Positions 1 to 60,093 of a stretch of DNA of 60,093 nucleotides are shown here, in pieces. The position numbers were made by a program, and so were the translations under genes. The notes below the pieces were generated by a model. It made no database searches. It worked only from the letters and a program-made list of their open reading frames with translations, and was not told the origin of the DNA. How positions within the stretch are numbered: the stretch's first letter is position 1; each line of letters begins with the position of its first letter. The stretch is from Acidobacteriota bacterium. GTDB taxonomy: Bacteria > Acidobacteriota > Thermoanaerobaculia > Gp7-AA8. The DNA is taken from NCBI GenBank assembly GCA_039931435.1, contig JBDTRY010000003.1, positions 1 through 60,093 on the forward strand, given 5' to 3'.

Positions 1-437
1 GCTCCGTTGCCGGAAGTGGGATTGGAGAGATTCACGGAGAAGGTCTCATCGGGCTCGTCCCGAGTGTCGTTATTGATGGTGATAGAGATGGTCTTGGTGG
101 AGAGGTCGCCGTCGCTCCAGGTGACCGTGCCGTTTTTGGTCACGTAGTCGGAGCCGGCGAATGCCGTTCCGTCGCTGGTGGCGTAAGACACAGTGTGCGA
201 GCCGACACCCGTCCCGCTACGCGTGAGCGTGATGGGAACGGTGCCCACAGATTCGGCCACCGTGTAACTGGAAGGCGCGAATTGGATCGTGTCGGCAAAG
301 GACGGAGAGGCTACGAAGAGAACGGCTGCGACGAATGTAAGCGCATGCAGAACGCCCATTCGTCCGGGTTTGTTCGAGGACGCTCTGGCAAGAGAGTCGA
401 CGTTTGCTGAGGCGTTCACTGTCGTGTGCGCATTCAT
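1..437 (-). CDS. Secreted Calx-beta domain protein (partial, runs off the window)
   Basis: Not in ORF track. Manual translation from ATG 437 (ATGA overlap with the upstream gene stop; alternative ATG 359) gives a signal peptide then TIQFAPSSYTVAESVGTVPITLTRSG...VSYATSDGTAFAGSDYV...EPDETFSVNLSNP, a typical Calx-beta repeat. Confidence 0.85.
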   Translation of the reverse strand, partial: MNAHTTVNASANVDSLARASSNKPGRMGVLHALTFVAAVLFVASPSFADTIQFAPSSYTVAESVGTVPITLTRSGTGVGSHTVSYATSDGTAFAGSDYVTKNGTVTWSDGDLSTKTISITINNDTRDEPDETFSVNLSNPTSGNG

Positions 438-895
438 GACGAAGCTCCGACCGTTGTTGCCGTGCCTGCGCTGCGTCCGTTTCCGTAGATCGTGCAGACT
501 CCGCTGCTCTCGGCCAATGACGCTCCGCGGGGATGGGCGAGCGTGACGAGGAACTTTCGATCTTCATTTCGACCGGCGCCAGGGAGCACTCGGACGAGCA
601 GTCGCGCCGCTGTTTCACCACGGGGAATGATCAACGTTCCCGCTGCCTGCTCGTAATCGGATCCGGCGTGAGCGTCACGGTCTTCAGTGATGTACTCGAT
701 GGCCACATCCGCGAACGCCGGAGCGGAGAGCTGGACGGTGAAGGCAGCGACGGCTGGACCCCGTTCATTCGCCGTCAGGCCGATGTCGTTGATGGTGATG
801 GCGGGCTGCGTCTGCGCATACGCCGTTACGGCCGAGGCGGCGAGAAATCCCGCCAGAAGTCGAACAACATGCTTCACATTTCTGTGACGTGTCAT
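434..895 (-). CDS. Secreted single Calx-beta domain protein
   Basis: Signal peptide (AYA-Q) then AITINDI...FTVQLSAP...TEDRDAHAGSDYEQAAGTLIIPRGET. Confidence 0.75.
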   Translation of the reverse strand: MTRHRNVKHVVRLLAGFLAASAVTAYAQTQPAITINDIGLTANERGPAVAAFTVQLSAPAFADVAIEYITEDRDAHAGSDYEQAAGTLIIPRGETAARLLVRVLPGAGRNEDRKFLVTLAHPRGASLAESSGVCTIYGNGRSAGTATTVGASS

Positions 896-1706
896 CAGTC
901 CACCCTTGGAAAATCGGAGTCGTGTACGGGGTGGATGCTACGGATGGGACGTCATTCCAGCGTCAGCCGGACTGTCAATGAACCGTCAATAATAGAAACG
1001 GGCTGAAGATCAGTTCGGCCGGGCAGAAAGCTAGACGAACCAGGAACGACGGGAGTTTCGAAAGTCGCCGTTCGAGACCAACGCCTCCCGTATCATAATG
1101 AAAAGCAAGCTACTTAAAGCTGTCGATGGTTCTTGGCCAGAGAGAGCCGGATCGCTGCCCAACATAGTCATGAGCGGCCCGAACGTGAGCGGGCGAGGCC
1201 TTCCTGCCTTTTATCAATTCCGAAAGATTCGCGGCGGAGAGATAAACACTCAATAACCTTTCCACGCGTCGGCAAACAAAAGGCAAACACTGCAAAGCGA
1301 TCGAGCCGTAACTCATTCTCTTCGTCGCATTGTGTTTCCGAATACCGCCCCTTGCCAGCAACAGCCTCTCCGCAAACTCTCGAACCTGGCATCGGTGTAT
1401 AGAGAAGTCCGGAAGTCAGCGTCGAGCAAGCCCTCGGGTAAGGTTCGAGATCGAGTGCCACCCTTCGCGGGCGCATTCGCCCGAAGTTTTTCGCTGGCGG
1501 TTGATCAATGGTTTCCGGGAAGGAGAGGTATCAACCGATCGGCCTTCACTTTCCTCGGCAAAGCCGATGTCAGACCCTGAATACCTTCGCCAAATTCATC
1601 GGTGCAGTAATCGGTGCAGTAGACGATTGGCACATCATTCGTAGGAAGGAGAGCGGGAATGCCTCCTTCATTTCAGTTGATGTCACGTAACGAGCGCTCC
1701 GAAAGG

Positions 1707-1880
1707 ATGCATCCCCTTCGCCAAAGACTCTGTTCTCTGCTCTTCGCGTTGCTGGCCTTCCGCGCTTCTGCGCAGGTGACGGTTACAGGCGTCGTCGTTG
1801 ACCCTTCGGGAGCCGTTCGCGATTCCCTGCGGCGAACTCTGCCGTCGCGATTCACCCCGGGTACATCTGCCGTCTGCTAA
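1707..1880 (+). pseudogene. N-terminal fragment of a carboxypeptidase-regulatory-like domain / TonB receptor protein
   Basis: MHPLRQRL...ASA-QVTVTGVVVDPSGAV then loses similarity and stops. Confidence 0.4.
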
Positions 1881-1889
1881 ATTAAAACG

Positions 1890-2696
1890 ATGAGTGATGC
1901 ATCGAGAAATGCAGTAGCAGCCCCATCCTCGTTCGGCCGCACGATGCTGAGCAAAGTCCCCGAGGTGACGCTTTACTTCTGGGTAGTGAAGGTCTTGTGC
2001 ACGACCGTGGGCGAGACCGCGGCCGACTTACTCAACGAAAACCTTCACCTCGGCCTGACCGGCACGACCGTGGTCATGGGCATTCTGCTGGTCATCGCGC
2101 TGATCGTGCAATTCAGGACGGCGCGATATGCCCCGGCCATCTACTGGCTGGTCGTGGTTTTCCTCAGTGTCTTCGGCACCCTCATCACCGACAATCTGAC
2201 GGATAACCTCCATGTGCCGCTCACCACGACCAGCATCATTTTCGCCGTGGCCCTGGCCATCGTCTTTGCCACGTGGTACTGGTTCGAGAAGTCGCTGTCG
2301 ATCCACTCGATCTACACGACACGCCGAGAGTCTTTCTACTGGCTGGCCATTCTCTTCACGTTCGCACTGGGAACGGCTGTCGGCGATCTCGTGGCTGAGC
2401 AATTTAAGGTTGGCTACCTGCTTTCGGCCGGCATCTTTGCCGCGATCATCGCTATCGTTGCACTCGCTCATTTTCGCTTCGGCGCGAACGCCATTCTTTC
2501 CTTCTGGATCGCATACATCGTCACCCGACCCCTCGGCGCATCCCTGGGCGACTACCTTTCCCAGTATCCCAAGGACGGGGGATTGGGGCTCGGGGCCGTC
2601 GTCACCAGTGTCATCTTCCTGGCGGCAATTCTCATCGTCGTGACCTATCTCGCCGTGACAAAAAAGGATGCGCCTCAGGAGCGCAACGAGGTCTGA
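1890..2696 (+). CDS. COG4705 / DUF347-repeat membrane protein
   Basis: SKVPEVTLYFWVVKVLCTTVGETAAD, RESFYWLAILFTFALGTAVGD and FWIAYIVTRPLGASLGD repeats. Confidence 0.85.
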   Translation: MSDASRNAVAAPSSFGRTMLSKVPEVTLYFWVVKVLCTTVGETAADLLNENLHLGLTGTTVVMGILLVIALIVQFRTARYAPAIYWLVVVFLSVFGTLITDNLTDNLHVPLTTTSIIFAVALAIVFATWYWFEKSLSIHSIYTTRRESFYWLAILFTFALGTAVGDLVAEQFKVGYLLSAGIFAAIIAIVALAHFRFGANAILSFWIAYIVTRPLGASLGDYLSQYPKDGGLGLGAVVTSVIFLAAILIVVTYLAVTKKDAPQERNEV

Positions 2697-3070
2697 ACCG
2701 GCGCTCCTTGTTTGTGGGTCATTCGGGATCGAGTGGGTGAATGGCCTAAGCACCCTTGGTTTCAACCGACGACAGGCCTCGCCGAGCCAGTCCAGAAAAA
2801 TTCAACACCGCGCAAGTACGTGGATCGGAAGTTTCTCGTCGCGGTCAAAGTGCGAGGTCGAAGGGGAAAGCACTTCACGGACTCAGTCCGAAGCGATCTC
2901 AACCCACGGCGAATCCGGCAGCTGGGGATTATGTTTGCGCTTCATCGCTGTGTCGCTTACTCCTTGCCTTGCGGTGACCGCTACGATTCTGACCCTCAGC
3001 CCACCCAGAGCGGCGCGAGCTCGACGCTGACTGCTTCGAACGGCGAGCGAATCCGCACTGCGTAATGTCG

Positions 3071-3780
3071 CTATCGGTATCCCGCGGCCTGCAACTCGAA
3101 CAGCTCTGCATATCGTCCGTGCTGCGCCAGCAGTTCTTCGTGCGTTCCGGAAGCCTCCAGCTGCCCTTGGGCGAGAACGAGGATTCGATCGGCCATTCGC
3201 ACGCTGGAGAAGCGATGGGAGATCAGCACTGCGGTCTTGCCTTCGCTCAATTCCTTGAAGCGTTGAAAGACTTCAAACTCGGAACGGGCGTCGAGCGCGG
3301 CGGTCGGTTCGTCCAGGATCAGCACCTGCGCGTCGCGCATGTACGCGCGGGCAATGGCAACTTTCTGCCATTCACCTCCCGAGAGATCCACTCCCGTGCG
3401 AAATCGTTTGCCGATGATCTGATCGTACCCCTGGGCCAATTTGCGGATGAGTTCATCGGCCATGCTGCGCTCGGCGGCGGCCCGGATGCGGGAACGGTCC
3501 TCCCGCGCTTCGATCCGTCCCACCGCGATGTTGTCGGCCGCGGTCATGTGGTAGCGGACGAAGTCCTGGAAGATCACTCCGATATTCGAACGGAGCGAAT
3601 TGAGGTCGAACTCGCGCAGATCGTGTCCATCGAGAAGGATTCGTCCTTCATCCGGTTCGTAAGGTCGGGCCAGCAACTTCACCAGTGTGGTCTTTCCCTC
3701 GCCGTTCTCTCCCACCAGGGCCAGCACTTCGCCCGCATGGAGCGTAAAGCTCAGGTTTCTCACTGCCCAGCGCTCGGCCT
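3071..3780 (-). pseudogene. Truncated duplicate of the ATPase half of the ABC transporter at 32440-34311
   Basis: 710 bp near-identical to 32440-33149; no membrane domain or native start; Walker A GENGEGKTT versus GENGAGKTT. Confidence 0.85.
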
Positions 3781-4195
3781 CGTGAGCGGGTATGGGTAAG
3801 AAGGGTCTACCATCGGATTTTGACGCAGAACCACGGTAGATCGAAGTCGGTGCTGGTCGAAGGGAACGATCGTTCCTCAGCACGCGACGAAAGATCCTGG
3901 AGTTGAAGCACTTGCGTGAGGCGCTGCCGCTGGCAAAGCGGGTCCTGCATCGGGTGGGAGTGACGCCGGTGGAGAACGAGCAGCTCAAGCGCTTCCCACG
4001 GCGCAGGCACCAACTGGTCGAGGAGAAGAAGCGGTGAGCAACCGGCCGTGGGCGGATCTTCAAGCGGTCTCGCCCGGGCTGCTGGAGATCGCCGGGGACA
4101 TCGACAACCGATGGTTCCTGAGCTTGCTGAGCTGTCGTCGGAAAATCAGGGTAGTTGGATCGCAGTTAGCAAGGGGATGACTCGAAGGAGAACTC

Positions 4196-4516
4196 ATGAG
4201 AATACGCTTTGTGTCCCTGGCAGCACTGACTTTCGTGATGACATTGCCGGCAATCGCCGCAGGCCCGGACGGGGCCGCACTCTTCAAGAAGTCGTGCGTA
4301 AGCTGCCATGGCGCCGACGGCGCCGGACAGACTACGATCGGCAAAAAGCTGAAGATGCGCGATCTTCGCTCGCCCGAAGTCCGGAAACAGACCGACATCG
4401 AGCTGATGAAGATCATCGCCGGAGGGAAGGAAAAAATGCCGGCGTACGGGCAGAAGATGTCGACGCCCGAGATCCAGGCGGTGATCGCTTACATTCGCAC
4501 ACTCAAAAGCGACTGA
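4196..4516 (+). CDS. Monoheme class I cytochrome c (periplasmic)
   Basis: Signal peptide, CVSCH, distal Met in KMPAY, RBS AAGGAG. Confidence 0.92.
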   Translation: MRIRFVSLAALTFVMTLPAIAAGPDGAALFKKSCVSCHGADGAGQTTIGKKLKMRDLRSPEVRKQTDIELMKIIAGGKEKMPAYGQKMSTPEIQAVIAYIRTLKSD

Positions 4517-4545
4517 AAAAGCGTCCCAACCGCAAGTCGTATCTT

Positions 4546-4573
4546 CGGCGAGGATCCCCTGGGGATCCCGCCG
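4546..4573. terminator. GC-rich hairpin between convergent cytochrome c and mtrB-like genes
   Basis: CGGCGAGGATCCCCTGGGGATCCCGCCG imperfect inverted repeat; no clear U-tract. Confidence 0.4.
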
Positions 4574-4594
4574 GCTTGATGGCACTGAAACGAT

Positions 4595-6535
4595 TCAGGG
4601 GTGCCAGCGGAGGTACACGCCGTAGCGGCTGGCATCGAACTTTCCGTATGACGGAGAGGGTTCGTCATATTTGTCGCGATCCCATTCGACCGCGACCCCT
4701 GTCTTCGACTTGAAGTCGTACGTGAGGCGAAGGCGATAGCGGTCCATGTCGAAGGGAGTCGTTCCGCTATTCTCGAATCGTCCCAGGCTGGTGTCGAGTG
4801 AGAACGGGCCGCGCAGGAAGCTCACGCCGCCTTCCCGCGCTTTGCCGTTTTCGCTATGAACCGACTCGTCGATGCTGAAGTTTTCCGGATGCCGGAAGCT
4901 GATGTTGCTGTCAGCTCGGAACTGCGAGAGGGATCCCCGCAGCCGCAACCAGGCCCTCGGCGCCACTTCAACGTCGCCGCTATATTGGCGGATTCGCGCA
5001 TCGTAACCGGCCTCGGGCCGGTCGTTGCTTTGATTGGTGCGCTCCGCGGTGAGGCCGGCGCGGAAGAAGTCCTTCGGCGAACTCCACGCTCCGCGAACGC
5101 GGACGCGATCACGATCGAGAAAATCAGTCCGAAAGACGGGATTGTCAGCATTGTCGGTGCGCCAGGCCGCGCCGAGCATGAGGCCGGACTGTCTAAACGT
5201 GCCGCTGACATCGAACGTATGCACGCGTCGGTCGAACTGGCCTTCCTGAGCGCCCGGCACAACGATTTCCGAGAGGTCCGGCGAAACCTTGACGTCCTGT
5301 TTCGATTCCCGATATTCACCACGAAGAGCAAAGGGTCCCAGGGCCCGTGCGGACACTGAGGCGTTGAGGACATCCTCGTTGCGGTCCAGGGAGCTGGACG
5401 CCTTCAGGATGGTCTCGAGGTCGCGCCGGTCTACCCCTCCGAAGGTGATGCTCTGAAGAAAAATCGTGGTGATGAGCGCTGAGCCGTCCAGCTCGCGATG
5501 CTCTTTCTGAAAACCAGCGGACACGTCGACGTTCGGATATACGGTGATTTCCGCCCGCCCGCCTCCGCGCCAGGTGGTGTTTTTTGCCGAGGAGCTGCCT
5601 TGCTCAGAGATCCCCGTGAAGAAGCGGCTGATGGGAAATGAAATGAACGTCCCGGCCGCGTTCTCGCTCTCGCTGCCGTCGGAGTCAGCGGCGAAGCGGA
5701 CGTAGTTGCCGATCAGGCGGATGCGCGTCAGTGGCTGGCCCGTGATGTAGAAATTCGTAAAGGGTGTGTCGACGTCGGTGCGGTCGGTGCGGCTGATGGT
5801 CTGGGCGCTGACGGGTTGGTCGAGGATGGATCCGGGATTGTTGCCGGCTCCCGCTCCGGAAGCGAGCGAGAGTGAATCAGTTCCACGAAAACTTCGCCAG
5901 CCCTGCGTCAGCTGACCCTGGACAGATCCGAAGTGAAATGATGCGCCGGCCCGGAGCTCGCGGTCCCGTTCCTTCAGATTGTTACTGAGGCGGAACTCGT
6001 CCTGCCCGAGGTTGTACGTTGTTGTTCCGGGACCATGGTTGTCGTTCCATGTGTAGCCGACGAACGGTACGATGGCTCGGTCCGGCAGCAGTTCCAGATC
6101 GACGTCGAGCATTCTGCGCGTGCGTTCGTAGGTGTGCTGTCCCGGGACGATACCCTCACCAAGCAGGGGATTTGCGAATCCGGGCAACGCACTGAATGCG
6201 TTTGTGGAGCGATACCCTACGCGCAGGTGATAGCGGCGGCTCTTTTCTGCTTCGATGCGAAGCGAGCCGGCCGGACCGGCTCCAAGGTCGCTGACATCGA
6301 CGCGGAAGCGGTCCATGAACGTGGTCCTGCCACTGAAATCGGACGTGGCCAGAGTGAAGTTGCGGATGAGCAGGCCGTCCCGCTCGTTGATCTGGGTTCG
6401 GTACATGTCCTCACTGCCTTTGAGATCGAGCCAGCGGTAGCCGATCTCGAGATCGAACGGCACCGTTTGCGCCTGGGCAGTGAAGGCGACCGCAACGACC
6501 GTTGCAGACAGCAATGTGGTGAGGATTCGTCTCAT
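4595..6535 (-). CDS. MtrB/PioB-like outer-membrane beta-barrel porin
   Basis: Signal peptide, alternating beta-strand pattern, C-terminal YGVYLRWHP, directly downstream of an MtrA-type decaheme. Confidence 0.8.
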   Translation of the reverse strand: MRRILTTLLSATVVAVAFTAQAQTVPFDLEIGYRWLDLKGSEDMYRTQINERDGLLIRNFTLATSDFSGRTTFMDRFRVDVSDLGAGPAGSLRIEAEKSRRYHLRVGYRSTNAFSALPGFANPLLGEGIVPGQHTYERTRRMLDVDLELLPDRAIVPFVGYTWNDNHGPGTTTYNLGQDEFRLSNNLKERDRELRAGASFHFGSVQGQLTQGWRSFRGTDSLSLASGAGAGNNPGSILDQPVSAQTISRTDRTDVDTPFTNFYITGQPLTRIRLIGNYVRFAADSDGSESENAAGTFISFPISRFFTGISEQGSSSAKNTTWRGGGRAEITVYPNVDVSAGFQKEHRELDGSALITTIFLQSITFGGVDRRDLETILKASSSLDRNEDVLNASVSARALGPFALRGEYRESKQDVKVSPDLSEIVVPGAQEGQFDRRVHTFDVSGTFRQSGLMLGAAWRTDNADNPVFRTDFLDRDRVRVRGAWSSPKDFFRAGLTAERTNQSNDRPEAGYDARIRQYSGDVEVAPRAWLRLRGSLSQFRADSNISFRHPENFSIDESVHSENGKAREGGVSFLRGPFSLDTSLGRFENSGTTPFDMDRYRLRLTYDFKSKTGVAVEWDRDKYDEPSPSYGKFDASRYGVYLRWHP

Positions 6536-6546
6536 CTCAGCCTCGC

Positions 6547-7557
6547 CTACTTCAGCAGTTGCGGATCGCGGTTGGAGCCGTGGACGGCAACGTGACAGGT
6601 CGTGCAGTTCTGAAAACGCGGGCTGCTGAGGTTATGAAACGACGGCGGTTGGGACCCCAGCGTATCGCCACCGATGGGCGAATGACATTCGATGCAGAGC
6701 TGCGCGACCGTAGCTCGTTTGAGCTGTTTCGGGTTCGAGGAACCGTGCGGCTCATGGCAGGTCATGCAGTCCCCGGCGGCCAGCGCGCCGTGCTGGAAAA
6801 CAAAGGGGCCACGCTTATCGGCATGGCAGGACAGACAGGGCAGCTCACCGGCACGGGTCCTGCGCAGGCTTTCTCTCCCCGGCATTCCGTGCGGCTCGTG
6901 GCACGATGAGCATTCCATTCCGCCCCGCCCGATCCGGTGAGCGAAGGGCTTGTTGCGCATCGAAGCTACCTGGGTCATGTGGCATGTGTCGCAGAGGGCC
7001 ATCTCCCGTTTTACCAGCAGATGCGGCGAGTGCGGGTCCGCAGCGTGAATGGCGTGGCAGGTCAGGCAATTGACCGCCGTTGAATTCGCGTGCACGCCCG
7101 CGTGACGGGAGACCTGGTCGGTGCTGACGTCGTGACAGGACAGGCAGGTTTTGTTCGCGCCCGTCACTCCCACCGGTTTGTAGATCTTGTCCGTTTCGCC
7201 ACCGCTCTCGATATGCGCTTGGCCGTCACCGTGACAGGTCTCACAGACCGCATTGGGAATCTCGCCGTCTTTCACCTTGCCATGACCATGCGGGTTCGAG
7301 CCGAACGTGGCCATGGCGTCATGGCACTGCGTGCAGGCAGGGAGCGCTTCCGCTTCACCAGCAGAAGCCGGCGTCGCTTCGGGAGTCGCCTCCGGCGAAG
7401 CCTCGGGCGAGGGCTGTTCGGCGGGCGCGGCCGTCGTGGTTTGCGGCTGTTCCGTGGGAGTGGGAGCGGGAGTTGTGGATTGCGGACCGCTGGCGCACAG
7501 CCCCGGCACGGCGAGACAGAGCACGAACGCGAGGGGCCCGATCCAACGGTGTCTCAT
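6547..7557 (-). CDS. MtrA/DmsE-family periplasmic decaheme cytochrome c
   Basis: 10 CxxCH counted; KRGPFVFQH and CHxxHGSN motifs. Start reassigned to ATG 7557 (MRHRWIG, RBS AGGAG). Pro/Thr/Glu-rich linker follows the signal peptide. Confidence 0.92.
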   Translation of the reverse strand: MRHRWIGPLAFVLCLAVPGLCASGPQSTTPAPTPTEQPQTTTAAPAEQPSPEASPEATPEATPASAGEAEALPACTQCHDAMATFGSNPHGHGKVKDGEIPNAVCETCHGDGQAHIESGGETDKIYKPVGVTGANKTCLSCHDVSTDQVSRHAGVHANSTAVNCLTCHAIHAADPHSPHLLVKREMALCDTCHMTQVASMRNKPFAHRIGRGGMECSSCHEPHGMPGRESLRRTRAGELPCLSCHADKRGPFVFQHGALAAGDCMTCHEPHGSSNPKQLKRATVAQLCIECHSPIGGDTLGSQPPSFHNLSSPRFQNCTTCHVAVHGSNRDPQLLK

Positions 7558-7575
7558 TTTTACTCCTGGACGCTG

Positions 7576-7599
7576 TGGGGGGACCTTGCGGTCCCCCCA
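7576..7599 (-). promoter_or_regulatory. Intra-operon stem-loop between mtrC-like and mtrA-like genes
   Basis: Perfect 10-bp stem TGGGGGGACC/GGTCCCCCCA, GCAA tetraloop on the transcribed strand, no U-tract. Confidence 0.55.
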
Positions 7600-7610
7600 T
7601 GCGCTCGACT

Positions 7611-9752
7611 CTATCGGGCGTGAACGCGCTCCACCGACCAGTCCTTGCCGGTGCCGTGGCAGGTTGCACAGGCTTCGGCGGGAGTGGTGCCTCCGGGGAA
7701 GGTGACCGTATTCAGGAACGCATGTGCGGCCGCATCTCTGTTGTCGTGGCAGCCCAGACAGGAAGCTGTGGCCGGACCCTGCGGACTGAAGTAGTCGCGA
7801 AGGGTGGTGACGGATCCGATCCTGGTGGGAAGAGGCAGCGTGTACGAAGTGCCGACGTGGCATTTCGCGCAATTGCGGAGATCACCAGGGAAGCGCACTT
7901 CGTTGAAGTTGTTCCGGCTGCCGCCGAACCCATAAATGGTGAAGTCCTGCGTCAGTTCCTCACCTTTATGAATCTTGTGGATCATCCGGTTGAAGGAGAT
8001 GGACTCGGCCGGTCCCTCCGTCGCCGGCCGCTGGGACTGATCGCCCTCGGTCGGATTGTGGCAGATGACACACTCCTCGGTGTTCATTCGCTGACCACCG
8101 TGAACTGCCAGCCGGTTGTGGCACTGGTTGCACTGTGCTGTCGAGACCACCATGCGGCGTGGGTCCACCGCCCCGGTCACGGCTACGTACTTGATGGGAT
8201 TGAAGGCCGCTTCCCGGACGGCAATGTCGGCCTTGCCGTCGGCGCGTTTCAGCGAGACGTTGCGGTAGATGTCGGCGCTGACCGTCCAGGTTCCACTGGC
8301 GTCGGCCGGTAGCGCATTGTTGAAGGTGTAGGAGGTGGTCCCTGTGGCCGCGTCGAAGACGGCTTTTGCCAGCGCGCTCTCGCGGAAGTACTTCGAGTAG
8401 CTTGAGGTCGGTCCACCAACGATGGGCGCGAACGTGGAGAGCTTCGTGCCATCGACCGCCGTTCCATCACCGTTCGTGATTTTGAACACGACCGTAGGCT
8501 TCTTGCCGGCGGCCATGTCGCTCACGCTGACGATCGTGGCCGAGATTCCCTTGAGCTGTTTCGATTTTTCAGGAATCGTATGCGCACCCTTGATGGAAGC
8601 GTCGAACTCCTGGCCGCTGTCAGGAATGTGGCAGGAGGCGCAGGCGCTGTCGTTCAACTGCGGGCCGCCCGGGTGATTTATCCCGGTGACCCAATCGATG
8701 TCGTCGTGGCACGAGCCGCACGCGGCGCGGCTGGGATAGGTGTACCAGGCGTTCGATTGCGCTCCCTTATTGTTCGGATCCGAGCCTTCGTGGCAGGTCG
8801 CGCAATTACGGATGTCCTGAGGGAAGGCCACGGTCGAGAAATCCACAACCGTCTGATTGAAGCCGATGATCTGGTAGGGAGTGCCGGCGATTACGCTGGG
8901 GAGGTTCTCGCCGCGGTGGATCTTGTGGGCCATGACCTTCATGTCCACTGTGTTGCCCGTATCAGGATCGGTGGTCTGCGGCTGATGGCAAAGCGCGCAC
9001 AACTTCACGTCCTGCCGGGCGCCGCCATGAGCGGAAAGCGGATCGTGGCAGCTGTTGCAGGTCGTGGCGGTGCGCATCTTGTCCCATGTCTCAGTGACCG
9101 GGGTGCCGTCCGGACGGAAGTCATATTCGACGTTGGCGACGTAGCTCTTTTTCAGTTCTTCGTCGATCCCCGGGACTGCGTTGAGCGCGCGTGTGGCGTA
9201 GATGCCGAGCGTATGGGTCTTCGTCACATCGAAGCCCGCGGGGAGTGCCGTTTTGAATGTGTATTTGACGTGCCCGGTCTCCAGGTCCATAAAGGTTCCC
9301 CCCGCGTCTGTGCCGGCCTGCATTGCGGACACGCCGGGATGGGGGCTGGACGGCGGGGTCGTCTGCGTCCGTACGGTGTACGACGTGTATTGCCGCGTCG
9401 CAGGGTCGTACCACGCCAGGATGAAGCTGATGGAGATCGCTCCCGGAGTGATCTTGCCGAGGCGGTCGAGCGGCTGATCGAGGGAATCCGTGATCGTGAG
9501 ATCGACCACCGGTCTGCGGTCGGAGCCGATCACGACGGAATTGACCTTGATCTTCAAACCCGGGCGGATGAATTCAATGGACTCCGGTGACAGGAATGAC
9601 TCGATCTCCGTTGAGGCAAACCCAGTCCTGTTCGGGTCCGACGGAGGCGCAGCCCCACGTCCCCGGCCCGTGGTCTCAGTGGCCAGCAGCGTGCTCGCGA
9701 ACAGCGCGGCCATCGATACCACGAGAACGGCGCGGTTCATCCCTGACTTCAT
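7611..9752 (-). CDS. OmcA/MtrC-family decaheme cytochrome c
   Basis: 10 CxxCH in two blocks of five, each preceded by a heme-free domain; LSAHGG/LAVHGG and MxHKIH motifs; start ATG 9752 after GGAGG. Confidence 0.9.
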   Translation of the reverse strand: MKSGMNRAVLVVSMAALFASTLLATETTGRGRGAAPPSDPNRTGFASTEIESFLSPESIEFIRPGLKIKVNSVVIGSDRRPVVDLTITDSLDQPLDRLGKITPGAISISFILAWYDPATRQYTSYTVRTQTTPPSSPHPGVSAMQAGTDAGGTFMDLETGHVKYTFKTALPAGFDVTKTHTLGIYATRALNAVPGIDEELKKSYVANVEYDFRPDGTPVTETWDKMRTATTCNSCHDPLSAHGGARQDVKLCALCHQPQTTDPDTGNTVDMKVMAHKIHRGENLPSVIAGTPYQIIGFNQTVVDFSTVAFPQDIRNCATCHEGSDPNNKGAQSNAWYTYPSRAACGSCHDDIDWVTGINHPGGPQLNDSACASCHIPDSGQEFDASIKGAHTIPEKSKQLKGISATIVSVSDMAAGKKPTVVFKITNGDGTAVDGTKLSTFAPIVGGPTSSYSKYFRESALAKAVFDAATGTTSYTFNNALPADASGTWTVSADIYRNVSLKRADGKADIAVREAAFNPIKYVAVTGAVDPRRMVVSTAQCNQCHNRLAVHGGQRMNTEECVICHNPTEGDQSQRPATEGPAESISFNRMIHKIHKGEELTQDFTIYGFGGSRNNFNEVRFPGDLRNCAKCHVGTSYTLPLPTRIGSVTTLRDYFSPQGPATASCLGCHDNRDAAAHAFLNTVTFPGGTTPAEACATCHGTGKDWSVERVHAR

Positions 9753-9854
9753 TCGAGCCTCCATAAACGGCCTCTGGCTTCCATTTTCACTTTTGGAGCG
9801 TTTGGAGCGTATTGTATCCGAAGTGGCCCGTCGCTGCCCGCCAACACGCACACA

Positions 9855-9870
9855 TGTGACTGCCGTCACT
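9855..9870. promoter_or_regulatory. CRP/FNR-family-like site upstream of the mtrC-like gene
   Basis: TGTGA-N6-TCACT; TACAAT -10-like hexamer on the minus strand at 9811-9816. Confidence 0.4.
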
Positions 9871-10030
9871 TCAGCAGGTGAGTGACAACAACTCTGGCTC
9901 ACCAGGAATGGCGATATATTAGAAAGCCTGTCTGGCTCGCAGTCGCACGGTTCTTGTTCTCATTTTCTCATTCCCATCCCGGCCGTTTCTGCTCCGCTTT
10001 GTCAAAACGACTAAAGAAAGGCTTTACCTC

Positions 10031-10594
10031 ATGAGCGCAGATCAGCAGCAATCACAAATGTCACCCAAGCTCGCGTTCCTCCTGGGAGCCGGGACAGCGG
10101 TGGTCCTGGCGTTGATCGTAGTCTTCGCAATGAGAGATACGCGTCCGGACTCTTCGTCGGCTGATGCTGGTTCGCCTTCAGTGAACAGATCGGTGGCGCT
10201 CCCATTCGAAACGAGCGCCGGAACTACGAGCGGAGCAATCGATCCCGCTCTGAACGCTGATCAGCCTGGCGTGATCTCCGGCACGATTCTTCTTGACGAG
10301 GCCGCGGCGAAGACCGTCTCCGGAAAAGTGATCGTGTTCGTCATCGCCCGCGCCGGCACCGGCAAAGGGCATCCCGTCTTTGCCAAGCGTCTGGACGTGA
10401 CCTCGTTTCCGGTGGCGTTCTCGCTCGGCGCCCGCGACTCGATGATGGCCCAGCCGCCGTCCGATCACCTGCGGCTGGAGGCGCGGATCGACCGAGACGG
10501 CGATGCCATCACCCGGGAGGCGGGTTCGCCCTCGGCAACCATCGAGTCCGTGCCTCTCGGCGCTCACGACGTTACGCTGAAGTTGCGGCTCTGA
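10031..10594 (+). CDS. Membrane-anchored protein with CcmI/CycH C-terminal Ig-like domain
   Basis: N-terminal TM helix; ISGTI...VFVIARA...PVFAKRL...FPVAFSL...DSMM...EARIDRDGDA matches the CcmI C-terminal pattern; no TPRs. Confidence 0.65.
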   Translation: MSADQQQSQMSPKLAFLLGAGTAVVLALIVVFAMRDTRPDSSSADAGSPSVNRSVALPFETSAGTTSGAIDPALNADQPGVISGTILLDEAAAKTVSGKVIVFVIARAGTGKGHPVFAKRLDVTSFPVAFSLGARDSMMAQPPSDHLRLEARIDRDGDAITREAGSPSATIESVPLGAHDVTLKLRL

Positions 10595-10682
10595 CGTTTC
10601 ACCAATGCTCGAAAGCGCCGATTGCCCCGATCTGCTCGAAACCACGATTACCGGTGGTCTCGCCATCCCGAAGGAGTAACGA

Positions 10683-12164
10683 ATGAACGACGCCCCACGG
10701 AAACCGAGTCTGTCCCGGAACGTCATCAGTGCCATCGGCGCATTGATCGTGTTCGTCGCTCTGATGAACACGATCTTCCTGATCTATATAGACAGCCGGC
10801 AGACTCATGGAAGCCCGTACCTGGGTATTCTGGCCTGGATCGTCGGTCCCGCCATTCTGTCTTTCGGACTCATTGTCTACATGGCCGGACTGCTGATCGA
10901 GAGACGCCGCCGTCGTATGCGGGCGCCGGATGACATTCCGCAATACCCGGCTATCGACCTGAACGTCCATCGAACACGAATGATCGTGGCCAGTATCTTT
11001 GCCGGCGTCATCCTCTTCGTCACCGCCAGCGTCATCGGCAGTTTTCAGGCCTTTCACTACACCGAATCGGACGAATTCTGCGGAACGGCATGTCATCAGC
11101 CGATGCATCCTGAGAACATCGCTCATCAGATCTCACCACACGCCAGGGTCGCTTGCGTTGCCTGTCACGTGGGAGGGGGAGCGGAGTGGTACGTCCGTTC
11201 AAAAATCAACGGCACCCATCAGCTCATGGGTGTGATCACAGGCAACTACAAACGTCCCATCGCCACGCCGATCAACAATCTCCGGCCGGCGCGGGACACC
11301 TGCGAGCAGTGTCACTGGCCGGAGAAAAACTTCGGAGATCAACTGAAGGTCTTCAGCCACTACCAGTACGACGAGCAGAGCACGCCAACGGAAGTGCGTC
11401 TCCTGATCCACGTTGGAGGCGGTAGCCCCGCCACGGGTGTGGCCCCCGGCATTCACTGGCACATGAATCTCGCAAACAAAATCGACTATGTCGCTGTGGA
11501 TCCTCAGCGTCAGGACATTCCATGGGTTAGGATGACCGACCGCAACGGCAAAGTCACGGATTACGTTCGAGAGGATTCGAAGGTGACGCCGGCGCAGATT
11601 GCAAACGCGCGGCAGATGGACTGTTTGGACTGCCACAGCCGTCCGGCCCATAACTACCTCTCACCAGACCGTGCCGTGGACCGGGCTCTGCTCACGGGAT
11701 CGATCGATCGCTCGCTGCCCTACGTCAAGCAGCAGGCCGTGAACATTCTCTCGAAGAACTATGGATCGACAGCGCAGGCAGTGAAGACCATCGGTAGGGA
11801 CTTCCCCGCCTACTACAGCAAGACCTACCCGGCCGTTTACGCTGCCAGGCGAGCTTCCGTGGACCACTCCATGAAAAGCCTTCAACGGATCTTCCAGTTC
11901 ACACGCTTCCCTGAGATGCGCGTCGACTGGCGGACACACCGGAACAACCTCGGTCACATGTACTCGCTCGGTTGTTTTCGCTGCCACGACGACCAGCACG
12001 TAAGCAAGGACGGCAGGCGAATCAGCAAAGAATGCTCGATCTGCCACGAAGTGCTGAGCGCTCCTGAAGGGAAAACGGCTGAGTTCCAGCATCCCGTGGA
12101 CCTGGGAGACCTCCGCGACATGGTCTGCACCGATTGCCACACCGGCGGAGATATGACCCAGTAG
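10683..12164 (+). CDS. ImcH-like NapC/NirT-family membrane multiheme cytochrome c (putative quinol dehydrogenase)
   Basis: Three N-terminal TM helices, YTESDEFCGTACH (CX3CH) plus six CxxCH = 7 hemes, 493 aa. Confidence 0.82.
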   Translation: MNDAPRKPSLSRNVISAIGALIVFVALMNTIFLIYIDSRQTHGSPYLGILAWIVGPAILSFGLIVYMAGLLIERRRRRMRAPDDIPQYPAIDLNVHRTRMIVASIFAGVILFVTASVIGSFQAFHYTESDEFCGTACHQPMHPENIAHQISPHARVACVACHVGGGAEWYVRSKINGTHQLMGVITGNYKRPIATPINNLRPARDTCEQCHWPEKNFGDQLKVFSHYQYDEQSTPTEVRLLIHVGGGSPATGVAPGIHWHMNLANKIDYVAVDPQRQDIPWVRMTDRNGKVTDYVREDSKVTPAQIANARQMDCLDCHSRPAHNYLSPDRAVDRALLTGSIDRSLPYVKQQAVNILSKNYGSTAQAVKTIGRDFPAYYSKTYPAVYAARRASVDHSMKSLQRIFQFTRFPEMRVDWRTHRNNLGHMYSLGCFRCHDDQHVSKDGRRISKECSICHEVLSAPEGKTAEFQHPVDLGDLRDMVCTDCHTGGDMTQ

Positions 12165-12189
12165 AAATAACCGCTGGGAAGCGCGGCCT

Positions 12190-12430
12190 TCAGATCTGTC
12201 TGATCTTCAGCGCCAGGGCCACCAGCGCTGCCAGGATCACCCAAAGCGAGATGAGGAGGCCGCGCCGGCGATAGGCCAGCTCGTCCAGTGAATGCTGGCC
12301 GCCCTCGAGCGCTGTCTGCGCATGAAGGAGCGCTTCCTTGCGTTTGTCGGCGAAGGCGCCGGCACTCGAGAAGCTGTGCACCAGCGTCTCGATCTGATTG
12401 TCGATGGCGATGTCCAGTTCCGCTCGTGCT
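12190..12430 (-). pseudogene. C-terminal remnant of a membrane-anchored multiheme cytochrome-type protein
   Basis: ARAELDIAIDNQIETLVHSF...ELAYRRRGLLISLWVILAALVALALKIRQI resembles the C-terminal anchor of cytochrome c3-family proteins; in-frame TAA upstream. Confidence 0.45.
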
Positions 12431-12492
12431 TAGGAACTGAACGGCTCCTCAGACCCCGCTACTTTGCGAGCCGGTTGAAGACCACTTCTGAT

Positions 12493-13008
12493 CTACGGCT
12501 CGCGACCCTGGTGCACCGGCAATCCGGCAGACTGCCATGATGCGAACCCTCCCAGAAGGGCGCCCGAGTCCATTCCACCGCTGGTAATGATGAGCGCCGC
12601 ACGGGCGCTCGATTCTTCGGCCGGTCACGTGCAGTAGGTAATGATCGGTTTACCCCGCGGAAGGTATGGCAGCTCGCCCTGAATGTACGAAAGCGGGATG
12701 TGCATTGCGCCGGGGATATGCGCCGCCACGTACGAATCGATGTCACGCACGTCGATAGCCCTGATCTCCCCCCGCTCCAATTTGTCCCTGAACGCCTTCA
12801 GCGGCATACGAGCAACGGAATCCAGCGAGGGGGCGGAAAACGGGGCCGGTGCGCTGGAGAACGGTGTGCCGGTCATGACGGGCGCGTTCGCGGCCACCGC
12901 ACTCCCGGCAGCCGGAGCTGGATTGGAAGCGCGCGTGGCAGCCCATCCGATGATCACCCCGACGACTGCCCCGGCGGCCACATAGGCGGTGATCTCCTGC
13001 CCTTTCAT
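12493..13008 (-). CDS. Membrane-anchored rhodanese-like protein, probable selenoprotein (CxU; UGA at 12625-12627)
   Basis: IDVR...HIPGA...YCT-TGA-PAEESSARAALIITSGGMDSGALLGGFASWQSAGLPVHQGREP-TAG; the rhodanese C-terminal signature lies in frame after the TGA. Confidence 0.85.
12592..12610 (-). promoter_or_regulatory. Candidate bacterial SECIS hairpin
   Basis: GAGCGCC-CGUGC-GGCGCUC, a 7-bp stem starting 14 nt after the UGA, with GU in the apical loop. Confidence 0.65.
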
Positions 13009-13070
13009 GCTTCCTCCTCCACGGCGGTTAACGACCCGGAGGCGACGCTCCCGTGACCAGCTTCCGTCAT

Positions 13071-13100
13071 GAAAAACGGCAGCCCGGAGACGGGCTGCCG
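13071..13100 (-). terminator. Rho-independent terminator of the cytochrome c gene
   Basis: CGGCAGCCCG-TCTC-CGGGCTGCCG-TTTTT on the minus strand. Confidence 0.75.
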
Positions 13101-13128
13101 AAACATCAAACTCTGAAATGATGGCTAC

Positions 13129-13434
13129 TTACTTCTTCAGGCTGCGCACGAAGGCGATGACAGCCTCCATATCCTGGGCGGAAAGTTTGGAGGGTTTCAT
13201 CTTTCCTTTACCTTCGGCGAGGATTTTCGTCATCTCCACGTTGGTGAGATTCTGAACCTCCGGCGTGCCGAGATCCTTCAGCTTGAGATTCTTCCCGATC
13301 GTCGTCTGTCCGCTTCCGTCCGCCCCGTGACAGGCCGCGCATTTCGCCTTGTAAATGGCCGCGCCATCGGCGAATGCGGCCACGGGCAGAGCCAGCGCCA
13401 GCAGCACCGCACAGGTCAAAGTTTTCTTCTTCAT
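13129..13434 (-). CDS. Monoheme class I cytochrome c (paralog of 4196-4516)
   Basis: MKKKTL signal peptide, CAACH, GKGKM; shares CHGADGxGQTTIGK with the first copy; RBS GAGGAG. Confidence 0.92.
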   Translation of the reverse strand: MKKKTLTCAVLLALALPVAAFADGAAIYKAKCAACHGADGSGQTTIGKNLKLKDLGTPEVQNLTNVEMTKILAEGKGKMKPSKLSAQDMEAVIAFVRSLKK

Positions 13435-13518
13435 CAATGACTCCTCTTTCGTTTTATATTCAAACATTCTTGCCCCACACTGTATTTCGTCGGCAGGTGA
13501 TTAAACACGGCAGATTCA

Positions 13519-13686
13519 CTAGTGGCGTGTATTGGATGAATGGGTACCAGATGACGCCGGAATCGGCGACGTGAGCTAGGCGCGCCGACGCAAGCATAGC
13601 GGCTCCTATGCTGAGGAGGCGCAACAACGCTCACGGCGTCGAGACCAAGTCAAGGTGGTACCCATTTGTCCAATACACGCCACTAC
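13519..13686. mobile_element. MITE-like element, copy 1
   Basis: Terminal inverted repeats TAGTGGCGTGTATTGGA...TCCAATACACGCCACTA; near-identical inverted copy at 28523-28689; no credible ORF. Confidence 0.8.
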
Positions 13687-14060
13687 GGCCTGATTACCGA
13701 CGCCGATGGTCGGCTGGCAATCGTTCCTGCGCCGTCGGGTGTCTATTTGCCCGGCGGTGGGAGCAACGAATCAGAGGATGCGGAACAGACAGTCATGCGC
13801 GAGATTCGCGAGGAGTGCGGCCTGTTAATCTAACCTGGCGTTTGGCGCCGCGCTGCCATCGACCGGTCCCTGGCCGCCGCGGAACGCACAACTTTTGAGA
13901 AACGCTTCATGTTCTTCGACGTGCTCGCGATTGGGCTATCCAATGGTCAAGCTGAGGCCGACCATCTCCTGGAATGGGCTAACGCTGCTGGCGCAGCCGG
14001 CCGCGTTCGCCCGCGAGCCATCGGTGGGCGATCACAGAGTGGTTGGCCACGTTCGCGCCG
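13684..14060 (+). pseudogene. Nudix hydrolase pseudogene, 5' end cut at the MITE
   Basis: YGLITDADGRLAIV...LPGGGSNESEDAEQTVMREIREECG (Nudix box), TAA at 13831, later EADHLLEW and frameshifted SHRWAI. Confidence 0.75.
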
Positions 14061-14165
14061 GACACGCCTGCCGGCATCAGAGCATCGACCGTGTGACGAT
14101 CGTTGAACCTGACCAGCGATCTGCGGATGCTCGTTTCGCCCCTTTATTTTGATTCGCGGGCGGCC

Positions 14166-14927
14166 TCACCACGCCACGAGCGCAGGCTGCTGCTGCGAGA
14201 GCCAGTCCTGAAGGCCTTCTTTCGTGTCGACAAGGAGCATGCCGCGCATGCGGTAGTGGCCGAGCCCGCATAGCTGCGCGCAGGCGATCTCCCACTGTTC
14301 GCCGTTGTTGGTGCGCGTTGGCGTGAAGTGAATGGGAATCTCCATGCCTGGAACGGCATCCTGGTTGACGCGCATGACCGGAAGCTTGAAGCTGTGAATG
14401 ACGTCCTTTGACGAGATGTGAATGACCACCGGACGATTCACCTCCAGGTGAAGCTCGTTCAGGGTGTTCAGGTCGTCCGTGGCATGCGGATCCTTCGCAT
14501 CGAGCCCGAGGGGATTATCCACCGAGACGAGGGTCACATCCCGCCTGCCGAAGATGCCGTCGGGACCCGGATAGTGGACATTCCACGCAAACTGCTCGGC
14601 CACGATCTGGATCTCCAGCGGCTTCACATTGCCGGCGAGCGGCTGAGCCCAACGCGTCCATGCGGGGATCGAGTATCCGAACAGGTCAACGAGCTCGACG
14701 GCGAACACCGCGATGATGAGATAGACCGGCCAACGCGAGCGCATTCCCCCGTAACTCACGGGCTGGTGCCCACCGGCGCGAAAACGAATCAGCACGTAGA
14801 TGATGTATGCCGCCCAGAAAACGAACAGAATCACGATCATCCAGTGGATTTCGATCAGCAACTTGTCGATTTCCCATCCGTGGCGGGAGTAGTCGGGCGG
14901 CATGTGTCCGAGCAGAAAGTGTTTCAA
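14166..14927 (-). CDS. coxB: Cytochrome c oxidase subunit II (CuA)
   Basis: Two TM helices, EQFAW, DVIHSF, CAQLCGLGHYRM; probable TTG start overlapping the upstream TGA. Confidence 0.9.
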   Translation of the reverse strand: MKHFLLGHMPPDYSRHGWEIDKLLIEIHWMIVILFVFWAAYIIYVLIRFRAGGHQPVSYGGMRSRWPVYLIIAVFAVELVDLFGYSIPAWTRWAQPLAGNVKPLEIQIVAEQFAWNVHYPGPDGIFGRRDVTLVSVDNPLGLDAKDPHATDDLNTLNELHLEVNRPVVIHISSKDVIHSFKLPVMRVNQDAVPGMEIPIHFTPTRTNNGEQWEIACAQLCGLGHYRMRGMLLVDTKEGLQDWLSQQQPALVAW

Positions 14928-15202
14928 GGCCGACCCCCTTCGATCAACACGAACGGCTCCGGTTTCATGGAGAACTCCCGTGATCGGCGCCAAAAGCTCC
15001 AGAAGAGGGTGGCGAATCCGATCTGGACGAGCCCGACGACAGCCAGGAGAAAGAGAATGGCGTAGTTCATCGACTTCGCCGCCTGGGAGCCGGCGGCCGC
15101 CCCGAAACAGACCGGGCAGGCCATTGCGGCGGGCGCGAACACCAGCAGTGCCACGGCGGCGAGCGCGGCGACGGTCGGGATGCGCAGGGCCGGTCTGGTC
15201 AT
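14924..15202 (-). CDS. Small oxidase-operon membrane protein with CPVC motif
   Basis: Signal peptide, ACPVCFG, one TM helix; coupled to both neighbours by overlaps. Confidence 0.7.
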   Translation of the reverse strand: MTRPALRIPTVAALAAVALLVFAPAAMACPVCFGAAAGSQAAKSMNYAILFLLAVVGLVQIGFATLFWSFWRRSREFSMKPEPFVLIEGGRP

Positions 15203-15396
15203 AGATTCATCAGCTTTCGGAAAACTCGTCCCGCATACGCGACGAGAGCGACCCCACAGAACACGAACATGATCGCCAGAACGAGCGCGCTGCTGTTCCT
15301 GGTGGCGAGAAACTCTCGAAAGCCCCAGACGGCCACGAAGACCGACAAGCCGATCGACACGGTAATGAAGACGATGTGAAAGTGACGAAGCCCCAT
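15199..15396 (-). CDS. Small two-TM oxidase-operon protein
   Basis: MGLRHFHIVFITVS..., two hydrophobic helices, ATGA overlap with the next gene. Confidence 0.7.
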   Translation of the reverse strand: MGLRHFHIVFITVSIGLSVFVAVWGFREFLATRNSSALVLAIMFVFCGVALVAYAGRVFRKLMNL

Positions 15397-15400
15397 GCTG

Positions 15401-15808
15401 TCACCGTCCGATGGCATCGACGAAGCCCTGCCACGGTCCCCAGAGGAGAAAGGAAAAAAAGAAGAGCGTCACGCCGAGAACCGAATAGATCAGTTTCTTC
15501 TCCGAGAGTAGATGCATGAAGAATCCGGCAACCAGAAATCCTTTCGTGCAGGCGATGACCAGGGCGATGGCGATGGCGGTGTGCACCGGCATTTTCAGTC
15601 CGTAGCACGCCCAGACCGTGAGCGCGGTCAGCGCGGCGAGGGCGCCAAAGACGATGAGATAGACGCGCATCTCCCGCCGGATCTCCTCGGGAGTGTGATG
15701 AAGATTCGGGTCGTGCACTCCGCCGTGGGTATGCTGATCTTCAGCGCGGCTCGCCGGCAGCGGCATGCCGTCGGACGGGGCGTTCGGTTGAATCACTTGT
15801 TCGCTCAC
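15401..15808 (-). CDS. Cytochrome c oxidase subunit IV family protein
   Basis: YLIVFGALAALTALTV...KGFLVAGFFMHL; GTG start after AGGAGG. Confidence 0.85.
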   Translation of the reverse strand: MSEQVIQPNAPSDGMPLPASRAEDQHTHGGVHDPNLHHTPEEIRREMRVYLIVFGALAALTALTVWACYGLKMPVHTAIAIALVIACTKGFLVAGFFMHLLSEKKLIYSVLGVTLFFFSFLLWGPWQGFVDAIGR

Positions 15809-15816
15809 CGGTCCTC

Positions 15817-16440
<624 letters not shown>

Positions 16441-18306
16441 TCAGACCTCCTTCTGTGCCACGGTCGTCTTCGGCAACATCCCGCCGCTCAGGGCAGGGGC
16501 CGGACGCAACTCGAGATTCTGGGGAAGATAGTCCGCAGTCTGGTAGTCCGGCGAGTTGTACTCGTAAGGACCGCGGTAGACGATCGGCAGCACCTCGAAA
16601 TTCCCGTGGGCCAGCGGCGGTGAGGTGGCGGCCACCCATTCGAGCGTGGTGGCTTGCCACGGATTGTCGTCGACGTTCTTCTTGTGCCGCGCGGCCTGGG
16701 CCACGTTCCAGACGAAATTCACGATGAACGGAATCTGCGCGGCGAGGAGGCACCAGGCGGAGATAGAGATGAACGGATTCGTCGCTGCGGCCGCCGCCTT
16801 CGCATGCGCGTACTGCAACCCGCCGTCATACATGCGTCGCTGCACCCCGGCCAGACCCTGGAGAAACATCGGAAGGAACACGCCGTTCATGAACAGGAAC
16901 GAGCCCCAGAAGTGCACTTTTCCCAGAGTGTCGTTCAGCTTTCGCCCCGTGACTTTCGGGAACCAGTAGTAGATGCCTGCGAACAAGGCGAAGATCGTCC
17001 CCGGCGCTACGATGTAGTGAAAGTGGGCGATGACGTAGTAGGTGTCGTGCAGATGGAGGTCCGTGGTTGCCAGGCCAAGGGGAAGCCCGGTCAGCCCGCC
17101 GAGCCCGAACATGGGAAGGAAGGCGACGGCAAAATACATCGGGGTCGTCATGCGTATCGAGCCACCCCAGAGAGTGACGAGCAACACCGTCAGGATGATC
17201 ACCGAGGGGATGGAGATGATCATCGTCGTGGTCTGGAAGAAGCCGCTGACCATCGCTCCCATGCCGGTGATGAACATGTGGTGCGCCCAGACCACGAAGG
17301 ACATGAAGCCGATCCAGAGCACCGAGTAGACCAGCCAGCGATATCCCCATATGGGCTTGCGGGTGTTGTTGGCGATGACCTCGGTGATGATTCCGAGCGC
17401 CGGCAGGATCAGGACGTATACCTCGGGATGAGCCAGGAACCAGAACAGGTGCTGCCACAGCAATGGATTTCCACCGCCGGCGACCGCAAGTCTTTCACCG
17501 CTGACAACCAGGTCTGCCGGCAGGTAGAAGCTCGTCCCCGCCACGCGATCCATGAACTGCAGGATGGCGCCCACCTCGAGTGCGGGAAAGGCGAGCAGCA
17601 GCAGGAACGATGTGACGAACTGGGCCCAGACGAAGAACGGCAGGCGCATGAAGGTCAGCCCCTCGGCCCGAAGCTGCACGATCGTAACGATGAAGTTGAT
17701 CGAGCCGAGGAGAGAGGATGTGATCAGGAAAACCATTCCCACGATCCAGAAGGTCTGACCACGGGATGCAATATCCGCGAGCGGAGGATAGGAGGTCCAG
17801 CCTGAAGCGGCGGTTCCCAGCGGAAGGAAAAAGCTCGCCAGCATGATCATGCCGCCGGTGAAGTACGCCCAGTAGCTGGCCATGTTGAGCTTGGGGAATG
17901 CCATGTCCGGCGCGCCGATCTGCAGCGGCACGATGTAGTTTCCAAAGGCGCCGACCGCCAGCGGGACAATGGCCATGAAGACCATGATCGTGCCGTGCAT
18001 CGCGCCCAGCTGGTTGTAGCCCTCGGGAAGCATGATTCCGCCCGGCGCGCGCGACTCACCGAGAATTCTGAACAGACGGAATGCATGTCCGGGCCAGCCG
18101 AGCTGCAGACGCATCAACAGCATCAGGCTGAAGCCGAATAGCAGAAATACGAGCGCCGTCACTCCATACTGAATCCCGATCCACTTGTGATCCGTGGAGA
18201 ATACATAGCGGCGAATCCAGGATAGATGATGCTGCCCTCCGGCTTCGACTGCCGGTGCCCCGCCGCCGGAAGGCGAGAGCGCGGGGTCATGGGGTGTCTC
18301 AGACAT
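16441..18306 (-). CDS. coxA: Heme-copper oxidase subunit I, A family
   Basis: STDHK, HGTIMVF, PDMAFP, HPEVY, WAHH, HDTYYVIAHFHY, RR. Confidence 0.95.
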   Translation of the reverse strand: MSETPHDPALSPSGGGAPAVEAGGQHHLSWIRRYVFSTDHKWIGIQYGVTALVFLLFGFSLMLLMRLQLGWPGHAFRLFRILGESRAPGGIMLPEGYNQLGAMHGTIMVFMAIVPLAVGAFGNYIVPLQIGAPDMAFPKLNMASYWAYFTGGMIMLASFFLPLGTAASGWTSYPPLADIASRGQTFWIVGMVFLITSSLLGSINFIVTIVQLRAEGLTFMRLPFFVWAQFVTSFLLLLAFPALEVGAILQFMDRVAGTSFYLPADLVVSGERLAVAGGGNPLLWQHLFWFLAHPEVYVLILPALGIITEVIANNTRKPIWGYRWLVYSVLWIGFMSFVVWAHHMFITGMGAMVSGFFQTTTMIISIPSVIILTVLLVTLWGGSIRMTTPMYFAVAFLPMFGLGGLTGLPLGLATTDLHLHDTYYVIAHFHYIVAPGTIFALFAGIYYWFPKVTGRKLNDTLGKVHFWGSFLFMNGVFLPMFLQGLAGVQRRMYDGGLQYAHAKAAAAATNPFISISAWCLLAAQIPFIVNFVWNVAQAARHKKNVDDNPWQATTLEWVAATSPPLAHGNFEVLPIVYRGPYEYNSPDYQTADYLPQNLELRPAPALSGGMLPKTTVAQKEV

Positions 18307-18340
18307 GCACCTGTCCTCCTAGTTGCGCGTTCGCATTGTT

Positions 18341-18359
18341 TGTCACGCCCAGCGTGACA
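18341..18359. promoter_or_regulatory. Perfect palindrome in the cox / cyc2-like divergent region
   Basis: TGTCACG-N5-CGTGACA about 35 bp upstream of coxA. Confidence 0.4.
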
Positions 18360-18551
18360 CGCAGGCGCATCCGCCGGATCACCCGGCGGCACTCGGACCG
18401 CCGTCGGGGCGTGCAACGCGGCGGTGCAAAAAATTTGCGGTTTTCCATTGCTAAAACAGGCAGGTAGAATATAGTAGATGAAATTGGATTCTGGGGTCAA
18501 CGAACTTTTTGTGAATCGGCATCATCACCGTCAAGGAGATGGGAATCACGC

Positions 18552-19250
18552 ATGTTCAAAAAAATAAGTCACGTCCTGGCATTGGCTGTCTGTTTCGTAT
18601 TCACCACTGTCGCGGCTCATGCGGCGACGCTCGTGGCACACGTAGAGTTGAAGAGTCCGGTGCATCCCGCGCACATGATCAACACCGCGGCCGATCCGTA
18701 CTGCAATACGGTTCACAAGACCGACAAGCTCATGACCGAGGACCAGATGGCGAACCCGAACGGAACGATGGGCAATACGTTCGTCTTCATCAGTGAAGGG
18801 GTCACCGGCAACTACGCGCCCCCCAAGACTCCGGTCGTCCTGGACCAGCAGGGATGTCATTACGTCCCGCATGCGTTCGGCGTCATGGCCGGGCAGCCCA
18901 TCGTGATCAAAAACAATGACGCGACTCTGCACAACATCCACCCCCTCCCGAAAGTGAATACGCCGTTCAATATCGGCATGCCGATGAAGGGCATGACCCA
19001 GACCCGCGTGTTCCCCAAGCCGGAAATGCCGTTCCACATCAAGTGCGACGTTCATCCCTGGATGTCGGGGTTCGTCGGCGTGTTCGCCAATCCGTTCTTC
19101 GGTGTGTCGAACGACAAGGGAATCGTGGAAATCGACAATCTCCCTGCCGGGACGTACACGGTGGAATCCTGGCACGAGCGGTTGGGACCGAAGTTTCAGA
19201 AAGTCACCGTCGGAGGTTCTGACCGCAAAGAGGTCACCTTTACGTATTAA
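18552..19250 (+). CDS. Periplasmic cupredoxin-like / carboxypeptidase-regulatory-like protein
   Basis: Signal peptide, DQQGCHYVPH, LHNIH, KCDVHPWM (possible His/Cys/His/Met Cu site), PAGTYTVESWHE. Confidence 0.75.
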   Translation: MFKKISHVLALAVCFVFTTVAAHAATLVAHVELKSPVHPAHMINTAADPYCNTVHKTDKLMTEDQMANPNGTMGNTFVFISEGVTGNYAPPKTPVVLDQQGCHYVPHAFGVMAGQPIVIKNNDATLHNIHPLPKVNTPFNIGMPMKGMTQTRVFPKPEMPFHIKCDVHPWMSGFVGVFANPFFGVSNDKGIVEIDNLPAGTYTVESWHERLGPKFQKVTVGGSDRKEVTFTY

Positions 19251-19341
19251 AGCCCTCGTGAACTGCTCCTGGTAAGAGCGCGGCCATACCGGCCACGCTT
19301 CCGCTCCATCAATCGATCTCGGGTATAAAGGAGACGAACCG

Positions 19342-20640
19342 ATGCGTTGCGTTACTCGTCCATGGGCACGGTGTTGGGGCCTTCTGCTCCTGCTGCTGTT
19401 CCTCATTCCCACTCCAGCCTTCTCCATCCCTGCATTCGCACGCAAGTACCAGGTCCGATGCACGGCCTGCCACGAGGCCTGGCCCATGCTGAACGACTTC
19501 GGACGTGCTTTCCGGGACAATGGATACCAGATGATGATGGGCAAGGACGGTCCGACCGCCACTCCGGTGGGCTACTGGCCGGTTGCCTTCCGCCTCGTTC
19601 CGAGCTTCGAGCGGGACACGATCAACCACCAGGAGACCGACCAGGGCGTCAAGACGCTGACCACCAGCAATGGGTTTGGCGTCGGAGCCTTCGACGTCTT
19701 GAGCGCCGGCACGCTCGCTCCGAACATGTCATTCCTCTTCGTACCGGCCTACGAGGGGGGCGAGTGGGAGGTCGAATCCGCGTGGGTGCGCTTCGACAAT
19801 CTCGGGAAATCCTCCTGGCTCAACCTGAAACTGGGGCATCACGAACTGGATCTGCCCCGCTCGGCGCATCGACCCTTGAACCAGACAGGCGCCGGGTTTC
19901 TCGTCTACAGCTACCATCCACCGGGCTCCATCTCGGAATTCGACATGGGGGGCAACCAGGACGGCGTGGAATGGGTAGGCCACGACAAGGGGAGCCTCAA
20001 CCGCGCTGCGGTTTCACTGTTCAGTGTGGACGGATCGCCAGGTTCAAGGAGCGCATTCAACACTCCGGGCGTGTACTTCCACCTCATTCATGAGTTTCTT
20101 CCAAAAAGCCGCGTCGTCTCGGAGGCCAAGATCGGTGCCTTCGGCGCCGACGCCAGTTGGCCTACGACGTTCCTCACCTCGGACGGCGACCCGATCGAGG
20201 GCTCGGGAACTACGTTGAAGCATTCGACTCGGTACGGTCTCGAGGGACATGTTCTGTTCGGGCCGAATGTAACTCCCTTCCATGCCCTCGTGGTCCTTGC
20301 TCATGGGTCGGACAATCGCAATCTCATCGAGGGAGCGACGCGGAATGCCACGTGGGACGGAGGCTTTGTCGAGCTGGCCTGGACGCCCCGGCTGAAGACC
20401 ACGCCATTTTTCCGCTACGACTGGATCTCGAACGGGGACCAGTCAAATTCCGAGTTGGCGAGCAACGCAAACGATCAGACCCAATACACCATCGGCATCC
20501 GCCATACCCTGAACTACTCGACGCGGGCGGAGTATGCGTTGCACGGCGAGTACTCGGCGCTTCGAGCTCGAGGCCTGACGGCGGATGAGCCGACCGTCAC
20601 CTCTACCAGCCTTTTCTTCGGAGTTGATTTCGCTTTCTGA
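19342..20640 (+). CDS. Cyc2-like fused monoheme cytochrome-porin
   Basis: Signal peptide, IPAFARKYQVRCTACHEAWPMLNDFGRAFRDNGY, then a beta-barrel-like region ending in Phe. Confidence 0.8.
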   Translation: MRCVTRPWARCWGLLLLLLFLIPTPAFSIPAFARKYQVRCTACHEAWPMLNDFGRAFRDNGYQMMMGKDGPTATPVGYWPVAFRLVPSFERDTINHQETDQGVKTLTTSNGFGVGAFDVLSAGTLAPNMSFLFVPAYEGGEWEVESAWVRFDNLGKSSWLNLKLGHHELDLPRSAHRPLNQTGAGFLVYSYHPPGSISEFDMGGNQDGVEWVGHDKGSLNRAAVSLFSVDGSPGSRSAFNTPGVYFHLIHEFLPKSRVVSEAKIGAFGADASWPTTFLTSDGDPIEGSGTTLKHSTRYGLEGHVLFGPNVTPFHALVVLAHGSDNRNLIEGATRNATWDGGFVELAWTPRLKTTPFFRYDWISNGDQSNSELASNANDQTQYTIGIRHTLNYSTRAEYALHGEYSALRARGLTADEPTVTSTSLFFGVDFAF

Positions 20641-20650
20641 GGAGGATGCG

Positions 20651-21439
20651 ATGAAGAATTTCAACCGTCGATTGCTCCCCAGCGCACTGGCGTTGTTGCT
20701 TTCGGCAAGTTCGCTCCCAACGGCCGATGCTGTGGCTCCCCCCGGCGACCCGGTCCAGGGGAAAGTCGTCTACGACCGGTATTGCGTCTCCTGTCATGGT
20801 GTCGAGGGAGACGGCCGCGGAGAGGGTGCAGGCTACATCTTTCCCAAGCCACGTGACTTCCGGCAGGGAACTTTCAAGTGGCGCTCAACCCCGTCCGGGG
20901 CGCTTCCATCCGTTGCCGACCTCGACAAAACCATTCGCGACGGCTTGTACGGCACGAACATGCCCACCTGGTATGTTCTTGGCGAACGAAACCGGATGAA
21001 TGTCATCTCCTACATCATGACATTCTCTCCGCGGTGGCAGAGCGAAGAGATTCCTGCGGCGATCACGATCCCGGCGGAGCCGCCCTTGACCAGCGAATCG
21101 GTCGACGCTGGCCGCGCGCTTTTCGAAAAGCTTCAGTGCGCGCAATGCCACGGGGACGCAGGGAAAGGCGATGGGCCATCCTCGCATGAGCAGAGAAACG
21201 ACTGGGGTGATCCGATCACCCCTGCCGACCTCACCGTCGGCCATTTCAAAGGCGGGGGCACGCCGTCCGACATCTACCGCGTCTTCATGACCGGCCTGAA
21301 CGGTGCACCGATGCCGTCCTTCGCCGACTCCATCCAGCCGGCGGAAGCGTGGGACCTCGTTCATTTCATCGAGAGCCTCAGCGCTCACGCGGCACCCAAC
21401 CCGCAGTTCGGTGTCGATGGGGTGCCCATCCACCGCTAG
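20651..21439 (+). CDS. Periplasmic diheme class I cytochrome c
   Basis: RBS GGAGG, signal peptide, CVSCH...PRDF...MP and CAQCH...PADL...MP domains. Confidence 0.9.
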   Translation: MKNFNRRLLPSALALLLSASSLPTADAVAPPGDPVQGKVVYDRYCVSCHGVEGDGRGEGAGYIFPKPRDFRQGTFKWRSTPSGALPSVADLDKTIRDGLYGTNMPTWYVLGERNRMNVISYIMTFSPRWQSEEIPAAITIPAEPPLTSESVDAGRALFEKLQCAQCHGDAGKGDGPSSHEQRNDWGDPITPADLTVGHFKGGGTPSDIYRVFMTGLNGAPMPSFADSIQPAEAWDLVHFIESLSAHAAPNPQFGVDGVPIHR

Positions 21440-21444
21440 AGACC

Positions 21445-21930
21445 TCATGGCGCGCCCTCACTCCCGGTGAGGGCGCGCTCGATCATCCCCATCTCTCGCT
21501 TTCTTCTTTTCTTCACCGCGATCGCGGTGAAGATGCTCTCCACGTCCGACACGATGTGCGTGGAAAGGATTACCAGCCTCCCGTAGCCGACGTCCGAGAG
21601 TATGTTGCGGAAGCGCGTGCGTTCCTCCGGATCCAACCCTGCAGTGGGCTCGTCGACGATCAGGACTTCGGGATCGTTGACACCAGTGCCTGGGCGATGC
21701 CAGGACGCTGCTTCATGCCGCCGAAAAGCCGCGGTGACGCGGTGCGCGACCGTGTGGGGTTCACCAGCTCCAGCAGTGCCATCACCCGCGTGCTCGAGCG
21801 CACGCCCTTCAACGCGGCGAAACAGGTCAGGAACTCGCGGGCTTTCAGGTTGGCGTAGACGCCGAAATCCTGCGGCAGGTAGCCCAGGCGCCGTCGCAGC
21901 CGGTCGCGTTTCGCCAACCGCTGCAATCAG
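21445..21930 (-). pseudogene. Fragmented ABC transporter ATP-binding protein
   Basis: LGYLPQDFGVY, GGMKQR-GIAQAL and LIVDEPTAGLDPEER lie in different frames; Walker A absent. Confidence 0.8.
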
Positions 21931-21931
21931 C

Positions 21932-23827
21932 TCACGCCGACGGTGTTCGAATAGCGGCAGTCCGTGAGCCAATAACATCGAGATCGCGCAGAGCCATTCG
22001 GGGCACCGCCACGCGTAAAGCGTTGAGCACCGCCAGAACGTCGATCACTTCCTGCGCGATCGCGCCTGGCACCGGCGAGAGCCAGCCAGCGGCCGCGGCC
22101 AGCATGCCGATCATGCTCAGGCTCATGCCGCCGATCGCGCTTTGCAGGGCGATGGTGCGCATCCGCCGGCCGATGTGGATCAGCTCATCGACCTCGGCCA
22201 GCGAGGGCTCCAGCACCACCGCGTCGGCGGCTTCCGCGGTGATGTCGTTGGCGTGCCCGAAGGCGACGCTGACCGTGGCCGCCTCCATTGCCGGCGCGTC
22301 GTTGATGCCGTCGCCGAGGAAGAGGGTCGGGGCCTTCGCCGTCTCCTCGCGTACGATGGCCAGCTTTTCTTCGGGGCTCGTTCCGGAACGCACGATCTCA
22401 ATGCCGACCAGCGCCGCGAGATGCTGCACCTCGGCCTCGCGGTCGCCCGACACCAGCATCACGCGGGTGACCTGGTGGCGCGGAACGAGGTGCCCGACGA
22501 ACGACCGGCTTTCATCTCTCGGAACGTCCTGAAACCGCAGCGTGGCCGCGTATTCGCCGTTGCGCAGAATGATGCACTCCATGCCGGGAGCGGCCGGCGG
22601 CAATTGCGCAGATATTGCGGTCAACGCGATCTGTTTCCGGCCGGTGATCTCGATCACGTCCTCGGCGATTCTGCCACGCAATCCGTGGCCCGGCTGTTCG
22701 CTGATCTCAGTGACGGCGATGGGCACGATTCCCTCCGCGCGCGCCGCCTCGAGAATGCTCGTGGCCAGAGGATGCCGCGAGTACTGCTCGAGACTCGATG
22801 CCATCCTTAGCACGCCCTCGCGCGTCAACCCGGAGGCGCAAAGGACGTCCGTCAGCGAAGGTTTTCCGTAGGTCAGAGTCCCGGTCTTGTCGAAGATGAT
22901 CGTACGGCAGCGATCGATCCGTTCCAGCATTGCCGGATTCTTGATGATGATTCCCCGGGCCGCCGCCAGCGAGATCGCGCCGAGGATTGCAACCGGAATT
23001 GCCAGGAGGAGCGGACAGGGCGTAGCGATGACGAGGACGGAAAGGAACCGCCGAGGATCGCTGCTGAGGATCCATGCGGCGGCGGCAACGACCAACGCCA
23101 GCAGCGTGTACCAACCGCCGAGGCGGTCGGCAATCCTCCGAAGCTGCGGCCGTTGCGCCTCCGCCTGCTCCATCACTTGAACGATCTTCGCGTAGCGTGA
23201 GTCGACGGGAAGCGTCGTCACGACGATCGTCATCGCATCAGAACCGTTGATCGCCCCGGACAAGACCGCCGAGCCGGGCGCCTTTCCGATCTGAAACGGC
23301 TCGCCGGTCAGATACGACTCGTCCATTGCTCCGTGACCTTCCACGACCGTTCCGTCCGCCGGACAGGTTTCATGCGGCAGCACGACGAGGCGGTCGTCGA
23401 TCCGGACGTCGCCTGTGGGGACCTCCACAATCCCTGTATCCGTCAACCGGTGCGCCTGGCTTGGCAATCGTTTCGCGAGTGCGGAAAGGACGGCGGACGC
23501 TCTGCGCATGGCGTAAAGCTCGAGCGCCGTTCCACCGGCCATCATCAGCACGATGATCGCGCCGGCCAGATATTCGCCGAGGATGGCCGCAGTGACGATG
23601 CATAGGCCGGCCAGCGCGTCGGCTCCGACCTCGAGTGCGGCCAGCTTCTTCAGCAGATCGAAGAGCAATGGAGTGCCGGCGATGAGCACCCCGATCAGCG
23701 GCCAATCGCTGTGGTGTGCGTGACACAGAAATCGCAGAACGAGATAAGCGGCGATGCCGAGGAGCGAAGCAGATGCGATCCATGTCTCCTTGGATGGCAT
23801 GTTCCTATCGCGCGGCAGCGCACTCAT
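21932..23827 (-). CDS. Heavy-metal P-type ATPase, P1B-5-like
   Basis: TGE, TPCP, DKTGTLT, HP, GDGIND; QSAIGGMSLSMIGM and PVPGAIAQEVIDVLAVLN fit P1B-5 TM motifs; no hemerythrin domain. Confidence 0.88.
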   Translation of the reverse strand: MSALPRDRNMPSKETWIASASLLGIAAYLVLRFLCHAHHSDWPLIGVLIAGTPLLFDLLKKLAALEVGADALAGLCIVTAAILGEYLAGAIIVLMMAGGTALELYAMRRASAVLSALAKRLPSQAHRLTDTGIVEVPTGDVRIDDRLVVLPHETCPADGTVVEGHGAMDESYLTGEPFQIGKAPGSAVLSGAINGSDAMTIVVTTLPVDSRYAKIVQVMEQAEAQRPQLRRIADRLGGWYTLLALVVAAAAWILSSDPRRFLSVLVIATPCPLLLAIPVAILGAISLAAARGIIIKNPAMLERIDRCRTIIFDKTGTLTYGKPSLTDVLCASGLTREGVLRMASSLEQYSRHPLATSILEAARAEGIVPIAVTEISEQPGHGLRGRIAEDVIEITGRKQIALTAISAQLPPAAPGMECIILRNGEYAATLRFQDVPRDESRSFVGHLVPRHQVTRVMLVSGDREAEVQHLAALVGIEIVRSGTSPEEKLAIVREETAKAPTLFLGDGINDAPAMEAATVSVAFGHANDITAEAADAVVLEPSLAEVDELIHIGRRMRTIALQSAIGGMSLSMIGMLAAAAGWLSPVPGAIAQEVIDVLAVLNALRVAVPRMALRDLDVIGSRTAAIRTPSA

Positions 23828-24087
23828 TGCCAGGTCATCGTAATTCCTAACGAGTACTGACCATTCTCCTTTCTGCGTGCGGCCGTCCAGGGGACTCGTC
23901 GATATCTCGCCCAGCAGGAACGCCAGCGAACTGCCTCACTCGCACTTGCAGCAGGACGTGGCCCGCTGTTTGTTGGTGCCACAGTGCGATACCATTCGGT
24001 GTCGCGGCCGCGCCGTCAAGGGCGGGTCCGCCAGCAGCATTCCGGACCACTAACTCACTTCTTCAGCACAGACATGGGAGCATCGTC

Positions 24088-24450
24088 ATGATCACGCTTT
24101 TGCCGAATCTGCCTGAAAACACCATCGGCATCTCAGCCTCCGGACGAGTAAGCGGAGCCGACTACGAAGCGGTACTCATTCCGGCGGTTGAGACTGCTCT
24201 TGAGAAGCACAAAAAGCTGAGACTGATCTATGAACTGAGCGACGACTTCACTGGGTTCACAGCGGGTGCGATGTGGGATGACATGAAGTTGGGTATGGCC
24301 CATCTCACCGCCTGGGAGAGAGTTGCCGTCGTCACCGATGTCAGCTGGATTGCAAACGCTGCGAACATGTTCCGGTTTGTCATGCCCTGTCCGGTAAAAA
24401 TTTTTCCGCTCAAAGACCGTGCTGAAGCCGAGGCGTGGATCGCGGCCTGA
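24088..24450 (+). CDS. SpoIIAA-like (STAS/SEC14) protein, cassette-like
   Basis: ADYEAVLIP, AMWDD, WERVAVVTD, EAEAWI; stop codon lies inside an attC-like site. Confidence 0.85.
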   Translation: MITLLPNLPENTIGISASGRVSGADYEAVLIPAVETALEKHKKLRLIYELSDDFTGFTAGAMWDDMKLGMAHLTAWERVAVVTDVSWIANAANMFRFVMPCPVKIFPLKDRAEAEAWIAA

Positions 24451-24569
24451 CCCTTCGCTCAACCGGACACGAAACAGCTTGCCACCCAGGCCGCGCAGCT
24501 GCGCCGGGCCATCATCGAGCGCGGCCTGGGCGTCAAGCCGTCGCGCGCCGGTTAGCTCGAACGTCAGGC
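24445..24569 (+). repeat. attC-like integron recombination site
   Basis: GCCTGAC-CCTTCGCTCAACCGG...CCGGTTAGCTCGAAC-GTCAGGC with complementary R boxes and an extrahelical base in the L box. Confidence 0.72.
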
Positions 24570-24597
24570 GGCAGAACCCAACGAAGGAGGTGTCGTT

Positions 24598-24989
24598 ATG
24601 AAGGGGCTCGTGGAAACATCGAGAGCATCGCCGTCGAGAATGAAGAATTTCGCCGGGTACTTTACACGCCGAAGAACTGCCAGCTCGTCCTCATGGCGTT
24701 AAAATCCAGGGAGGAGATCGGGGCGGAAGTCCACAGACTCGACCAGTTCTTTTGCGTGGAGGAAGGGACGGGTGGGGCGATTCTCGATGGCGTTCGCACG
24801 GCGATCAGCGCAGGCTTTGTGCTGCTCGTTCCGGCCGGGACGAACCACAATATCGTCAACACCGGCAGTGTTCCGCTGAAGCTCTATACGCTTTATGCGC
24901 CGCCGAATCACAGGGACGGCATCGTCCACCATACCCGCGACGACGCAGAGGCGGATAACGAACACTTTGATGGCAAAACGACGGAATAG
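24598..24989 (+). pseudogene. Cupin domain protein with a 1-nt frameshift near the start
   Basis: AAGGAGG then ATG 24598 MKGLVE; NIESIAVENEEFRRVLYT...EEIGAEVH...VPAGTNHN continues in another frame. Confidence 0.75.
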
Positions 24990-25118
24990 AGATTCGACTG
25001 GTCGCTGGGTTGATAACCGCACGAGCGCCCAACCTGACCTCCCCACATTGTTCCGGAGGCGGACCGCCTGACGATCCGCTGCGGCCGACCCGTTCAAAGG
25101 GGTCAGGAATATTTATCG

Positions 25119-25176
25119 GCCTAACCAACGGTTGCAGCGGACCCCCTGCGCGGGCCGCTGAACCTGATCGTCAGGC
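25119..25176 (+). repeat. attC-like site (58 bp)
   Basis: GCCTAAC-CAACGGTTGCAGCGG...CCGCTGAACCTGATC-GTCAGGC. Confidence 0.78.
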
Positions 25177-25193
25177 CCCGCTCCGGAGGGACC

Positions 25194-25424
25194 ATGACAA
25201 TCCAATTCGCAAAAGCAGCGTTACTCTGGTGCATCGGGATCAATCTTGTGTTCTTGCTGGTGTGGAGCATTGCTACGTTCGCCGCGCATGACGCCATCTA
25301 CGGTCTTTCTATGCACTTCTTACGCGTGCCTGTTGAGACATTCGATCCGTGGGGGATGAGGGAGTTTGCCATCGTTGATTCAGACGTGCAAAGGGTTACG
25401 CATCGGACAGACGCTTTAGTGTGA
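25194..25424 (+). pseudogene. Truncated copy of the 29217 cassette gene fused to a VOC/glyoxalase-like fragment
   Basis: First 51 codons nearly match 29217-29369, then PWGMREFAIVD. Confidence 0.7.
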
Positions 25425-25568
25425 AGAAATGCTGCAAACCAGTCCGCGAGATGCGCGCGCAACGGACTCGTTCGCCGGCTTCGCCTTCTCCCGCGCCGCT
25501 GGCGCGGCAGGCCGTCGGGTGCCATAATAGGGTGACATAATAATGTTGTTGAGCGCTTGAAACTAATC

Positions 25569-26636
25569 ATGGACAACGCCCTCACCGCAATCATTGACAG
25601 ACTGAAATTTCTTCTCGATGCGGAAATCATGTCAGATGACCGCTGGAAGATATTTCTTGACGAGGTCAGCGCCTACAGCGACCAGATTGGGAGCGAAGAA
25701 CGTTCGCTACTGGCGAACAACAAGGCACTGCTGGCCATCATCAATTTGATACCGGTGTCGTTCTTCGTGAAGGATCGTAACAGCCGCTTCTTTCTCATAA
25801 ACCACGCCTGCGAAGAACAATGGGGGATGTCTTTCAAGGATCTGCGCAATACGGACGGCAGCCAGTTTTTCCCGCCTGATCAGATGGAGCAATTCCTGGC
25901 CACAGATCGATCCATATTTGCGAGCCGGAAAGCGGTCGATTTCGAAGAAACTTTCTGGAGCGTGGCCCGGCAGAGCAACCGGATCGGCCATACATTCAAA
26001 CGCCCCATGTATGACACGAATGGCGATCCGCAATATCTCGTTTGCGTAACCCTCGATATCACAGACCAGAAATTCGCTCAGACAGCACTAGCCGATAGCG
26101 AAAAGAATTTTCAAGTGTTGGCCACCACAGATTCGCTCACGGATCTGCCGAACCGCCGCCAATTCCTCGCCAGGCTTTCAGATGAATTCGCCAGAGTGCA
26201 GCGTTTTGCCGGGTTGCGTTGCTCGGTCCTGGCACTCGATCTCGACCACTTTAAGCGGATCAATGATACCTATGGTCACGCCAGCGGAGACGCGGTGTTG
26301 AAGCAATTTGCTCAGGTCATGCGCGGCGCCTTACGCGAGATCGACACCCCGGCACGGATGGGCGGAGAAGAATTTGCCATCATCCTCCCGGGCACCGACT
26401 CGGCTGGCGCCCGAGAACTTGCAGAACGGCTGCGCGAGGTCGTGGCCACCACTCCCCTGGTGCAAGACGGAAAGACGCTGTCGTTGACGGTCAGCATCGG
26501 CATCGCCTCCATCGATCGACTAGATTCCAGCGCCGATGAGGTTCTCCTGCGCGGCGATGAGGCGCTCTACCGCGCGAAAAGCAATGGCCGCAATCGGGTG
26601 GAAGTATCCGAGAAAGAAATCCCCGGTACTAAATAG
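25569..26636 (+). CDS. PAS-GGDEF diguanylate cyclase
   Basis: PAS (FFVKDRNSRF...N), TDSLTDLPNRR, DLDHFKRINDTYGH, RxxD I-site, GGEEF. Confidence 0.92.
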   Translation: MDNALTAIIDRLKFLLDAEIMSDDRWKIFLDEVSAYSDQIGSEERSLLANNKALLAIINLIPVSFFVKDRNSRFFLINHACEEQWGMSFKDLRNTDGSQFFPPDQMEQFLATDRSIFASRKAVDFEETFWSVARQSNRIGHTFKRPMYDTNGDPQYLVCVTLDITDQKFAQTALADSEKNFQVLATTDSLTDLPNRRQFLARLSDEFARVQRFAGLRCSVLALDLDHFKRINDTYGHASGDAVLKQFAQVMRGALREIDTPARMGGEEFAIILPGTDSAGARELAERLREVVATTPLVQDGKTLSLTVSIGIASIDRLDSSADEVLLRGDEALYRAKSNGRNRVEVSEKEIPGTK

Positions 26637-26719
26637 CAGAATGAAGGATGGCGTCTTGTTGGCTTGGACGTTCACAGCAGACCCGCGCCAGACAAGGAAC
26701 TGACATCTCCATGAGTCGC

Positions 26720-26830
26720 TGACCTGCTCCCCGTAGCTCGGACCAGTGGGGACTGAAACACTGGCCGATCGGGGGAAGAGCCGATGCGCAAGAGTCGGTA
26801 CACCGGGGAGCAGATCATTCGGGTGCTCCA
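26720..26830 (+). mobile_element. IS3-family left end remnant
   Basis: TGACCTGCTCCCC terminus followed by [15 protein letters not shown], an OrfA-like N-terminus. Confidence 0.7.
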
Positions 26831-26834
26831 ATCC

Positions 26835-26970
26835 GGCCATGGACGGAGGACCGCGCGCTGGGACCGGGGCGATATCCGTAGACGTTGTCCGCGAAGTCTG
26901 CTTCGAAGATCGGTTCGAGAAACGGCACAACGGCGGTTTGTACCACCCGGTCCCGAATCGTCGGAATCCA
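26835..26970 (-). pseudogene. Group II intron reverse transcriptase fragment
   Basis: Manual translation [35 protein letters not shown]. Confidence 0.8.
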
Positions 26971-27293
26971 TCGGGGTAGTGATCGCAATCGGCATCATGG
27001 TTTCGGTTTCCGATAGCGGCACCAAGGAGACCATCGAAATCGACCGCGAGTCAGAAGTTCGTGTAATGAAACAGCATTCTGTGGCTGCCGGGGGGCGAAC
27101 CGTCATCGCCCTTCCTCTTCCTCTTGTTGTCAACGATCTCCCGGATTTCCCCCCGAGTGATCACTTAAAAATCCCCCTCCCCCCCAGGTTGCTTGCTCAT
27201 GACGCGCGTGAGCGCTCCGTTCGATGATGCGGTCGTGAGACCGCCTCCTTTTCGGTCTCCTCCCTCTCTCTTGTCTTTGTTTTCTCTCGTAGC

Positions 27294-27350
27294 AGGCCCT
27301 GTGGGAAAGTTGGAAACGCGGCTTTTTGCGTTTTCCACTTTTCCATCAGG
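27294..27350. repeat. Imperfect palindrome next to the truncated EAL gene
   Basis: GCCCTGTGGGAAAGTTGGAAACGC...GCGTTTTCCACTTTTCCATCAGGGC; resembles sequences near IS ends. Confidence 0.4.
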
Positions 27351-27429
27351 GCTCGTCCCCCGTGCTTTCTTTTTGGGCACTTTTTCTTTCTCTGCCAATC
27401 ACCCGCCCTTCCGCAGGCTTTTCCACAGA

Positions 27430-28460
27430 TCACGTCGTCTCGGCCGGCGCCGCGGTCATATCGTTCACGAAGGAGCGGTCGATCTTCAGTGTGTCCACCG
27501 GCAGTCTGGACAGGTATCTGAGCGAGGAGAATCCCGTGCCGAAGTCATCGATGGCGATGGTGATGCCCATGGAGCGGATCGCCTCCTGGCTGGCGAAATT
27601 GTGCTCAATATCGTCCATGATCATGCTCGCGGTGATGTCCAGCTCCAGTCCCTCCGCTGCATGCGGATCGACAGCAAGAGCCTGCTCAATCTCGGCGATA
27701 AAGCCGTGACGGTGCAGTTGCAGGGCAGACACGTTCACCGCGATGCGCACGGCAGTCACTCCTTCGTTGAGCCAGGGCAGGTTGTCTGCGATGGCTTGTA
27801 CAACGCCCAGCGCCCGACTTCATTGATCAATTCGGTTTCTTCCAGGATCGGAATGAATTTGCCCGGCGGCACCAGACCGGTGCGCGGATCGTTCCAGCGG
27901 ATCAGCGCCTCGGCGCCTGTGATCCTGCCGCTCCTGAGGTTCACCTTGGGCTGGTAAAAGAGCACGAACTCTTCGTTGTCGATCGCCTCGCGCAGCTGGT
28001 TTTCCCATTGTGAGCTTTCCGGCCACCGCTTCATTCATTTCCTGCTTATGGAACAGGGATTGATCGCCTTCCAACTTGGTCTTTTTGAGAGCGGCTTTGG
28101 CATTCCTGAGCAGGGAATCGGCATCGACAGCGTCACCCGGGAATAGCGCGATTCCAGCTCTTGCGGCGATGCGGAACACGGAGTCGTTCATCTGGAATGG
28201 ATGTTCAATAAAATCCCGTGCCATTTTCTCGACCAGACGAATCAGGTCGCCTTCCTGCCGTATTTCCGGCAGCACCATAGCAAAATGGTCGGCTTCGATG
28301 CGCGCCAGCAGGTGCACGTCTCCTGTGTTGTTTGTCAGTCACTCCGCTACCTGCTTCAGCAGCGCGTCGCCGCCTGGCCGGCCCAGGCTGTCATTGATGT
28401 TGCTGAACCGCTCCAGGTCGAACGGACACAAGGCCAGCTTGTGCCCGCCGCTGTCAGATT
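27430..28460 (-). pseudogene. GGDEF-EAL protein pseudogene
   Basis: Split across ORFs 27820-28317, 27756-28034 and 27430-27759: FYQPKV, AEALIRW, AIDDFGTGFSSL, LKIDRSF; both ends truncated. Confidence 0.85.
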
Positions 28461-28522
28461 GCGTCGTGGTCCTGGATCATCGGCCTCGGCCTCCTCCTCC
28501 TCGCCTGCCGAGTGCGAGGGCT

Positions 28523-28689
28523 CTAGTGGCGTGTATTGGACAAATTGGTACCACCTGACTTGGTCTCGACGCCGTGAGCGTTGTTGCGCCTCCTCAGCAT
28601 AGGAGCCGCTATGCCTGCGTCGGCGCGCCTAGCTCACGTCGCCGATTCCTGCGTCATCTGGTACCAATTCATCCAATACACGCCACTAG
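28523..28689. mobile_element. MITE-like element, copy 2 (inverted)
   Basis: CTAG-TGGCGTGTATTGGA...TCCAATACACGCCA-CTAG; reverse complement of 13519-13686. Confidence 0.82.
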
Positions 28690-28930
28690 TTCGGGCCGCA
28701 TGCGCCGTCTATCAATCTTCTGCGGATAACGCCGCAGGGTGACCGAGCGTGACCGCGGGCCGAGCCCCGGCATGCAATGCACTCGCTTCGCTCGGCGATC
28801 ACGAAGCTCCGCCCCTGAATGTTCCGATGGTGAAAAGAAGCCCTGCCCCTAAATTTCTGACGCTCGGGTGTATCGTTTACTCAGCGCCAGTGTGTTTCAG
28901 GCATCTATCGCGAATCGAGGAGGCTCAAGC

Positions 28931-29164
28931 GTGCAAGACGCGGTCTACTGGTTTCCTGCGTGGGGCTGGGGTCTACCGGTCTCCTGGCAAGGTTGGGTCG
29001 TCTACATCGGCTTCTTCGTGTTTTTGGCGGCAGGCGCCGTCGTTCTCATTCCCAGGCATGGTGAGCTGGCGTTCGCGGGCTACGCTTTCGTCCTCGCCGT
29101 ACTCCTCGTCGGCATTTGCCTTGTAAAAGGCGAGCGGATGGCATGGCGTTGGGGGAAGAAATAG
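28931..29164 (+). CDS. Small Trp-rich membrane protein, cassette-like
   Basis: GGAGG plus GTG; WGWGLPVSWQGW...ICLVKGE...WRWG. Confidence 0.65.
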   Translation: MQDAVYWFPAWGWGLPVSWQGWVVYIGFFVFLAAGAVVLIPRHGELAFAGYAFVLAVLLVGICLVKGERMAWRWGKK

Positions 29165-29171
29165 TGCAGTC

Positions 29172-29200
29172 ACCGAACCACTCCATGGCAAACGTTAGGC
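29172..29200 (+). repeat. Internally deleted attC-like site
   Basis: ACCGAAC...AAAC-GTTAGGC directly before the next cassette gene. Confidence 0.5.
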
Positions 29201-29216
29201 CCGCTCGGGAGGAACC

Positions 29217-29480
29217 ATGACAATCCAACTTGCAAAAGCAGCGTTACTCTGGTCCATTGGGATCAATCTTGCGTTCTTGCTGGTATGGAGCATTGCTACG
29301 TTCGCCGCGCATGACGCCATCTACGGCCTTTCTATGCACTTCTTCAACGTACCTGCTGAGACATTCGATGCCGTTAACTTCGCTTGTATTGTCGCTTACA
29401 AGATCGCTGTGCTGTTTTTCAATGTCGTTCCGTTTATGGCGTTGGTTCTCGTCACGCGGTCCCAGGCGCCGCGTGCCTGA
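29217..29480 (+). CDS. DUF6868-like small membrane protein, cassette-like
   Basis: LLWSIGIN...HDAIY...FDAVNF...YKIAVLFFNVVPF; RBS GGAGG. Confidence 0.75.
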   Translation: MTIQLAKAALLWSIGINLAFLLVWSIATFAAHDAIYGLSMHFFNVPAETFDAVNFACIVAYKIAVLFFNVVPFMALVLVTRSQAPRA

Positions 29481-29502
29481 CAACTCATTCAGGCCGAAGC
29501 CG
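29475..29502 (+). repeat. 5' half of an attC-like site
   Basis: GCCTGACAACTCATTCAGGCCGAAGCCG overlapping the stop codon; the 3' half is missing. Confidence 0.55.
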
Positions 29503-29768
29503 TTTACCTTGATGAGTCTTTTGGTTCTTCGAGTCCCACCGCGGAGCACCGGAGCGGAACGATTCAGTCGCGTCGACTGTGTCTAATGAAATTGCGGTCT
29601 GTGTCTCAAACTTGTTGACCGGTTCCGGCGCTTCAAGGAGTTCGAGGTCGAGAATCGCCGGTTGGAAGGCCGCGGGGTGGCGGATCTGGCGCGTCGTGAG
29701 TTATTCAAAATGTTACAATAGCTCTACGCTGCTAGCCGAACGACGCTCCAGCGCGGAGGCGTGTTCTG

Positions 29769-31133
29769 ATGAGAATGGTGCCAGCGTTCATGAAACGAAC
29801 GGTCATCTGCGTCCTGGCGGTAGTCTCCCTGGGCTTTTTGGTTTCCTCACCAGCCTCAGCCCAGGTATCACTCGGTACTGCGCAGGGCTTTGCCGTGCTT
29901 GGCGGATCGGCGGTGACCAACACGGGCGCGAGCGCCATCAATGGCGATGTCGGCGTGTTTCCCGGCACTTCCATCACTGGCTTCCCTCCTGGCATCATTG
30001 TCGGAGGAGCGCCACACTCGGCTGATGCAGTTGCGGGCCAGGCTCAAACCGATCTCACTACGGCCTACAACGCCGTCGCTGGCACGGCGTGCAATGTCGA
30101 CCTGACCGGACAAAATCTGGGTGGCCTCACTCTGACACCCGGTGTCTACTGCTTTTCAACGTCGGCATTTTTAACTGGAACCCTCACTCTCGATCTCCAG
30201 GGCAATCCAAACGCTCTATTCATCTTCAAGACTGGCAGTACACTCACGACCGCGAGCGGCTCGTCGGTTGTCCTGATCAACAGTGGCGGCACGACCTGTC
30301 CACCGAATCTTTACTGGCAGGTCGGCAGTTCAGCGACCCTCGGCACGGGCAGTACGTTTGCGGGAAACATCCTGGCGCTCGCCAGCATCACCATGAACAC
30401 GGGCGCAGGCTTGTCAGGGAGGGCCTTGGCGCGGAATGGGGCCGTAACCCTCGATACAAACACAATCACGCCGTGCGGGGTAGTGATCGTATGTCCGATC
30501 ATCACTGTGAATCCGGCGACTCTGCCCAACGGCACCGCGGGCACACCATACAATCAAGTGGTCACGGCTTCCGGCGGCACTGCGCCTTATGTCTTCTCGG
30601 TCACTGCCGGTGCCCTGCCGTCCGGGCTGCTCCTCAATGCCGCCACGGGCTCGATTACCGGCACTCCGCTCTCGCTTGGGACTTTCAATTTTACGCTTAC
30701 CGCCGCGGATGCGAACGGCTGCCTCGGCAGCCAAGCCTATGCGATCGTGATTGCGGCGCCCGGTTGCCCCGCCATTGCATTGAGCCCGGGGACGCTTCCC
30801 CCGGGCACTGCGGGAGTTGCCTATAGCCAGACGATCACTGCTTCCGGAGGAACCGCGCCTTATGCCTTCTCGGTCTCGGCGGGTTCGCTGCCGAGCGGGC
30901 TGACGGTCAATGCCAGTACCGGTACGATCGCCGGGACGCCGGCCACGCCGGGCATCTTCAACTTCACGATCCGAGCGACGGACCTGAACGGCTGCGCCGG
31001 CGAGCGGGCATACTCGGTCGCAATTGCAGTCATGCCTCCGATCAATGTTCCGACGGTCGATTTTTCCGGCCTGGCAATTCTCACGATGCTGCTCTTCATA
31101 GCAGGAATCTTCATGATGAAGACTTCCAGCTAA
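29769..31133 (+). CDS. DUF3494 ice-binding-like protein with two putative-Ig repeats and an IPTL-CTERM-like anchor
   Basis: FAVLGGSAVTNTG, LTPGVY, WQVGSSATLG, GRALA; two TLPxGTAG...LPSGL repeats; VPTVDFSGL plus TM tail. Confidence 0.88.
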   Translation: MRMVPAFMKRTVICVLAVVSLGFLVSSPASAQVSLGTAQGFAVLGGSAVTNTGASAINGDVGVFPGTSITGFPPGIIVGGAPHSADAVAGQAQTDLTTAYNAVAGTACNVDLTGQNLGGLTLTPGVYCFSTSAFLTGTLTLDLQGNPNALFIFKTGSTLTTASGSSVVLINSGGTTCPPNLYWQVGSSATLGTGSTFAGNILALASITMNTGAGLSGRALARNGAVTLDTNTITPCGVVIVCPIITVNPATLPNGTAGTPYNQVVTASGGTAPYVFSVTAGALPSGLLLNAATGSITGTPLSLGTFNFTLTAADANGCLGSQAYAIVIAAPGCPAIALSPGTLPPGTAGVAYSQTITASGGTAPYAFSVSAGSLPSGLTVNASTGTIAGTPATPGIFNFTIRATDLNGCAGERAYSVAIAVMPPINVPTVDFSGLAILTMLLFIAGIFMMKTSS

Positions 31134-31574
31134 GGACTTGCCCCAATCGGGCGCGCGTCAAGTCTCTAGTGTGCTGTGTCGTAAATATGGTGACAGCCTA
31201 GGCTACTGGGGATCTTGACTGGATCGGTGCTTTTGACGAGATGAACCCGAAATTGAAAAGACGGCATCTGAATGACACAGCACACTAGTCGTCGCTGACG
31301 GAATTGTAAGTTGGGGTTACATCTGGAACTCAACTTAACGAGAGACTGAAGGGCCGCCCGTCGTATCTGAAGGTCGACCAATTCGGAGCACTGGAACGGA
31401 GCGCGGCTCATCAGCATTCGGAGAATGCTTAGGGCCGGGCGGGGACCCTGTGCCGCCGAACCGGAAGGCAGTGTCGTAGGGACCGAATCCCGCGCTGAGT
31501 CAAGTTGATTTTCCAGATGTTACCCAGCTTACAAGCTCCAACTTATCGGTCTTGCCTCAGAAACGGATGCAATC

Positions 31575-31883
31575 TCACGGGTGCAGAGTAATGGCAATGA
31601 TCGTCAACACGGCGATCCTTCGCTTTCCTTCAACGCGATCCGGTCCGTAGAAAAAGAACACTCGGAACGCGCCCGGTGAGTGCTGCTGAGCGTACGCTTC
31701 AGAGATTTCCTCGCCACCGGGACCGGTCAGCGAATGAAATTGATGCGTCTGCAGGGGCGGGTGACGCAGATTCGTCTGGAGAAGGGCCAGTGTCTTGCGA
31801 ACCTGCTTGATTAAAGACGGCCGTATCTGGAGTTCCTTCAGGTTTCGTTCGGCTTCTCGAGTGAAGCGAAGCTCACGGTTCAT
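31575..31883 (-). CDS. Putative RelE/ParE-like toxin
   Basis: LRFTREAERNL...RHPPLQTH...EAY...AFRVFFFY; overlaps the upstream small gene. Confidence 0.65.
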   Translation of the reverse strand: MNRELRFTREAERNLKELQIRPSLIKQVRKTLALLQTNLRHPPLQTHQFHSLTGPGGEEISEAYAQQHSPGAFRVFFFYGPDRVEGKRRIAVLTIIAITLHP

Positions 31884-32175
31884 CTTCGTTTGCAAAGCGG
31901 GCAAACGATCGGACCTTTGTCTTTCCTTCCGAGGCATCCTTCAACCCGGCACGCACCGACTTCAAGGCGGCTGTGTTCCGGTAAAGCCATACTTCCGATG
32001 CGGGAAGTGAGACTTGGGGATCGAGCACAATCCTTCCTTGATCATCGCGATAGACGTTGAAGCTCGCATCCTCGAGATTCTCCAGGGCCTTGCCGAGCGT
32101 TACCCGCGTCCGGGAATCCGGCCTGACGTCACGAGCGATCAATTCCATTTTCTGAGTACCGGCGGCTTTTGCCAT
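31873..32175 (-). CDS. Putative antitoxin (AbrB-like N-terminus)
   Basis: DSRTRVTLG...GRIVLDP...EVWLYRN...GLKDASEGK; RBS GGAG. Confidence 0.65.
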   Translation of the reverse strand: MAKAAGTQKMELIARDVRPDSRTRVTLGKALENLEDASFNVYRDDQGRIVLDPQVSLPASEVWLYRNTAALKSVRAGLKDASEGKTKVRSFARFANEDEP

Positions 32176-32194
32176 CTTAGTTTTCTCCGGGGTA

Positions 32195-32211
32195 TTGCCC
32201 ATTATGGGTAA
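32195..32211. promoter_or_regulatory. Candidate TA operator palindrome
   Basis: TTGCCCAT-T-ATGGGTAA 20 bp upstream of the antitoxin start. Confidence 0.5.
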
Positions 32212-32260
32212 CACCCACGGCATGGTAGCTCTTCCATCATCCGATCCGTGATTTCGGTCG

Positions 32261-32303
32261 GCCCCTCACCCCGGCCCTCTCACCGCAAGCGGAGCGAGGG
32301 AGA
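32261..32303. repeat. REP-like palindromic element
   Basis: CCCCTCACCCCGGCCCTCTC...GAGGGAGA; related CCCCTCACCCGG near 45980. Confidence 0.45.
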
Positions 32304-32439
32304 TTTGTTGTACTCCGACCCTGCGGCTGGCGCTACAACATGGAACGCGCCCACCCACAACCGGGCGAGTTCACACTGACGCCGTCGGTTACGGCGCACG
32401 ACAAAACCCAACGACGAACGAATTCACGCTGCGCAGAAC

Positions 32440-34311
32440 CTACCGATAACCCGCGGCCTGCAACTCGAACAGCTCGGCATATCTTCCGTGCTGCGCCAGC
32501 AGTTCTTCGTGGGTTCCGGAAGCCTCCAGCTGCCCTTCGGCGAGAACGAGGATTCGATCGGCCATGCGCACGCTGGAGAAGCGATGGGAGATCAGCACTG
32601 CGGTCTTGCCTTCGCTCAATTCCTTGAAGCGTTGAAAGACTTCAAACTCGGAACGGGCGTCGAGCGCGGCGGTCGGTTCGTCCAGGATCAGCACCTGCGC
32701 GTCGCGCATGTACGCGCGGGCAATGGCAACTTTCTGCCATTCACCTCCCGAGAGATCCACTCCCGTGCGAAATCGTTTGCCGATGATCTGATCGTACCCC
32801 TGGGCCAATTTGCGGATGAGTTCATCGGCCATGCTGCGCTCGGCGGCGGCCCGGATGCGGGAACGGTCCTCCCGCGCTTCGATCCGTCCCACCGCGATGT
32901 TGTCGGCTGCGGTCATGTGGTAGCGGACGAAGTCCTGGAAGATCACTCCGATACTCGAACGGAGCGAATTGAGGTCGTATTCGCGCAGATCGTGTCCATC
33001 GAGAAGAATTCGTCCTTCATCTGGTTCGTAGAGTCGAGCCAGCAACTTCACCAGCGTGGTCTTTCCAGCGCCGTTCTCTCCGACCAGGGCCAGCACTTCG
33101 CCGGCATGAAGAGTGAAGCTCAGGTTCCTCACAGCCCAGCGCTCGGCCTGGGGGTAGCGGAATCCGACGTTCTCGAAGACGAAGCCGGAGGCAATCCTTT
33201 CGGGGAACGGCCGAGGATTCGCCGGAGAGGTGATCTCCGGAGTGATTTCGAAGAACGAAAACAGATCGTCAAGGTAGAGCGCCTGACCGGCGACCTGGGA
33301 GAAGCCGATGAGCAGCCCTTCCAGTAACGTGCGCAGCCGGCGGAATGACGCGGAGAGGAAGGTCAGATCGCCGATCGTGAAATCTCCGAGCAGCGTTCGC
33401 CAGGTGATTACGGCGTAGGCTGCGTAGTATCCGATTGTGCCGATGGCCGTGAGAATCGAGCCCCAGATAGCACGCCTCCGTGCCAGGTGCCGGTTGGCGT
33501 CGTAGAAGCCGGTGGCCAGAGTTCGATAGCGTTCGATGAGGAAATCGTTCAGACCGAAGATCTTCACTTCCTTGGCCGTCTCGACGCTCGCACCGGTCTG
33601 CCGGAGATAGTCCAGCTCGCGCCGCTGAGGAGTCCGTCCGAAGTCGAGCGAATAACTGCGGGCGTTGAAATGTGCCTCTCCGATGAAGGCCGGAACCAGA
33701 GCAACAATAAGGAGCACGATCAACCAGGGGGCATAGACCACGAGTCCGGCAGCGAAACTGAGAATGGTGATGACGTCCTGAGTCTGGCCGAAGAGCTGGG
33801 TCATGAGTGGCGAGCGGCCCATGGTCTGCCGGCGGGCGCGTTCGAGGCGGTCCTGGAGATCGCTGTCCTCGAAGTCTTCCAGGTCCAGCGTGGCCGCGTG
33901 TTCCATCAGCTCCACGCTGGTGGCATTGGTGAAGAGCTCTGAAAGGAGTGAGTCGATGAGCGACACGACACGCCCGAGGACGTCGGCCAGAACTGCCAGC
34001 CCGAGCTCGATGAGCAGCAGGGCGAGCAGCCGTCGCAGCATTCCGCTGTCCAGCCAGGAGCTCAGATCGTGCGGTCCACCGATGCGCGCCAGCCGGATCA
34101 CTTCATCGATGATCAGCTTCCCTACGTAGAGCGTGGCCACGGGCAGAAGCGCGCGCATGAGACGAAGGAGAACGTCGGCGACGGTGAGGGTCGGGCTCGT
34201 CTTCCAGATCAACTTCAGGAACGGGGGCACGTTGCGTAGCGCGCCGAACCGCTCGCTGAACGAGTGCCTGGGGCCCGGAGGCGTGGTCGGGGAGTTGTGC
34301 TTCTTCATCAC
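32440..34311 (-). CDS. ABC transporter, fused permease/ATP-binding protein
   Basis: N-terminal TM domain, GENGAGKTT, LSGGEWQK, LILDEPT. Confidence 0.95.
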   Translation of the reverse strand: MMKKHNSPTTPPGPRHSFSERFGALRNVPPFLKLIWKTSPTLTVADVLLRLMRALLPVATLYVGKLIIDEVIRLARIGGPHDLSSWLDSGMLRRLLALLLIELGLAVLADVLGRVVSLIDSLLSELFTNATSVELMEHAATLDLEDFEDSDLQDRLERARRQTMGRSPLMTQLFGQTQDVITILSFAAGLVVYAPWLIVLLIVALVPAFIGEAHFNARSYSLDFGRTPQRRELDYLRQTGASVETAKEVKIFGLNDFLIERYRTLATGFYDANRHLARRRAIWGSILTAIGTIGYYAAYAVITWRTLLGDFTIGDLTFLSASFRRLRTLLEGLLIGFSQVAGQALYLDDLFSFFEITPEITSPANPRPFPERIASGFVFENVGFRYPQAERWAVRNLSFTLHAGEVLALVGENGAGKTTLVKLLARLYEPDEGRILLDGHDLREYDLNSLRSSIGVIFQDFVRYHMTAADNIAVGRIEAREDRSRIRAAAERSMADELIRKLAQGYDQIIGKRFRTGVDLSGGEWQKVAIARAYMRDAQVLILDEPTAALDARSEFEVFQRFKELSEGKTAVLISHRFSSVRMADRILVLAEGQLEASGTHEELLAQHGRYAELFELQAAGYR

Positions 34312-34455
34312 GGGCGGCGGCTGTTCAGCGCGCAGTGCGACTATAGGGTATTGCCCGTTCCTGCCAACTCTCGAAAGGAATCCCTGGGCCGTTCACGGTG
34401 GCAGCAGAAGTTCGAATCCCGATGGGGGAAGCCGGTTCGTGCATCCTTCCTTCCA

Positions 34456-34989
34456 TCACGGCTCTCCATCACCCGTCCGCAGCACCTTCTCCCAATAGCC
34501 CACGTCGATCCAGCGATCGAACTTGAATCCCACTTCGTGGAAATGGGCCACTTTGCGGAAGCCGAGCTTTTCGTGGAGTCTTGTGCTGACATCGTTCGGA
34601 AGAGCGATGCCGCCGATGGCCACATGAACTCCCCGGTCCCGAAGATCGGAGAGCAGCCTGGTGTAGAGGCGCGATCCGACTCCCCGGCCGCCTCGTTCGT
34701 GCTCCAGGTAGACCGTTACCTCGGCTGAGAACCGATAGCCCACCCGGCGTTTCCAGTTTGCTCCGTAGGCGTACCCCAGAACCTCCGGCCCTCGCACCGC
34801 GACCACCCAGGGGAATGAAGCATTCAAGACTTCCTCCACTCTGGCGGACATGTCAGTTTCGCTCACCGGAGCTTCCTCGAACGTGACGATCGTTTCCCTG
34901 ACGTAGTAGTTGTAGATACGCATCAGCGCCGCGGCATCGTCAACTGTTGCCGTTCGGATCGATACCTGCTCGTCTCTGTCACGATCCAT
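34456..34989 (-). CDS. GNAT acetyltransferase, phosphinothricin acetyltransferase family
   Basis: IYNYYV...TFEE, GRGVGSRLY, ALPN, LHEKLGF, VGFKFDRWIDV. Confidence 0.9.
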   Translation of the reverse strand: MDRDRDEQVSIRTATVDDAAALMRIYNYYVRETIVTFEEAPVSETDMSARVEEVLNASFPWVVAVRGPEVLGYAYGANWKRRVGYRFSAEVTVYLEHERGGRGVGSRLYTRLLSDLRDRGVHVAIGGIALPNDVSTRLHEKLGFRKVAHFHEVGFKFDRWIDVGYWEKVLRTGDGEP

Positions 34990-35782
34990 CGGCTTCGCTC
35001 AGGCCCACTCTGCACTCATGATTCTCTCTGTTGATTCGCGGCTCAGGCGACGCGTCGCGCGACTGATTCTCTGAGAGATACCGCCGCTTGAGCCGTTCGT
35101 AGATCGACGTCGACGCGTAACGGGCGTTCTTGTCCGTCCCGCTTCGTCTCCAGAGTTCGTTCCAGAGGTGGATGGCATAAACGTCCACGCCGCCGGGAAG
35201 GTCCGCGTCCGGTTCTACCAGGCGCTGCCAGCGCTGATGGGTGATCGGGCAGAAGGTGCGATAGGGATGGCGGAAGCGGCGCAGTCCGAATCGCTCGATC
35301 GCTTCCTGCATGAGGATCGGACCGGTCTCTCCCCAGAGCAACGTACCCGGGTCGCGCCACCGGCACTCGTCCCAGGCAAAGCGCATGATGGCGCTTCCCT
35401 GGGGCGTGCGCATCACGCAGTTCGCGGCTACTTCCGTCCCAGCATCCGACATCTCGGCAGGGAAGACGTAGTCGCCCCCGAAATCGAAGGGCCGCAGACA
35501 GACGACGTCGAGATCGGACCACCATCCACCTTTCTCGAGGAGCAGTTTGTAACGGAAGTAATTCGAAAATCCGGCGTAGGAATCGTGGTGGCGGTACTTG
35601 AAGATCGAGGACTCGGGGAGAATCCGGTTGGCGTCTTCCATGACCGTTCCCTCGGGAACGCCGGCAATGTCCCTGTAAGCGTAAAGGTGATAGGGGTGGC
35701 CGTTCGCCAGGTACGAAGTGATGGACAGACGCTCCATCGTCGACAGTTCGCTGCCAATCCATAAACCGCAAACGGGGTCCAT
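34979..35782 (-). CDS. DXD-motif glycosyltransferase (GT32-like)
   Basis: LWIG...ERLSITSY, FSNYFRYKLL...GGWWSDLD, WGETGP, IHLWNE. Confidence 0.82.
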   Translation of the reverse strand: MDPVCGLWIGSELSTMERLSITSYLANGHPYHLYAYRDIAGVPEGTVMEDANRILPESSIFKYRHHDSYAGFSNYFRYKLLLEKGGWWSDLDVVCLRPFDFGGDYVFPAEMSDAGTEVAANCVMRTPQGSAIMRFAWDECRWRDPGTLLWGETGPILMQEAIERFGLRRFRHPYRTFCPITHQRWQRLVEPDADLPGGVDVYAIHLWNELWRRSGTDKNARYASTSIYERLKRRYLSENQSRDASPEPRINRENHECRVGLSEADGS

Positions 35783-35889
35783 CTCCTCTTGTTATCCGAA
35801 CGGCGTGCCAGATGCACCGCGGGGGGTGATGCACGGGTCGATTGTGCCAGTTGCCGGTCATCCCTTGCCGTTCGAATTTGTTTTGGTTG

Positions 35890-36000
35890 CCATCCGCGGC
35901 ACGCCTCCAGGCGGGGTAAACGACTCCGGTCCCACGGCCGTGAGCGGAGACAAGAAAGGTTCCGGGCAGATCACCATCTCCGGCGCGCAGTCATTCGAGG
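35890..36000 (+). pseudogene. Isolated diverged fragment homologous to the TonB receptor plug region (about 49626-49740)
   Basis: GVNDSGPTAVSGDKKGSGQITISGAQSF versus GVNDSGPNAVSGDKNGSGQITISGAQSF; DNA similarity is also evident. Confidence 0.75.
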
Positions 36001-36321
36001 TCTTCGAGTCGGCGCTGACCAGTCTATGTTCCTTCGATCCCACGAAATTCCGCGATCCACTATCATGGATCGGTATTGATCGGTTGCGAGGGAAGGGGAG
36101 TCTGCTCCTCGCTCGCTCCGGGCCCTTTACCCCGACCTGCCTCGGAAGACCGTCACCGGCAGCGGCATCGGATCATGCCTGACCAGCCGGAACAGTTCAA
36201 TTCGATTCACGACGACTTTCTGAGCAGCATTCAGGGATTGCAACGGCGGCTCGTCACGAGCGTGTCATCCGCAAGCCGCGCTCGTCCGGGATGACGAGCG
36301 CGGCGGCCATGCCTCGAGCAC

Positions 36322-36660
36322 TTACTGAACGCGAAGGGTTGCCTTCATTGCCGGGTGGAACGTACAGCCGTACGGCACTTCACCCTTCCTGGTGATGACG
36401 GTCTTCCAGGATTTGTCGGGCTGAATGATGCTCGAGTCGAATCCGCCGATCTTCGAAGTGGCCGTGTGAGCGACCAGATCCTTGTTCACCCAGACCACTG
36501 TGTCGCCCGACTTCATGGTCAGTGTTGGCGGATCGTAGTGCAACCCGGTCATGGTCACCGTGTGCGTTCGGGTGCGGCTCTTCGCTTTTTTCGCTGCGGC
36601 CGAAACGCCAAGAGTGCCGGTGACCAGGATCAGGGCAAGGATGAGGATGCGAAAGCGCAC
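36322..36660 (-). CDS. Cupredoxin (amicyanin/plastocyanin-like)
   Basis: GDTVVWVNKD, HTAT, YGCTFHPAM. Confidence 0.88.
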   Translation of the reverse strand: MRFRILILALILVTGTLGVSAAAKKAKSRTRTHTVTMTGLHYDPPTLTMKSGDTVVWVNKDLVAHTATSKIGGFDSSIIQPDKSWKTVITRKGEVPYGCTFHPAMKATLRVQ

Positions 36661-36662
36661 GA

Positions 36663-37184
36663 TCAGTGGCCTTTCGCCAGTTCAGCCTGCAGATGCTTGG
36701 CGTGGTTGAGGTGATCGATGAAAGCCGGCCGGACCTTGATCAGCAGCGCCTTGAGGTCGGGGTTGCTGGCGTCAGGGACGAGCGTCTTATCCAGGGCGTC
36801 GATGACTGCCTGGTGATAATCAACTTCGTGGTCCACGTAAGCTTTGTCGAATGCCGCTCCCTTCAGAGTCTTGAGGTTGGCGACGTTCTTTTCGCCTCCA
36901 GCTTTCAGACTCTGCGCGGTGGCGTTGTCTTCAGGCGTGACCTTCAGCCGGGTGACGAGGTCGACCGCTGACTTGTTGACCGAGGTGTGATCGCTGACCA
37001 TCAGATTGGCAAACGACTTCACCTCGGCGTTATGTGTGGTGTTCGCCGCCAGCTTCCCGGCATCGATGTCTACCTGGTTGGCAGTGACTACGATGGCCGC
37101 GATCTGGGCGTCGTTGACGCCTGCGGCAACCCCGGCCATCGGGACGAGAAGTGAACCTGCGAGAAAAAATGCTGAGAACTTCAT
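36663..37184 (-). CDS. DUF4142 secreted protein
   Basis: NDAQIAAIVVTANQVDI, MVSDH, FDKAYVDHEVDYH; RBS AAGGAG. Confidence 0.88.
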   Translation of the reverse strand: MKFSAFFLAGSLLVPMAGVAAGVNDAQIAAIVVTANQVDIDAGKLAANTTHNAEVKSFANLMVSDHTSVNKSAVDLVTRLKVTPEDNATAQSLKAGGEKNVANLKTLKGAAFDKAYVDHEVDYHQAVIDALDKTLVPDASNPDLKALLIKVRPAFIDHLNHAKHLQAELAKGH

Positions 37185-37479
37185 CTGTAAGACTCCTTTT
37201 CAAATGAGTTGCGTGTCGAATGTTCGCCCTCGGAATGAGGACGGACCGGGAAACGTGTTTTCCTGAATCACTTCAACAATTGCGGATTTGACCCTTCCGG
37301 ATGAAGCGTTCCATACATGTACAGAGTGCAATATTTGAAAAACGTGACAACCACCATGGAGTGCGGCAGCTTGCTGCCGCCTGGCTACGGTCCAAGTGTT
37401 GATTGAATCGACGACACCGCCAGCGCGCCGCGTAAATTGAGTGCGCGGCCAGCGATTCTGCGTGCGAGGGTGAATGAGA

Positions 37480-37764
37480 TCAGGGATTAGGCGCGACGAC
37501 GCTTTCCGGTTCCGCGAACTCTACCGACGGCTGAGTGGCCAATCCGGGGCGTTCCGGGACCAGGTTCAGGCGGGCTCTGGCGAAAACATCGAAATCCTCC
37601 GGCGAGTCCCGGAGATCGAGGACGTGGAATCCGTTGGCGGCGACCCAGGCCACGTGAAATTTCGCCCCTTTCGGAACGTCGCCGACCCAATTCACCTCCC
37701 TCCGCACCTGCTGATATAGCTCGGATGTGACTTTTGGCGAGTGCATGAGCATCAATGTCGTCAG
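37480..37764 (-). CDS. Hypothetical protein, possibly degenerate
   Basis: GGAGGGAG RBS followed by CTG where a start is expected; VNWVGDVPKGAKFHVAW...FHVLDL looks coding. Confidence 0.5.
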   Translation of the reverse strand: MTTLMLMHSPKVTSELYQQVRREVNWVGDVPKGAKFHVAWVAANGFHVLDLRDSPEDFDVFARARLNLVPERPGLATQPSVEFAEPESVVAPNP

Positions 37765-38279
37765 TGGTGATCTCCCTCCAATGTCAGCAATACAAGGCTC
37801 GACCGCGGATGGATGTGCGGGGCACTTGAGTGCGGCAGCTCGCTGACGCCTTCGTAGCGACGTAATCTCTGGCGGGGGAACAGCGGGGGAACAGGGACGG
37901 AGCTTCGGTTCTCGGGTTCGCCACGGTTGACCGAGTCGCGTCACTCCCCAGAAATTCCTTCAGGTCAGCGGGCTGAGTTCCTGCAGACGGACAGGTTGAG
38001 GCGTTGGGGACGGACTTTCTGCTCTCTCGCTGCTCTAGCACGAATGAAGCGATTACCTCTCGGCCGCGCACGAATGGCCTGGCAGAGAAACGAAGCTCCG
38101 TCCCCAAGCTGCAAGCTCCCAAGCTGCAAGCTGCCCGTCGTTACCAAGCTGTCCGTCCGCATGCTGGCCATCGTTCCCGAGCTGTCCGAAAGCGGCGAGG
38201 ACTTCGTCGGCGGGCTGCTGGTCCCCGGCAGTCATAGTGCGCCGCTCATCATTTCACGCCGTCGGCTGTCCGGTGGGAA

Positions 38280-39917
38280 TCAGGCGTTCGCCGGCGTCCC
38301 GATGCCGTAAGCGCGCAAACGCCGGTACAGCGTGGCCGATCCAATCCGCAGATGTTGTGCTGTTTTCTTCAGATTCCCTTCGTTCATGTCGAGTACGGCC
38401 AGGATGTAGTCGCGTTCGACGTCTGCCAAAGTCCTCGTCAAGTCCATCGACCGGCGATGCACCGAGCGCATACGCACTTCCTCGGGAAGGTCTTGTGCAT
38501 CGACTCTGGCGTCGCTGGCCAGAACGACTGCGTGCTCGACGGCGTTCTGCAATTCACGCACATTGCCGGGCCACGGATAGCGGAGCATGAGATCTGCCGC
38601 AGCGGAGGTAAAGCCGCTCATCTCTCTCTGCAGCTTTCTCGACAATTGAGCGAGAACCCGCCGGGCGATCGGCAGGATGTCCTGGCGTCGTTCGCGCAGA
38701 GGGGGGATACGCAGCTCGATGACCCGCAAACGATAGTAGAGGTCGTCGCGGAATCTTCCCGATGCCACTTCTTCGGCCAGATCGCGATTCGTCGCCGCGA
38801 TGACGCGTGCGTCGACTTTTCTGGTGCGGCTTTCTCCGACGCGGCGGATCTCGTGCTCCTGCAACACACGCAGCAGCTTGACCTGCATTGATTGCGCTAG
38901 CTCGCCGATCTCGTCGAGAAAAATCGTCCCGTGATGGGCGGCCTCGAAAAGGCCGATCCGATCCTGAGTTGCCCCAGTAAATGAACCGCGGACGTGTCCG
39001 AACAGCTCGCTTTCCAGAAGGCTCTCCGTGACGGCACCGCAATTCAGAGGGATGAATGGCCGCGTTACGCGCTCCGACTCTTCATGGATGAGTCGTGCCA
39101 CGCGCTCTTTTCCCACCCCGCTTTCACCGGTTATGAGAATGCTCGAGTCCACCCGCGCCACACGTCGGGCCATGTCCAGCGTTCGTTTCATGGAGTCGCT
39201 CGCCGCCACAATGCCGGAGCTATCAACCACGTCTCCCGACCCGCTGTAGATCTGCCGAACGTGCCGGCGCAGGCTTCGTTCCGTATTCTTCAGCGTTTCC
39301 GTCACCATGGCCAGGTCGTCGTACATCGATTCGCGGTGAAATAGAGCGCTTTCGTCAGAGCCAAGCTCGATCCATTGCTCGCGCGATCTGGCCGTGACGT
39401 GACATGTTGCGTCGCCTTTTGCGCGGCAGCGCGATTCCCGCGCATAGGTGTCGCGGCCGCGTGTCCGGCTCATGTATCCGCCGACAAATCCGGTCAGCGT
39501 CCAGCACACCGGCTCATCGGACTGACCGATCTGCAGAAGATGCTGTTCCGCTTCGTAGCTGTCTTTCCAGACCGCGTGAAAAACATCACTGCCGGGCTCC
39601 TCGTCCGGAGGTCGTTCGGCGACGACGACATGTCCGAACAACATGTGCAGGTAACTGCCGGCCTCGCGCCACTCATCTTCCGAATCCCAGGGAAAATCGA
39701 GGCGGAGGCTTTCTGCCGCGCGCCAGCCATTGGCAAATCCGAAGCGACTGAGCAGGATGCGAGTGGCGGTCCATCCCAGTCCTTCGATCAGCTCCTTGCG
39801 CAGCAGGCCCATCGCGCTTGCGTCCATCAGGAGCACACGCAGCGGACCAAAGTGGATCGGCCCTCCGTGCGGTGGAAAGCTCAGAAGCTCGCTGAGATTG
39901 AGATCGGTTGATTTCAT
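38280..39917 (-). CDS. XylR/DmpR-type sigma54 enhancer-binding protein (XylR_N, V4R, AAA+, HTH)
   Basis: LRKELI...RFG, SYEAEQH...PVCW, ESRCRAKGD..C, GESGVGKE, ESELFGHVRGSFTGA, WPGNVREL, TLYRRL. Confidence 0.93.
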   Translation of the reverse strand: MKSTDLNLSELLSFPPHGGPIHFGPLRVLLMDASAMGLLRKELIEGLGWTATRILLSRFGFANGWRAAESLRLDFPWDSEDEWREAGSYLHMLFGHVVVAERPPDEEPGSDVFHAVWKDSYEAEQHLLQIGQSDEPVCWTLTGFVGGYMSRTRGRDTYARESRCRAKGDATCHVTARSREQWIELGSDESALFHRESMYDDLAMVTETLKNTERSLRRHVRQIYSGSGDVVDSSGIVAASDSMKRTLDMARRVARVDSSILITGESGVGKERVARLIHEESERVTRPFIPLNCGAVTESLLESELFGHVRGSFTGATQDRIGLFEAAHHGTIFLDEIGELAQSMQVKLLRVLQEHEIRRVGESRTRKVDARVIAATNRDLAEEVASGRFRDDLYYRLRVIELRIPPLRERRQDILPIARRVLAQLSRKLQREMSGFTSAAADLMLRYPWPGNVRELQNAVEHAVVLASDARVDAQDLPEEVRMRSVHRRSMDLTRTLADVERDYILAVLDMNEGNLKKTAQHLRIGSATLYRRLRAYGIGTPANA

Positions 39918-39950
39918 CGATCAAAATGATCGCTCTTCAATCATCATGAG
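39916..39950 (+). promoter_or_regulatory. Candidate upstream activator sequence, copy 1
   Basis: ATCGATCAAAATGATCGCTCTTCAATCATCATGAG; 30/35 identical to the reverse complement of 45836-45870. Confidence 0.7.
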
Positions 39951-40017
39951 TCCATTGAAACCCGGTACATTTTTGCCAAGTCGTTGAAAACAAGTCGTCT
40001 ATTGTACTGAGCGTGGG

Positions 40018-40033
40018 TGGGCCGGTCCTTGCT
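40018..40033 (+). promoter_or_regulatory. sigma54 -24/-12 promoter
   Basis: TGGGCCGGTCCTTGCT (GG-N10-GC), divergent from the activator gene. Confidence 0.75.
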
Positions 40034-40045
40034 CCAGAGGGCAGC

Positions 40046-40615
40046 ATGACCACGGAAAACAAAACGCGTTACGATTTGTCAGCAAATGTCCCCAGCCGCC
40101 ATGCCTCAACCGCGCAGCAAATGTTGTCATGGGCGACGGCCGAACCGGCCGGCGAGCGACCGACGCTCGCAGAGGATCACGACGTGAAGCGAGGCAAGCC
40201 GCGGTCGACCGACGACCTCGTCATCAGCAGCTTCGACAAGGAACGCCTCAAGCGCCTTCTTGGCAGCACAGACGTCGGGGCCGAGGGCCGCGAGGAGCTC
40301 GAGGATCTGACACGCGAGATCGAACGCGGACTCGAAGTTCGCCCGCAGGAGATTCCGCCCGACGTCGTCACAATGAACTCCTCCGTTCGTGTGACCGATG
40401 TCGAGTCCGGAGCCAGCAACGTCTACACGCTCGTTTTTCCTGCGGATGCTGATTTCGAAAAGGGGAAGATCTCGATCCTGGCGCCGCTGGGTACGGCCCT
40501 GCTCGGATTCCGCATTGGAGACCGCGTCAGATGGCAGATGCCAGGTGGCGTTCGTCAACTGCGGATCGACGAGATCCTTTATCAGCCCGAGGCGGCGGGT
40601 GATTTTCATCTGTAG
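40046..40615 (+). CDS. rnk: Regulator of nucleoside diphosphate kinase (GreA/GreB family) with N-terminal extension
   Basis: IPPDVVTMNS, TLVFP, ISILAPLGTALLG, YQPEAAGD. Confidence 0.85.
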   Translation: MTTENKTRYDLSANVPSRHASTAQQMLSWATAEPAGERPTLAEDHDVKRGKPRSTDDLVISSFDKERLKRLLGSTDVGAEGREELEDLTREIERGLEVRPQEIPPDVVTMNSSVRVTDVESGASNVYTLVFPADADFEKGKISILAPLGTALLGFRIGDRVRWQMPGGVRQLRIDEILYQPEAAGDFHL

Positions 40616-40708
40616 CCGATCCCTTCCGGCGATCCCATAGCATTTCTGTTTCGTCACACACCGCGCGGATAGTCCTTATCGTTCCCAGACAGGCCAGGAG
40701 CCCACACA

Positions 40709-42304
40709 ATGAGGAGTGAAATATTCACCCCTGTAACGGAGACGGAGAGCCAGGGTTTAGCGTCGGCAACCATGGAGCGCCGTTATCACGCGCTGGTGAA
40801 CGCGTTGCCCGGACACGCCGTATGGGTAGCGAATGCGCGAGGAGAAATGGACGAGGACTCTCCACGCTTTCGCTGCGTTACGGGCCTGTCATGGGAACAA
40901 TTTCGCGGTTTGGGTTGGATGAACGCGCTCCACCCCGACGACCGCGCGACGGCGAGGGAGCGATTGATCTCTGCCACGACAGATCCGCATGGATACGAAC
41001 ACGAGTTCCGCGTCCGCGTAGCTGCGGGGCAGTATCGATGGTTCGCGGCGCGCGGCGTTCCGCTCACCGAAGCAAACAGCGTCAGCGGCTGGGTGGGCAC
41101 ATTCACGGATATTCACCGTCCAAAAGTTCTCACCGAAGGGTGGCGGTTTCTTCACGAGGCCAACGATCTTTTCGCCTCCACATTGGATGAGCAAACGGTG
41201 TTGTCGCATCTGGTGGCCATCGCGGTACCCACCCTCGCAGACTCGTGCAATGTTCAGTTGGCGGACAACGAGGGCCTTATGGATGCCGGTCCGGCCGCGG
41301 TCGATCCGAACGCCGAAATCATCCGGGACGTCTCCGACGAAATGCTGGCCTCGTACGTCGGGAATGCCGCTGATCTGGATGCGCTCTGCAGGATGGGCGA
41401 ACGGGCAATCATGCTCGTCCCGATGAGTATTCGAGGTTCACGATTCGGAACGATCCGCCTGATCGGATCGTCGACCAACAGATACTACGGCGATGAAGAG
41501 CTGGAGATCGCCTGTCGCTTCGCGCATCGAGCCGCGATCGCCCTGGACAAGGCGCGTCTGCATGCTCAAGCGGTCAACGCCATTCGTGCCAAGGACATCT
41601 TCCTGGCCACTCTGTCGCACGAGATGAAGACGCCGCTGACCGCCATTCTCGGATGGACACGCATGCTCCGCGCCGAGGGACCCGTCAGCGAGTTGTTTGA
41701 CGAGGCGTTGGATGCGGTCGAGCAGAGCGCACGCGTTCAGGAACGGCTGATCGAGGACGTTCTGGACGTGTCGCGTGTGATTACCGGGAAGATGCACATT
41801 GAGAAGAAACGTCTCGACCTTCGTGACGTGATCGTTGCTGCCGTGGACGTTGTCAGTCCGACGGCCGATCAGAACGGCGTTCGTCTGCGCATTCATGACG
41901 ATCCGCAGTTATTCGTTTTCGGAGACGCGACCCGGTTGGAACAGGTGATCTGGAACCTCCTCACCAACGCCGTCAAATTTACGCCTGCAGGCGGCTTTAT
42001 CGAGATTCAGACCTCTGCCCGCGACGGCGAGGCGGTGGTTACGGTTCGCGACAGTGGGCGGGGCATTCCTGCCGACTTCCTGCCGCATATTTTCGACCAG
42101 TTTCATCAGGCCACGCTGGCCGATCGTGCGCAACATCACGGACTGGGCCTGGGGCTGGCAATTGTGCGGCATCTGGTGCTGGCTCACGGCGGGAGTGTGG
42201 AAGCTCACAGTGAAGGGGAAGGAAAGGGCGCGGAATTCATCGTAGCGCTGCCTCTGTACGAGGAAGCGGAAGATTCCGAGACGATGGCGGACGGTGGAGA
42301 TTGA
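40709..42304 (+). CDS. PAS/GAF sensor histidine kinase
   Basis: GWMNALHPDD, LSHEMKTPL, NLLTNAVKFT, DSGRGI, GLGLGL. Confidence 0.92.
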   Translation: MRSEIFTPVTETESQGLASATMERRYHALVNALPGHAVWVANARGEMDEDSPRFRCVTGLSWEQFRGLGWMNALHPDDRATARERLISATTDPHGYEHEFRVRVAAGQYRWFAARGVPLTEANSVSGWVGTFTDIHRPKVLTEGWRFLHEANDLFASTLDEQTVLSHLVAIAVPTLADSCNVQLADNEGLMDAGPAAVDPNAEIIRDVSDEMLASYVGNAADLDALCRMGERAIMLVPMSIRGSRFGTIRLIGSSTNRYYGDEELEIACRFAHRAAIALDKARLHAQAVNAIRAKDIFLATLSHEMKTPLTAILGWTRMLRAEGPVSELFDEALDAVEQSARVQERLIEDVLDVSRVITGKMHIEKKRLDLRDVIVAAVDVVSPTADQNGVRLRIHDDPQLFVFGDATRLEQVIWNLLTNAVKFTPAGGFIEIQTSARDGEAVVTVRDSGRGIPADFLPHIFDQFHQATLADRAQHHGLGLGLAIVRHLVLAHGGSVEAHSEGEGKGAEFIVALPLYEEAEDSETMADGGD

Positions 42305-43455
42305 ATTCCATGATTGAAAGTCCATTGAAGCGGTTGAGTGCGCTCGGCCAGAGCGTCTGGTTTGATTACATTCGACGCGATCTCTGGCAAGGAACGGACC
42401 TGGAGCGGCTCATCGAGCAGGATGGCTTGGCCGGGATGACCTCCAATCCGACTATTTTTGAGAAGGCAATTGCGGGCACGGACCTTTACGATGACGATAT
42501 TCGGCGCCTGACGGCATCGGGGCTCACTCCCACGGACATCGTCGAGGCGCTTGCCATTGCTGACGTCTGCGGCGCCGCGGACGCTTTTCGTCCCCTTTAC
42601 GAGGCCACGGACGGCAACGATGGGTATGTCTCTATCGAGGTCGGGCCACAACTCGCACATGATTGCGCTGGATCTGTCGCAGAAGCTCGCCGTCTCTGGA
42701 ACGCGTGCAATCGACCGAATGTCATGGTGAAAATTCCCGCCACGGACGAAGGAATTGATGCAATTCGGCGCTGCCTGTCCGAAGGAATCAACATCAATAT
42801 CACGCTCCTGTTCTCAGTGGATCGCTATCGGCAGGTTATTCGGGCGTACCTGGAGGCGATGGAGGAGCGAGTGGCCAAGGGGCAGCCGGTGGATCAGGTC
42901 CGTTCCGTAGCGAGTTTCTTCGTCAGCCGCGTCGATACGAACGTGAACGCGAAGCTTGACGTCATTGCTGCATCAGCCACGAGCACGAACCACGAGAAAG
43001 CATTGGCGGCTCATTTGAGAGGAAGGGTCGCCATCGCGAACGCGCGCATCGCATACACAAAGTTCGAGAAGACTTTCAATGGCACTCGGTACGAAGCACT
43101 CCGTCGACAAGGAGTTCGGATCCAACGCCCGCTTTGGGCGTCCACGTCGGCGAAAGATCCCTCCTATCCCGAACTCTATTATGTTGAGGCTCTGATCGCT
43201 CCCAACTCCATCGACACGATGCCGCCAGAGACCTTCCGTACCTATCGGGACCATGGCCATCCGATGATCAGAATTCACGACGGCATCTCCGAGGCTCACG
43301 CGGTTTTCCAGCAGCTCGGGGAGTTGAGGATCGATGAGCATCAGGTTGGCCTCGACCTCGAGGAGGACGGTGCGCGAAAGTTTCGTGAGTCAGTCGAAAA
43401 GCTCCTCAGTGCGGTCCATGCCAAAGAAAGGGTTATCAATGCCGCCGCACGATAA
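42301..43455 (+). CDS. tal: Transaldolase
   Basis: GMTSNPTIFEKA, VSIEV, VKIPAT, NITLLFS, SFFVSRVD, LWASTS. Confidence 0.93.
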   Translation: MNSMIESPLKRLSALGQSVWFDYIRRDLWQGTDLERLIEQDGLAGMTSNPTIFEKAIAGTDLYDDDIRRLTASGLTPTDIVEALAIADVCGAADAFRPLYEATDGNDGYVSIEVGPQLAHDCAGSVAEARRLWNACNRPNVMVKIPATDEGIDAIRRCLSEGININITLLFSVDRYRQVIRAYLEAMEERVAKGQPVDQVRSVASFFVSRVDTNVNAKLDVIAASATSTNHEKALAAHLRGRVAIANARIAYTKFEKTFNGTRYEALRRQGVRIQRPLWASTSAKDPSYPELYYVEALIAPNSIDTMPPETFRTYRDHGHPMIRIHDGISEAHAVFQQLGELRIDEHQVGLDLEEDGARKFRESVEKLLSAVHAKERVINAAAR

Positions 43456-43479
43456 CCTGGCAAACGAGCAAGGTCGAGC

Positions 43480-43747
43480 TCTCTCTCCGGAACGCATCGC
43501 GATTTATCGGGACGGAGAAGGGCAAGTTCACGCCATCAGTAGCATTGCACGCATCGAGGCTGCACTGTCGGCTGGAAATGACCGGGAGAAACGCTGGGAT
43601 TGCCCCTGTCACGGCTCCAGGTTCTTGCCAACCGGCGAAGTGATTCATGGGCCCGCCACCAAACCTCTGAGAACGATGGCGCTGCCCGCTAAATTGGTTC
43701 TCACGTCAGACGTTGTGAATGTCTCGAGCACCACGCTGGGAGGCTAA
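43480..43747 (+). pseudogene. Rieske [2Fe-2S] domain with box 1 shifted out of frame
   Basis: WDCPCHGSRF is in frame; CTHRGCTVGW reads in an alternative frame between two compensating indels. Confidence 0.7.
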
Positions 43748-43751
43748 GTTG

Positions 43752-44042
43752 ATGTCTCATGTGCCCACGCCGGCGCTTTCCGGCGGCAGAACGCAACTGG
43801 ATCGAATTCTAAATCTCTTATCCATCTTCACCATGGTCATGACTTTGCCACAGGTGCTGACGGTCTGGGTGCGGCACAATACCGCCGGAGTATCTCTCCT
43901 CTCATGGGGCGCTTATCTCCTCGCTGCGGTGGTCTGGCTTTTTCATGGCCTGCAGAAGCGTGACCCGACCATCTACCTCGCATGCCTCGGGTGGATCGTT
44001 CTCGACGCCGCGGTAGTCATCGGCGTCGTTATTTATCGATGA
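43752..44042 (+). CDS. PQ-loop / SemiSWEET-like membrane protein
   Basis: TLPQV...GVSLLSW...WLFHG, three TM helices. Confidence 0.7.
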   Translation: MSHVPTPALSGGRTQLDRILNLLSIFTMVMTLPQVLTVWVRHNTAGVSLLSWGAYLLAAVVWLFHGLQKRDPTIYLACLGWIVLDAAVVIGVVIYR

Positions 44043-44129
44043 GTCGCGGACGCGACGGTACCGGGCCACAAACTCTTCAACGGCACGGCGATCTGCGCCA
44101 CCTGCCATGTCGCCTCCGATCATCACGGA

Positions 44130-44301
44130 GCTCGGTGATGACCACCGTGCATGCTTACACGGCTTCGCAAACGCTCGTGGATGGACCAGATTTACGAAGG
44201 TCGTCGACGCTGACCTCGCCAAGGTCATGAGCTGGTACGACAATGAATGGGGAGACGCAAATCAGATGGTGGGCGAGGCGCTATCGATCGTCGGGCGGTG
44301 A
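44130..44301 (+). pseudogene. Glyceraldehyde-3-phosphate dehydrogenase remnants
   Basis: MTTVHAYTASQTLVDGP and KVMSWYDNEWG are juxtaposed in different frames. Confidence 0.8.
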
Positions 44302-44410
44302 GTGACGGTGTTTGGAGCGATCGCCGATTCCGCGAACCGAAGCCACGGTATGTTCCGCCTGACGGATGCTACGACACATCACAACCCGAATTGCCGATGG
44401 CCGACCACAA

Positions 44411-45004
44411 TTAAAGAGTCGATCCGACGCGCTGCCAGACGCCGTCGCGAAGCTTTGCTCTGGCTCGGTGCAATCGAGTTCTTACGAGATCCTCGGAGAT
44501 CTGCAGACAGTCTGCTGTTTCAGCAGTGCTCATCCCTTCGACGTCCCGCATGACGATGACAGTTCGGAAGGAAGGCGGCAGCGCTGCCACCTCGCGTTCC
44601 AGGGTTTCCCGTAGTTCACTGATTGACGTCATCTGCTCCGGATCGGGCGTATTGCGATCGATGATGTTCATGACCGTCTCATCGTCGCCATCGTCTAGCA
44701 GGCGACCGCGCTGGCGGCGCCGGGCCAGCGCTTCATTCACTGCAATCCGTGTCAGCCAGGTCGAAAACTGTGCGGCGCCGACAAACTGACGGAGATGCAG
44801 ATAAGCGTTCAGATACGTTTGCTGCATCACATCCTCGACTTCGTCAACAGCGCCCAGCACTCCTCGAACGGCTCGGTAGATTCTCGCACTGTGCCGGCGT
44901 ATCAGGATCTCGTAGATCGCAACGTCGCCCGAAAGGACACGTCTGACGACTTCGTCATCAGAAGGTTTCTCCTCCGACGCTGCGATTTGCGCGAGTGCTG
45001 TCAC
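44411..45004 (-). CDS. ECF sigma-70 factor, C-terminal extension apparently truncated
   Basis: EDVMQQTY, FSTWLTRIAVNEA, RDVEGMSTAETA, TRLHRAR. Confidence 0.85.
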   Translation of the reverse strand: MTALAQIAASEEKPSDDEVVRRVLSGDVAIYEILIRRHSARIYRAVRGVLGAVDEVEDVMQQTYLNAYLHLRQFVGAAQFSTWLTRIAVNEALARRRQRGRLLDDGDDETVMNIIDRNTPDPEQMTSISELRETLEREVAALPPSFRTVIVMRDVEGMSTAETADCLQISEDLVRTRLHRARAKLRDGVWQRVGSTL

Positions 45005-45017
45005 TTGATTCCCTTCA

Positions 45018-45743
45018 TTAATTGAATTCGCTCAACGCGAACTCCGAGGCCGCGGCCGCCAGGGCCAGGCCGGCGCGCTCCGGCCGGCGCATCGCTGGCT
45101 GACCACGACGTCGCTGGGTATCGATGGGAAGGGGAGGGGCGTCCAGCAGGCTCGCCGGTACGCCGCCAGAGATGCCGACCAGGAAAAAGAGCGGATAGAC
45201 CTCGATCATCTGTTGTCTGGGAAGCTGATAGGCGTACTGCTTCAGAGCAGCGATGTCCGCCGCAATTACTCTGTCCTTCACCGCGGCGTCGATCCTCCCG
45301 CACAGGCTGACGAACAGGACCGGCTCATCCGACAACCCACGGAGTGCTGCGCCGACGAGCAGCATCAGATCGACGCCGAAGTGCACCGGAATTGAAATGT
45401 GAATCATCGGGAGCCGACGTTCCGGACCTGGGTAGATCGATGGTGCGCGAACGGTATTGAGCGCGCGACGCGGATACTCTGGTGTCAATCCGGCCGCCTT
45501 GAGCAGCCGCTCTGCGCGCTCCGCAAGTCTCAGGCTCCCATCGCCGGCACCATCGCTGCGATTGATACCTGCTGCGGGTTCGAGAATGACGTTCCCCGAT
45601 CCCCAGTGGCACGATGCGACGACGGCGCCGCTCGTGCGTAACTGGCGAGCACGGGCGACGATCCAGTCGTCCGATCGCGGGCCGCGGTCGACCTGATACT
45701 GGGAGGGTGAGATGACAAAGACTGGTTGCGGCTGCGAGGTCAT
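45018..45743 (-). CDS. Divergent LigB/DODA dioxygenase-like protein
   Basis: ASCHW, IYP...PMIHISIP, GAALRGL..EPVLFV, YPLFFLVG; other metal-ligand motifs not recognisable. Confidence 0.5.
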   Translation of the reverse strand: MTSQPQPVFVISPSQYQVDRGPRSDDWIVARARQLRTSGAVVASCHWGSGNVILEPAAGINRSDGAGDGSLRLAERAERLLKAAGLTPEYPRRALNTVRAPSIYPGPERRLPMIHISIPVHFGVDLMLLVGAALRGLSDEPVLFVSLCGRIDAAVKDRVIAADIAALKQYAYQLPRQQMIEVYPLFFLVGISGGVPASLLDAPPLPIDTQRRRGQPAMRRPERAGLALAAAASEFALSEFN

Positions 45744-45755
45744 ACTTTGTCTTAG

Positions 45756-45771
45756 AGCAAGGGCCGGCCCA
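45756..45771 (-). promoter_or_regulatory. sigma54 -24/-12 promoter
   Basis: TGGGCCGGCCCTTGCT, 15/16 identical to 40018-40033. Confidence 0.75.
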
Positions 45772-45835
45772 CGAGCTGTTGAACGCTAATTCATCACACG
45801 TCAACAGTTAGCTGTACCAAGCGGTGACGCAATCT

Positions 45836-45870
45836 CTCAGATTGATTGAAGAACGATCGTTTTGATCGAT
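45836..45870 (-). promoter_or_regulatory. Candidate upstream activator sequence, copy 2
   Basis: ATCGATCAAAACGATCGTTCTTCAATCAATCTGAG on the minus strand, starting 100 bp upstream of the -24 GG. Confidence 0.7.
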
Positions 45871-46129
45871 GCGTTCGGGCGGCCGGAAGGAGGGAGCATG
45901 CAATGCCTCTTCCGTTCGCTACGCGTACGGGGAAAGAGGTTGGGAGTGAGATGTTTATTCGCCGGTATCTCGCATCAATCCCCCTCACCCGGCTCGCGTT
46001 CGCTCGCTACTGGATGAACTGAGTACATCGCTCACAGAAAACCGAGGACATCGGTTACACACGGGTGTGGAGAGAAGACGATGCCGTCCCTGGCGGCCTA
46101 CCTGACACCCGTAATCAGGGGATTGAGAT

Positions 46130-47683
46130 TCAGACGATGGGGGAGTTTACGATCGACTCGAGTTCTTCGATATCGCCCTGGTTCATGGCCGCCTCGATCG
46201 CCAGGCTTTCCCGGTCCCGGAAGATCGTGGCCACTGCCAGCACTCTGCCGTCCGACCGGTAGGTGACCCGGGCATTGCGCGCTTCGAGATCACCGGCCAG
46301 GGTCGCTACGTCCCACTTCGGAGCGTATCCGACGTAAGAAATCACCACGTCATAGTGAGCACTCCAGAAGAAGGGGGCGAAACTGCAAGGCTCCCGGTTC
46401 CCCAGCATGTTCCTCGCGGCGATCTGCCCGTGCCGCTGCGCCACTGCCCAGTGTTCGACACGGCGCAACTCCCCGGAGCGTTCATCGCGCCATCGTGCCA
46501 GATCCCCGGCGGCGTAAACGCCGGGGGCCGAAGTCTGAAGAAACTGGTCGACGAGGATGCCCTCGTCGACAAGAATTCCCGCGGCCTCGGCCAGACCCGT
46601 GGCCGGCCGCACGCCGGTGCCGATCACGACGAGGTCGCATTCGATAACCTGGCCGTCCGCCAGCACAACGCCGGTCTCCTTGATTGTCGAGACGGCGGCG
46701 TCAAGGTGAAAGCGCACGCCCTTTTCCTCATGAATCTTCTGCACGAAGCTGCCGAGGTCGGAGCCAAGAACGCGTCCGAGCGGAACTTCGTCAGGAGCGA
46801 TGACATCGACGCTCAGGCCACGGGCAATCAACGATGCGGCGACCTCCAGGCCGATGAAGCCCGCGCCGATGACCACGGCTCGTCTCGCCTTCGAGGCCGC
46901 TGCAATGATGGCCTGGCTGTCACGAAAGGTTCGCAGAAGATGAACATGTGAAAGGGTGGCGCCGGCGATAGGGGGCACGAAAGGATCCGCGCCCGTGGCC
47001 ATGAGCAGGCGATCATAGGAAATTGATTCACCTTCGTCCGTGCGAATAGATCGTCCGTCGACGTCGATGGATGTGACGCGGGTGTTGAGCTTCACGGCGA
47101 TCTCTTGCTGGCGATAGAACGCGGCATCTCGCAAAGGGATCCACTCCTCGGGCGCGGTTCCGGCGAGATAGTCTTTGGAGAGGTTCGGTTTGTCGAAGGG
47201 GAGGTCGCGATCAGCGCTGATCATCCGAATGGACCCACGGTAGCCCTCGCGCCGCAGTGTTTCGGCAGCACTGTGCCCGGCGGCGCCGCCACCGAGTATG
47301 ACCATTGACGACGGCGTGTCGATCGAAGAAGGGGAAACCTGCGTTGCAACTTTCTCCCGGACGATGATCCTGTCACCTTGCAATTCCGTTCTCCAGCACT
47401 GGAGAGGATTGAAGGGCGGAGGCGAAACGACCGAGGCGTTCCTGAGATCAAAGGTTCCGTGATGCCATGGGCAATGGATTTCCGTATCCGTAAGCATTCC
47501 CTCGGCCAGCGGACCGCCGTAGTGGGTGCATGTGGCGCCGACCGCGAACAGGCCGGCGTCGGTCCGGCATACGAGCACGGCCTCCCCGCTCACATGGCCG
47601 ACAATCATGCCGCTCTGAGGAATGTCCGATGTTTCGATGCCGAGTGTCAGGTCGGGCCCTGCCAGTGCGGTTTCGCCACTCAT
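46130..47683 (-). CDS. Rieske-fused FAD-dependent oxidoreductase (AIFM3-like)
   Basis: CTHYG...CPWH, GGGAAG, ATG, GAGFIGLE, YAAGD, RVEHW, PFFWS. Confidence 0.92.
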   Translation of the reverse strand: MSGETALAGPDLTLGIETSDIPQSGMIVGHVSGEAVLVCRTDAGLFAVGATCTHYGGPLAEGMLTDTEIHCPWHHGTFDLRNASVVSPPPFNPLQCWRTELQGDRIIVREKVATQVSPSSIDTPSSMVILGGGAAGHSAAETLRREGYRGSIRMISADRDLPFDKPNLSKDYLAGTAPEEWIPLRDAAFYRQQEIAVKLNTRVTSIDVDGRSIRTDEGESISYDRLLMATGADPFVPPIAGATLSHVHLLRTFRDSQAIIAAASKARRAVVIGAGFIGLEVAASLIARGLSVDVIAPDEVPLGRVLGSDLGSFVQKIHEEKGVRFHLDAAVSTIKETGVVLADGQVIECDLVVIGTGVRPATGLAEAAGILVDEGILVDQFLQTSAPGVYAAGDLARWRDERSGELRRVEHWAVAQRHGQIAARNMLGNREPCSFAPFFWSAHYDVVISYVGYAPKWDVATLAGDLEARNARVTYRSDGRVLAVATIFRDRESLAIEAAMNQGDIEELESIVNSPIV

Positions 47684-47689
47684 CGTCTT

Positions 47690-48301
47690 CTACTCCCTTC
47701 CGGAACGCTGGCCGCGGCTGAGCGCGAGGAATTCGTTTCTTATCGTGGAGCTCGTCCGCACACCCCCACGAAAGGCCGAGGTGACGAGTTCGGCCTGTGG
47801 CTGTGCCACCCCCCGGCATCCCATGCAGAGGTGATGGGCAGTGATGAGGACGCCTACGCCCCGCGCTTCGAGGTGCTCCTCGACGGCCTCCGCGATCTGA
47901 CGCGTCATCCGTTCCTGAATCTGCAGTCGCTTCGCGAAACAGTGCACCAGCCTGGCCAGCTTGCTGATGCCGACGACTTTCCCCGGCAGATAGGCAACGG
48001 AGGCGGTTCCCAGAAACGGTAGAAGATGGTGCTCACACGTTGAGTGGAACGAGATGCCGCGCAGCATGATCAGGTCGCGGTTTAACTCGTCGAACGTTCT
48101 GGAGAGAATCTCAGCCGGGTCCTCGTCATATCCAGCGGTCATTTCCCGCCAGGCCCTGACAACCCGAGCAGGTGTTTCCAGCAGGCCGTCCCTCGCCGGG
48201 TCTTCGCCCATATACAGAAGCAGCTCGCGCACGGCATCCTCGGCTACTTCGTTTGCATTCTCTTCGAACGAGCTTTGTTTGCGGTTTGTGGCCGTCGTCA
48301 T
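47690..48301 (-). CDS. folE: GTP cyclohydrolase I
   Basis: [39 protein letters not shown]. Confidence 0.95.
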
Positions 48302-48469
48302 CGTACGTCTCCAGGTTTGCGGATGGGCGCCAGATCGAGCCGTTTGTGGTTTCCTTCTGCATTTGAGTGGACTGGATGATTAAAGGTGACAGGCCCAGGT
48401 CATCAACGATGCAGCGCGAATGCGTCAGCGGCTTTCGTCGGCAAAGGCCGGACGAACGTGACCGACTGA

Positions 48470-49007
48470 GATGGCGGATGCCGCCAACGCGTGATCCCTT
48501 CGTGGAGGAGATCGTCTCGGCGCGTGCCGGGCCGAGGCGTCGAGGATCCGAAACGTTTTCGGCTTGCCTCGTTGTAGGAGATGAAGAAGTGTTCGATCTG
48601 CTCCCAGCCGCCTCTTGTTCACATCGTCGAGCGAGCGAAAATCGCCATGCGTTCTCGATTTGTGTGCCACTCCGATGACGAGGTCGTTACGCATCGTCGC
48701 CCCGCTTTCGGTCTGCTCTGCTTCCATGACGCCCAGCAGCCGGGCCACTCCCAGACAGCCGGTGAAGGCCTGCTCATCCATGAGAAGCAAGACGTCGATC
48801 GGGTCACCGACTCCGCCGAGGGTGACCGGCACGAATCCGAAGTCGTAGGGGAAGAACGGTCCTGCGGGGAGAACCCCGCCGAGGCGGAAGAGGCCGAGCT
48901 CCGATCATATTCGAATTGTTCCGGCTGCCGCGGGGTGTGTCCACGAAGACGTTCCAGGTGTCGTCGTTCTCGTTTCTCGGAGCGGGGCGTACGGATCGGG
49001 CATTCAT
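48470..49007 (-). pseudogene. ppa: Inorganic pyrophosphatase pseudogene
   Basis: VDTPRGSRN, GDPIDVLLL and RND motifs split over several frames. Confidence 0.75.
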
Positions 49008-49185
49008 CTCTCCTTCGGATCTGATCGGAATCAGCGGAGAAAATAAGTTTCGCTTCGTAACAGGCGTGCCTGTTCTGGGCGCTGAATCGTTAGATTCTCC
49101 TTAGAAAATCGTAACGTTGCTTTTTCAACGTCGGAAGTACAATCCCCACTTCGTTCCACAATCATTACGAAGACGGGAGAGAACT

Positions 49186-52152
49186 ATGAGGCGGTTAGTG
49201 CGCATAATCCCTATTCTCATTCTGCTGATTCCTATGAGTCTGTTCGGTCAGGCCGGTACCTCCGGCGCGTTGACCGGCAACGTCACTACGGAGGGGCGAG
49301 CGCTGCCCGGTGTGACGGTAACCATCACCTCTCCGGCGCTTCAGGGAACCCGTACTACGGTCACCGGCGAGACCGGAGCCTACAACTTCCAGGCGCTTCC
49401 ACCGGGGCGATACACCGTGGCCTTCGACCTCGAGGGAATGCAGCAGGTCACCCGCGAATTGCAGGTATCGCTGGCGCAGACCAGCCGCGCGGATGCGGAA
49501 TTGCGCCTGGCTGCGGTCGCCGAGAACTTGACGGTCGTGGCCACGGCTCCCGCGGTCCTGGAGACCTCGCAGATCGCGGCCAACTTCACAGCCGCCGAGA
49601 TTGAGGAGCTTCCCGTGGATCGCACCATCCGCGGTACGGTGCTCCTGGCACCGGGAGTGAACGACTCCGGCCCCAACGCCGTCAGCGGAGACAAGAACGG
49701 TTCCGGACAGATCACCATCTCCGGCGCGCAGTCCTTCGACAATCTCTTTCTAGTGAACGGGGTGGTGGTCAACGAAAACCTTCGAGGCCAACCGCGCAAC
49801 CTCTTCATCGAAGATGCCATTCAGGAGACCACGGTGCTCACCGGGGGTGTATCCGCGGAGTACGGCCGGTTCCTGGGCGGCGTGGTCAGTACCATTACCA
49901 AGTCGGGCGGAAACCAGTTCTCAGGATCGATCCGGGACAACCTCACCAACGATTCCTGGACGAAGAAAAGCGATTTCGCCGCTCAGAAGGACCCGATCAG
50001 CGACATCAATCATCAGTACGAAGCGACCATCGGTGGACGAATCATCCGTGACCGGCTGTGGTTTTTCGGCGCCGGGCGCTACGAGAATCGTAATGGTTCC
50101 GACCAGACCTTCCAGACCGCCATTCCCTACTCCACTTCGAGCAAGGACAAGAGATGGGAGGGCAAGCTCACCGGACAGCTTTCGTCCAAACACAGCCTCG
50201 TTGCCTCCTACCTGAAAGATCAGCTGGACAGGACCGGCGTTGCCAGCGGCCGCATCCTGGATCTTCGCAGTCTGGCTACGCGAACCGAGCCGAACTCGCT
50301 TCTGGCTCTGCATTACAGCGGCATATTCACGAGCAACTTCCTCCTGGAGGGACAGTTCAGCAAGATGGATTACGCTTTCGCCCAGGGAGGCGAGCAGCGC
50401 GATCTGATCAACGGCACGATCCTTCTGCAGTCCGGACCGACCCGCCGGGCCTGGTCGCCCACGTTCTGCGGAGTGGTCTGCGGGCTGAAAGAGAGAAACA
50501 ACAAAGAGTACCTGGTGAAGAGCTCGTACTTTCTTTCCACCCCCACGATGGGCACACACAATCTGGTCGGTGGTTACGATGATTTCCATCAGCTCCGCGC
50601 AGAGAACAATTTCCAGTCCGGGAGCGACTATCGAATTCACGGGCATTTTTTCTTCGACGCCAATGGTCAGGTCGCGGGATTCGGAGTCGACCCCACGGAG
50701 GCTCAGATCGAGTGGGATCCCGTTCCTGCGCTCAGCGACACCTCCGACTTCGCCGTCCGGTCGCTCTTCATCAATGACAAATGGGAGCTGAACAATCGCT
50801 GGAGCTTCAACGCCGGTTTGCGGTACGACAAGGACTACGGTACGAACCAGGCGGGCGTGAAGACTGTCGACGACAGCGCTTTCAGCCCTCGTCTGGCTGC
50901 TTCATTCGACCCCATGGCCAATGGCCGGCACCGTTTCAATGTCAGCTACGGGCGCTATGTGTCGAAGGTGGATCAGGGGCCAGCGGACTTCACGGCCACC
51001 TCCGGGCGCTACGCTTCCTATTACTTCAATTACCTTGGGCCCGAGATCAATCCGGTGGGTACCCCACTCAATCAGCTTGTTCCCATTCCCCAGGTGATCC
51101 AGGGAGTCTTCGACTGGTACAACTCCGTGGGTGGCCGGTCCAACCCCGACATTCTCGATTCCGCAAGCGTTCCAGGCGTCACCACGAGATTCGACAAATC
51201 GCTCGTAGCGCCCTACCTCGACGAGATTACCGCCGGATACGGTCTGGCCTTCGGAAAGGGCTACCTGAAGGCTGACTACGTCCATCGAAACTGGGACAAG
51301 TTCTACACGATCCGCCGCACACTCCAGACTGGAACAGTGGTCGATGCGAATGGCGACACTTTCGATCAGGGAGTGATCGAGAACAGTTCCGGAGATCTGA
51401 AGCGGAACTACAACGCACTGCAGCTCCAGGGGACGTACCGCGTAAGCAGCCCCCTCTCCATCAGCGGAAACTACACCTTCGCTAAACTTCGAGGGAACGT
51501 GGAGGGGGAGGATGTTTCCTTCGCCACGACATTTACCGACGAGAACAATTACCCGGAGTACACGAACTTCGCCAACAATCATCCGGTCGGAAATCTCGAT
51601 GGCGACATCAGGCACCGGGCCAACGTCTGGCTGCAGTACGAACTTCCGACTTCGTTCGGGCGGTTTAATTTCTCGGTGCTGGAACGCTATCAATCCGCGT
51701 TGCCGTACTCGGGTTCGGCATTGATTGCCACATCGAAACTCACCAACCCCGGCTATGTGTCACCGCCCTCGACGGCGAATTACTTTTTTACCGAGCGCGG
51801 TGCCTTTCGTGTTGACAACGTCACCAGCACGGACCTCGGGCTGAACTACTACCTGCCGATTACGAAGGTAACGCTCTTCATTCAGGGTGACCTTCTGAAT
51901 CTGTTCGATGAACAGAGTATTTCACGACCGTTTTTCGTGGATCGAACCGTTCTGACCTCGCGCCAGGCTGCGTGTACACAGCTCTCCAATGGTCCCACCC
52001 CCGGCGCACGATGCCTGGCATTCAACCCCTTTATGGATACCCCCGTCGAAGGCATTCACTACCGTTTCGGGCCAAACTTCGGCAAGCCCACTACTGTGGA
52101 CGCCTATCAACTTCCGAGAACCTATCGTGTATCGGTGGGACTTCGCTTCTAA
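49186..52152 (+). CDS. Oar-like TonB-dependent receptor with carboxypeptidase-regulatory-like N-domain
   Basis: Signal peptide, LPGVTVT, SAEYGRFLGGVV..ITKSGGN, C-terminal PRTYRVSVGLRF. Confidence 0.92.
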   Translation: MRRLVRIIPILILLIPMSLFGQAGTSGALTGNVTTEGRALPGVTVTITSPALQGTRTTVTGETGAYNFQALPPGRYTVAFDLEGMQQVTRELQVSLAQTSRADAELRLAAVAENLTVVATAPAVLETSQIAANFTAAEIEELPVDRTIRGTVLLAPGVNDSGPNAVSGDKNGSGQITISGAQSFDNLFLVNGVVVNENLRGQPRNLFIEDAIQETTVLTGGVSAEYGRFLGGVVSTITKSGGNQFSGSIRDNLTNDSWTKKSDFAAQKDPISDINHQYEATIGGRIIRDRLWFFGAGRYENRNGSDQTFQTAIPYSTSSKDKRWEGKLTGQLSSKHSLVASYLKDQLDRTGVASGRILDLRSLATRTEPNSLLALHYSGIFTSNFLLEGQFSKMDYAFAQGGEQRDLINGTILLQSGPTRRAWSPTFCGVVCGLKERNNKEYLVKSSYFLSTPTMGTHNLVGGYDDFHQLRAENNFQSGSDYRIHGHFFFDANGQVAGFGVDPTEAQIEWDPVPALSDTSDFAVRSLFINDKWELNNRWSFNAGLRYDKDYGTNQAGVKTVDDSAFSPRLAASFDPMANGRHRFNVSYGRYVSKVDQGPADFTATSGRYASYYFNYLGPEINPVGTPLNQLVPIPQVIQGVFDWYNSVGGRSNPDILDSASVPGVTTRFDKSLVAPYLDEITAGYGLAFGKGYLKADYVHRNWDKFYTIRRTLQTGTVVDANGDTFDQGVIENSSGDLKRNYNALQLQGTYRVSSPLSISGNYTFAKLRGNVEGEDVSFATTFTDENNYPEYTNFANNHPVGNLDGDIRHRANVWLQYELPTSFGRFNFSVLERYQSALPYSGSALIATSKLTNPGYVSPPSTANYFFTERGAFRVDNVTSTDLGLNYYLPITKVTLFIQGDLLNLFDEQSISRPFFVDRTVLTSRQAACTQLSNGPTPGARCLAFNPFMDTPVEGIHYRFGPNFGKPTTVDAYQLPRTYRVSVGLRF

Positions 52153-52177
52153 TTCGTCATTGACAGGTGTGTCATGC

Positions 52178-52204
52178 AAGCCCCGGCAGAAGCCGGGGCT
52201 TTTT
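52178..52204 (+). terminator. Rho-independent terminator
   Basis: AAGCCCCGGC-AGAA-GCCGGGGCTTTTT. Confidence 0.85.
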
Positions 52205-52263
52205 CGTGTGCAGGCACGGCCCCGTTCGATGCCCGGCGGCGCCCGAGAGAGTTTGGCGCTCGT

Positions 52264-54459
52264 CTACCGGGATATTGCGGCAGGGAGTTTCTTCCGCCAC
52301 GTACGTTCCAGATCCGGCAGCTCGAGGTTGTGGAGCGTATTCAGAGCGACGGACCAGGTGTGGGGCTGCGGATTCTCTTCTACCATTCGCTGAAGGAGCC
52401 GGTCGATGTCGCCCGTTCTGTCCTGAACGCGATAGATCACCGCCAGGTTTGCCCAGGCCTGAAGGTTGTTCGGGAAAGCATGAATCTCGCGGTTATAAGC
52501 AGCTTCCGCTTCCTTCTCCCGGTTCATGCGCGCAAGCAGATCACCGCGAAGAGCGTCGAGGCCGAAAACGTGTTCGAGCTTCAGTGCTTTGGCCTGATCG
52601 TCGGCTGCACTGAGCGCGGCCATGGCGCCGCGCAGATCCCCACGCGCGCGCAGGATCTCAGCTCTGATCAGCGTCAGCGTCGGCTGTGGATTTCGTGTCT
52701 GAAGGGCCAGGGAGGCCTCGCGGTCAGCCTCATCGAGCCTGCCTTCGGCCAGGGCCGATCGGGCCATCAGCTCGTGTGCCCGCATGGGATTACCGCCCAT
52801 GGCCAGCGCGGCGCTGGTTCGCGCCTCCCCGGTCTTCCCGGCGAGGAGTTGGGCCTGCGCAAGGCCGAGAGCCATATCCGGAGAAAAGCGCTTGGCGCCC
52901 GCGATCGCCTGACGATACGAATCGATCGCTTCCTCATACCGTCCGGCAGCGATCAGACACTCACCCAGCCGTTCGCGGGCGTCGAGCAGGCCAGGGTTTT
53001 TCTGCAGCGCTGCTTGAAGGGCTGGTATTGCCTCGTCGAACCGGCCCTGGTCGGCTAGCAGAAATGCGGGCTTCACGCTTTCCAGAGAGTGAATCTCGTC
53101 GACGGGATTGCGAAGCGAAGCATCCTGCTGCTGCGAGGACACGCGGCCCAGATACCCGAGCGAGGCCAGTACCGAGGCTTCCTTCGGATCAATGACCGCG
53201 GGAGCTGGGGCGCCCGCGGGGATCGCTGCCAGAAGGTCTCGCAGCGTGGCGGCGGCGCGACGTTCGGACGAGATAACATTCGTCTTCTCGCCCGGATCAC
53301 TGCGCAGACGGTAGAGCTCGGGGCGCGGGCTCTCGATGTAATGATGTTCGCCATCGATCTCGGAACGCAGGGCGCTCCATCCAAGGTGAATTCTGGGGTA
53401 CCAGGTCTCGCTGTAGATCGTTTCCTGCGTCCCGTCATCGTTGACGAGAAGCGATTTTCCCCTCAGCTTTCCTGGTGGACCGCCCCCGGCGACGACGTCG
53501 GTGATGGTAGGAAACAAATCGATGAGTTGAACCGCGCGGTCCTCGGCCGTTCCTCTCCGCGAGTTTCCGGGCAGTTTGACCAGCAGCGGAACCTGAATCG
53601 ATTCCCTGTAGAGAAGAATGCCATGCTGATCCTCTCCGTGGTCCATCAGGCCTTCGCCGTGATCAGACGTGAGAATGATCAGGGCCCGGTCGTAGATCCC
53701 GCTGTCTCGCAGGTACTGGAGGAACCCGCCAGTAATTTCATCGGCGGAAGCGATCTCGCCGTCGTATTTCGAGGCGAAGGCGGAACGGAAGGGCTCCGGA
53801 GGATCGTACGGAGCGTGCGGCTCATAAAGATGAAGGAAAACGAAAAATTTCTGTTCTCGATGGGCAGCGATCCATTGCATGGCAGCGCTGGCCGCCAGAT
53901 GTCCGTCTCGCTGATGCCCGCTGTCGAATCCACCGTTTCCAACCGGAATGGCGTCGTCGTAATGATCGAACATGTCCGCCATTCCGGTTTCTCCGCGCAG
54001 TACCGATGAAGAGACGGAGGCGGCGGAGAGGTACCCGCGCTCTCTGAGCCAACCCGGGATATTGGCGTGATGGGCCGCGTCGAACCGGTAGCCGAGGTTG
54101 TTTCGAACGCCGTGCTCCGGAGGGAGCAGCCCGGTGAGCATCGAGAGGTGCGACGGAAGTGTCATCGGGCAATTGCTGTAGGCGTAGGAAAACAGGATGG
54201 CATCGCCGCGGAATCGGTCGATTGCAGGCGTTTTGACCTTGCCGTAGCCATAAGCGGGCAAGTGATCGGAGCGAAGTGTGTCGATGGAGATGAGGATGAT
54301 GGGTGGGGCGGATTGGCGCGCGTAGGGAACGGATCGTGCCTGTTCGGGGGAGCAGGCGAGGCTTGCCAGCGCGCCGGCAAGAACGAACAGCGAACGCGCG
54401 GTGGATGCGTGCCAGCGATCAAAGACGTCGCGTGCCGGCGGGAGACCTGAATCGTTCAT
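52264..54459 (-). CDS. Sulfatase-like hydrolase with C-terminal TPRs (start uncertain)
   Basis: ISIDTLRSD, MTLPSH, HLYEPHAPY, SDHGE, helical TPR tail. Confidence 0.88.
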   Translation of the reverse strand: MNDSGLPPARDVFDRWHASTARSLFVLAGALASLACSPEQARSVPYARQSAPPIILISIDTLRSDHLPAYGYGKVKTPAIDRFRGDAILFSYAYSNCPMTLPSHLSMLTGLLPPEHGVRNNLGYRFDAAHHANIPGWLRERGYLSAASVSSSVLRGETGMADMFDHYDDAIPVGNGGFDSGHQRDGHLAASAAMQWIAAHREQKFFVFLHLYEPHAPYDPPEPFRSAFASKYDGEIASADEITGGFLQYLRDSGIYDRALIILTSDHGEGLMDHGEDQHGILLYRESIQVPLLVKLPGNSRRGTAEDRAVQLIDLFPTITDVVAGGGPPGKLRGKSLLVNDDGTQETIYSETWYPRIHLGWSALRSEIDGEHHYIESPRPELYRLRSDPGEKTNVISSERRAAATLRDLLAAIPAGAPAPAVIDPKEASVLASLGYLGRVSSQQQDASLRNPVDEIHSLESVKPAFLLADQGRFDEAIPALQAALQKNPGLLDARERLGECLIAAGRYEEAIDSYRQAIAGAKRFSPDMALGLAQAQLLAGKTGEARTSAALAMGGNPMRAHELMARSALAEGRLDEADREASLALQTRNPQPTLTLIRAEILRARGDLRGAMAALSAADDQAKALKLEHVFGLDALRGDLLARMNREKEAEAAYNREIHAFPNNLQAWANLAVIYRVQDRTGDIDRLLQRMVEENPQPHTWSVALNTLHNLELPDLERTWRKKLPAAISR

Positions 54460-54822
54460 GAAGAAAATCTGAGCGAACCAGCGTCGTGGATTCTCCTTCA
54501 AATGGCCCTGCAGATTCTGCCCCGATCTCGGCGGTGCCATCAAATTGTAGAGGATAAAGGCAGGCGCAGCGGGAGTACGCGGGAATCGTCGCAAGCCTGT
54601 AGCGCTCAGTTTCGACCTACCAGAACCTCGAGCCCGGACGGAGCATGACGCTTACGTCGCACTGAAGCCCGGTTCTTACCTGCTTTACTGTTCGACCCTT
54701 GATCATTCCAGCCGTGTTGAATCGGCCGATGTGACTTTGGCGCCGTGAATCGATCAGGAGCGGGTCGTCCGTGGCCCGGACCATTGCGTGGTGACGCTGA
54801 CGGAACCCGGTTCGTCACTCAG

Positions 54823-55809
54823 TCAGTGAACGATTCCGGCGCGGATCAGAAGAAGAGTGGTCACGCCCACCACCGCCCAGAGAGCGAGGGCCATCATCAG
54901 TGGGCGTGGCCCGACCTTCCGCAGTGCCTGCCGGGAGATGTTGCTTCCGATCAGAAAGAGCGTAACGGTCAGTCCGATTCTCGCGGCACCGTAGAGGAAC
55001 GAGTAGATGCCTCTGCCGGCGGGAAGCCAGCTGTTGACGCAGGCAGCGATCACGAAGAAAAGAATGAACCAGGGCAGGCGGATTTTCGCTTTGCTGCGGC
55101 GCACGGCGGCGGTGATCAGAGCCAGGGGAACGATCCAGAGCGCTCGGGCCAGCTTTACCGTCGTTCCGACAGCGAGTGCCACGGCCCCGAACTTCGCAGC
55201 TGCGCCGACCACCGAGCTGGTGTCGTGAATGGCCAGCGCGGCCCATAATCCGAATTGCTGCTGGGTCATCCCCAGCGCCACACCGATCGGAGGAAAGGTC
55301 AGTAGAGCCACCGAGTTCAACAGAAAAACCGTGGCCAGTGAGACGCTGATCTGTTCGTCGCTTGCCTCGGTGATGGGCGCGACCGCGGCGATGGCGCTTC
55401 CACCGCAGATGGCCGTCCCCACGCTGATTAGAAAGGCGCTGACGGGATCGATCGACAAGATTCGTCCCAGCAGCGTTCCCAGAAGCAGGGCGAAGGAGAT
55501 TCCCACGGCCGTATAGAGGAAGCCACTGCTTCCGGCCTTGATCACTTCGTAGAGGTTCATTCCGAAGCCCAGGCCGACGACGGAAGCCTGCAGAAGAAGT
55601 CGGGAGAATCTCTGGCTTTCCGAAAGCCAGGGGTGCGGAAAGGTAAGTCCGAAACCGATTCCCAGGAGTAGAGCAAGGGGCGGAGAACCCCAGGGAGACG
55701 CCGAGAAAAGGAGCAGGACGAGAAAAGCGAGTCTGCCTGCCCGGCCGCCACCCTTGCCGGATGAAGGCGCGGACGGTGCCGGAAGTGTCTGTTCGCCGGG
55801 CTCGGTCAA
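54823..55809 (-). CDS. YeiH-family putative sulfate exporter
   Basis: GTAICGGSAIAA, AIHDTSSVVGAA, TTVKLARALW. Confidence 0.9.
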   Translation of the reverse strand: MTEPGEQTLPAPSAPSSGKGGGRAGRLAFLVLLLFSASPWGSPPLALLLGIGFGLTFPHPWLSESQRFSRLLLQASVVGLGFGMNLYEVIKAGSSGFLYTAVGISFALLLGTLLGRILSIDPVSAFLISVGTAICGGSAIAAVAPITEASDEQISVSLATVFLLNSVALLTFPPIGVALGMTQQQFGLWAALAIHDTSSVVGAAAKFGAVALAVGTTVKLARALWIVPLALITAAVRRSKAKIRLPWFILFFVIAACVNSWLPAGRGIYSFLYGAARIGLTVTLFLIGSNISRQALRKVGPRPLMMALALWAVVGVTTLLLIRAGIVH

Positions 55810-56240
55810 TTTGTGGTCATAGCGGAACTGCGGTGGTGTAGCGGGGACGATTGTCTGCCGGAAGTGGCTGGCTTGTCACGGGGGCAGTTATCGTTGTCGC
55901 GCTTTAGTTCTGTCGAGAGAACCGTAGTTCTCGTTCACCGGTCACGACCGTAGCACGAATGTGACGCCGATCACGCCCCGGTTTCAGGTCCGGCCTTTAG
56001 CTATTGGCGTCCGCTTTGACAACCTGTCGGGCCGATGACCTGGGAATCGACCAGCCAGGCGAAAGGTCAAATAAGTCTGAGATAATAGTCCGCGATACCG
56101 GCATGGCCCCGTCAATCGGGGGCGCACCCAGTCTTGACGTACGGCTGACGGCTGGTCGGTAGCATACCGCTCGCGTGTACTTGAGCGGCATCGGTCGCGC
56201 GAGGTGCAGAGGAAACGGAGCGACGGTTCACCCGGAAGAG

Positions 56241-57956
56241 ATGAGAAGTTCGATGGAGATGTTGTATTCGGCCCCGAGACGAGGCGAGCGCCTGATCGCC
56301 ATGGGCCGGATCATGCTCGCTCTCTTTTCAGTTTTCTCGGCCATCGTCGGACCGTTCGGAAGCTTCGGCCGAACCTCGGCGGTCTATTCGCTGATCTCGG
56401 TATACAGCATTTACGCGCTGGTTCTGCCGTTGATCGAAAGGCGAAGCTCTCCTTCGTGGCAATACAAAATCGTCACGCACAGCATCGATCTGCTGGTCTT
56501 CTCCTCATTCGTTTTTCTGACCACGCGCGAGGGCAGTCCTTTCTTCGCCTTTTTCTTCTTCTCTCTTCTCTGCGCCACGATTCGCTTCGGCGTGCAGGGG
56601 ACGATCTGGACCGGTCTGGCCGTGGTTTCGGTCTTCACTGCCATCGGCTTCGCCGAGTACAGTGTCCATCCGGCGACGGTCGTGTTCGATTCATTCATTC
56701 TGCGCGCCGGTCAACTGGCCGTCGTGGCCGGCCTGTTGACATTTCTCGCCGGATATCTGCAACGATTGCACACGGAGCTGTCCGGCCTGGCGTCGTGGCC
56801 GCGCACTGTCTCGCGGAACCCGAACCAGCTCATTCTGGATACGCTGCAGCGCAGTGCAGAGTTCCTGAACGTCCCGAGAGTGGTGATGGTCTGGACAGAG
56901 TACGACGAGCCTTGGCTTCAGGTGGCTTCCTACTCACCGGACGGATTCAAGAGTGTTATTCATCGGCCGGACGACTACGAGCCGCTGGTAGCCGAAGGGC
57001 TGGAGGAAATCACATTTTTCTCTTCCGACATCTGCGTGCCCACTCCGATGGTTGTTGCCGTGACGGCATTCGGAAAGGGAGAAGTAATCCGCCGCTCGCC
57101 ATTGAACACGAAATTCCGCGACGACTTTTCCATCTGCAGCGTGCTTTCCACCAGTCTTGTCGGCCAGACCGGTGAGGGCAGGATCTGCTATCTCGACCGC
57201 AAAGAGATGGGAGGAGACGAGCTTCGAATGGGTGAGATTCTTTCGCGCCTGATCGTTTCCAGGATGGACCAGCTCACACTCTCCAGACAGGCTGAGCGCA
57301 CCGCCATCGCCGAAGAGCGCGTCCGTCTGGCCCGCGACCTTCACGACGGATTGCTCCAGTCGTTGACTGCCACGGCGCTGCAGATCGAGGCAGCGCGCCG
57401 GATGCTGAACGATCAGCCGCGAGAAGTTGACGAGCGGCTCTCGCAGATCCATGACGACATCACCCAGGAGCACGAGGATCTGCGTTCGTTCATCCGCGAG
57501 CTCCGGCCCACGGGTGTGGAGTCTGAGGTCGACTTCCGGCTCACGTCGCGGTTGAACGATCTCGCCGACGGAATCGGCCGGCAATGGGGTGTGCAGGTCA
57601 GTCTCGACCTGAACGGAACCGACAGAAGGCTCCCCAACAGTTCCAAGAAGGAAATCTACCGTTTGATCCGGGAGGCCGTGATCAATGCTGCCAAACATGC
57701 CGCGGCGCGTAAAATAACGGTGGTGTCGTCGGTCAGCGACGGCAACGTGGAGATCGTTGTGGCCGATGATGGCAAAGGATTTCCCTTCTTTGGGAGTTAT
57801 GATCTTCAGACTTTGAATCGTTTACGCAAGGGACCAAGAACTCTCAAGGAAAGGATTGCGTCGGTTTCCGGAGATCTGCGGCTGATCTCTTCACCTTCCG
57901 GCGCCCGTCTGGAAATGAAGCTTCCTCTGATGCAGCACGAAGGATGGACGTCATGA
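56241..57956 (+). CDS. Membrane sensor histidine kinase (HisKA_3 type)
   Basis: Multi-TM N-terminus, ERVRLARDLHDG, EAVINAAKHA, DDGKGF. Confidence 0.9.
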   Translation: MRSSMEMLYSAPRRGERLIAMGRIMLALFSVFSAIVGPFGSFGRTSAVYSLISVYSIYALVLPLIERRSSPSWQYKIVTHSIDLLVFSSFVFLTTREGSPFFAFFFFSLLCATIRFGVQGTIWTGLAVVSVFTAIGFAEYSVHPATVVFDSFILRAGQLAVVAGLLTFLAGYLQRLHTELSGLASWPRTVSRNPNQLILDTLQRSAEFLNVPRVVMVWTEYDEPWLQVASYSPDGFKSVIHRPDDYEPLVAEGLEEITFFSSDICVPTPMVVAVTAFGKGEVIRRSPLNTKFRDDFSICSVLSTSLVGQTGEGRICYLDRKEMGGDELRMGEILSRLIVSRMDQLTLSRQAERTAIAEERVRLARDLHDGLLQSLTATALQIEAARRMLNDQPREVDERLSQIHDDITQEHEDLRSFIRELRPTGVESEVDFRLTSRLNDLADGIGRQWGVQVSLDLNGTDRRLPNSSKKEIYRLIREAVINAAKHAAARKITVVSSVSDGNVEIVVADDGKGFPFFGSYDLQTLNRLRKGPRTLKERIASVSGDLRLISSPSGARLEMKLPLMQHEGWTS

Positions 57957-58585
57957 TCAAGCTCGTGCTGGCAGATGATCATCCCATCGTCCTGGACGGC
58001 CTTGCCCAGATTCTGAAGCTGGAATCTGATTTCGCCATCCTGGCCACTTGCACCAACGGAGAAGACGCCCTTACTTCCGTGCGCACCCTCCGCCCTGATG
58101 TCCTCGTTCTCGATCTGCGCATGCCCGGCACGGACGGATTGTCGGTTCTGCGCACCATCAAGAAGGATCAGATCGGAACGACCGTCGTCCTGCTCACCGC
58201 AGCTCTGGACGAGAAAGAGGTGCTGGAAGCAATTCGCATGGGGGCCCGGGGAGTGATCCTGAAGTCGATGGCCTCACGTCTGCTTGTGCAGTGCATCCGG
58301 AAAGTGCATGCCGGTGGGCAGTGGCTGGAAAAGGAATCAGTCGCTTCCGCTCTCCAGCACATTCTCCACAACCAGACCAGTACCACGCCGGCAGCAGCGC
58401 TCAGTCCCCGCGAGCTGGACGTGGTGAAGATGGCCGCTCAGGGTCTGCGAAACAAGCAGATTGCCGAGAAATTGTTCATCAGCGAAGCTACCGTGAAGAT
58501 CCATCTTCACAACATCTACGAAAAGCTGAACATCGGGAATCGGGTGGAGTTGAGCCTCTACGCACGCGAGAAGGGACTGGTCTGA
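57944..58585 (+). CDS. NarL/LuxR-family response regulator
   Basis: ADDH, LDLRMP, LSPRE, NKQIA, TVKIHL. Confidence 0.95.
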   Translation: MDVMIKLVLADDHPIVLDGLAQILKLESDFAILATCTNGEDALTSVRTLRPDVLVLDLRMPGTDGLSVLRTIKKDQIGTTVVLLTAALDEKEVLEAIRMGARGVILKSMASRLLVQCIRKVHAGGQWLEKESVASALQHILHNQTSTTPAAALSPRELDVVKMAAQGLRNKQIAEKLFISEATVKIHLHNIYEKLNIGNRVELSLYAREKGLV

Positions 58586-58669
58586 GCTGAAAATAGACCG
58601 AAAGGTTTAAGACAATTACATCCGCTGTACTGCCTTTCTCCCTCGAACACTGGACATAATCGCAGTCCG

Positions 58670-59074
58670 ATGATGTCAAGACCTGCCTCGGAGCGGCGTC
58701 AGTCGCTCCGCTACGAAGTCATTCTGCCCATTACACTGGCTTCAGGCGAGGGCACGACGCACAATCTCAATCTCAGTGGGGTCTACTTTGAGACGGACGC
58801 TGCTCTGCAGCCCGGCCGCCCGGTGGATTTCTCAATCTGTGTCAGTGACGGGGCCAGCATCGGCGCGCACCTGTACTGCTACGGGTGCGTTTTGCGCGTC
58901 GAGGAGCAGGGCGAGGTTCGACGCATCGCTGCCTCGATCGACTCGTTCTGGTTCGAACGAATCGCTCAGCTTTCGGACTGCGAGCGCTGCCGTGAAGGCG
59001 CGAACGCCGCGGAGGGAGCGATCGACTCCCCAATCGAGCAGGAGATTCGAACTTGGGCCTCCGATTCTGAATGA
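58670..59074 (+). CDS. PilZ domain protein
   Basis: ERRQSLR then NLNLSG. Confidence 0.7.
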   Translation: MMSRPASERRQSLRYEVILPITLASGEGTTHNLNLSGVYFETDAALQPGRPVDFSICVSDGASIGAHLYCYGCVLRVEEQGEVRRIAASIDSFWFERIAQLSDCERCREGANAAEGAIDSPIEQEIRTWASDSE

Positions 59075-59601
59075 GGAGACCTCAGAAGAGATACTATTTC
59101 GCGCATCCCGAAGCGCCTGATCCCGACACAGAATCCTTCATCGCCGGACGGTCCGCGACACCGTCTGACGCGCCTCGACAACGCCGGTGGCCTGGCGCCA
59201 TCGGAGACCGGAGTGGCCGTTTGCAGCAGGCAGAAAGACGACGGAGTCAACGGGTGCAGTTCGAGCACCCCCTGGAGGGGATCTTCTCGCGGATGGCTGT
59301 GAAGATCATCTCCATCAGTCCGTACGGCGCTCTGATCGAACACGACCGCCGGCTGTGGTACGCCAGCCGGATGCCGCTGGAATTTTCCGTGGAAGGGCGA
59401 CAGGTCAAGCTCGATTGTGAAGTGGTCAGCTCCTGGATCGAGCGCTATCGTGATCCGATCACCACTTACCGATCCGGCATCCGTTTCGTGAACGTTACCC
59501 AGCATCTGGGCCGCATCCTTCAGCAAGTCACCGGCGCTCTGGCCGGTGACGAGGGAGCACCACCGAACGGGTGGGCGGCCCGCAGAAACAGCGACAGCTG
59601 A
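59071..59601 (+). CDS. PilZ domain protein
   Basis: ERRRSQR, SISPYGA, GIRF. Confidence 0.65.
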   Translation: MRRPQKRYYFAHPEAPDPDTESFIAGRSATPSDAPRQRRWPGAIGDRSGRLQQAERRRSQRVQFEHPLEGIFSRMAVKIISISPYGALIEHDRRLWYASRMPLEFSVEGRQVKLDCEVVSSWIERYRDPITTYRSGIRFVNVTQHLGRILQQVTGALAGDEGAPPNGWAARRNSDS

Positions 59602-59822
59602 TCGCCTGACTCCTTTCCCGCGACTCGGCTATGTGTCCTCAGTACGGACTTGTGAGCTGTCCGCATCGAGTCAGTGCCGCGGGGACCATGTCCTCGCACA
59701 CCAACGAAACGAGTTATCCCGAAGCCAAAGGCGAGGGATCTACGGTGAGCCTGGCGGTGTCGTTGAACCAGCCGAATCCCTCCTCGCTGCGCTCGTTTGT
59801 AAGAAACTCACATGGGGGTGCT

Positions 59823-59925
59823 TGTCATCCTGAGGGAGCGCAGCGACCGAAGGATCTCTTCAACGAGGAATTAGCTGGCAACCGGGAAGCTGGAAGAGAT
59901 CCTTCGCTCGACGCTCAGGATGACA
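59823..59925. repeat. Palindromic REP/MITE-like intergenic element
   Basis: TGTCATCCTGAG...CGAAGGATCT...AGATCCTTCG...CTCAGGATGACA. Confidence 0.7.
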
Positions 59926-60093
59926 ACCGGCCATAGAGTTTTCTTACCTCTGGTTCAGCACCCGCGCTGTGCCCTCGCTTGTAAGGAAACTCCCATGGCG
60001 TCCTGTGAGGTCGGCTCTGGAGATTCAAAAAGCGATGCTTTGCAAACGCGTCACCCCGAGCGGGAGCGAGGGGCCCCAGAGGGGTGGGTGGTA

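Follow-up and report, generated by a model that had tools for sequence, protein, structure and literature searches.

Two respiratory gene modules, Mtr/ImcH-like and Cyc2-like, side by side in an Acidobacteriota genome

Gene content of the locus

The window analysed here is a 60,093-nucleotide stretch of contig JBDTRY010000003.1 (assembly GCA_039931435.1) from an Acidobacteriota bacterium. Its positions 4196-21439 encode seven c-type cytochromes with 32 heme motifs, counted in the ORF translations, and in addition a barrel of 646 aa, a protein resembling cupredoxins and a heme-copper oxidase of four subunits. Every gene that an earlier note had listed proved to be an open frame where it had been placed, and its inventory of motifs, cytochromes, barrel, copper protein and oxidase operon within 17 kb was confirmed from translations and Pfam. 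The profile scans it had proposed placed the MtrC and MtrA/DmsE proteins above the NCBIfam cut-offs, and Pfam matched the COX subunits. The features are:

4196..4516, +: monoheme cytochrome c, 106 aa, signal peptide; one CxxCH; Pfam Cytochrome_CBB3 and Cytochrom_C
4595..6535, -: 646-aa outer-membrane barrel, MtrB-like in fold only (AF2 model and Foldseek)
6547..7557, -: MtrA/DmsE-family decaheme cytochrome; 10 CxxCH; TIGR03508; PDB 6r2q_A
7611..9752, -: OmcA/MtrC-family decaheme, outer-surface; 10 CxxCH; TIGR03507, PF22113 and PDB matches
10031..10594, +: 187-aa membrane-anchored protein with Ig_CycH-like domain (Pfam PF23892, E 3.1e-12); one hydrophobic stretch, residues 10-37
10683..12164, +: inner-membrane heptaheme cytochrome, ImcH-like (6 CxxCH and 1 CxxxCH); NapC/NirT region; putative quinol dehydrogenase
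12625..13008, -: rhodanese-domain protein with membrane anchor (Pfam Rhodanese, E 9.8e-10)
13129..13467, -: second monoheme cytochrome c, 112 aa; one CxxCH; Pfam Cytochrom_C
13518..13686, no strand: 167-bp palindromic MITE-like repeat, exactly between the two modules; 33 places in the own genome (62 matches when both strands are counted)
13666..13833, +: fragment of a truncated NUDIX gene, 55-aa ORF; profile positions 10-58 of 134, E 4.2e-06
14166..14993, -: oxidase subunit II (coxII), CuA ligands present, cytochrome c fusion absent; Pfam COX2, E 4.4e-09; two hydrophobic stretches
14924..15417, -: pair of ORFs for small membrane proteins (92 aa, 72 aa) separating coxIV from coxII; hydrophobic stretches
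15401..15724, -: oxidase subunit IV (coxIV); Pfam COX4_pro, E 1.3e-11
15817..16440, -: oxidase subunit III (coxIII); Pfam COX3, E 2.3e-19
16441..18306, -: heme-copper oxidase subunit I (coxI); Pfam COX1, 446.8 bits
18552..19250, +: cupredoxin-like protein, secreted, 232 aa; one part resembles CarboxypepD_reg; C-x2-H-x2-M pattern
19342..20640, +: Cyc2-like fused monoheme cytochrome-porin, 432 aa; signal peptide, single CxxCH at residue 40, Cyc2 signature and PxL
20585..21439, +: diheme cytochrome c; 2 CxxCH; Pfam Cytochrom_C in two stretches; likely start 20651

The heme-motif density of the locus is far above chance. The whole 4.3-Mb assembly holds 165 CxxCH motifs (all stop-to-stop frames of at least 80 aa), only four frames genome-wide carry at least four of them, and three of these four lie here. 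Furthermore, the richest of 437 sliding 17.2-kb windows is one over this locus; it contains 32 motifs, while the median window has 0. The remaining multiheme frame, with five motifs, lies on C12; otherwise the locus is the sole multiheme cluster of the genome.

The Mtr-type conduit and its ImcH-like partner

The MtrC-like protein matches TIGR03507 at 508.8 bits against a cut-off of 209.3, over model positions 5-672 of 672, and its ten CxxCH motifs together with two stretches of PF22113 (MtrC/MtrF domains II/IV, E 9.4e-56) give the two pentaheme domains by which the OmcA/MtrC family is recognised. MtrF heads its PDB matches (5.3e-36), followed by OmcA, UndA and MtrC. The neighbouring MtrA-like protein, whose ORF extends to 7872 with a likely start at 7557, reaches 210 bits with TIGR03508 (cut-off 192.2) and matches PDB chain 6r2q_A at E 5.1e-34.

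The barrel is MtrB-like in fold and not in sequence, and on this point the family assignments of the earlier note had to be amended, while those of MtrC, MtrA, the ImcH architecture, the Cyc2 motif and barrel, and the CuA-bearing A-type oxidase held. TIGR03509 (MtrB/PioB, NCBIfam) did not match the barrel even at E<=10 and matched only one of 16 barrel orthologs (E 0.0019); likewise, neither phmmer nor a 16-sequence profile found the MtrB chains of the PDB. The AF2 model (pLDDT 79, 26 DSSP strands) nevertheless has 6r2q_B, the MtrB of the Mtr complex, as its best Foldseek match (E 5.9e-15, TM 0.65, 10% identity in the alignment), the other listed chains scoring at most 0.50. Furthermore, the 26-strand barrel is predicted to sheathe the MtrA-like decaheme: the modelled complex places the latter inside it with an ipSAE of 0.90, against 0.00 for the best of three controls, and with 412 contacts, at least 84% of which agree between runs, at a partner pLDDT of at least 81. 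The mark used for this score was reached by 58 of 80 solved complexes and by 2 of 110 mismatched pairs; since a like complex has already been solved, the pass shows likeness.

The trio of MtrC, MtrA and barrel is kept in 15 of the 17 Mtr loci from relatives. It shares with Shewanella MtrCAB (6R2Q) the gene order mtrC-mtrA-barrel, two decahemes above their cut-offs, and a 26-strand barrel with MtrB as best fold match and MtrA modelled inside. It differs from that system in the barrel, which has no detectable sequence similarity to MtrB, and in the inner-membrane partner, which here is ImcH-like and not CymA. A further difference concerns the surface decaheme, as MtrC of Shewanella is a lipoprotein, whereas no lipobox ([LVI][ASTVI][GAS]C) was found in the first 80 residues of the MtrC-like protein. 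Within the Acidobacteriota, a cluster of the MtrCAB type is also described for the Acidobacteriia "Group 5" (Bryobacterales and unclassified; Baker et al. 2022, PMC8805035), where, according to the available text, a tetraheme cytochrome is encoded after mtrB and the surroundings lack a quinone oxidoreductase of the inner membrane. Here, in contrast, the gene after the barrel encodes a monoheme cytochrome, and the cluster is linked to an ImcH-like gene. Because the search described there needed an MtrB hit, the barrel of the window would probably have been missed by it.

The ImcH-like gene, transcribed divergently from the conduit genes, has as translated the exact architecture published for ImcH of Geobacter, for which the accessible descriptions give three N-terminal helices, an atypical CX3CH by the third helix, six CX2CH and a NapC/NirT-like region (PMC6295460, PMC4251993). 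Hydrophobic stretches lie at about residues 13-39, 45-73 and 95-124 (Kyte-Doolittle, a crude method), CGTACH (CxxxCH) follows at residue 133, and CxxCH motifs start at 158, 207, 314, 431, 451 and 482; the NapC/NirT N-terminal region (PF03264) spans residues 100-190 (E 2e-11), and NrfH (2j7a_C) matches at E 0.0011 in the PDB. The likeness to G. sulfurreducens ImcH (GSU3259), which extends to length (493 aa against 495-519 aa), is thus one of published architecture, and none of the 120 matches listed for the protein is named ImcH. The gene adjoins the mtrCAB-like cluster, unlike the situation in a 2018 survey of ImcH, the available part of which reports no mtrAB/mtoAB adjacent to any imcH (PMC6295460). 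Among the 124 genomes of the family, 68 hold the ImcH-like gene and 62 the MtrC-like gene, with both in 57, MtrC only in 5 and ImcH only in 11, and in 25 of these 57 the two lie on the same contig within 10 kb; the unpublished genome G112 is among those counted, and leaving it out gives 67, 61, 56 and 24 (within 10 kb) of 123.

The 106-aa monoheme cytochrome at 4196-4516 is a candidate periplasmic carrier of this module, and its homologs adjoin ImcH-like or Mtr genes at L026, L027, L028, L032 and on G041 C40. It is 55% identical to its paralog at 13129-13467, of which a 64%-identical homolog lies in the Mtr neighbourhood of G009. In the same genome (L027), a 57%-identical homolog of the rhodanese lies upstream of the ImcH-like gene. 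The Ig_CycH-like protein has a homolog at L026 only among the 17 Mtr loci.

We propose that 4196-13467 would encode an outward extracellular electron-transfer pathway, in which the inner-membrane ImcH-like heptaheme would draw electrons from quinol, small monoheme cytochromes c would ferry them over the periplasm, the MtrA-family decaheme threaded in the MtrB-like barrel would carry them across the outer membrane, and the surface MtrC-family decaheme would reduce Fe(III)/Mn(IV) minerals or humics. A counterpoint to this direction is that the MtrAB relatives Mto and Pio work inward in iron oxidisers, according to the accessible text of PMC8805035.

The Cyc2-like module and its oxidase

Cyc2 was defined by Keffer et al. 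2021 through the signature AXPXFAR[Q/K][T/Y] before CXXCH and a PXL four residues after it. In the Cyc2-like protein, S-I-P-A-F-A-R-K-Y is followed after three residues by CTACH and after three more by P-M-L, with S in place of the A of the family consensus at the first signature position. For Cyc2 of Mariprofundus PV-1, Fe(II) oxidation was shown with the heterologously expressed protein (Keffer et al.). The model of the Cyc2-like protein has 17 DSSP strand elements at a pLDDT of 70.6, the exact strand number being uncertain, and its best fold matches are 16-strand porins, including OprP (2o4v_A), the template named by Keffer et al. for the Cyc2 porin. All 935 homologs at E<=1e-5 are hypothetical or unnamed. 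A P-type ATPase gene adjoins the module at 21932-23827, and such genes occur near 12 of the best 80 Cyc2 loci.

The diheme has PDB chain 6h5l_B as its best match (E 4.4e-57), and no chain named as an Acidithiobacillus cytochrome appears among the 25 PDB matches listed for it. The assignment of 18552-19250 to the cupredoxins is tentative, as it rests on weak matches to plastocyanin and blue-copper chains of the PDB (E 0.02-0.38); its Atlas model superposes at TM 0.95 on a portion of a cluster of 500 aa named "cytochrome c oxidase subunit 2". The oxidase at 14166-18306 is, by its sequence, a CuA-bearing A-type (aa3) enzyme, with the CuA pattern H...C-x3-C-x3-H-x2-M in the coxII translation. No Pfam family passed for the 92-aa and 72-aa ORFs at 14924-15417; both recur in the same position at L043, with 51% and 62% identity. 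The genome holds two COX1 genes, and as the other one is on C14, the oxidase of this module is an extra one.

The module recurs across the Acidobacteriota. Within 10 kb of the best 80 Cyc2 loci in GTDB species genomes, the diheme was found at 76, the cupredoxin-like gene at 74, coxII at 55, coxI at 52 and coxIII at 50; 25 to 28 of these loci have no cox gene within that distance, some of them on short contigs. Most Terriglobia loci show the order Cyc2-diheme-cupredoxin-coxII-coxI-coxIII, collinear with cyc2-cyc1-cup-coxBACD of Acidithiobacillus as given in the available accounts. With the rus operon of A. ferrooxidans (cyc2-cyc1-cup-coxBACD-rus), so far as those accounts describe it, 14166-21439 has in common an aa3 oxidase of four subunits and, besides it, a monoheme cytochrome-porin of the outer membrane, a diheme c and a protein of the cupredoxin type. 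Unlike in that operon, the oxidase here is divergent from cupredoxin-Cyc2-diheme and has coxII last, the diheme is, by its PDB matches, not detectably of the Cyc1 type, and no rusticyanin-like gene was seen at the locus itself. The host differs as well, being probably a neutrophilic soil heterotroph, since the metagenome runs holding the stretch are from rhizosphere and soil.

This rus-operon-like set would work inward: the Cyc2-like cytochrome-porin would oxidise dissolved Fe(II) at the outer membrane, the diheme and the cupredoxin-like protein would pass the electrons on, and the dedicated second aa3-type oxidase would reduce O2.

Relation between the two modules

The earlier note had read both gene sets as one locus, or island, for two-way electron transfer, and comparison does not support this claim. 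None of the best 80 Cyc2 loci has MtrC, MtrA, the barrel or an ImcH-like gene within 10 kb, and none of the 17 Mtr loci of relatives has any of the other set (cox, Cyc2, cupredoxin, diheme) within about 12 kb, so the halves were never neighbours at the loci examined for synteny. Among the 124 family genomes, in which Mtr/ImcH genes are common, only 3 have a full-length Cyc2 ortholog; all three also carry Mtr and ImcH-like genes, and in the two others sharing the Cyc2 module (G054, G069) the modules lie on different contigs. Likewise, MtrC-like and Cyc2-like genes are both present in 9 of 40 sampled relatives, and on one contig in none of the nine. What did hold is co-occurrence at the level of genomes, as 12 relatives have a Cyc2-like gene and 9 of these 12 an MtrC-like gene too.

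We therefore favour, at a probability of roughly 0.6, two independent and separately inherited respiratory modules that would be neighbours by chance in this assembly, an outward Mtr/ImcH module and an inward rus-like Cyc2 module. Judged from these gene neighbourhoods, the adjacency looks incidental.

A somewhat unlikely alternative is that the adjacency was made by the assembler through the 167-bp repeat, the modules lying in different neighbourhoods of the same population genome. The repeat, for which no Rfam family matches, has a second, inverted copy on the same contig at 28524-28690, 8 of its 33 places are near contig ends, and synteny with relatives stops on both of its sides. Public contigs reach a depth of 70-110 at the repeat against about 5 elsewhere and break at 13517/13518 and 13685/13688 with several alternative flanks. 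The contiguity around 12.2-14.1 kb, on which the island of the earlier note had depended, was not borne out by the public contigs examined, as none of the listed pieces spans the repeat at 13518-13686. On the other hand, the junction copy has two private variants, being the only one of 18 aligned copies with C at 13558 and the only one with an additional A at 13653; their spacing means that words or reads of 141-150 nt could tie both flanks to this copy. Moreover, 25 of the 33 places lie inside contigs, which shows that the element was in most cases resolved during assembly. Depth is similar on both sides in run X1, and X5 is about 97% alike to the window on both sides (differences at 20 of 656 letters on one side and 54 of 1943 on the other), a likeness that fits one genome, not necessarily one neighbourhood.

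It is unlikely that the Cyc2-like module is no iron oxidase and serves instead as a general outer-membrane electron entry or in metal handling tied to an alternative oxidase. Many cyc2 homologs belong to organisms not known to oxidise iron, the function of the Cluster 3 homologs being the most uncertain (Keffer et al.), the family has a very wide distribution among MAGs of heterotrophic soil Acidobacteriota, and the P-type ATPase genes mentioned above would suit such a role. Against this, the Cyc2-specific motif is intact, and the linkage of diheme, cupredoxin-like protein and aa3 oxidase mirrors the rus operon, studied experimentally according to the accessible literature.

That both sets form one co-selected functional island, reducing extracellular acceptors under anoxia and re-oxidising them with O2 through a shared pool of periplasmic monohemes, seems decidedly unlikely. 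Both sets do lie within 17 kb, in the only multiheme cluster besides the C12 frame, and the paralogous monohemes stand at the outer edge and the inner border of the Mtr/ImcH module and could serve both modules; in addition, the co-occurrence in all three Cyc2-bearing family genomes and in most Cyc2-bearing relatives would agree with it. However, the adjacency is conserved nowhere in the four comparisons (0 of the best 80, 0/17, 0/9 and 0/2), a gene fragment and a mobile repeat part the halves, the Cyc2 module is patchy where Mtr/ImcH is common, and no shared regulator of the halves was seen.

Very improbable, finally, is an inward role for both modules, in which the Mtr-like conduit would take electrons from solid Fe(II) minerals in the manner of Mto/Pio and Cyc2 would oxidise dissolved Fe(II), the arrangement suggested for Sideroxydans lithotrophicus ES-1. 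In its favour, Rhodopseudomonas, Gallionella and Sideroxydans use MtrAB homologs for oxidising iron (PMC8805035, available text), dual Mto and Cyc2 pathways are described in one organism (PMC9731265, available text), ES-1 reportedly combines a porin-decaheme conduit with Cyc2 in the same cell, and an aerobic oxidase adjoins the conduit here. Whereas both pathways are regarded as oxidative in ES-1, the conserved surface MtrC-family decaheme and the linked ImcH-like partner, whose homologs the accessible part of the 2018 survey found only in Fe(III) reducers (PMC6295460), argue for reduction by the conduit; furthermore, the genome, 82% complete, yielded no large subunit of RuBisCO.

Returning to the reading of two separately inherited modules, their adjacency might still matter, given that Mtr and ImcH-like genes accompany the Cyc2 module in each of the three family genomes that have it. 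The genome-level idea of the earlier note, gene sets for both electron directions in one cell, stands, and the cell can probably both reduce and oxidise iron.

Gene content of the locus

The locus lies on a contig of a 4.3-Mb MAG (414 contigs, 82 % complete), and every gene that the earlier note had listed is an open frame between 4196 and 21439 at its coordinates. Its left half (4196-13467) holds the Mtr-type genes and its right half (14166-21439) the Cyc2-like and oxidase genes, and seven of the encoded proteins together carry 32 c-type heme motifs.

Features of the locus (coordinates, strand, description)
4196-4516, +, monoheme cytochrome, one c-type heme motif
4595-6535, -, barrel, 646 aa, MtrB-like by fold
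6547-7557, -, MtrA/DmsE-like decaheme, 336 aa, ten c-type heme motifs
7611-9752, -, OmcA/MtrC-like decaheme, 713 aa, ten c-type heme motifs
10683-12164, +, ImcH-like heptaheme, 493 aa, six CxxCH and one CxxxCH
13129-13467, -, second monoheme cytochrome, one c-type heme motif
right half, -, oxidase operon: coxI, coxIII, coxIV, two small membrane ORFs and coxII, in this order
18552-19250, +, cupredoxin-like secreted protein, 232 aa, C-x2-H-x2-M pattern
19342-20640, +, Cyc2-like monoheme protein, 432 aa, one CxxCH
20585-21439, +, diheme cytochrome, two c-type heme motifs

Clustering of heme motifs at 4196-21439 is beyond chance: the entire assembly contains 165 CxxCH motifs in frames of at least 80 aa and four frames with at least four of them, three of which lie here, and the locus is the richest of 437 sliding 17.2-kb windows (32 motifs vs a median of 0). 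The sole other such frame, with five CxxCH in 222 aa, is found on another contig of the genome (C12:6134-6799, -). Two further frames, 18546-19562(-) and 15210-15608(-), were rejected as genes, as they lack a Pfam match and overlap better-supported frames. GC content is flat across the window (0.57-0.64), whose profile gives no compositional island signal, and the window contains no tRNA genes. Just outside the locus, 3071-4063(-) encodes an ABC ATPase domain without a membrane domain and is an apparent gene remnant, as is 21445-21978(-), for which no Pfam family was found and whose C-terminal part resembles the ABC Walker B/H-loop region; such remnants at both ends hint at past rearrangement around the locus. 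The 454-aa product of 29769-31133(+), further downstream, combines an Ice_binding-like domain with He_PIG Ig domains.

The Mtr-type conduit and its ImcH-like partner

The 713-aa decaheme exceeded the cut-off of the OmcA/MtrC model (508.8 vs 209.3 bits) and matched the solved structures of MtrF, OmcA, UndA and MtrC; the 336-aa decaheme exceeded that of the DmsE/MtrA model (210 vs 192.2 bits) and matched the MtrA chain of 6R2Q. The MtrCAB-like assignment proposed earlier thus stands for MtrC and MtrA by sequence, but for the barrel by fold and not by a sequence match to MtrB. The barrel has no match in NCBIfam; with it as query, MtrB was found in the PDB neither by phmmer nor by a 16-ortholog profile, and one of the 16 orthologs matched TIGR03509 (E 0.0019). 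Its AlphaFold model comprises 26 strands (pLDDT 79), and the PDB chain closest to it in fold is MtrB itself (6r2q_B, E 5.9e-15, TM 0.65), the other listed matches being mostly TonB-dependent and SusC-type transporters with TM of at most 0.50. Furthermore, modelling of the complex placed the MtrA-like protein inside the barrel with a score of 0.90, vs 0.00 for the best of three controls, on a scale whose mark was reached by 58 of 80 solved complexes and by 2 of 110 mismatched pairs; contact agreement between runs was at least 84 % and partner pLDDT at least 81. Because the Mtr complex has already been solved, this result speaks for likeness rather than for binding. Sequence searches that require an MtrB match probably miss an entire clade of these conduits, a detection gap relevant to surveys of iron cycling.

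Divergent from the Mtr genes lies the gene for the 493-aa cytochrome, whose three hydrophobic helices, CxxxCH adjoining the third of them (residue 133), six CxxCH and NapC/NirT-like region (residues 100-190) reproduce the ImcH architecture as published in the available parts of PMC4251993 and PMC6295460. This agrees with the earlier ImcH-like call, the likeness being one of architecture and not of alignment with GSU3259. Among 17 loci fetched around MtrC homologs of relatives, the MtrC-MtrA-barrel trio was present in 15, the remaining two being a paralog and a cut contig. Of the 124 genomes sharing the family of this MAG, 68 encode an ImcH-like and 62 an MtrC-like protein, with both in 57, MtrC alone in five and ImcH alone in 11, and in 25 of the 57 the two genes lie on one contig at most 10 kb apart; these counts are descriptive, as kin are not independent, and they include one unpublished genome, G112, without which the figures for ImcH-like, MtrC-like, both and both within 10 kb become 67, 61, 56 and 24 among 123 genomes.

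In the parts available, a 2018 survey reports no mtrAB or mtoAB adjacent to imcH (PMC6295460), and a 2022 survey describes acidobacterial Group 5 mtrCAB without an inner-membrane quinone oxidoreductase nearby (PMC8805035). As both report no such neighbour, the ImcH-Mtr linkage seems to be absent from these parts of the two surveys. Our literature search likewise retrieved no imcH-mtrCAB linkage in Acidobacteriota, with the reservation that the supplementary homolog lists of PMC6295460 and PMC8805035 may include family members.

The Cyc2-like protein and the rus-like module

The Cyc2-like protein (432 aa) carries a signal peptide, and its CxxCH lies at residue 40. Keffer et al. describe a motif unique to Cyc2, in which AXPXFAR[Q/K][T/Y] precedes the heme site and PXL lies four residues downstream of it; the window protein reads SIPAFARKY, CTACH and PML, and the family consensus starts with A. 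In its model, the heme region at the N terminus has low confidence and precedes a barrel that finds its best fold matches among 16-strand porins; one of these is OprP (2o4v), which Keffer et al. name as template. Signature and fold agree with the proposed Cyc2-like identity. No Pfam or NCBIfam family covers the protein, its 935 homologs at E<=1e-5 are all unnamed or named hypothetical, sequence comparison of the family with the PDB gave nothing relevant, and a search of metagenome contigs returned one 1.6-kb locus without gene context.

GTDB species genomes yielded 588 relatives, and the best 80 loci stem mostly from Acidobacteriota MAGs (Thermoanaerobaculia, Vicinamibacteria, Terriglobia, Sulfotelmatobacter), with a few from Eisenbacteria, Gammaproteobacteria, Hyphomicrobiales and Gemmatimonadaceae. 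Of these 80 best loci, 76 have the diheme within 10 kb of Cyc2 by tblastn, 74 the cupredoxin-like gene, 55 coxII, 52 coxI and 50 coxIII. The usual Terriglobia order, Cyc2, diheme, cupredoxin, coxII, coxI, coxIII, is collinear with the Acidithiobacillus rus operon cyc2-cyc1-cup-coxBACD, as two papers describe it. However, the best solved relative of the diheme is 6h5l_B (E 4.4e-57) and not an Acidithiobacillus cytochrome, and the cupredoxin call is based on weak matches together with structural similarity to a portion of a long CoxII cluster. Soil Acidobacteriota MAGs very commonly carry such a candidate rus-like module of Cyc2, diheme, cupredoxin-like and oxidase genes.

The Thermoanaerobaculia MAG G054 (locus L043, also G041) shares the layout of the window's Cyc2 module. 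In this closest relative, a further coxII-coxI pair and a further cupredoxin-like gene come after the module (L043 12161-15549), so the oxidase part is duplicated there. A different arrangement, which lacks any cox gene within 10 kb, is seen at the Cyc2 loci L044-L047, L050-L059 and L061, which carry a P-type ATPase, the cupredoxin-like gene, Cyc2, the diheme, about 3 kb of unidentified genes and a second diheme. In the window, a P-type (E1-E2) ATPase (21932-23827, -) adjoins the diheme gene, and homologs lie near Cyc2 at 12 of the 80 loci of other genomes; these ATPases may pump copper or another metal for the module. A second COX1 gene lies on another contig of the genome (C14), and neither a RuBisCO large subunit nor cytochrome bd was found in its 82 % complete sequence; the oxidase of the right half looks like an extra, dedicated enzyme of a heterotroph.

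Two modules and their junction

The halves are not a conserved unit. MtrC, MtrA, barrel and ImcH-like genes are absent within 10 kb of Cyc2 at all of the 80 best loci, and cox, Cyc2, cupredoxin-like and diheme genes are likewise missing within about 12 kb at all 17 Mtr loci. A full-length ortholog of the window Cyc2 exists in three of the 124 family genomes, namely our own, G054 and G069, all of which also possess Mtr and ImcH-like genes. In G054, contig C40 carries the Mtr/ImcH cluster and a 221-kb contig the Cyc2 module; in G069 cluster and module occupy C180 and C150, respectively, and the genes after the oxidase are unrelated to the window. A sample of 40 relatives contained a more distant Cyc2-like gene in 12 genomes (9 of 11 readable loci have the Cyc2 motif) and an MtrC-like gene in 20; none of the nine with both has them on one contig. 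The halves thus co-occur in related genomes, and the earlier note's idea is not refuted on this count, but they are not linked elsewhere, and the putative adjacency is unique to this assembly.

Synteny on the Mtr side extends to a rhodanese gene and the second monoheme cytochrome (in genome G009) and on the oxidase side stops just past coxII, at about 14190. Between these ends lie a truncated NUDIX fragment and a 167-bp palindromic, MITE-like repeat (13518-13686) with terminal inverted repeats and CTAG-type ends, which in the target-site duplication test bound all copies alike. It occupies 33 places in the genome, 25 of them internal to contigs; most copies are 90-98 % alike, an older subfamily 77-80 %, and Rfam has no family for it (two sub-threshold chance matches lie elsewhere). 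The second window copy, at 28524-28690, is inverted, and the two flank a 14.8-kb segment with the oxidase/Cyc2 module. A second repeat forms direct 170-nt copies of 92 % identity at 25177-25346 and 29200-29369.

Public data comprised four runs from three studies of rhizosphere and soil metagenomes, kept as short Logan contigs, with no RNA runs among those listed as holding the stretch. Contigs at the repeat have a depth of 70-110 vs about 5 elsewhere and stop at its borders, where they continue into several different flanks that match other copies in the same genome; none of the listed contig pieces bridges 13518-13686. Four observations favour the join, one being that 25 of the 33 places are internal to contigs. 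The junction copy has private variants and was therefore assembled as a unique path, depth is alike on both sides in run X1, and both sides are about 97 % alike in run X5. We put the chance that the join, as yet unverified, is real at roughly three in four.

A bolder reading takes the adjacency as both real and functional: MITE-mediated rearrangement would have joined an iron-reducing chain of Geobacter (ImcH) and Shewanella (MtrCAB) type to a rus-like, iron-oxidising Cyc2/aa3 chain, with the monoheme paralogs as a shared periplasmic electron pool. We regard this as improbable; if true, one soil acidobacterium could by itself cycle iron between both redox states as the rhizosphere swings between oxic and anoxic conditions. 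The best-supported picture is one of two modules. The first would be an outward electron chain, as its MtrC and ImcH-like partner suggest, with the monoheme cytochromes as probable carriers, since the assembly is almost devoid of other multiheme proteins; the second would be rus-like and lead electrons inward, from Fe(II) to O2. The core of the two-way idea would then remain, one cell carrying gene sets for iron redox reactions in both directions, but the halves are not linked elsewhere, and the claim of a two-way island matters less because the adjacency is unique to the assembly and unverified.

Co-occurrence of MtrABC and Cyc2 in Acidobacteriota MAGs was already reported, as the available part of a hot-spring survey describes MtrABC in three such MAGs and Cluster 3 Cyc2 in one (PMC9671151). 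Our literature search retrieved no description of a Mtr/ImcH-Cyc2/cox locus, and PMC12442345 and PMC11245096 contained no pertinent material. Newer are the ImcH-Mtr linkage, an MtrB-like barrel that has diverged in sequence, and the wide spread of the rus-like module among Acidobacteriota. Their interest for microbial iron cycling lies in a hybrid pathway, with physical linkage between an MtrCAB-type conduit and an ImcH-like cytochrome of the inner membrane, in the gap in detection, and in a widespread candidate module for iron oxidation. Soil Acidobacteriota are usually regarded as plain heterotrophs; if the rus-like module is active, they may oxidise Fe(II).

Follow-up and report, generated by a model that had tools for sequence, protein, structure and literature searches.

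In Shewanella, the Mtr route runs from CymA through FccA/CctA to MtrCAB: CymA is a NapC/NirT tetraheme quinol dehydrogenase of about 190 aa with a single transmembrane (TM) segment and four hemes, and MtrC, a lipoprotein, carries a lipobox Cys. The corresponding protein of Geobacter sulfurreducens, ImcH (GSU3259), has three TM segments, a first heme motif of the form CXXXCH, and seven hemes in all (Levar 2014, PMC4251993), and it has been characterized as a menaquinol oxidase whose heme-1 pocket combines the distal Gln ligand Q179 with E127, K173, and Y188 (preprint 10.1101/2023.05.03.539133). Surveys of Mtr clusters describe conduits accompanied by CymA, NetBCD, or MtoC/MtrH-CbcL and by small periplasmic cytochromes (Baker et al. 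2022; Zhong and Shi 2018). ImcH does not appear as an Mtr inner-membrane module in the main text of either survey (supplementary tables may list acidobacterial clusters), and the five acidobacterial clusters in Baker et al. 2022 (Group 5, Acidobacteriia) are presented there as having no nearby inner-membrane quinone oxidoreductase. In Desulfuromonas acetexigens, ImcH, CbcL, a CymA homolog, and MtrCAB coexist and are all expressed on electrodes, but the CymA homolog is the protein assigned to the Mtr pathway, and the sections of that report dealing with these genes describe no imcH-mtr gene linkage (PMC12133095). Within the class Thermoanaerobaculia, iron reduction has been reported for the cultured member T. 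aquaticum (PMC8787282, PMC9671151).

Here, we describe a locus from a soil acidobacterium (Acidobacteriota bacterium, class Thermoanaerobaculia, genome 82% complete; assembly GCA_039931435.1, contig JBDTRY010000003.1) in which imcH and mtrCAB lie side by side, as a conduit, a quinol dehydrogenase, and small periplasmic cytochromes do in the clusters surveyed earlier. ImcH and MtrCAB are both known parts; what appears new is their pairing in what is probably one Mtr pathway, and in the literature we found no description of imcH-mtrCAB linkage. We consider it likely that the locus encodes an extracellular electron transfer (EET) pathway assembled from these two modules.

Organization of the locus

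The window analyzed is a stretch of 60,093 nucleotides, and its features are listed in Table 1. Within the mtr unit, the genes are separated by gaps of 53 bp (mtrC-mtrA) and 11 bp (mtrA-mtrB). A first-pass annotation had read the order mtrC-mtrA-mtrB from the sequence, placed the two units at positions 4595 to 12164, and estimated the divergent region between them at ~280 bp; the order and the coordinates are exact, and the region measures 278 bp from the mtrC start (9752) to that of the small gene (10031). The long open reading frames of mtrA and mtrC on which that annotation relied had been extended too far upstream, their true starts lying at 7557 and 9752; mtrC begins at the ATG of a conserved GGAGG-N5-7-ATG.

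Table 1. Features of the imcH-mtrCAB locus and its surroundings (positions in the window)
Feature	Position	Strand	Description
Monoheme class I cytochrome c	4196..4516	+	106 aa; convergent with mtrB; PF13442, PF00034
Terminator-like hairpin and T-run	4509..4533	-	62 nt past mtrB stop; consensus match only
mtrC-mtrA-mtrB unit	4595-9752	-	Shewanella-type outer-membrane conduit
mtrB-like outer-membrane barrel	4595..6535	-	646 aa; no Cys
mtrA-like periplasmic decaheme cytochrome	6547..7557	-	336 aa; 10 CXXCH
mtrC-like extracellular decaheme cytochrome	7611..9752	-	713 aa; signal peptide; 10 CXXCH
Divergent intergenic region, mtrC versus small-gene/imcH unit	9753..10030	.	278 bp
CRP-like palindrome TGTGA-N6-TCACT	9855..9870	.	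104 nt upstream of mtrC ATG; 162 nt upstream of small-gene ATG
Two-gene unit (small CycH-Ig gene, then imcH)	10031-12164	+	Divergent from mtrC
Small CycH/CcmI Ig-like protein	10031..10594	+	187 aa; one TM; Ig_CycH PF23892, E 3.1e-12
imcH, inner-membrane heptaheme cytochrome of the ImcH family	10683..12164	+	493 aa
Second monoheme cytochrome c	13129..13467	-	112 aa; downstream of imcH; PF00034, PF13442
aa3-type oxidase operon	14166-18306		Near the cluster

The inner-membrane cytochrome belongs to the ImcH family

The cytochrome encoded divergently from mtrC had been described in the first-pass annotation as an ImcH-like NapC/NirT protein with three TM segments and seven hemes, one of them bound by CX3CH, and every element of this description is borne out. 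Three hydrophobic segments (Kyte-Doolittle; residues ~10-28, 47-65, and 95-113) are followed, right after TM3, by CGTACH at residue 133 and then by six CXXCH motifs at 158, 207, 314, 431, 451, and 482, and the protein exceeds the PF03264 (NapC/NirT) cut-off of 24.1 bits with a score of 44.4. Size, the three TM segments, and the seven heme motifs rule out CymA as its identity. In a full-length BLASTP alignment of 487 aa, it is 42% identical (E 3e-148) to the ImcH protein encoded by a Geobacter sp. MAG (L064), with whose motifs (at 132, 157, 206, 312, 429, 449, and 487) all seven of its own are collinear. At E127/H137/K173/Q179/Y188, this reference protein, which starts MTLRKT, agrees fully with the published ImcH of G. 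sulfurreducens, and E128/K174/Q180/Y189 of the acidobacterial protein (relative to H138) are in register with the published heme-1 pocket residues E127/K173/Q179/Y188. At ungapped offsets, 116 of 120 close homologs and 98 of 150 distant representatives carry the pattern (E/D)KQ(Y/F).

Phylogeny agrees with the alignment: 47 ImcH-family rows, with the studied protein inside the family, are set apart (SH-aLRT 96) from a NapC/NirT outgroup of three proteins, namely NapC and TorC from E. coli and an NrfH-like protein from an acidobacterium, and the protein shows no clustering away from ImcH. It is a true member of the ImcH family, whose characterized role is menaquinol oxidation needed for the use of high-potential acceptors outside the cell, and a corresponding activity is predicted for it. 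The genomic setting differs from that in Geobacter, where imcH is monocistronic (Levar 2014) and not beside mtrCAB; the Geobacter MAG yielded no match to MtrC, and G. sulfurreducens is likewise described as being without MtrC (Levar 2014).

A Shewanella-type conduit with a divergent barrel

Both decaheme cytochromes are recognizable from sequence. MtrC scores 508.6 bits against TIGR03507 (NCBIfam profiles; cut-off 209.3), is matched by PF22113 in two stretches, and retrieves MtrF (3pmq, 5e-36), OmcA, and MtrC (6r2q_C) among PDB sequences; MtrA scores 208.9 bits against TIGR03508 (the MtrA/DmsE family; cut-off 192.2) and matches 6r2q_A at 5e-34. The acidobacterial MtrC differs from its Shewanella counterpart in lacking the lipobox Cys: no cysteine precedes the first heme motif (residue 282 of the long reading frame).

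The barrel required a search by fold because sequence searches could not name it: no NCBIfam family matches, including TIGR03509, for which it is too divergent; Pfam gives only a sub-threshold match to Porin_4; and a profile built from 13 homologs retrieves no MtrB from the PDB. With an AlphaFold2 model (pLDDT 77.1) as query, the top Foldseek match is MtrB (6r2q_B; E 7.6e-13, TM 0.66/0.65), with OprC next (E 4.3e-9, TM 0.48); the next-best matches are 22-strand transporters (TM ≤0.48). The model therefore points to an MtrB-type large barrel, recognized by fold and not by sequence. Resemblance to the Shewanella Mtr pathway thus extends to gene order, to the two decaheme NCBIfam families, and to the MtrB-like fold, whereas the quinol oxidase is a heptaheme, three-TM ImcH in place of a tetraheme, single-TM CymA, and the cluster contains monoheme cytochromes c instead of an FccA/CctA-type gene.

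Accessory genes and the direction of electron flow

Homologs of the small CycH-Ig protein (45 to 52% identity) occur within the cluster of four relatives, each adjoining a PF01578 cytochrome c assembly gene, and the protein is probably a cytochrome-maturation accessory. The monoheme cytochrome convergent with mtrB has homologs within a 17- to 20-kb stretch at six of nine loci of the same family as the studied locus and is a candidate periplasmic carrier; its best PDB sequence match (c-552, 7o38, 7e-12) reflects generic class I similarity only. Homologs of the second monoheme cytochrome, 63 to 70% identical, lie near the cluster in three relatives (L082, L083, and L087).

The genes for these two cytochromes lie on either side of the cluster, and an aa3-type oxidase operon is close by, an arrangement that would also suit a chain running inward. 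MtrCAB would then accept electrons from reduced humics or Fe(II) and pass them via small cytochromes c to the oxidase, and ImcH would reduce quinone in reverse electron flow, a role that has been proposed for MtoAB-CymA/MtoC in iron oxidizers. Mtr conduits are reversible (Zhong and Shi 2018), and in another acidobacterial lineage mtrC adjoins cytochrome c oxidase genes (PMC8787282). Against this, the loci of 16 relatives contain no COX1, COX2, or COX3 homologs, so the aa3 oxidase is not a conserved neighbor and was set aside as a part of the system; an MtrC-type surface cytochrome, which is present here, is reported as lacking or unidentified in known oxidizing systems (preprint 10.1101/2022.03.26.485925); and ImcH is a menaquinol oxidase in G. 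sulfurreducens (preprint 10.1101/2023.05.03.539133), with homologs reported only from Fe(III) reducers (Zhong and Shi 2018). We regard an inward chain as quite improbable and infer that electrons flow outward.

The divergent intergenic region

The palindrome in the divergent region matches 9 of the 10 positions of the CRP consensus TGTGA-N6-TCACA, which is quoted for S. oneidensis, in which CRP acts as a direct activator at the promoters of mtrC and omcA (PMC4417206). Its core, GTGAY-N4-RTCAC, occurs three times in the window against an expected 0.18, and among loci of the same family as the studied locus, 9 of 10 have a palindrome ~88 to 104 nt upstream of mtrC, as do none of seven loci from other families. 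The genome encodes three Crp-type HTH proteins. A consensus scan, which is uninformative for this phylum, returned no sigma-70-like site in the 278-bp region. A CRP/FNR-type regulator probably acts at this putative site in the common promoter region; for the broader proposal of the first-pass annotation, that the imcH unit and mtrCAB are co-regulated, the common intergenic region with its conserved palindrome offers partial support only.

Linkage of imcH and mtrC across the Acidobacteriota

We surveyed 200 other Thermoanaerobaculia genomes, counting the genes as linked when ImcH was encoded within 12 kb of mtrC. MtrC was found in 92 genomes, ImcH in 113, and both in 83, of which 32 are linked, although these counts include related genomes and are not independent samples. 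Eleven of the linked genomes belong to the same family as the studied locus, and all but one of them (10/11) have the divergent arrangement; the other 21 come from other families and are co-directional in 20 cases, with imcH downstream of mtrCAB. In the tree, the ImcH proteins of these two sets belong to different lineages. Among the unlinked genomes, 47 have the two genes on different contigs and four have them on one contig, 20 to 650 kb apart; in G087, a single-contig genome of the same family as the studied locus, the distance is 270 kb. Nine genomes of the class encode MtrC with no match to ImcH, implying that another quinol oxidase can serve Mtr in this class.

Outside the class, 7 of 16 MtrC-bearing Acidobacteriota have ImcH within 8.2 kb, in orders that include mtrC-imcH-mtrA-mtrB (L113) and mtrCAB-tetraheme-imcH-monoheme c (L115). 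Linkage of imcH to mtr genes thus recurs in several classes and involves two ImcH lineages and five or more arrangements. By comparison, none of 80 ImcH loci from many phyla (two of them Geobacter; flanks of up to 8 kb where the contig allowed) has an MtrC homolog beside ImcH, and MtrA-like decahemes (E 1e-20 or better) occur at L036, L051, L025, L055, and L045 of this set; the full imcH-mtrCAB linkage was observed only among the Acidobacteriota examined. Its recurrence in several arrangements gives strong comparative support to the first-pass proposal that ImcH serves the Mtr conduit, from which we infer that the two would be functional partners.

Other candidate quinol oxidases

A PF03264 search of the 82%-complete genome yields one match, imcH itself, and no CymA-type gene; a second NapC/NirT gene is likewise absent from two near-complete relatives, G055 (one contig, 97% complete) and G036. 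The genome has a single cytochrome b561-type match, which is without a c-heme neighbor and is therefore not CbcL-like, and two NrfD-type quinol-interacting modules; no CbcL-type gene was found in it at this completeness. In many relatives, however, a CbcL/MtrH-type cytochrome adjoins imcH, so that the inner-membrane module of the clade is often ImcH plus CbcL and not ImcH alone. The first-pass proposal that ImcH replaces CymA fits the NapC/NirT complement found in this genome, but it has to be qualified by the relatives that pair ImcH with a second cytochrome.

The position of the CbcL/MtrH-type gene in those relatives, often directly upstream of imcH, also fits an account in which ImcH is a general periplasmic electron hub or serves some other acceptor, the Mtr conduit is fed by a CbcL- or NrfD-type module, and adjacency merely brings together cytochrome genes with common maturation needs. 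CbcL/MtrH-mtrAB clusters are already known (Zhong and Shi 2018), cytochrome-maturation genes lie in the same cluster, and both the nine genomes with MtrC but no ImcH match and the unlinked genes of G087 are as this account would have them. What makes it unlikely is the linkage itself, which spans multiple arrangements, ImcH lineages, and classes and in one instance places imcH between mtrC and mtrA, along with the failure to find a CbcL-type gene in the studied genome. That electrons enter MtrCAB in all Acidobacteriota through ImcH as its cognate inner-membrane module, either alone or together with a CbcL-type partner, is a possibility that we advance only tentatively.

Proposed pathway and significance

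In the outward pathway that we favor, ImcH, anchored in the inner membrane by its three helices, would oxidize menaquinol at the first, CX3CH-bound heme and relay electrons along its seven hemes into the periplasm. From there, they would pass to MtrA, either directly or via the small soluble cytochromes c whose genes lie next to the cluster; the presence of imcH inside an mtr operon (mtrC-imcH-mtrA-mtrB) suggests that transfer is direct or involves one small cytochrome. MtrA, threaded through the MtrB barrel, would reduce surface-exposed MtrC, which in turn would deliver electrons to Fe(III) or Mn(IV) minerals, humics, or other extracellular acceptors, and the small CycH-Ig protein probably helps to mature the large cytochromes.

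The Acidobacteriota rank among the most abundant bacteria in soil, and their roles in iron, manganese, and humic redox processes are poorly defined. On the genomic evidence, imcH and mtrCAB, whose pairing is recurrent in the phylum, probably form one pathway for respiring extracellular minerals, and their conserved cluster could serve as a genetic marker for extracellular respiration in Acidobacteriota, better than mtrC or imcH alone. Finding the interaction partners of ImcH, it has been noted, “will greatly improve” prediction (Levar 2014, PMC4251993), and the gene neighborhood points to MtrA and a small cytochrome c as its candidate electron acceptors. If ImcH is indeed the cognate entry point of MtrCAB, the cluster would name the long-sought periplasmic partner of ImcH and would constitute a self-contained EET cassette in a highly abundant soil phylum. 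The cluster also indicates that the Shewanella and Geobacter pathways are interchangeable modules and not separate systems.

Identity of the conduit and of the ImcH-like protein

The first-pass description of the locus is exact. mtrC-A-B faces, across a 278-bp divergent gap, a two-gene unit encoding a small protein and a 7-haem NapC/NirT protein with three transmembrane (TM) segments. It lies on a 60-kb contig of even GC content (0.57 to 0.64) in a 4.3-Mb genome (414 contigs, 82% complete). The minus-strand trio is spaced by 53 and 11 bp, and mtrC starts at the ATG at 9752, behind a GGAGG kept in relatives. Among PDB sequences, MtrC resembles the solved MtrF (5e-36), OmcA, UndA, and MtrC, whereas MtrA resembles chain A in the Mtr complex 6R2Q (5e-34). 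For the barrel, sequence searches gave nothing in NCBIfam, only a sub-threshold porin match, and nothing in the PDB, even with a 13-sequence profile; the best structural match of its AlphaFold2 model (pLDDT 77.1) is MtrB (6r2q_B; E 7.6e-13, TM 0.66, versus 4.3e-9 and TM 0.48 for the runner-up), so this fold match, together with the family scores of mtrC and mtrA, bears out the proposed mtrC-A-B order. Shewanella MtrC is lipid-anchored; the window MtrC, in contrast, is no lipoprotein, as it has a signal peptide but lacks any Cys ahead of the first haem motif.

Features of the imcH-mtr locus, its surroundings, and related loci (L-prefixed positions are in loci of other genomes)
Feature	Position	Strand	Description
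Monohaem class I cytochrome c	4196-4516		Flanks cluster
mtrB-like barrel	4595-6535	-	646 aa, Cys-free
mtrA	6547-7557	-	336-aa decahaem cytochrome; TIGR03508 208.9 (cut-off 192.2)
mtrC	7611-9752	-	713-aa decahaem cytochrome; TIGR03507 OmcA/MtrC 508.6 bits (cut-off 209.3); PF22113 in two stretches
Palindrome	9855-9870		TGTGA-CTGCCG-TCACT; 104 nt ahead of mtrC ATG, 162 nt ahead of small gene
Small protein	10031-10594	+	187 aa, one TM, CycH Ig-like (CycH-Ig) domain (E 3e-12)
imcH	10683-12164	+	493-aa cytochrome; 88 bp beyond small gene
Rhodanese-domain gene	12625-13008		Next to aa3 operon, as is a monohaem cytochrome c
Monohaem class I cytochrome c	13129-13467		Flanks cluster
aa3-type cytochrome c oxidase operon	14166-18306		COX2, COX4-like, COX3, COX1; minus strand
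Palindrome, copy 3	22644-22657		Exact; inside P-type ATPase gene
Palindrome, copy 2	55961-55974		Exact; divergent gap between membrane protein gene (54823-55809, -) and histidine kinase/LuxR response-regulator pair (56175-58585, +)
CbcL/MtrH-type genes	L087:7543-9471; L088:10612-12543; L093:10388-12598		Upstream of imcH
PF01578 genes	L085:9868-10704; L087:10305-11150; L088:9710-10450; L090:11099-11794		Cytochrome c assembly

The window cytochrome has three hydrophobic segments, CGTACH at 133, six CXXCH motifs, and a NapC/NirT region (PF03264, 44.4 bits), matching the published ImcH architecture (Levar 2014, PMC4251993), which Zhong and Shi 2018 (PMC6295460) give as three TM segments, an atypical CX3CH beside the TM domain, and 5 to 9 CXXCH motifs. 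The G. sulfurreducens ImcH sequence opens with MTLRKT; haem 1 has H137 as proximal and Q179 as distal ligand, and E127, K173, and Y188 are conserved (preprint 10.1101/2023.05.03.539133). Our reference (L064, a Geobacter sp. MAG locus found by scanning named genomes) encodes a 504-aa ORF that begins with MTLRKT and has E127, C132, C136, H137, K173, Q179, and Y188; by this start and these residues it is an ortholog of ImcH from Geobacter. Over 487 residues, the window protein is 42% identical to it (E 3e-148), the seven haem motifs all fall in the same order along the alignment, and the window protein carries E128, H138, K174, Q180, and Y189, the G. sulfurreducens register shifted by one. A quick IQ-TREE phylogeny of 50 rows, none of them Shewanella CymA, splits 47 ImcH-family proteins from E. 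coli NapC, E. coli TorC, and an acidobacterial NrfH-like protein (SH-aLRT 96) and groups the window protein with seven own-family relatives and one Thermoanaerobaculia MAG (support 100). Alignment, haem-1 residues, and tree thus agree with the first-pass identification, placing the protein inside the ImcH family and apart from NapC, and on these sequence comparisons the assignment is sound. The family is large: it counts 3209 clusters in a representative library down to E 1e-3, of which 705 reach 1e-30. The sole solved relative is NrfH, matched over the first-haem region.

Linkage of imcH and mtrC

(i) The window's class is the one containing a MAG labelled Thermoanaerobaculia: sampling the class around that MAG gives the same places as sampling it around the window's genome. 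Of 200 other genomes sampled within the class, 92 encode MtrC, 113 encode ImcH, and 83 encode both. In 32 of these 83 (31 of 82 without the unpublished genome G179), no more than 12 kb of one contig separates ImcH from mtrC; the two are 20 to 650 kb apart on one contig in 4 and on different contigs in 47, many of these assemblies being fragmented. In G087, a single-contig genome of the window's family and one of those 4, 270 kb separate them.

Gene maps were drawn for 16 linked loci. Within the window's family, imcH has one of three settings: it is directly divergent from mtrC in L082 to L084; a cytochrome c assembly gene (PF01578) and a CycH-Ig gene lie between the two in L085 and L086; and in L087 to L090 it follows the gene of an 11-haem, CbcL/MtrH-type cytochrome whose C-terminal domain is of cytochrome b561 type. 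Such cytochromes, with 11 to 12 haems, directly overlap or abut the upstream end of imcH in many relatives, whose cluster therefore carries both Geobacter-type quinol oxidases. In several relatives, the gene divergent from mtrC is the PF01578 one (CcsA/CcmC-like), as a rule followed by the CycH-Ig gene; of this pair, the window retains only the latter. In other families of the class, the usual string is co-directional: mtrC-mtrA-mtrB comes first, and most mapped loci then have a monohaem cytochrome c, a CbcL-type cytochrome (one gene or split in two), or both; three loci have an 18- to 19-haem cytochrome beside imcH. There, imcH encodes CX3CH plus five CXXCH motifs, and the Mtr-linked proteins group with Geobacter ImcH (SH-aLRT 95), on a different branch of the ImcH tree from those of the window's family. 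With the two sets on different branches, inheritance of one ancestral arrangement seems an unlikely explanation for the linkage.

(ii) Elsewhere in the phylum, MtrC (E 1e-40 or better) was found in 30 of 400 other genomes, 16 of them outside the class; 14 of these 16 have an ImcH match, no more than 8.2 kb away in 7. The tightest linkage among the loci examined is in L113, from another acidobacterial class (genome G511), where mtrC-imcH-mtrA-mtrB are co-directional (L113:6129-12851, gaps of 128 and 89 bp); a further locus, L115, is ordered mtrCAB-tetrahaem-imcH-monohaem c.

(iii) Among 80 ImcH loci, mostly from other phyla, none has an MtrC neighbor, and the Geobacter MAG searched contains no MtrC.

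A palindrome upstream of mtrC

Aligned mtrC upstream regions (the window and seven relatives of its family) are poorly conserved save for a palindrome, GTGAY-N4-RTCAC, whose core the window contains three times (0.18 expected). Nine of 10 loci in the window's family have it 88 to 104 nt ahead of mtrC, against 0 of 7 from other families; where mtrC and imcH are apart, it stays with mtrC, not imcH. The palindrome resembles CRP half-sites, and Crp-type HTH genes number three in the window's genome; the omcA and mtrC promoters of S. oneidensis are under direct positive control by CRP (PMC4417206). On this evidence, a regulator shared by the divergent mtrC and small-gene/imcH units, and with it the co-regulation proposed at first pass, is at most plausible. 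The two further copies may belong to one regulon.

Other quinol oxidases and neighboring genes

imcH is the single PF03264 match in the window's genome, as it is in G055 (97% complete, on one contig) and in G036; genome G014 has an additional NrfH-like gene (152 aa). No CbcL-type gene was seen in the window's genome, whose sole cytochrome b561-type gene is without c-haem neighbors; it also has two NrfD-type modules. At 82% completeness of this genome, these absences are not proven.

The flanking monohaem cytochromes c are candidate periplasmic carriers of a generic c552/c6-like kind; 6 of 9 loci from the window's family have homologs inside the stretch retrieved. The aa3 oxidase operon is not a conserved neighbor in relatives' loci; the host is probably a facultative aerobe. 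An ABC-transporter ORF (3071-4063) has the ATPase domain alone, behind an N-terminal stretch of some 100 low-quality residues, and could be a copy that is truncated or frameshifted; a full-length paralog with membrane domain lies at 32440-34311. Calx-beta domains occur in two proteins where the contig begins (3-895), and an ice-binding-like domain with He_PIG Ig repeats in a secreted protein (29769-31133); these are unrelated to the imcH-mtr finding.

Relation to published pathways

Acidobacterial MtrCAB is in print from five Acidobacteriia (Baker 2022, PMC8805035) and in PMC8787282, and a Thermoanaerobaculum aquaticum MAG has one MtrC and two MtrA (PMC9671151). ImcH homologs from Acidobacteria (19 of 71) are reported by Zhong and Shi 2018 (PMC6295460), who state that mtrAB/mtoAB was never adjacent to imcH; Baker 2022 likewise states that the acidobacterial Mtr clusters of that survey lacked a nearby inner-membrane quinone oxidoreductase. 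The passages returned by full-text literature searches contain no description of imcH-mtr linkage. The proposal that ImcH would feed MtrCAB, in the place first assigned to it instead of CymA, is well supported by comparative genomics; what is new here is the combination, an Mtr-pathway variant built from parts already known. The data sets that match the window are DNA only, from rhizosphere and soil metagenomes, and the imcH-mtr pairing occurs widely in a phylum abundant in soil.

Follow-up and report, generated by a model that had tools for sequence, protein, structure and literature searches.

The window, by which is meant the whole stretch of 60,093 nucleotides that was analysed, carries on its minus strand a short called ORF (13008..12625, 127 aa) that ends ...ITYCT-TGA. 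As the initial annotation had it, the ORF stops at YCT-TGA, with the TGA at 12627..12625 in the minus-strand sequence, and the same frame then stays open for 43 further codons, up to a TAG at 12495..12493, and completes a rhodanese domain, the PF00581 match crossing the TGA. Translation with the UGA read as selenocysteine (Sec) gives a product of 171 codons, the C-terminus of which is ...LLGGFASWQSAGLPVHQGREP. No sigma-70-like promoter was identified by a promoter scan of 12100-13600, and no RNA run is listed among those containing the gene stretch.

The genes of two decahaem cytochromes, a 646-residue ORF, and a gene for a NapC/NirT-like cytochrome lie toward the 5' side of the window from this ORF, with a class I cytochrome c gene and also haem-copper oxidase subunits toward the 3' side (Table 1). 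With MtrC/MtrA-like and NapC/NirT-like cytochromes around the gene, 'EET island' is a fair label for the region. A strong terminator-like hairpin stands between the rhodanese gene and the cytochrome c gene upstream of it, and would suggest that the rhodanese gene is probably its own transcription unit.

Table 1. Features at and around the predicted rhodanese-like selenoprotein gene (positions are those of the window).
Feature	Position	Strand	Basis
Full CDS, predicted rhodanese-like selenoprotein	12493..13008	minus	TGA-readthrough translation; PF00581 match spanning TGA; 31-row alignment conserved beyond TGA
Shine-Dalgarno-like GGAGGAGG, ending 4 nt before ATG (13008..13006)	13013..13020	minus	sequence reading
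Hydrophobic helix at the N-terminus, residues 3-26 (predicted membrane anchor or uncleaved signal)	12931..13002	minus	AlphaFold2, hydropathy
Rhodanese homology domain, residues 72-160 (well-folded part ~61-165)	12529..12795	minus	PF00581, pLDDT, Foldseek
Cys126 codon TGC, probable canonical rhodanese catalytic cysteine	12631..12633	minus	ungapped phmmer alignment; invariant in 31/31 rows
In-frame UGA, predicted Sec128, CxU motif	12625..12627	minus	TGA in column in 25/31 rows, TGT/TGC in 6/31
SECIS-like hairpin (stems 12610..12604 and 12598..12592, loop CGUGC 12603..12599)	12592..12610	minus	minimum-energy fold; conservation
Terminator-like hairpin, 10 pairs, 9 G-C, then TTTTTC	13077..13100	minus	consensus scan only
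646-residue ORF without family match	4595-6535
DmsE/MtrA-family decahaem	6547-7872		TIGR03508, 208.9 bits
OmcA/MtrC-family decahaem	7611-9902		TIGR03507, 508.6 bits
NapC/NirT-like cytochrome	10683-12164
Class I cytochrome c	13129-13467

The match of the readthrough product to the Pfam Rhodanese model, across the TGA, has an E value of 5.7e-13 and a score of 49.6 bits (cut-off 22.2). An AlphaFold2 run with the 31-row alignment described below gave a model with a mean pLDDT of 88.2 and a pTM of 0.66, the predicted parts of which are the N-terminal helix, a low-confidence Pro/Ala-rich linker and the rhodanese domain, with ten-residue pLDDT blocks of 96-98 for residues 61-160. The best Foldseek matches in the PDB are single-domain rhodaneses, being 3tp9 (E 1.4e-9), BH2092 (3nhv), YgaP, Alr3790 and others.

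The active-site motif is Y-C-T-U-P-A-E-E-S, in which Sec128 is two residues after Cys126. Pairwise alignments to YgaP, BH2092, and 3tp9 place Cys126 on the canonical catalytic cysteine (Cys63 of YgaP, counted along the alignment), while a profile alignment to 6mxv places Sec128, and not Cys126, there. It is probable, on the alignments, that Cys126 is the canonical catalytic cysteine and that Sec128 lies two residues into the persulfide-cradling loop. An active-site loop two residues longer than usual, as in the profile alignment to 3tp9, was considered and dropped, the pairwise alignments to YgaP and BH2092 being ungapped both through the loop and in the region after it.

Of 61 genomes searched with the readthrough protein (60 relatives in addition to the window's own), 53 had a match. 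The rows analysed (n=31) are the best-match loci from 30 of these 53 genomes, the own genome and 29 relatives, together with one tandem copy. An alignment of homologues had been expected to show cysteine at the UGA position, and indeed the site column holds TGT or TGC in 6 of the 31 rows and TGA in the other 25, which come from 24 genomes of many genera. One TGA row (L045) is from an unpublished genome (G023), and the result is independent of it. It is by such a pairing of Sec and Cys in one column that selenoproteins are commonly recognized, and here it rules out a private nonsense mutation. The motif across the 31 rows is Y-C-[T/A/S]-[U/C]-P/T/Q, and all 25 Sec rows have YC[TAS]U. Residues D86, R88, H97, Y125, C126, the Sec/Cys column, G153, G154, and W158 are invariant, with Glu131 of the active-site loop nearly so, as are A150 and L151 past the UGA. 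One genome has a Sec form and a Cys form in tandem.

When the 31 domains are placed in a maximum-likelihood tree, Cys forms are scattered within Sec-dominated clades, and the Cys label needs 6 changes, at least 2 of which are forced by well-supported branches. The simplest reading would be that the ancestor had Sec and that Cys replaced it repeatedly, the tree being unrooted and the direction of change therefore not fixed.

Reads with TGC or TGT in place of the TGA, which the initial annotation had named as evidence against a selenoprotein, were not encountered, since TGA is present in the contigs of runs X1, X2, and X6. Those of X1 and X2 match the window exactly across the TGA, and that of X6, from another study, keeps the TGA with 18 differences in 398 nt (~95% identical). 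One of the X6 variants, C>T at 12597, breaks the C23-G31 pair of the hairpin stem described below and changes Ala to Thr. The contig of run X4 ends short of the TGA. Runs X1 and X2 belong to one study and are possibly from the source sample.

The proposal that the protein is membrane-anchored is supported by the predicted helix at its N-terminus, where the best 15-residue Kyte-Doolittle mean is 2.31, and by the presence of an N-terminal hydrophobic segment in 31/31 rows, with best 15-residue hydropathy means of 1.75-3.25. In a clade of 10 rows, 5 have a genuine lipobox (e.g. LVAC, LAGC, LAAC) and 5 have short signal-like segments in which Q is preceded by small residues (the end is A in 4 rows and H-A in one). 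A lipobox found with a loose pattern in row L029, which is in the anchor clade, was not counted because its Cys is inside the hydrophobic helix. The other 21 rows, the window protein included, have a longer helix, usually with a K/R-rich stretch before it, and by the positive-inside rule such a stretch puts the domain outside. The N-terminus of the window protein carries too few charges for its topology to be read from it; going by its homologues, the rhodanese domain is likely to be extracytoplasmic (periplasmic).

The UGA is followed by the hairpin GAGCGCC-CGUGC-GGCGCUC, and the 7 bp stem, the CGUGC loop, and the spacing of 21 nt from UGA to loop that had been described are all present in the sequence. 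The stem is perfect and begins 14 nt after the UGA, and the hairpin belongs to the minimum-energy fold of an 81-nt stretch. Its spacing agrees with the published bacterial SECIS model, and its apical loop contains a G. The bacterial SECIS criterion as worded in the Sargasso Sea selenoproteome paper, which names the G in the loop as a feature, is a small G-bearing apical loop on a stem that lies immediately 3' of the UGA (PMC1088965), and this is present here.

A perfect 7 bp hairpin in the same position class follows 0.53% of the TGA triplets in the genome (696/131318), and is found at 0.58% of random positions (1161/200000). For the single copy, chance is thus unlikely, yet this is not decisive, and alone the hairpin is suggestive. 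Folding energy was dropped as evidence, the z value of 0.11 against shuffles being ordinary for G+C-rich DNA.

It is the relatives that settle both the hairpin and the recoding of the UGA, the single-copy features being only suggestive. All 25 TGA rows keep the hairpin at the same columns, with 7/7 pairs in 18 rows and 6/7 in 7, and in nine of them an eighth pair is added, where the loop becomes GUG or GUU. The six Cys rows have 2, 4, 5, 4, 5, and 6 of the 7 pairs. Failure of orthologues to keep the TGA and the hairpin, the pattern that had been taken to point to a simple nonsense mutation, is therefore not what is seen in the related genomes. Conservation at third codon positions is 0.76-1.0 within the hairpin versus 0.40-0.80 in the flanking third positions. 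Five of the pairs are invariant and one varies from G-C to G-U only. An argument from covariation was dropped, as 0 pairs are changed on both sides and the shuffled controls equal the observed values; because there is no compensatory covariation, support for the hairpin rests on its conservation and its co-occurrence with TGA. The hairpin overlaps a conserved peptide, S-S-A-R/G-A-A/V-L (SSARAAL in the window), so that part of the conservation is at the level of the protein. A C directly after the UGA, which is a weak termination context, is present in 22 of the 25 TGA rows.

The genome to which the window belongs is represented by an assembly that is 82% complete in 414 contigs. Of the selA, selB, selC, and selD genes that were to be looked for, selA (487.1 bits), selB (338.4 bits, the match covering almost the whole model), and selD (369.9 bits) are present above their cut-offs, while selC, the gene for tRNA-Sec, was not found in this assembly using Rfam, ARAGORN, or blastn. 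The selD gene itself has an in-frame TGA, in its N-terminal GGUACK motif, and the organism therefore needs Sec decoding for its selenophosphate synthetase. A match to the Rfam tRNA-Sec model just above the cut-off (48.4 bits) is a tRNA-Ser(UGA), and the next matches are to tRNA-Ser also. ARAGORN identified 36 tRNAs in the whole genome, none of them for Sec and none for Trp, Tyr, or Ile either, and blastn with the tRNA-Sec genes of two relatives found nothing longer than 18 nt. In the relatives, tRNA-Sec is present in 17 of 20 genomes at 67-77 bits (one of the 17, G042, is unpublished). The missing selC is attributed to the incomplete assembly, and this gap remains. TGA is the commonest stop codon, ending 875 of 1249 long ORFs in a rough count over the first 60 contigs, which argues against a genome-wide reassignment of this codon.

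Taken together, the comparison with relatives indicates that the UGA at codon 128 is very probably recoded as Sec. The initial annotation of a hidden CxU rhodanese selenoprotein is upheld by the conserved TGA/Cys column, by the hairpin that goes with the TGA rows, and by the presence of selA, selB, and selD.

CxU rhodanese-like selenoproteins are listed as 'form 3' in a review table and credited there to Zhang and Gladyshev 2005 (PMC13188914). In an earlier review, which defines subfamilies by domain and Sec motif, the name is 'COG0607 form 2 (CxU)' (PMC9312934). The window protein has a rhodanese/COG0607-type domain and a CxU motif, and under that rule belongs to the known kind, whereas the NCBI model NF041203 excludes it. 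This model, rhodanese_LYCAU, is the best NCBIfam match for the window protein and for all 9 homologues tested, but the scores of 49.2 bits for the window and 56.8-84.1 bits for the homologues are short of the equivalog cut-off of 115, and no protein exceeds the cut-off in any of the 61 related genomes, where the best score is 99.7 bits. What the window protein shares with this form is one rhodanese domain in which a Cys preceded by Y has Sec two positions further on; the window's YCTU agrees with the Y-C-x-U motif of the model, the U column of which is inferred from the model name. The motif in the window branch is mostly YCTU, versus YCAU in NF041203, and the window match starts at residue 61, so that the 126-position model does not cover the anchor or signal or the Pro/Ala linker. 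The equivalog models for GlpE and PspE (NF001195, NF007627, TIGR02981) were also rejected, with a GlpE score of 30.9 versus a cut-off of 102 for the window protein and PspE scores of no more than 36.2 versus 102-126 for the homologues. The gene adds one more member, divergent and of a sort that is usually mis-annotated, to a kind of selenoprotein that is already catalogued.

Among known rhodaneses, E. coli YgaP (PDB 2moi, 5hbl) is similar in being a membrane-anchored single-domain rhodanese, is one of the Foldseek matches, and aligns with the window protein ungapped from Cys63, on Cys126, to the C-terminal GLPV. It differs in having no Sec and no second loop Cys, and the match is only 37 bits. 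The membrane helices of YgaP are C-terminal and its rhodanese domain is cytoplasmic. BH2092 of Bacillus halodurans (PDB 3nhv, 3o3w; structural genomics) is among the best fold matches, with an ungapped loop and ITYC..PA in common, but has W-G in place of T-U and a Cys five residues past the first, and is no selenoprotein. E. coli PspE and Wolinella Sud are located outside the cytoplasm. Together with Geobacter ExtH these provide examples of exported rhodaneses, with sulfur-handling domains outside the cytoplasm; Sec is not mentioned in the descriptions of the three that were compared, and for ExtH and Sud the comparison is by description only. ExtH is a 49 kDa protein (PMC5877670), a rhodanese-like lipoprotein from a cluster with the selenoprotein cytochrome ExtKL (PMC6148476). 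That a membrane redox system may supply a Sec-rhodanese has a precedent in TsoB (NF045694), rhodanese/DsbD fusion-like, in which a Sec-bearing rhodanese is joined to a membrane thiol-disulfide electron transporter. TsoB differs in its UxxxxU motif with two Sec (PMC13188914), and matches to its model are weak, at 25-32 bits in 3 of 9 homologues versus a cut-off of 805.

The preferred reading, to which a probability of about 0.8 is given, is that the gene encodes a 171-residue membrane-anchored rhodanese-like selenoprotein, a stand-alone, putative periplasmic Cys-Sec redox handler. SelB, bound to the conserved hairpin 14 nt downstream, would deliver Sec-tRNA to UGA128, and the protein would be inserted with its rhodanese domain outside the cytoplasm. 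Either Cys126 or Sec128 would then hold sulfane sulfur or selenium, or a mixed disulfide, for attack by the other of the two; resolution would produce an internal selenenylsulfide, an 11-membered ring, to be reopened by an external reductant. The role may be that of a redox-active handler of persulfide/polysulfide, of selenite, or of thiol-disulfide exchange, rather than that of a plain thiosulfate:cyanide sulfurtransferase. That Cys126 and Sec128 act as a redox couple is a tentative part of this reading, at somewhat less than even odds.

The main functional rival is that this is a real selenoprotein but an ordinary thiosulfate:cyanide sulfurtransferase, with one nucleophile and no Cys-Sec redox cycle. 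The rhodanese fold with its canonical Cys in place is as this would have it, and other catalogued Sec-rhodaneses (UxxS, UxxG) are tabulated with motifs that have no paired Cys (PMC13188914). That Cys126 and Sec/Cys128 are both invariant in 31/31 rows argues against this rival, as does the fact that GlpE and PspE scores are far under the cut-offs of their models. So too does the nearly invariant Glu131, which makes the loop acidic. An acidic loop is unusual in thiosulfate-type sulfurtransferases, in which the anionic substrate is as a rule bound by residues that are basic or polar. On balance the ordinary sulfurtransferase is considered unlikely, although it is the alternative that comes closest to the Cys-Sec redox handler.

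It had also been proposed that the selenoprotein possibly couples sulfur or selenium species to the surrounding cytochrome network; such a protein would exchange these species, or electrons, with c-type cytochromes. What suggests this is the position of the gene, which has a NapC/NirT-like cytochrome on one side and a class I cytochrome c on the other, with the MtrC-like and MtrA/DmsE-like decahaems nearby. Of 23 loci, 4 (that of the window among them) have a class I cytochrome c gene within ~6 kb, which exceeds the expectation from 11 per genome, the number of class I cytochrome c domain matches in the own genome. There is also the ExtH lipoprotein of Geobacter, clustered with a porin-like protein and ExtKL (PMC6148476, PMC13510729), but it is likened by description only. 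Against the proposal, the loci with a nearby cytochrome c differ in gene order and strand; no neighbour family is conserved within 1.5 kb in the 29 other loci, and at most 4 of 23 loci have any one family in common within ~6 kb. The orthologue nearest to the window protein (G009; 65% identity), its sister with tree support of 100/99, is among BON-domain, patatin, DUF2442, and DUF2971 genes with no Mtr genes, and at the window's own locus the terminator-like hairpin sets the rhodanese gene apart from that of cytochrome c. The coupling is thus not borne out; the location beside Mtr-type cytochromes looks incidental and the cytochrome link is weak, so that a functional tie to these neighbours is judged improbable. 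Equally speculative is the wider proposal that the anchored or lipoprotein CxU rhodaneses of Thermoanaerobaculia-labelled genomes make up a separate family of exported selenoproteins, beyond current models. Their Cys-x-Sec loop might serve as a selenenylsulfide relay in the periplasm, reducing persulfide/polysulfide or selenite, for instance, and in some genomes, this one included, might receive electrons from c-type cytochromes of a respiratory/EET chain.

Readthrough of the UGA without Sec, by near-cognate insertion of Trp, Cys, or Arg or with TGA as a sense codon, could be argued for from the lack of an identified selC in the 82%-complete assembly and from one database relative (P0109) with W at the site, which is probably the result of the gene caller's other code, but it is highly improbable given that TGA is the commonest stop, that the aligned residue in relatives is Cys, that the conserved hairpin is present only after the TGA forms, and that selA, selB, and a Sec-type selD are present, with tRNA-Sec in relatives. 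That the TGA is a true stop, in a pseudogene made by nonsense mutation or in a functional 127-residue truncated protein, is equally hard to credit, in spite of the agreement of gene callers, the 127 aa database entry for the window, and the same selC gap, since the TGA is in one column across many genera with 43 open and conserved codons after it, Cys takes its place in 6 rows, the hairpin accompanies it, and truncation would cost the rhodanese fold of the AlphaFold2 model its final strand and helices.

Among the database relatives (n=116), 81 have [A/T]YCT as their last residues and are thus cut at the TGA, 28 are full-length with CxC, 1 has W at the site, and 6 do not have the motif; their public names are of the type 'rhodanese-like domain-containing protein [Thermoanaerobaculia bacterium]' or '[Acidobacteria bacterium]'. 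That most relatives are cut at the UGA, and that NF041203 misses the whole branch, would mean that selenoprotein counts for this soil/rhizosphere lineage are too low. A profile made from the 31-row alignment, together with the near-invariant hairpin, would recover the missed members. In the literature searched, no experimental work on a CxU rhodanese was found, the mentions being in catalogues only, the supplementary tables of which were outside the search and may list this branch; nor did the search find literature on selenocysteine in Thermoanaerobaculia. An exported rhodanese with a built-in Cys-Sec pair would be a tractable case in which to see what Sec adds to sulfur-transfer chemistry, and the scattered Cys forms, with the tandem Sec/Cys pair, provide a natural series for the replacement of Sec by Cys.

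A second rhodanese with an in-frame TGA is present in the genome from which the window comes, where a 320-residue ORF (locus L053) has a C-terminal rhodanese, carrying the Sec motif LYCTUPNEASAARVA, fused to a multi-pass membrane N-terminal part that may be DedA-like. This fusion is the top match in this genome to NF041203, the NCBIfam model of CxU rhodaneses, at 72.1 bits, which is under the cut-off of 115 bits. Its UGA may be followed by a bulged hairpin with the loop CGUGU. Fusions of similar length (~320–335 residues), each with one TGA, are recurrent in related genomes. The selD of this same genome is itself a selenoprotein.

Coordinates of the features discussed, in the window, in its own genome (G000) and in related genomes (G032, G037); C, contig; L, locus
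Feature	Location	Strand	Remark
selD	G000:C32:1511-2452	-	in-frame TGA in N-terminal GGUACK motif
Second Sec-rhodanese	G000:C32:25874-26188; L053 898-1860		own genome; TGA at C32:26069
Tandem rhodanese pair	L051 907-1410 and 1414-1884 (G032:C293)	same strand	
Two Sec-rhodanese copies	G037:C8:91237-91716 and 100119-100598	+ and -	locus L073
mtrCAB-like set	window 4595-9902	-	
OmcA/MtrC-family decahaem	window 7611-9902	-	member of mtrCAB-like set
DmsE/MtrA-family decahaem	window 6547-7872	-	member of mtrCAB-like set
646-residue ORF	window 4595-6535	-	expected porin position of mtrCAB-like set
Candidate 63-codon ORF	window 12190-12381	-	GTG start; directly downstream of rhodanese gene

In one related genome, one of the tandem copies has Sec (YCAU) and the other, a few bases away, has Cys (YCAC); the two may be a pair for selenium-replete and selenium-poor conditions. 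In another there are two Sec-rhodanese copies with the same score, ~8.4 kb apart and in opposite orientation, which suggests an inverted duplication. Only 3 of 94 positions distinguish the tRNA-Sec gene of G001 (L064) from that of G005 (L066), although these relatives belong to different genera of the family.

A strain variant of the window's own rhodanese gene, ~95% identical and from another study (sequencing run X6), has kept the UGA, but at window position 12597 a base change disrupts one base pair in the SECIS-like stem and replaces Ala with Thr.

Within the mtrCAB-like set, the 646-residue ORF has no match in Pfam or NCBIfam. The candidate ORF downstream of the rhodanese gene likewise matches no protein family; it has a hydrophobic C-terminal stretch, and beyond its end lies a terminator-like hairpin (12188-12169).

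Follow-up and report, generated by a model that had tools for sequence, protein, structure and literature searches.

The rus operon of Acidithiobacillus ferrooxidans (gene order cyc2-cyc1-cup-coxBACD-rus; PMC13741234) unites at a single locus the genes for an outer-membrane Cyc2-type cytochrome-porin, a periplasmic dihaem cytochrome, a cupredoxin and an aa3 oxidase with CuA. In the Cyc2 pathway of the neutrophilic Zetaproteobacteria and Gallionellaceae, electrons pass from Cyc2 to a periplasmic cytochrome and on to a cbb3 or aa3 oxidase, and the parts of the literature on which we draw report no physical linkage between cyc2 and the oxidase genes. Leptospirillum likewise has an outer-membrane Cyc2-family cytochrome (Cyt572) that delivers to a periplasmic cytochrome (Cyt579); in Table 1 of PMC10654088 its terminal oxidase is given as cbb3 and no cupredoxin is listed. 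Electrons also cross the outer membrane in MtrCAB and MtoAB, which consist of separate proteins with decahaem wires and 26-strand barrels (PMC8406198). According to the description of the Cyc2 family, its members carry a PXFAR[Q/K][T/Y] motif (long form AXPXFAR[Q/K][T/Y]) 5 amino acids upstream of CXXCH and PXL 4 residues past it, and have a length of at least 365 aa and a barrel of roughly 16 beta-strands like that of OprO/OprP (PMC8406198). The three Cyc2 proteins tested biochemically all oxidise Fe(II), and the family's authors caution that function may differ in distant homologues (PMC8406198).

We analysed a stretch of 60,093 nucleotides from an Acidobacteriota bacterium (GCA_039931435.1 JBDTRY010000003.1:1-60093; hereafter the window). 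An open reading frame (ORF) map and family searches revealed a divergent layout at 14166..21439, where a minus-strand CuA oxidase operon faces a plus-strand trio of genes encoding a cupredoxin, a Cyc2-type protein and a dihaem cytochrome. An earlier note on this DNA had named four components, namely a copper protein, a Cyc2-like porin, a dihaem cytochrome and a CuA oxidase, and all four are in place. The locus thus has the same four kinds of component as the rus operon, but here the oxidase genes diverge from the trio, and the organism is an acidobacterium with DNA in soil and rhizosphere runs rather than an acid-mine acidophile.

The oxidase genes are ordered coxI-coxIII-coxIV-small CxxC protein-coxII on the minus strand, an order (coxI-III-IV-II) that also differs from that of rus. 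CoxI (16441..18306; PF00115, E 1e-133, 447 bits) contains the motifs AHPEVY and WAHHMF, the latter with the HH of CuB, and we take HPEVY to be a marker of haem-copper oxidase subtype A1. It is followed by coxIII (15817..16440), with CyoC/CtaE-type matches at E 1e-31 that lie under the equivalog cut-offs, and by a coxIV-like subunit within 15401..15766 (PF03626, E 1e-10; TIGR02229, 41.3 bits against a cut-off of 37.25). CoxII (14166..14993; PF00116, E 4e-9), whose true start is likely the Met at 14903, shows the CuA ligand pattern HSF...CAQLCGLGHYRM, that is H...CxxxCxxxHxxM; it has no haem c domain, and its 111 bits against TIGR02866 are under that family's cut-off. Because CoxII has CuA, the oxidase would be fed by periplasmic donors and not by quinol. 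Between coxIV and coxII, 14924..15202 translates into a small CPVC-containing membrane protein (92 aa), which matched no Pfam or NCBIfam family and has a 51% identical tblastn match at the equivalent position in L002, the one related locus with the same divergent layout. The motifs of CoxI and CoxII together assign the enzyme, at the level of sequence, to the A-family (A1) of haem-copper cytochrome c oxidases. This is a second oxidase in the genome, beside a housekeeping one: a coxII-I-III-IV operon was also found on contig C14, with a coxI 34% identical to that of the window.

The two gene sets are separated by 245 bp (18307..18551), between coxI on the minus and the cupredoxin gene on the plus strand. 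This region contains two sigma-70-like sites on each strand, four in all, where shuffles give an expectation of 0.2; all are consensus matches only, and an AAGGAGA ribosome-binding site stands ahead of 18552. It has no DNA-level conservation with L002.

The Cyc2-type protein, P0002 (19342..20640, plus strand, 432 aa), begins with a hydrophobic leader running to AFS|IPAF, and its only CxxCH is CTACH (C40-TACH44), so that by its sequence it has the signal peptide and single CXXCH near the N-terminus expected of Cyc2. It contains P30-AFARKY36, an instance of PXFAR[Q/K][T/Y], as well as P48-ML50 at H44+4, with P48 invariant in 91 sequences. There are slight departures from the published motif: the place of the long form's A is taken by S28, and three residues lie between Y36 and C40 against the "5 amino acids upstream" of PMC8406198. 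In the family alignments neither a Met nor a second His, the candidates for the distal haem ligand, is invariant. The protein ends in DFAF, and a DFAF/DFAY ending is common to its family. The structure model (pLDDT 89, pTM 0.86) has 16 strand elements, and Foldseek returned 224 PDB matches at E <= 0.001, the best being 16-strand porins including OprP (2o4v) and OprO (4rjw), which are also the templates named for Cyc2 (PMC8406198). P0002 is thus predicted to have the length and barrel of a Cyc2 protein, and it shares motifs and predicted 16-strand fold with the neutrophilic Cyc2 proteins. While MtrCAB and MtoAB are assembled from several proteins, P0002 would cross the membrane as one polypeptide with one haem.

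The dihaem cytochrome c, P0003, is encoded on the plus strand at 20651..21439 and has two CxxCH motifs; its ORF is listed from 20585, but 20651 is the likely true start, giving a signal peptide that begins MKNF. Its closest solved relative is Kustc0457 of Kuenenia stuttgartiensis (PDB 6h5l chain B), matched over about 210 residues at E 4e-57 (single sequence) and E 3.8e-78 (profile). The profile matched 1h1o_A, which we take to be A. ferrooxidans Cyc1, at E 0.039 only and over about 40 residues, and we rejected an assignment of P0003 as a c4 (Cyc1)-type dihaem cytochrome on this comparison. A weak match to the NCBIfam family "cytochrome 579" (E 3.5e-12) recalls the Leptospirillum arrangement, but its 46 bits are far under the cut-off of 280. 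In Kuenenia, Kustc0457 belongs stably to an octahaem HAO-like nitrite reductase as one of its subunits (PMC8042395), whereas P0003 is encoded beside a porin-cytochrome and an oxidase.

Complex prediction for P0002 (residues 29-432) with P0003 (28-262) scored 0.72 (runs 0.74, 0.70 and 0.72), while the best of three controls scored 0.14; 116 of 157 solved complexes come up to the docking mark used here, compared with 2 of 215 mismatched pairs. At least 85% of the contacts agree between runs, and the pLDDT of the partner is at least 83. The predicted interface sets P0002 36-42, around CxxCH, against P0003 36-48, around the first CxxCH, and the 98-110 loop, which would seat P0003 against the periplasmic side of P0002, the Cyc2 haem motif facing haem 1. 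Memory of a similar complex is an unlikely source of this score, because no solved relative of P0002 was found by sequence.

The third member, P0001 (18552..19250, plus strand), is a putative periplasmic type-1 copper protein with an amicyanin-like cupredoxin domain and a C-terminal carboxypeptidase-regulatory-like domain, of which its N-terminal strand may form part. All 46 aligned homologues keep the ligands H127, C165, H168 and M171, and the ligand loop, Cys-x2-His-x2-Met, is amicyanin-like. Profile matches include 5fc9 (E 5.6e-5) and amicyanin (E 9e-4), and the model (pLDDT 88) matched amicyanin, NirK and plastocyanin in Foldseek. From its ligand set and modelled fold, P0001 is predicted to be a type-1 (blue) copper cupredoxin. 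Rusticyanin is absent from its 32 profile matches at E <= 1 and from the Foldseek matches listed (ranks up to 50). The rus pairing of rusticyanin with an AcoP-type cupredoxin is not found in the window, where there is no rusticyanin gene, and the profile and Foldseek negatives concern rusticyanin only. The suggestion in the earlier note that the periplasmic parts come from families different from those of rus agrees with these results, the dihaem protein being of Kustc0457 type instead of Cyc1 and the copper protein amicyanin-like with an added domain.

We compared the locus with those of 80 species-level relatives, which are not independent draws because they were picked as the best 80 of 581 matches and are mutually related. 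Of these best 80, 79 have the dihaem gene and 73 the cupredoxin gene, and both occur in all 64 loci that have at least 6 kb of flank on each side. The cupredoxin, cyc2 and dihaem genes are a unit. A haem-copper oxidase lies within 7 kb of the trio in 64 of the best 80 loci and in 55 of the 64 with full flanks; no oxidase was found nearby in the other nine. Among the best 80 of 581, the oxidase within 7 kb is aa3 in 51, and in 13 a cbb3 oxidase (CcoN with FixO/cytochrome c) is directly downstream, the coupling known from the neutrophilic pathway, although the conserved cupredoxin sets the present unit apart from it. Three arrangements were seen in this set: cyc2-dihaem-cupredoxin-coxII-coxI on one strand in 46 loci, which matches the rus order; coxI-III-IV-II-cyc2-dihaem-cupredoxin in two; and the divergent layout in the window and L002. 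The linkage of trio and oxidase is far beyond chance. By comparison, five sampled genomes of the window's own family yielded no close copy (one weak match, E 6.6e-15, and four with none), so the module is accessory. As a separate observation, one NosD-like beta-helix protein is encoded in the neighbourhood of locus L053.

The reading that we consider fairly probable is that the trio is an electron-uptake front end and the facing operon its dedicated terminal oxidase, the whole forming an outside-to-O2 wire with Fe(II) as the likeliest donor. P0002 would be a 16-strand outer-membrane porin whose single haem is borne by an N-terminal head, at the mouth of the pore on the periplasmic side; a dissolved reductant would enter the pore and give one electron to this haem. 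Fe2+ is the likeliest reductant because the three tested Cyc2 proteins oxidise it. The electron would then pass from haem to haem into haem 1 of P0003, docked on the head and four periplasmic barrel turns, and from P0003 to the CuA of the aa3-type oxidase, directly or via P0001. The oxidase would reduce O2 and conserve energy, and its linkage would set the direction of flow, since oxidases only accept electrons. The earlier note had proposed such a wire, analogous to that of rus, and had made it depend, among other things, on a barrel fold and a conserved oxidase linkage; its proposal gains support here, with a 16-strand porin predicted at high confidence and a linkage that persists through three arrangements and two oxidase families in 64 of the best 80 of 581 loci.

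The same wiring could instead serve another donor, such as Mn(II), reduced humic quinones, Cu(I) or a chelated metal, with the same oxidase, which we regard as unlikely. DNA of the window was found in rhizosphere and soil metagenome runs, and in no RNA run. Humic material is expected in such habitats. A heavy-metal P1B-type ATPase gene adjoins the module (21932..23827, minus strand; TIGR01525, 487 bits against a cut-off of 346), and 11 of the best 80 of 581 loci have a related ATPase flanking the trio, although its own membership of the module is uncertain. A role of Cyc2 homologues in Mn(II) lithotrophy has been suggested for Ca. Manganitrophaceae (PMC9040806), and the function of distant homologues is called uncertain in PMC8406198. 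On the other hand, every Cyc2 protein with a reported biochemical test there oxidises Fe(II), and the locus has no feature specific to Mn or quinones.

Distinctly less probable, in our view, is a protective sink that would burn off Fe(II) or scavenge O2 at oxic-anoxic boundaries and so prevent Fenton chemistry, while growth would profit little or not at all. That no RuBisCO large subunit was found in the genome (82% complete) is consistent with this, as are the patchiness of the module within the window's own family and the status of the oxidase as a second one. The adjacent ATPase carries a TPCP motif, presumably the mark of the P1B-5 class. One P1B-5 member is involved in Ni and Fe transport according to the title of a reference cited in PMC9388753. 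The partner oxidases, however, are of the proton-pumping A1 type and cbb3, the use of which conserves energy regardless of purpose, and protection and energy gain are not mutually exclusive.

Mtr-type conduits are usually read as routes of outward electron transfer, and one lies in the window 8 kb upstream of the module, with OmcA/MtrC- and DmsE/MtrA-family decahaem genes (6547..9902; TIGR03507, 509 bits; TIGR03508, 209 bits) and, by family search, a NapC/NirT-type cytochrome (10683..12164). The Cyc2-like protein might accordingly work with it in exporting electrons to Fe(III) or other extracellular acceptors, the oxidase being incidental. We consider this very improbable: the trio stands beside an O2 reductase from one of two unrelated families in 64 of the best 80 of 581 loci, the Mtr-like genes are not conserved with the trio in the loci examined, and no quinol dehydrogenase was seen inside the module. 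We give next to no credence to a nitrogen-oxide branch, in which P0003 and P0001 would act as partners of a nitrite or NO reductase whose gene lies elsewhere, in the manner of their nearest solved relatives (6h5l_B partners a nitrite-reducing HAO-like protein in anammox bacteria, PMC8042395, and P0001 resembles the extra cupredoxin domains of the NirK-type proteins 9cck and 6hbe), since it leaves the porin-cytochrome unexplained and no N-oxide reductase was seen in the window module or among 46 neighbouring ORFs of eight loci (L005, L008, L020, L032, L049, L053, L058 and L075).

Because no RuBisCO was found, the proposed uptake of electrons from Fe(II) would supplement heterotrophy in this acidobacterium and not support autotrophy. 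More broadly, we put forward the tentative view, to which we give somewhat less than even weight, that the trio is a portable three-gene uptake cassette that evolution has plugged into aa3 or cbb3 oxidases, with a dihaem partner that stays stably docked and whose haem 1 receives electrons straight from the Cyc2 haem. A rus-like wire would then have been assembled independently from non-homologous periplasmic parts, and a sizeable share of soil Acidobacteriota, with some Gammaproteobacteria and Gemmatimonadota, would be unrecognised aerobic Fe(II) oxidisers. The finding of a rus-like layout in a soil acidobacterium suggests that dissolved iron may support respiration in many soil bacteria.

An oxidase operon on the minus strand faces three plus-strand genes across a 245-bp gap (18307-18551), and the ORF map and family scans confirm this layout, described in the earlier note as a divergon resembling the rus operon of Acidithiobacillus ferrooxidans. 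Reading away from the gap, the operon comprises coxI (16441-18306; PF00115, 447 bits), coxIII (15817-16440), a coxIV-like gene (15401-15766), a gene for a CPVC-containing membrane protein of 92 aa (14924-15202), and coxII (14166-14993); coxIII, the coxIV-like gene and coxII were assigned from the ORF map and family scans. Translated CoxI contains AHPEVY and WAHHMF and CoxII contains a CuA pattern (HSF...CAQLCGLGHYRM), motifs that point to an aa3-type oxidase, which would take its electrons from periplasmic carriers, and exclude a quinol oxidase. No haem c domain was found in CoxII. Four sigma-70-like sites, two per strand, occur in the gap (0.2 in shuffles) and fit putative back-to-back promoters. 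The divergent layout is shared by L002, a locus from another genome; its intergenic sequence gave no meaningful alignment with that of the window, so we propose no conserved operator. Approximately 700 bp downstream of coxII, and like it on the minus strand, a gene at 13129-13467 encodes a class-I cytochrome c of 112 aa with a single haem; tblastn found no match to it in any of 80 related loci. The same genome encodes a second, conventional oxidase operon (contig C14, 32048-36376) with the order coxII (374 aa)-coxI-coxIII-coxIV. The coxI of the window is 34% identical to that of the second operon and 39-43% identical to the Cyc2-linked coxI of Terriglobia. This genome, 82% complete, yielded no RuBisCO large subunit. 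The sequencing runs listed as containing the stretch include none of RNA.

The second of the three plus-strand genes encodes P0002 (19342-20640), a Cyc2-like porin-cytochrome. It begins with a leader peptide followed by S-I-P-A-F-A-R-K-Y, three residues, C-T-A-C-H, three residues and P-M-L, and ends in DFAF. Cyc2 is defined in the available text of PMC8406198 by a single CXXCH, an upstream PXFAR[Q/K][T/Y] that is termed unique to Cyc2, a length of at least 365 aa, PXL four residues past the haem motif, and a porin of 16 predicted strands like OprO/OprP. The sequence and predicted fold of P0002 display all of these features, with two departures: S28 replaces A in the long Cyc2 motif, and the spacing to CXXCH may be one off the wording of that text. 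The structure model, built from a 91-row alignment (pLDDT 89, pTM 0.86), shows 16 strand elements between residue 81 and the C-terminus, and Foldseek matched it to 16-strand general porins, among them OprP (2o4v) and OprO (4rjw); the barrel fold on which the earlier note had staked its reading is thus predicted. Pfam and NCBIfam scans assigned P0002 to no family, and the Cyc2-like profile drew no match from PDB sequences. An atlas search returned unnamed clusters alone, with Acidobacteriota as the main source, and a search seeded with five distant members gave only MAG proteins that were unnamed or labelled “hypothetical”, including some from Krumholzibacteria, Eisenbacteria, Ignavibacteriaceae and Armatimonadetes. 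Because H44 is the sole invariant Met/His among P0002 relatives in the diverse alignment A1 and in alignment A3, the sixth haem ligand is not evident from conservation.

The flanking genes encode periplasmic proteins from families other than those of the rus operon, as had been supposed. P0003, a dihaem cytochrome c with two CxxCH motifs, is encoded on the plus strand by an ORF running from 20585 to 21439; its likely start at 20651, 11 nt past the P0002 stop, gives a normal signal peptide. The P0003 profile matched 1h1o, which we take to be A. ferrooxidans Cyc1, only at E 0.039 over approximately 40 residues. Its closest solved relative is 6h5l chain B (E 4e-57; 3.8e-78 with a 40-row profile), identified in the available text of PMC8042395 as Kustc0457, the dihaem partner of an HAO-like nitrite reductase in Kuenenia. 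Most P0003 homologues carry two nearly invariant Cys outside the haem motifs (FKCRS and RFKCG, alignment A6), at which positions P0003 of the window has W and G. P0001 (18552-19250, plus strand) combines an amicyanin-like cupredoxin domain with a C-terminal carboxypeptidase-regulatory-like domain, and its H127, C165, H168 and M171, as well as C51 and C102, are invariant in 46/46 homologues. No Pfam or NCBIfam family scored above cut-off. Its profile matched a Nitrosopumilus cupredoxin (5fc9, E 5.6e-5) and amicyanin (E 9e-4), and its structure model (pLDDT 88) resembles amicyanin, the extra cupredoxin domain of NirK, plastocyanin and pseudoazurin; rusticyanin was absent from both the profile and the structure matches. 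The module is therefore rus-like in layout and proposed function, but of the rus protein set only Cyc2 and the oxidase are common to both.

A complex prediction for P0002 (residues 29-432) and P0003 (residues 28-262), both supplied as alignments, scored 0.72 (runs 0.74, 0.70 and 0.72), against 0.14 for the best of three controls; of the solved complexes, 116 of 157 attained the 0.72 mark, as did 2 of 215 mismatched pairs. The runs had at least 85% of their contacts in common, and partner pLDDT was at least 83. Confident contacts fall in P0002 at residues 36-42 (around C40-H44), 52-56 and 64-68 and at turns 217, 308-311, 351 and 393-395, and in P0003 at residues 36-48 (around C45-H49, the first haem motif), 58-63 and 98-110, with the invariant M104-P105 and W107 lying in the last of these. 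The two haem sites are thus predicted, at the confidence of the model, to oppose each other where the barrel opens to the periplasm. Model memory of a like complex is unlikely because none has been solved, the P0002 profile having retrieved nothing from the PDB. The predicted docking would give the Cyc2 protein a concrete first periplasmic acceptor.

A genome-collection scan with the single P0002 protein found no relative, and alignment A1 was too variable for patterns; the closer alignment A2 was used, with one genome per species, and yielded 581 relatives. We took the best 80 of these with 7-kb flanks; the counts below therefore concern the closest of the 581, which are mutually related loci. 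Acidobacteriota supply most of them, with Thermoanaerobaculia (65% identity) ahead of unclassified Acidobacteriota and Terriglobia, and there are also a few Gammaproteobacteria/Steroidobacterales MAGs, one Gemmatimonadaceae MAG and one “delta proteobacterium” MAG. Using the window proteins in tblastn, matches were found to the dihaem cytochrome in 79/80 loci, the cupredoxin in 73/80, CoxI and CoxII in 51/80 each and CoxIII in 49/80; where at least 6 kb was available on both sides (n = 64), the cupredoxin and dihaem genes were present in 64/64. Annotation of 46 neighbouring ORFs at eight seemingly oxidase-less loci (L005, L008, L020, L032, L049, L053, L058 and L075) revealed a cbb3-type oxidase, consisting of CcoN and a FixO/cytochrome c fusion, directly after the cupredoxin-Cyc2-dihaem trio in three of them (L005, L008 and L058), and a second tblastn search placed such an oxidase in the same position in 13/80 loci (L004-L015 and L058; e.g., L005:9230-12386).

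In total, a haem-copper oxidase lies within 7 kb in 64/80 loci and in 55 of the 64 with full flanks, leaving nine of the latter without one nearby. The order cyc2-dihaem-cupredoxin-coxII-coxI occurs on one strand in 46 loci and equals that of the A. ferrooxidans rus operon (cyc2-cyc1-cup-coxBACD-rus) as printed in the available text of PMC13741234. L003 and L016 have the order coxI-III-IV-II-cyc2-dihaem-cupredoxin. L033 repeats the order of the 46, with cyc2 and the dihaem gene read as one open frame (6947-9358); we rejected this 803-aa frame as a cyc2-dihaem fusion because the barrel C-terminal DF(A/D)F is replaced by out-of-frame residues. Its dihaem part retains its own signal peptide, and the frame is probably an assembly frameshift. 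The synteny that the earlier note proposed to check is thus conserved across differing arrangements and with either aa3 or cbb3 oxidases. On these counts we reject chance adjacency, and the retention of the linkage despite rearrangement and a switch of oxidase family argues strongly that it has a function.

Across an even sample of the phylum (301 genomes, including that of the window), a Cyc2-like profile matched 88 at E <= 1e-10, mostly in the cytochrome head alone, with about ten close over the full length. Close copies were present in 0/5 sampled genomes of the window's own family, with a weak match in one, and the module is therefore accessory. At 20 Acidobacteriota loci of distant paralogues (L084-L103), alike only in the cytochrome head, a P0001-like cupredoxin was adjacent in 11, whereas a clear dihaem homologue and a weak coxII match turned up at one locus each. 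The pairing of cupredoxin and Cyc2-like protein thus reaches further back, or extends more widely, than the oxidase linkage.

The best reading of the module, and one we hold to be fairly probable, is an outside-to-O2 wire. A dissolved reductant would enter the P0002 pore and reduce its single haem; the electron would cross P0003 by way of haem 1, then haem 2, and go on to CuA, either directly or via the blue-copper protein P0001, with O2 reduced by the A1 oxidase. Fe(II) is the most likely donor by analogy, since the three biochemically tested Cyc2 members oxidise Fe(II), according to the available text of PMC8406198. Its authors caution that distant homologues could have another function, and a different donor, such as Mn(II) or humics, is a possibility of some weight, though a minor one. 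That the module acts as a protective Fe(II)/O2 sink is doubtful. Outward electron transfer is disfavoured and improbable: the oxidase linkage counts against it and, because oxidases only accept electrons and that linkage is conserved, flow would be inward. A nitrogen-oxide branch is the least probable reading; it is suggested by Kustc0457, the relative of P0003 whose partner in Kuenenia is an HAO-like nitrite reductase (PMC8042395, available text).

Just upstream of the module, at 4595-12164, lies an Mtr-like extracellular electron-transfer cluster, and less than 15 kb separates these two different outer-membrane conduits, one Mtr-like and one Cyc2-type. On the minus strand, the cluster encodes a 646-aa protein without a family that is a candidate MtrB-like barrel (4595-6535), a DmsE/MtrA-family decahaem cytochrome (6547-7872; TIGR03508, 209 bits) and an OmcA/MtrC-family decahaem cytochrome (7611-9902; TIGR03507, 509 bits; PF22113). 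A protein with a CycH Ig-like domain (10031-10594) and a NapC/NirT plus c3-type multihaem cytochrome (10683-12164) are encoded on the plus strand. Downstream of P0003, a P1B heavy-metal ATPase of 631 aa (21932-23827, minus strand) has a TPCP motif in its membrane part and lacks an N-terminal metal-binding domain. The TPC motif presumably marks the P1B-5 class, and a title in the reference list of PMC9388753 links one member of this class to the transport of Ni and Fe. By tblastn, 11/80 loci have a P-type ATPase beside the trio, the L005 copy having an ATPase-cat_bd domain; the ATPase of the window is no more than a candidate member of the module. Further along, a 454-aa protein (29769-31133, plus strand) combines an ice-binding-like domain (PF11999, E 7e-61) with He_PIG Ig domains.

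Acidobacteriota are generally treated as organotrophs. Full-text literature searches returned no description of the cassette in this phylum; supplements and figshare trees of Cyc2 papers may already contain such sequences. Unclassified Acidobacteriota MAGs appear among iron oxidisers predicted by automated annotation in the available text of PMC13594681, and published abstracts place the phylum among the commonest soil bacteria. The function of cyc2 outside known iron oxidisers is openly doubted (PMC8406198, available text), and the constant trio, taken together with its oxidase linkage, would provide a sharper genomic marker than cyc2 alone. If the cassette oxidises Fe(II) with O2, iron-oxidising agents at root surfaces and soil oxic-anoxic boundaries would be many more than the classical Gallionellaceae.
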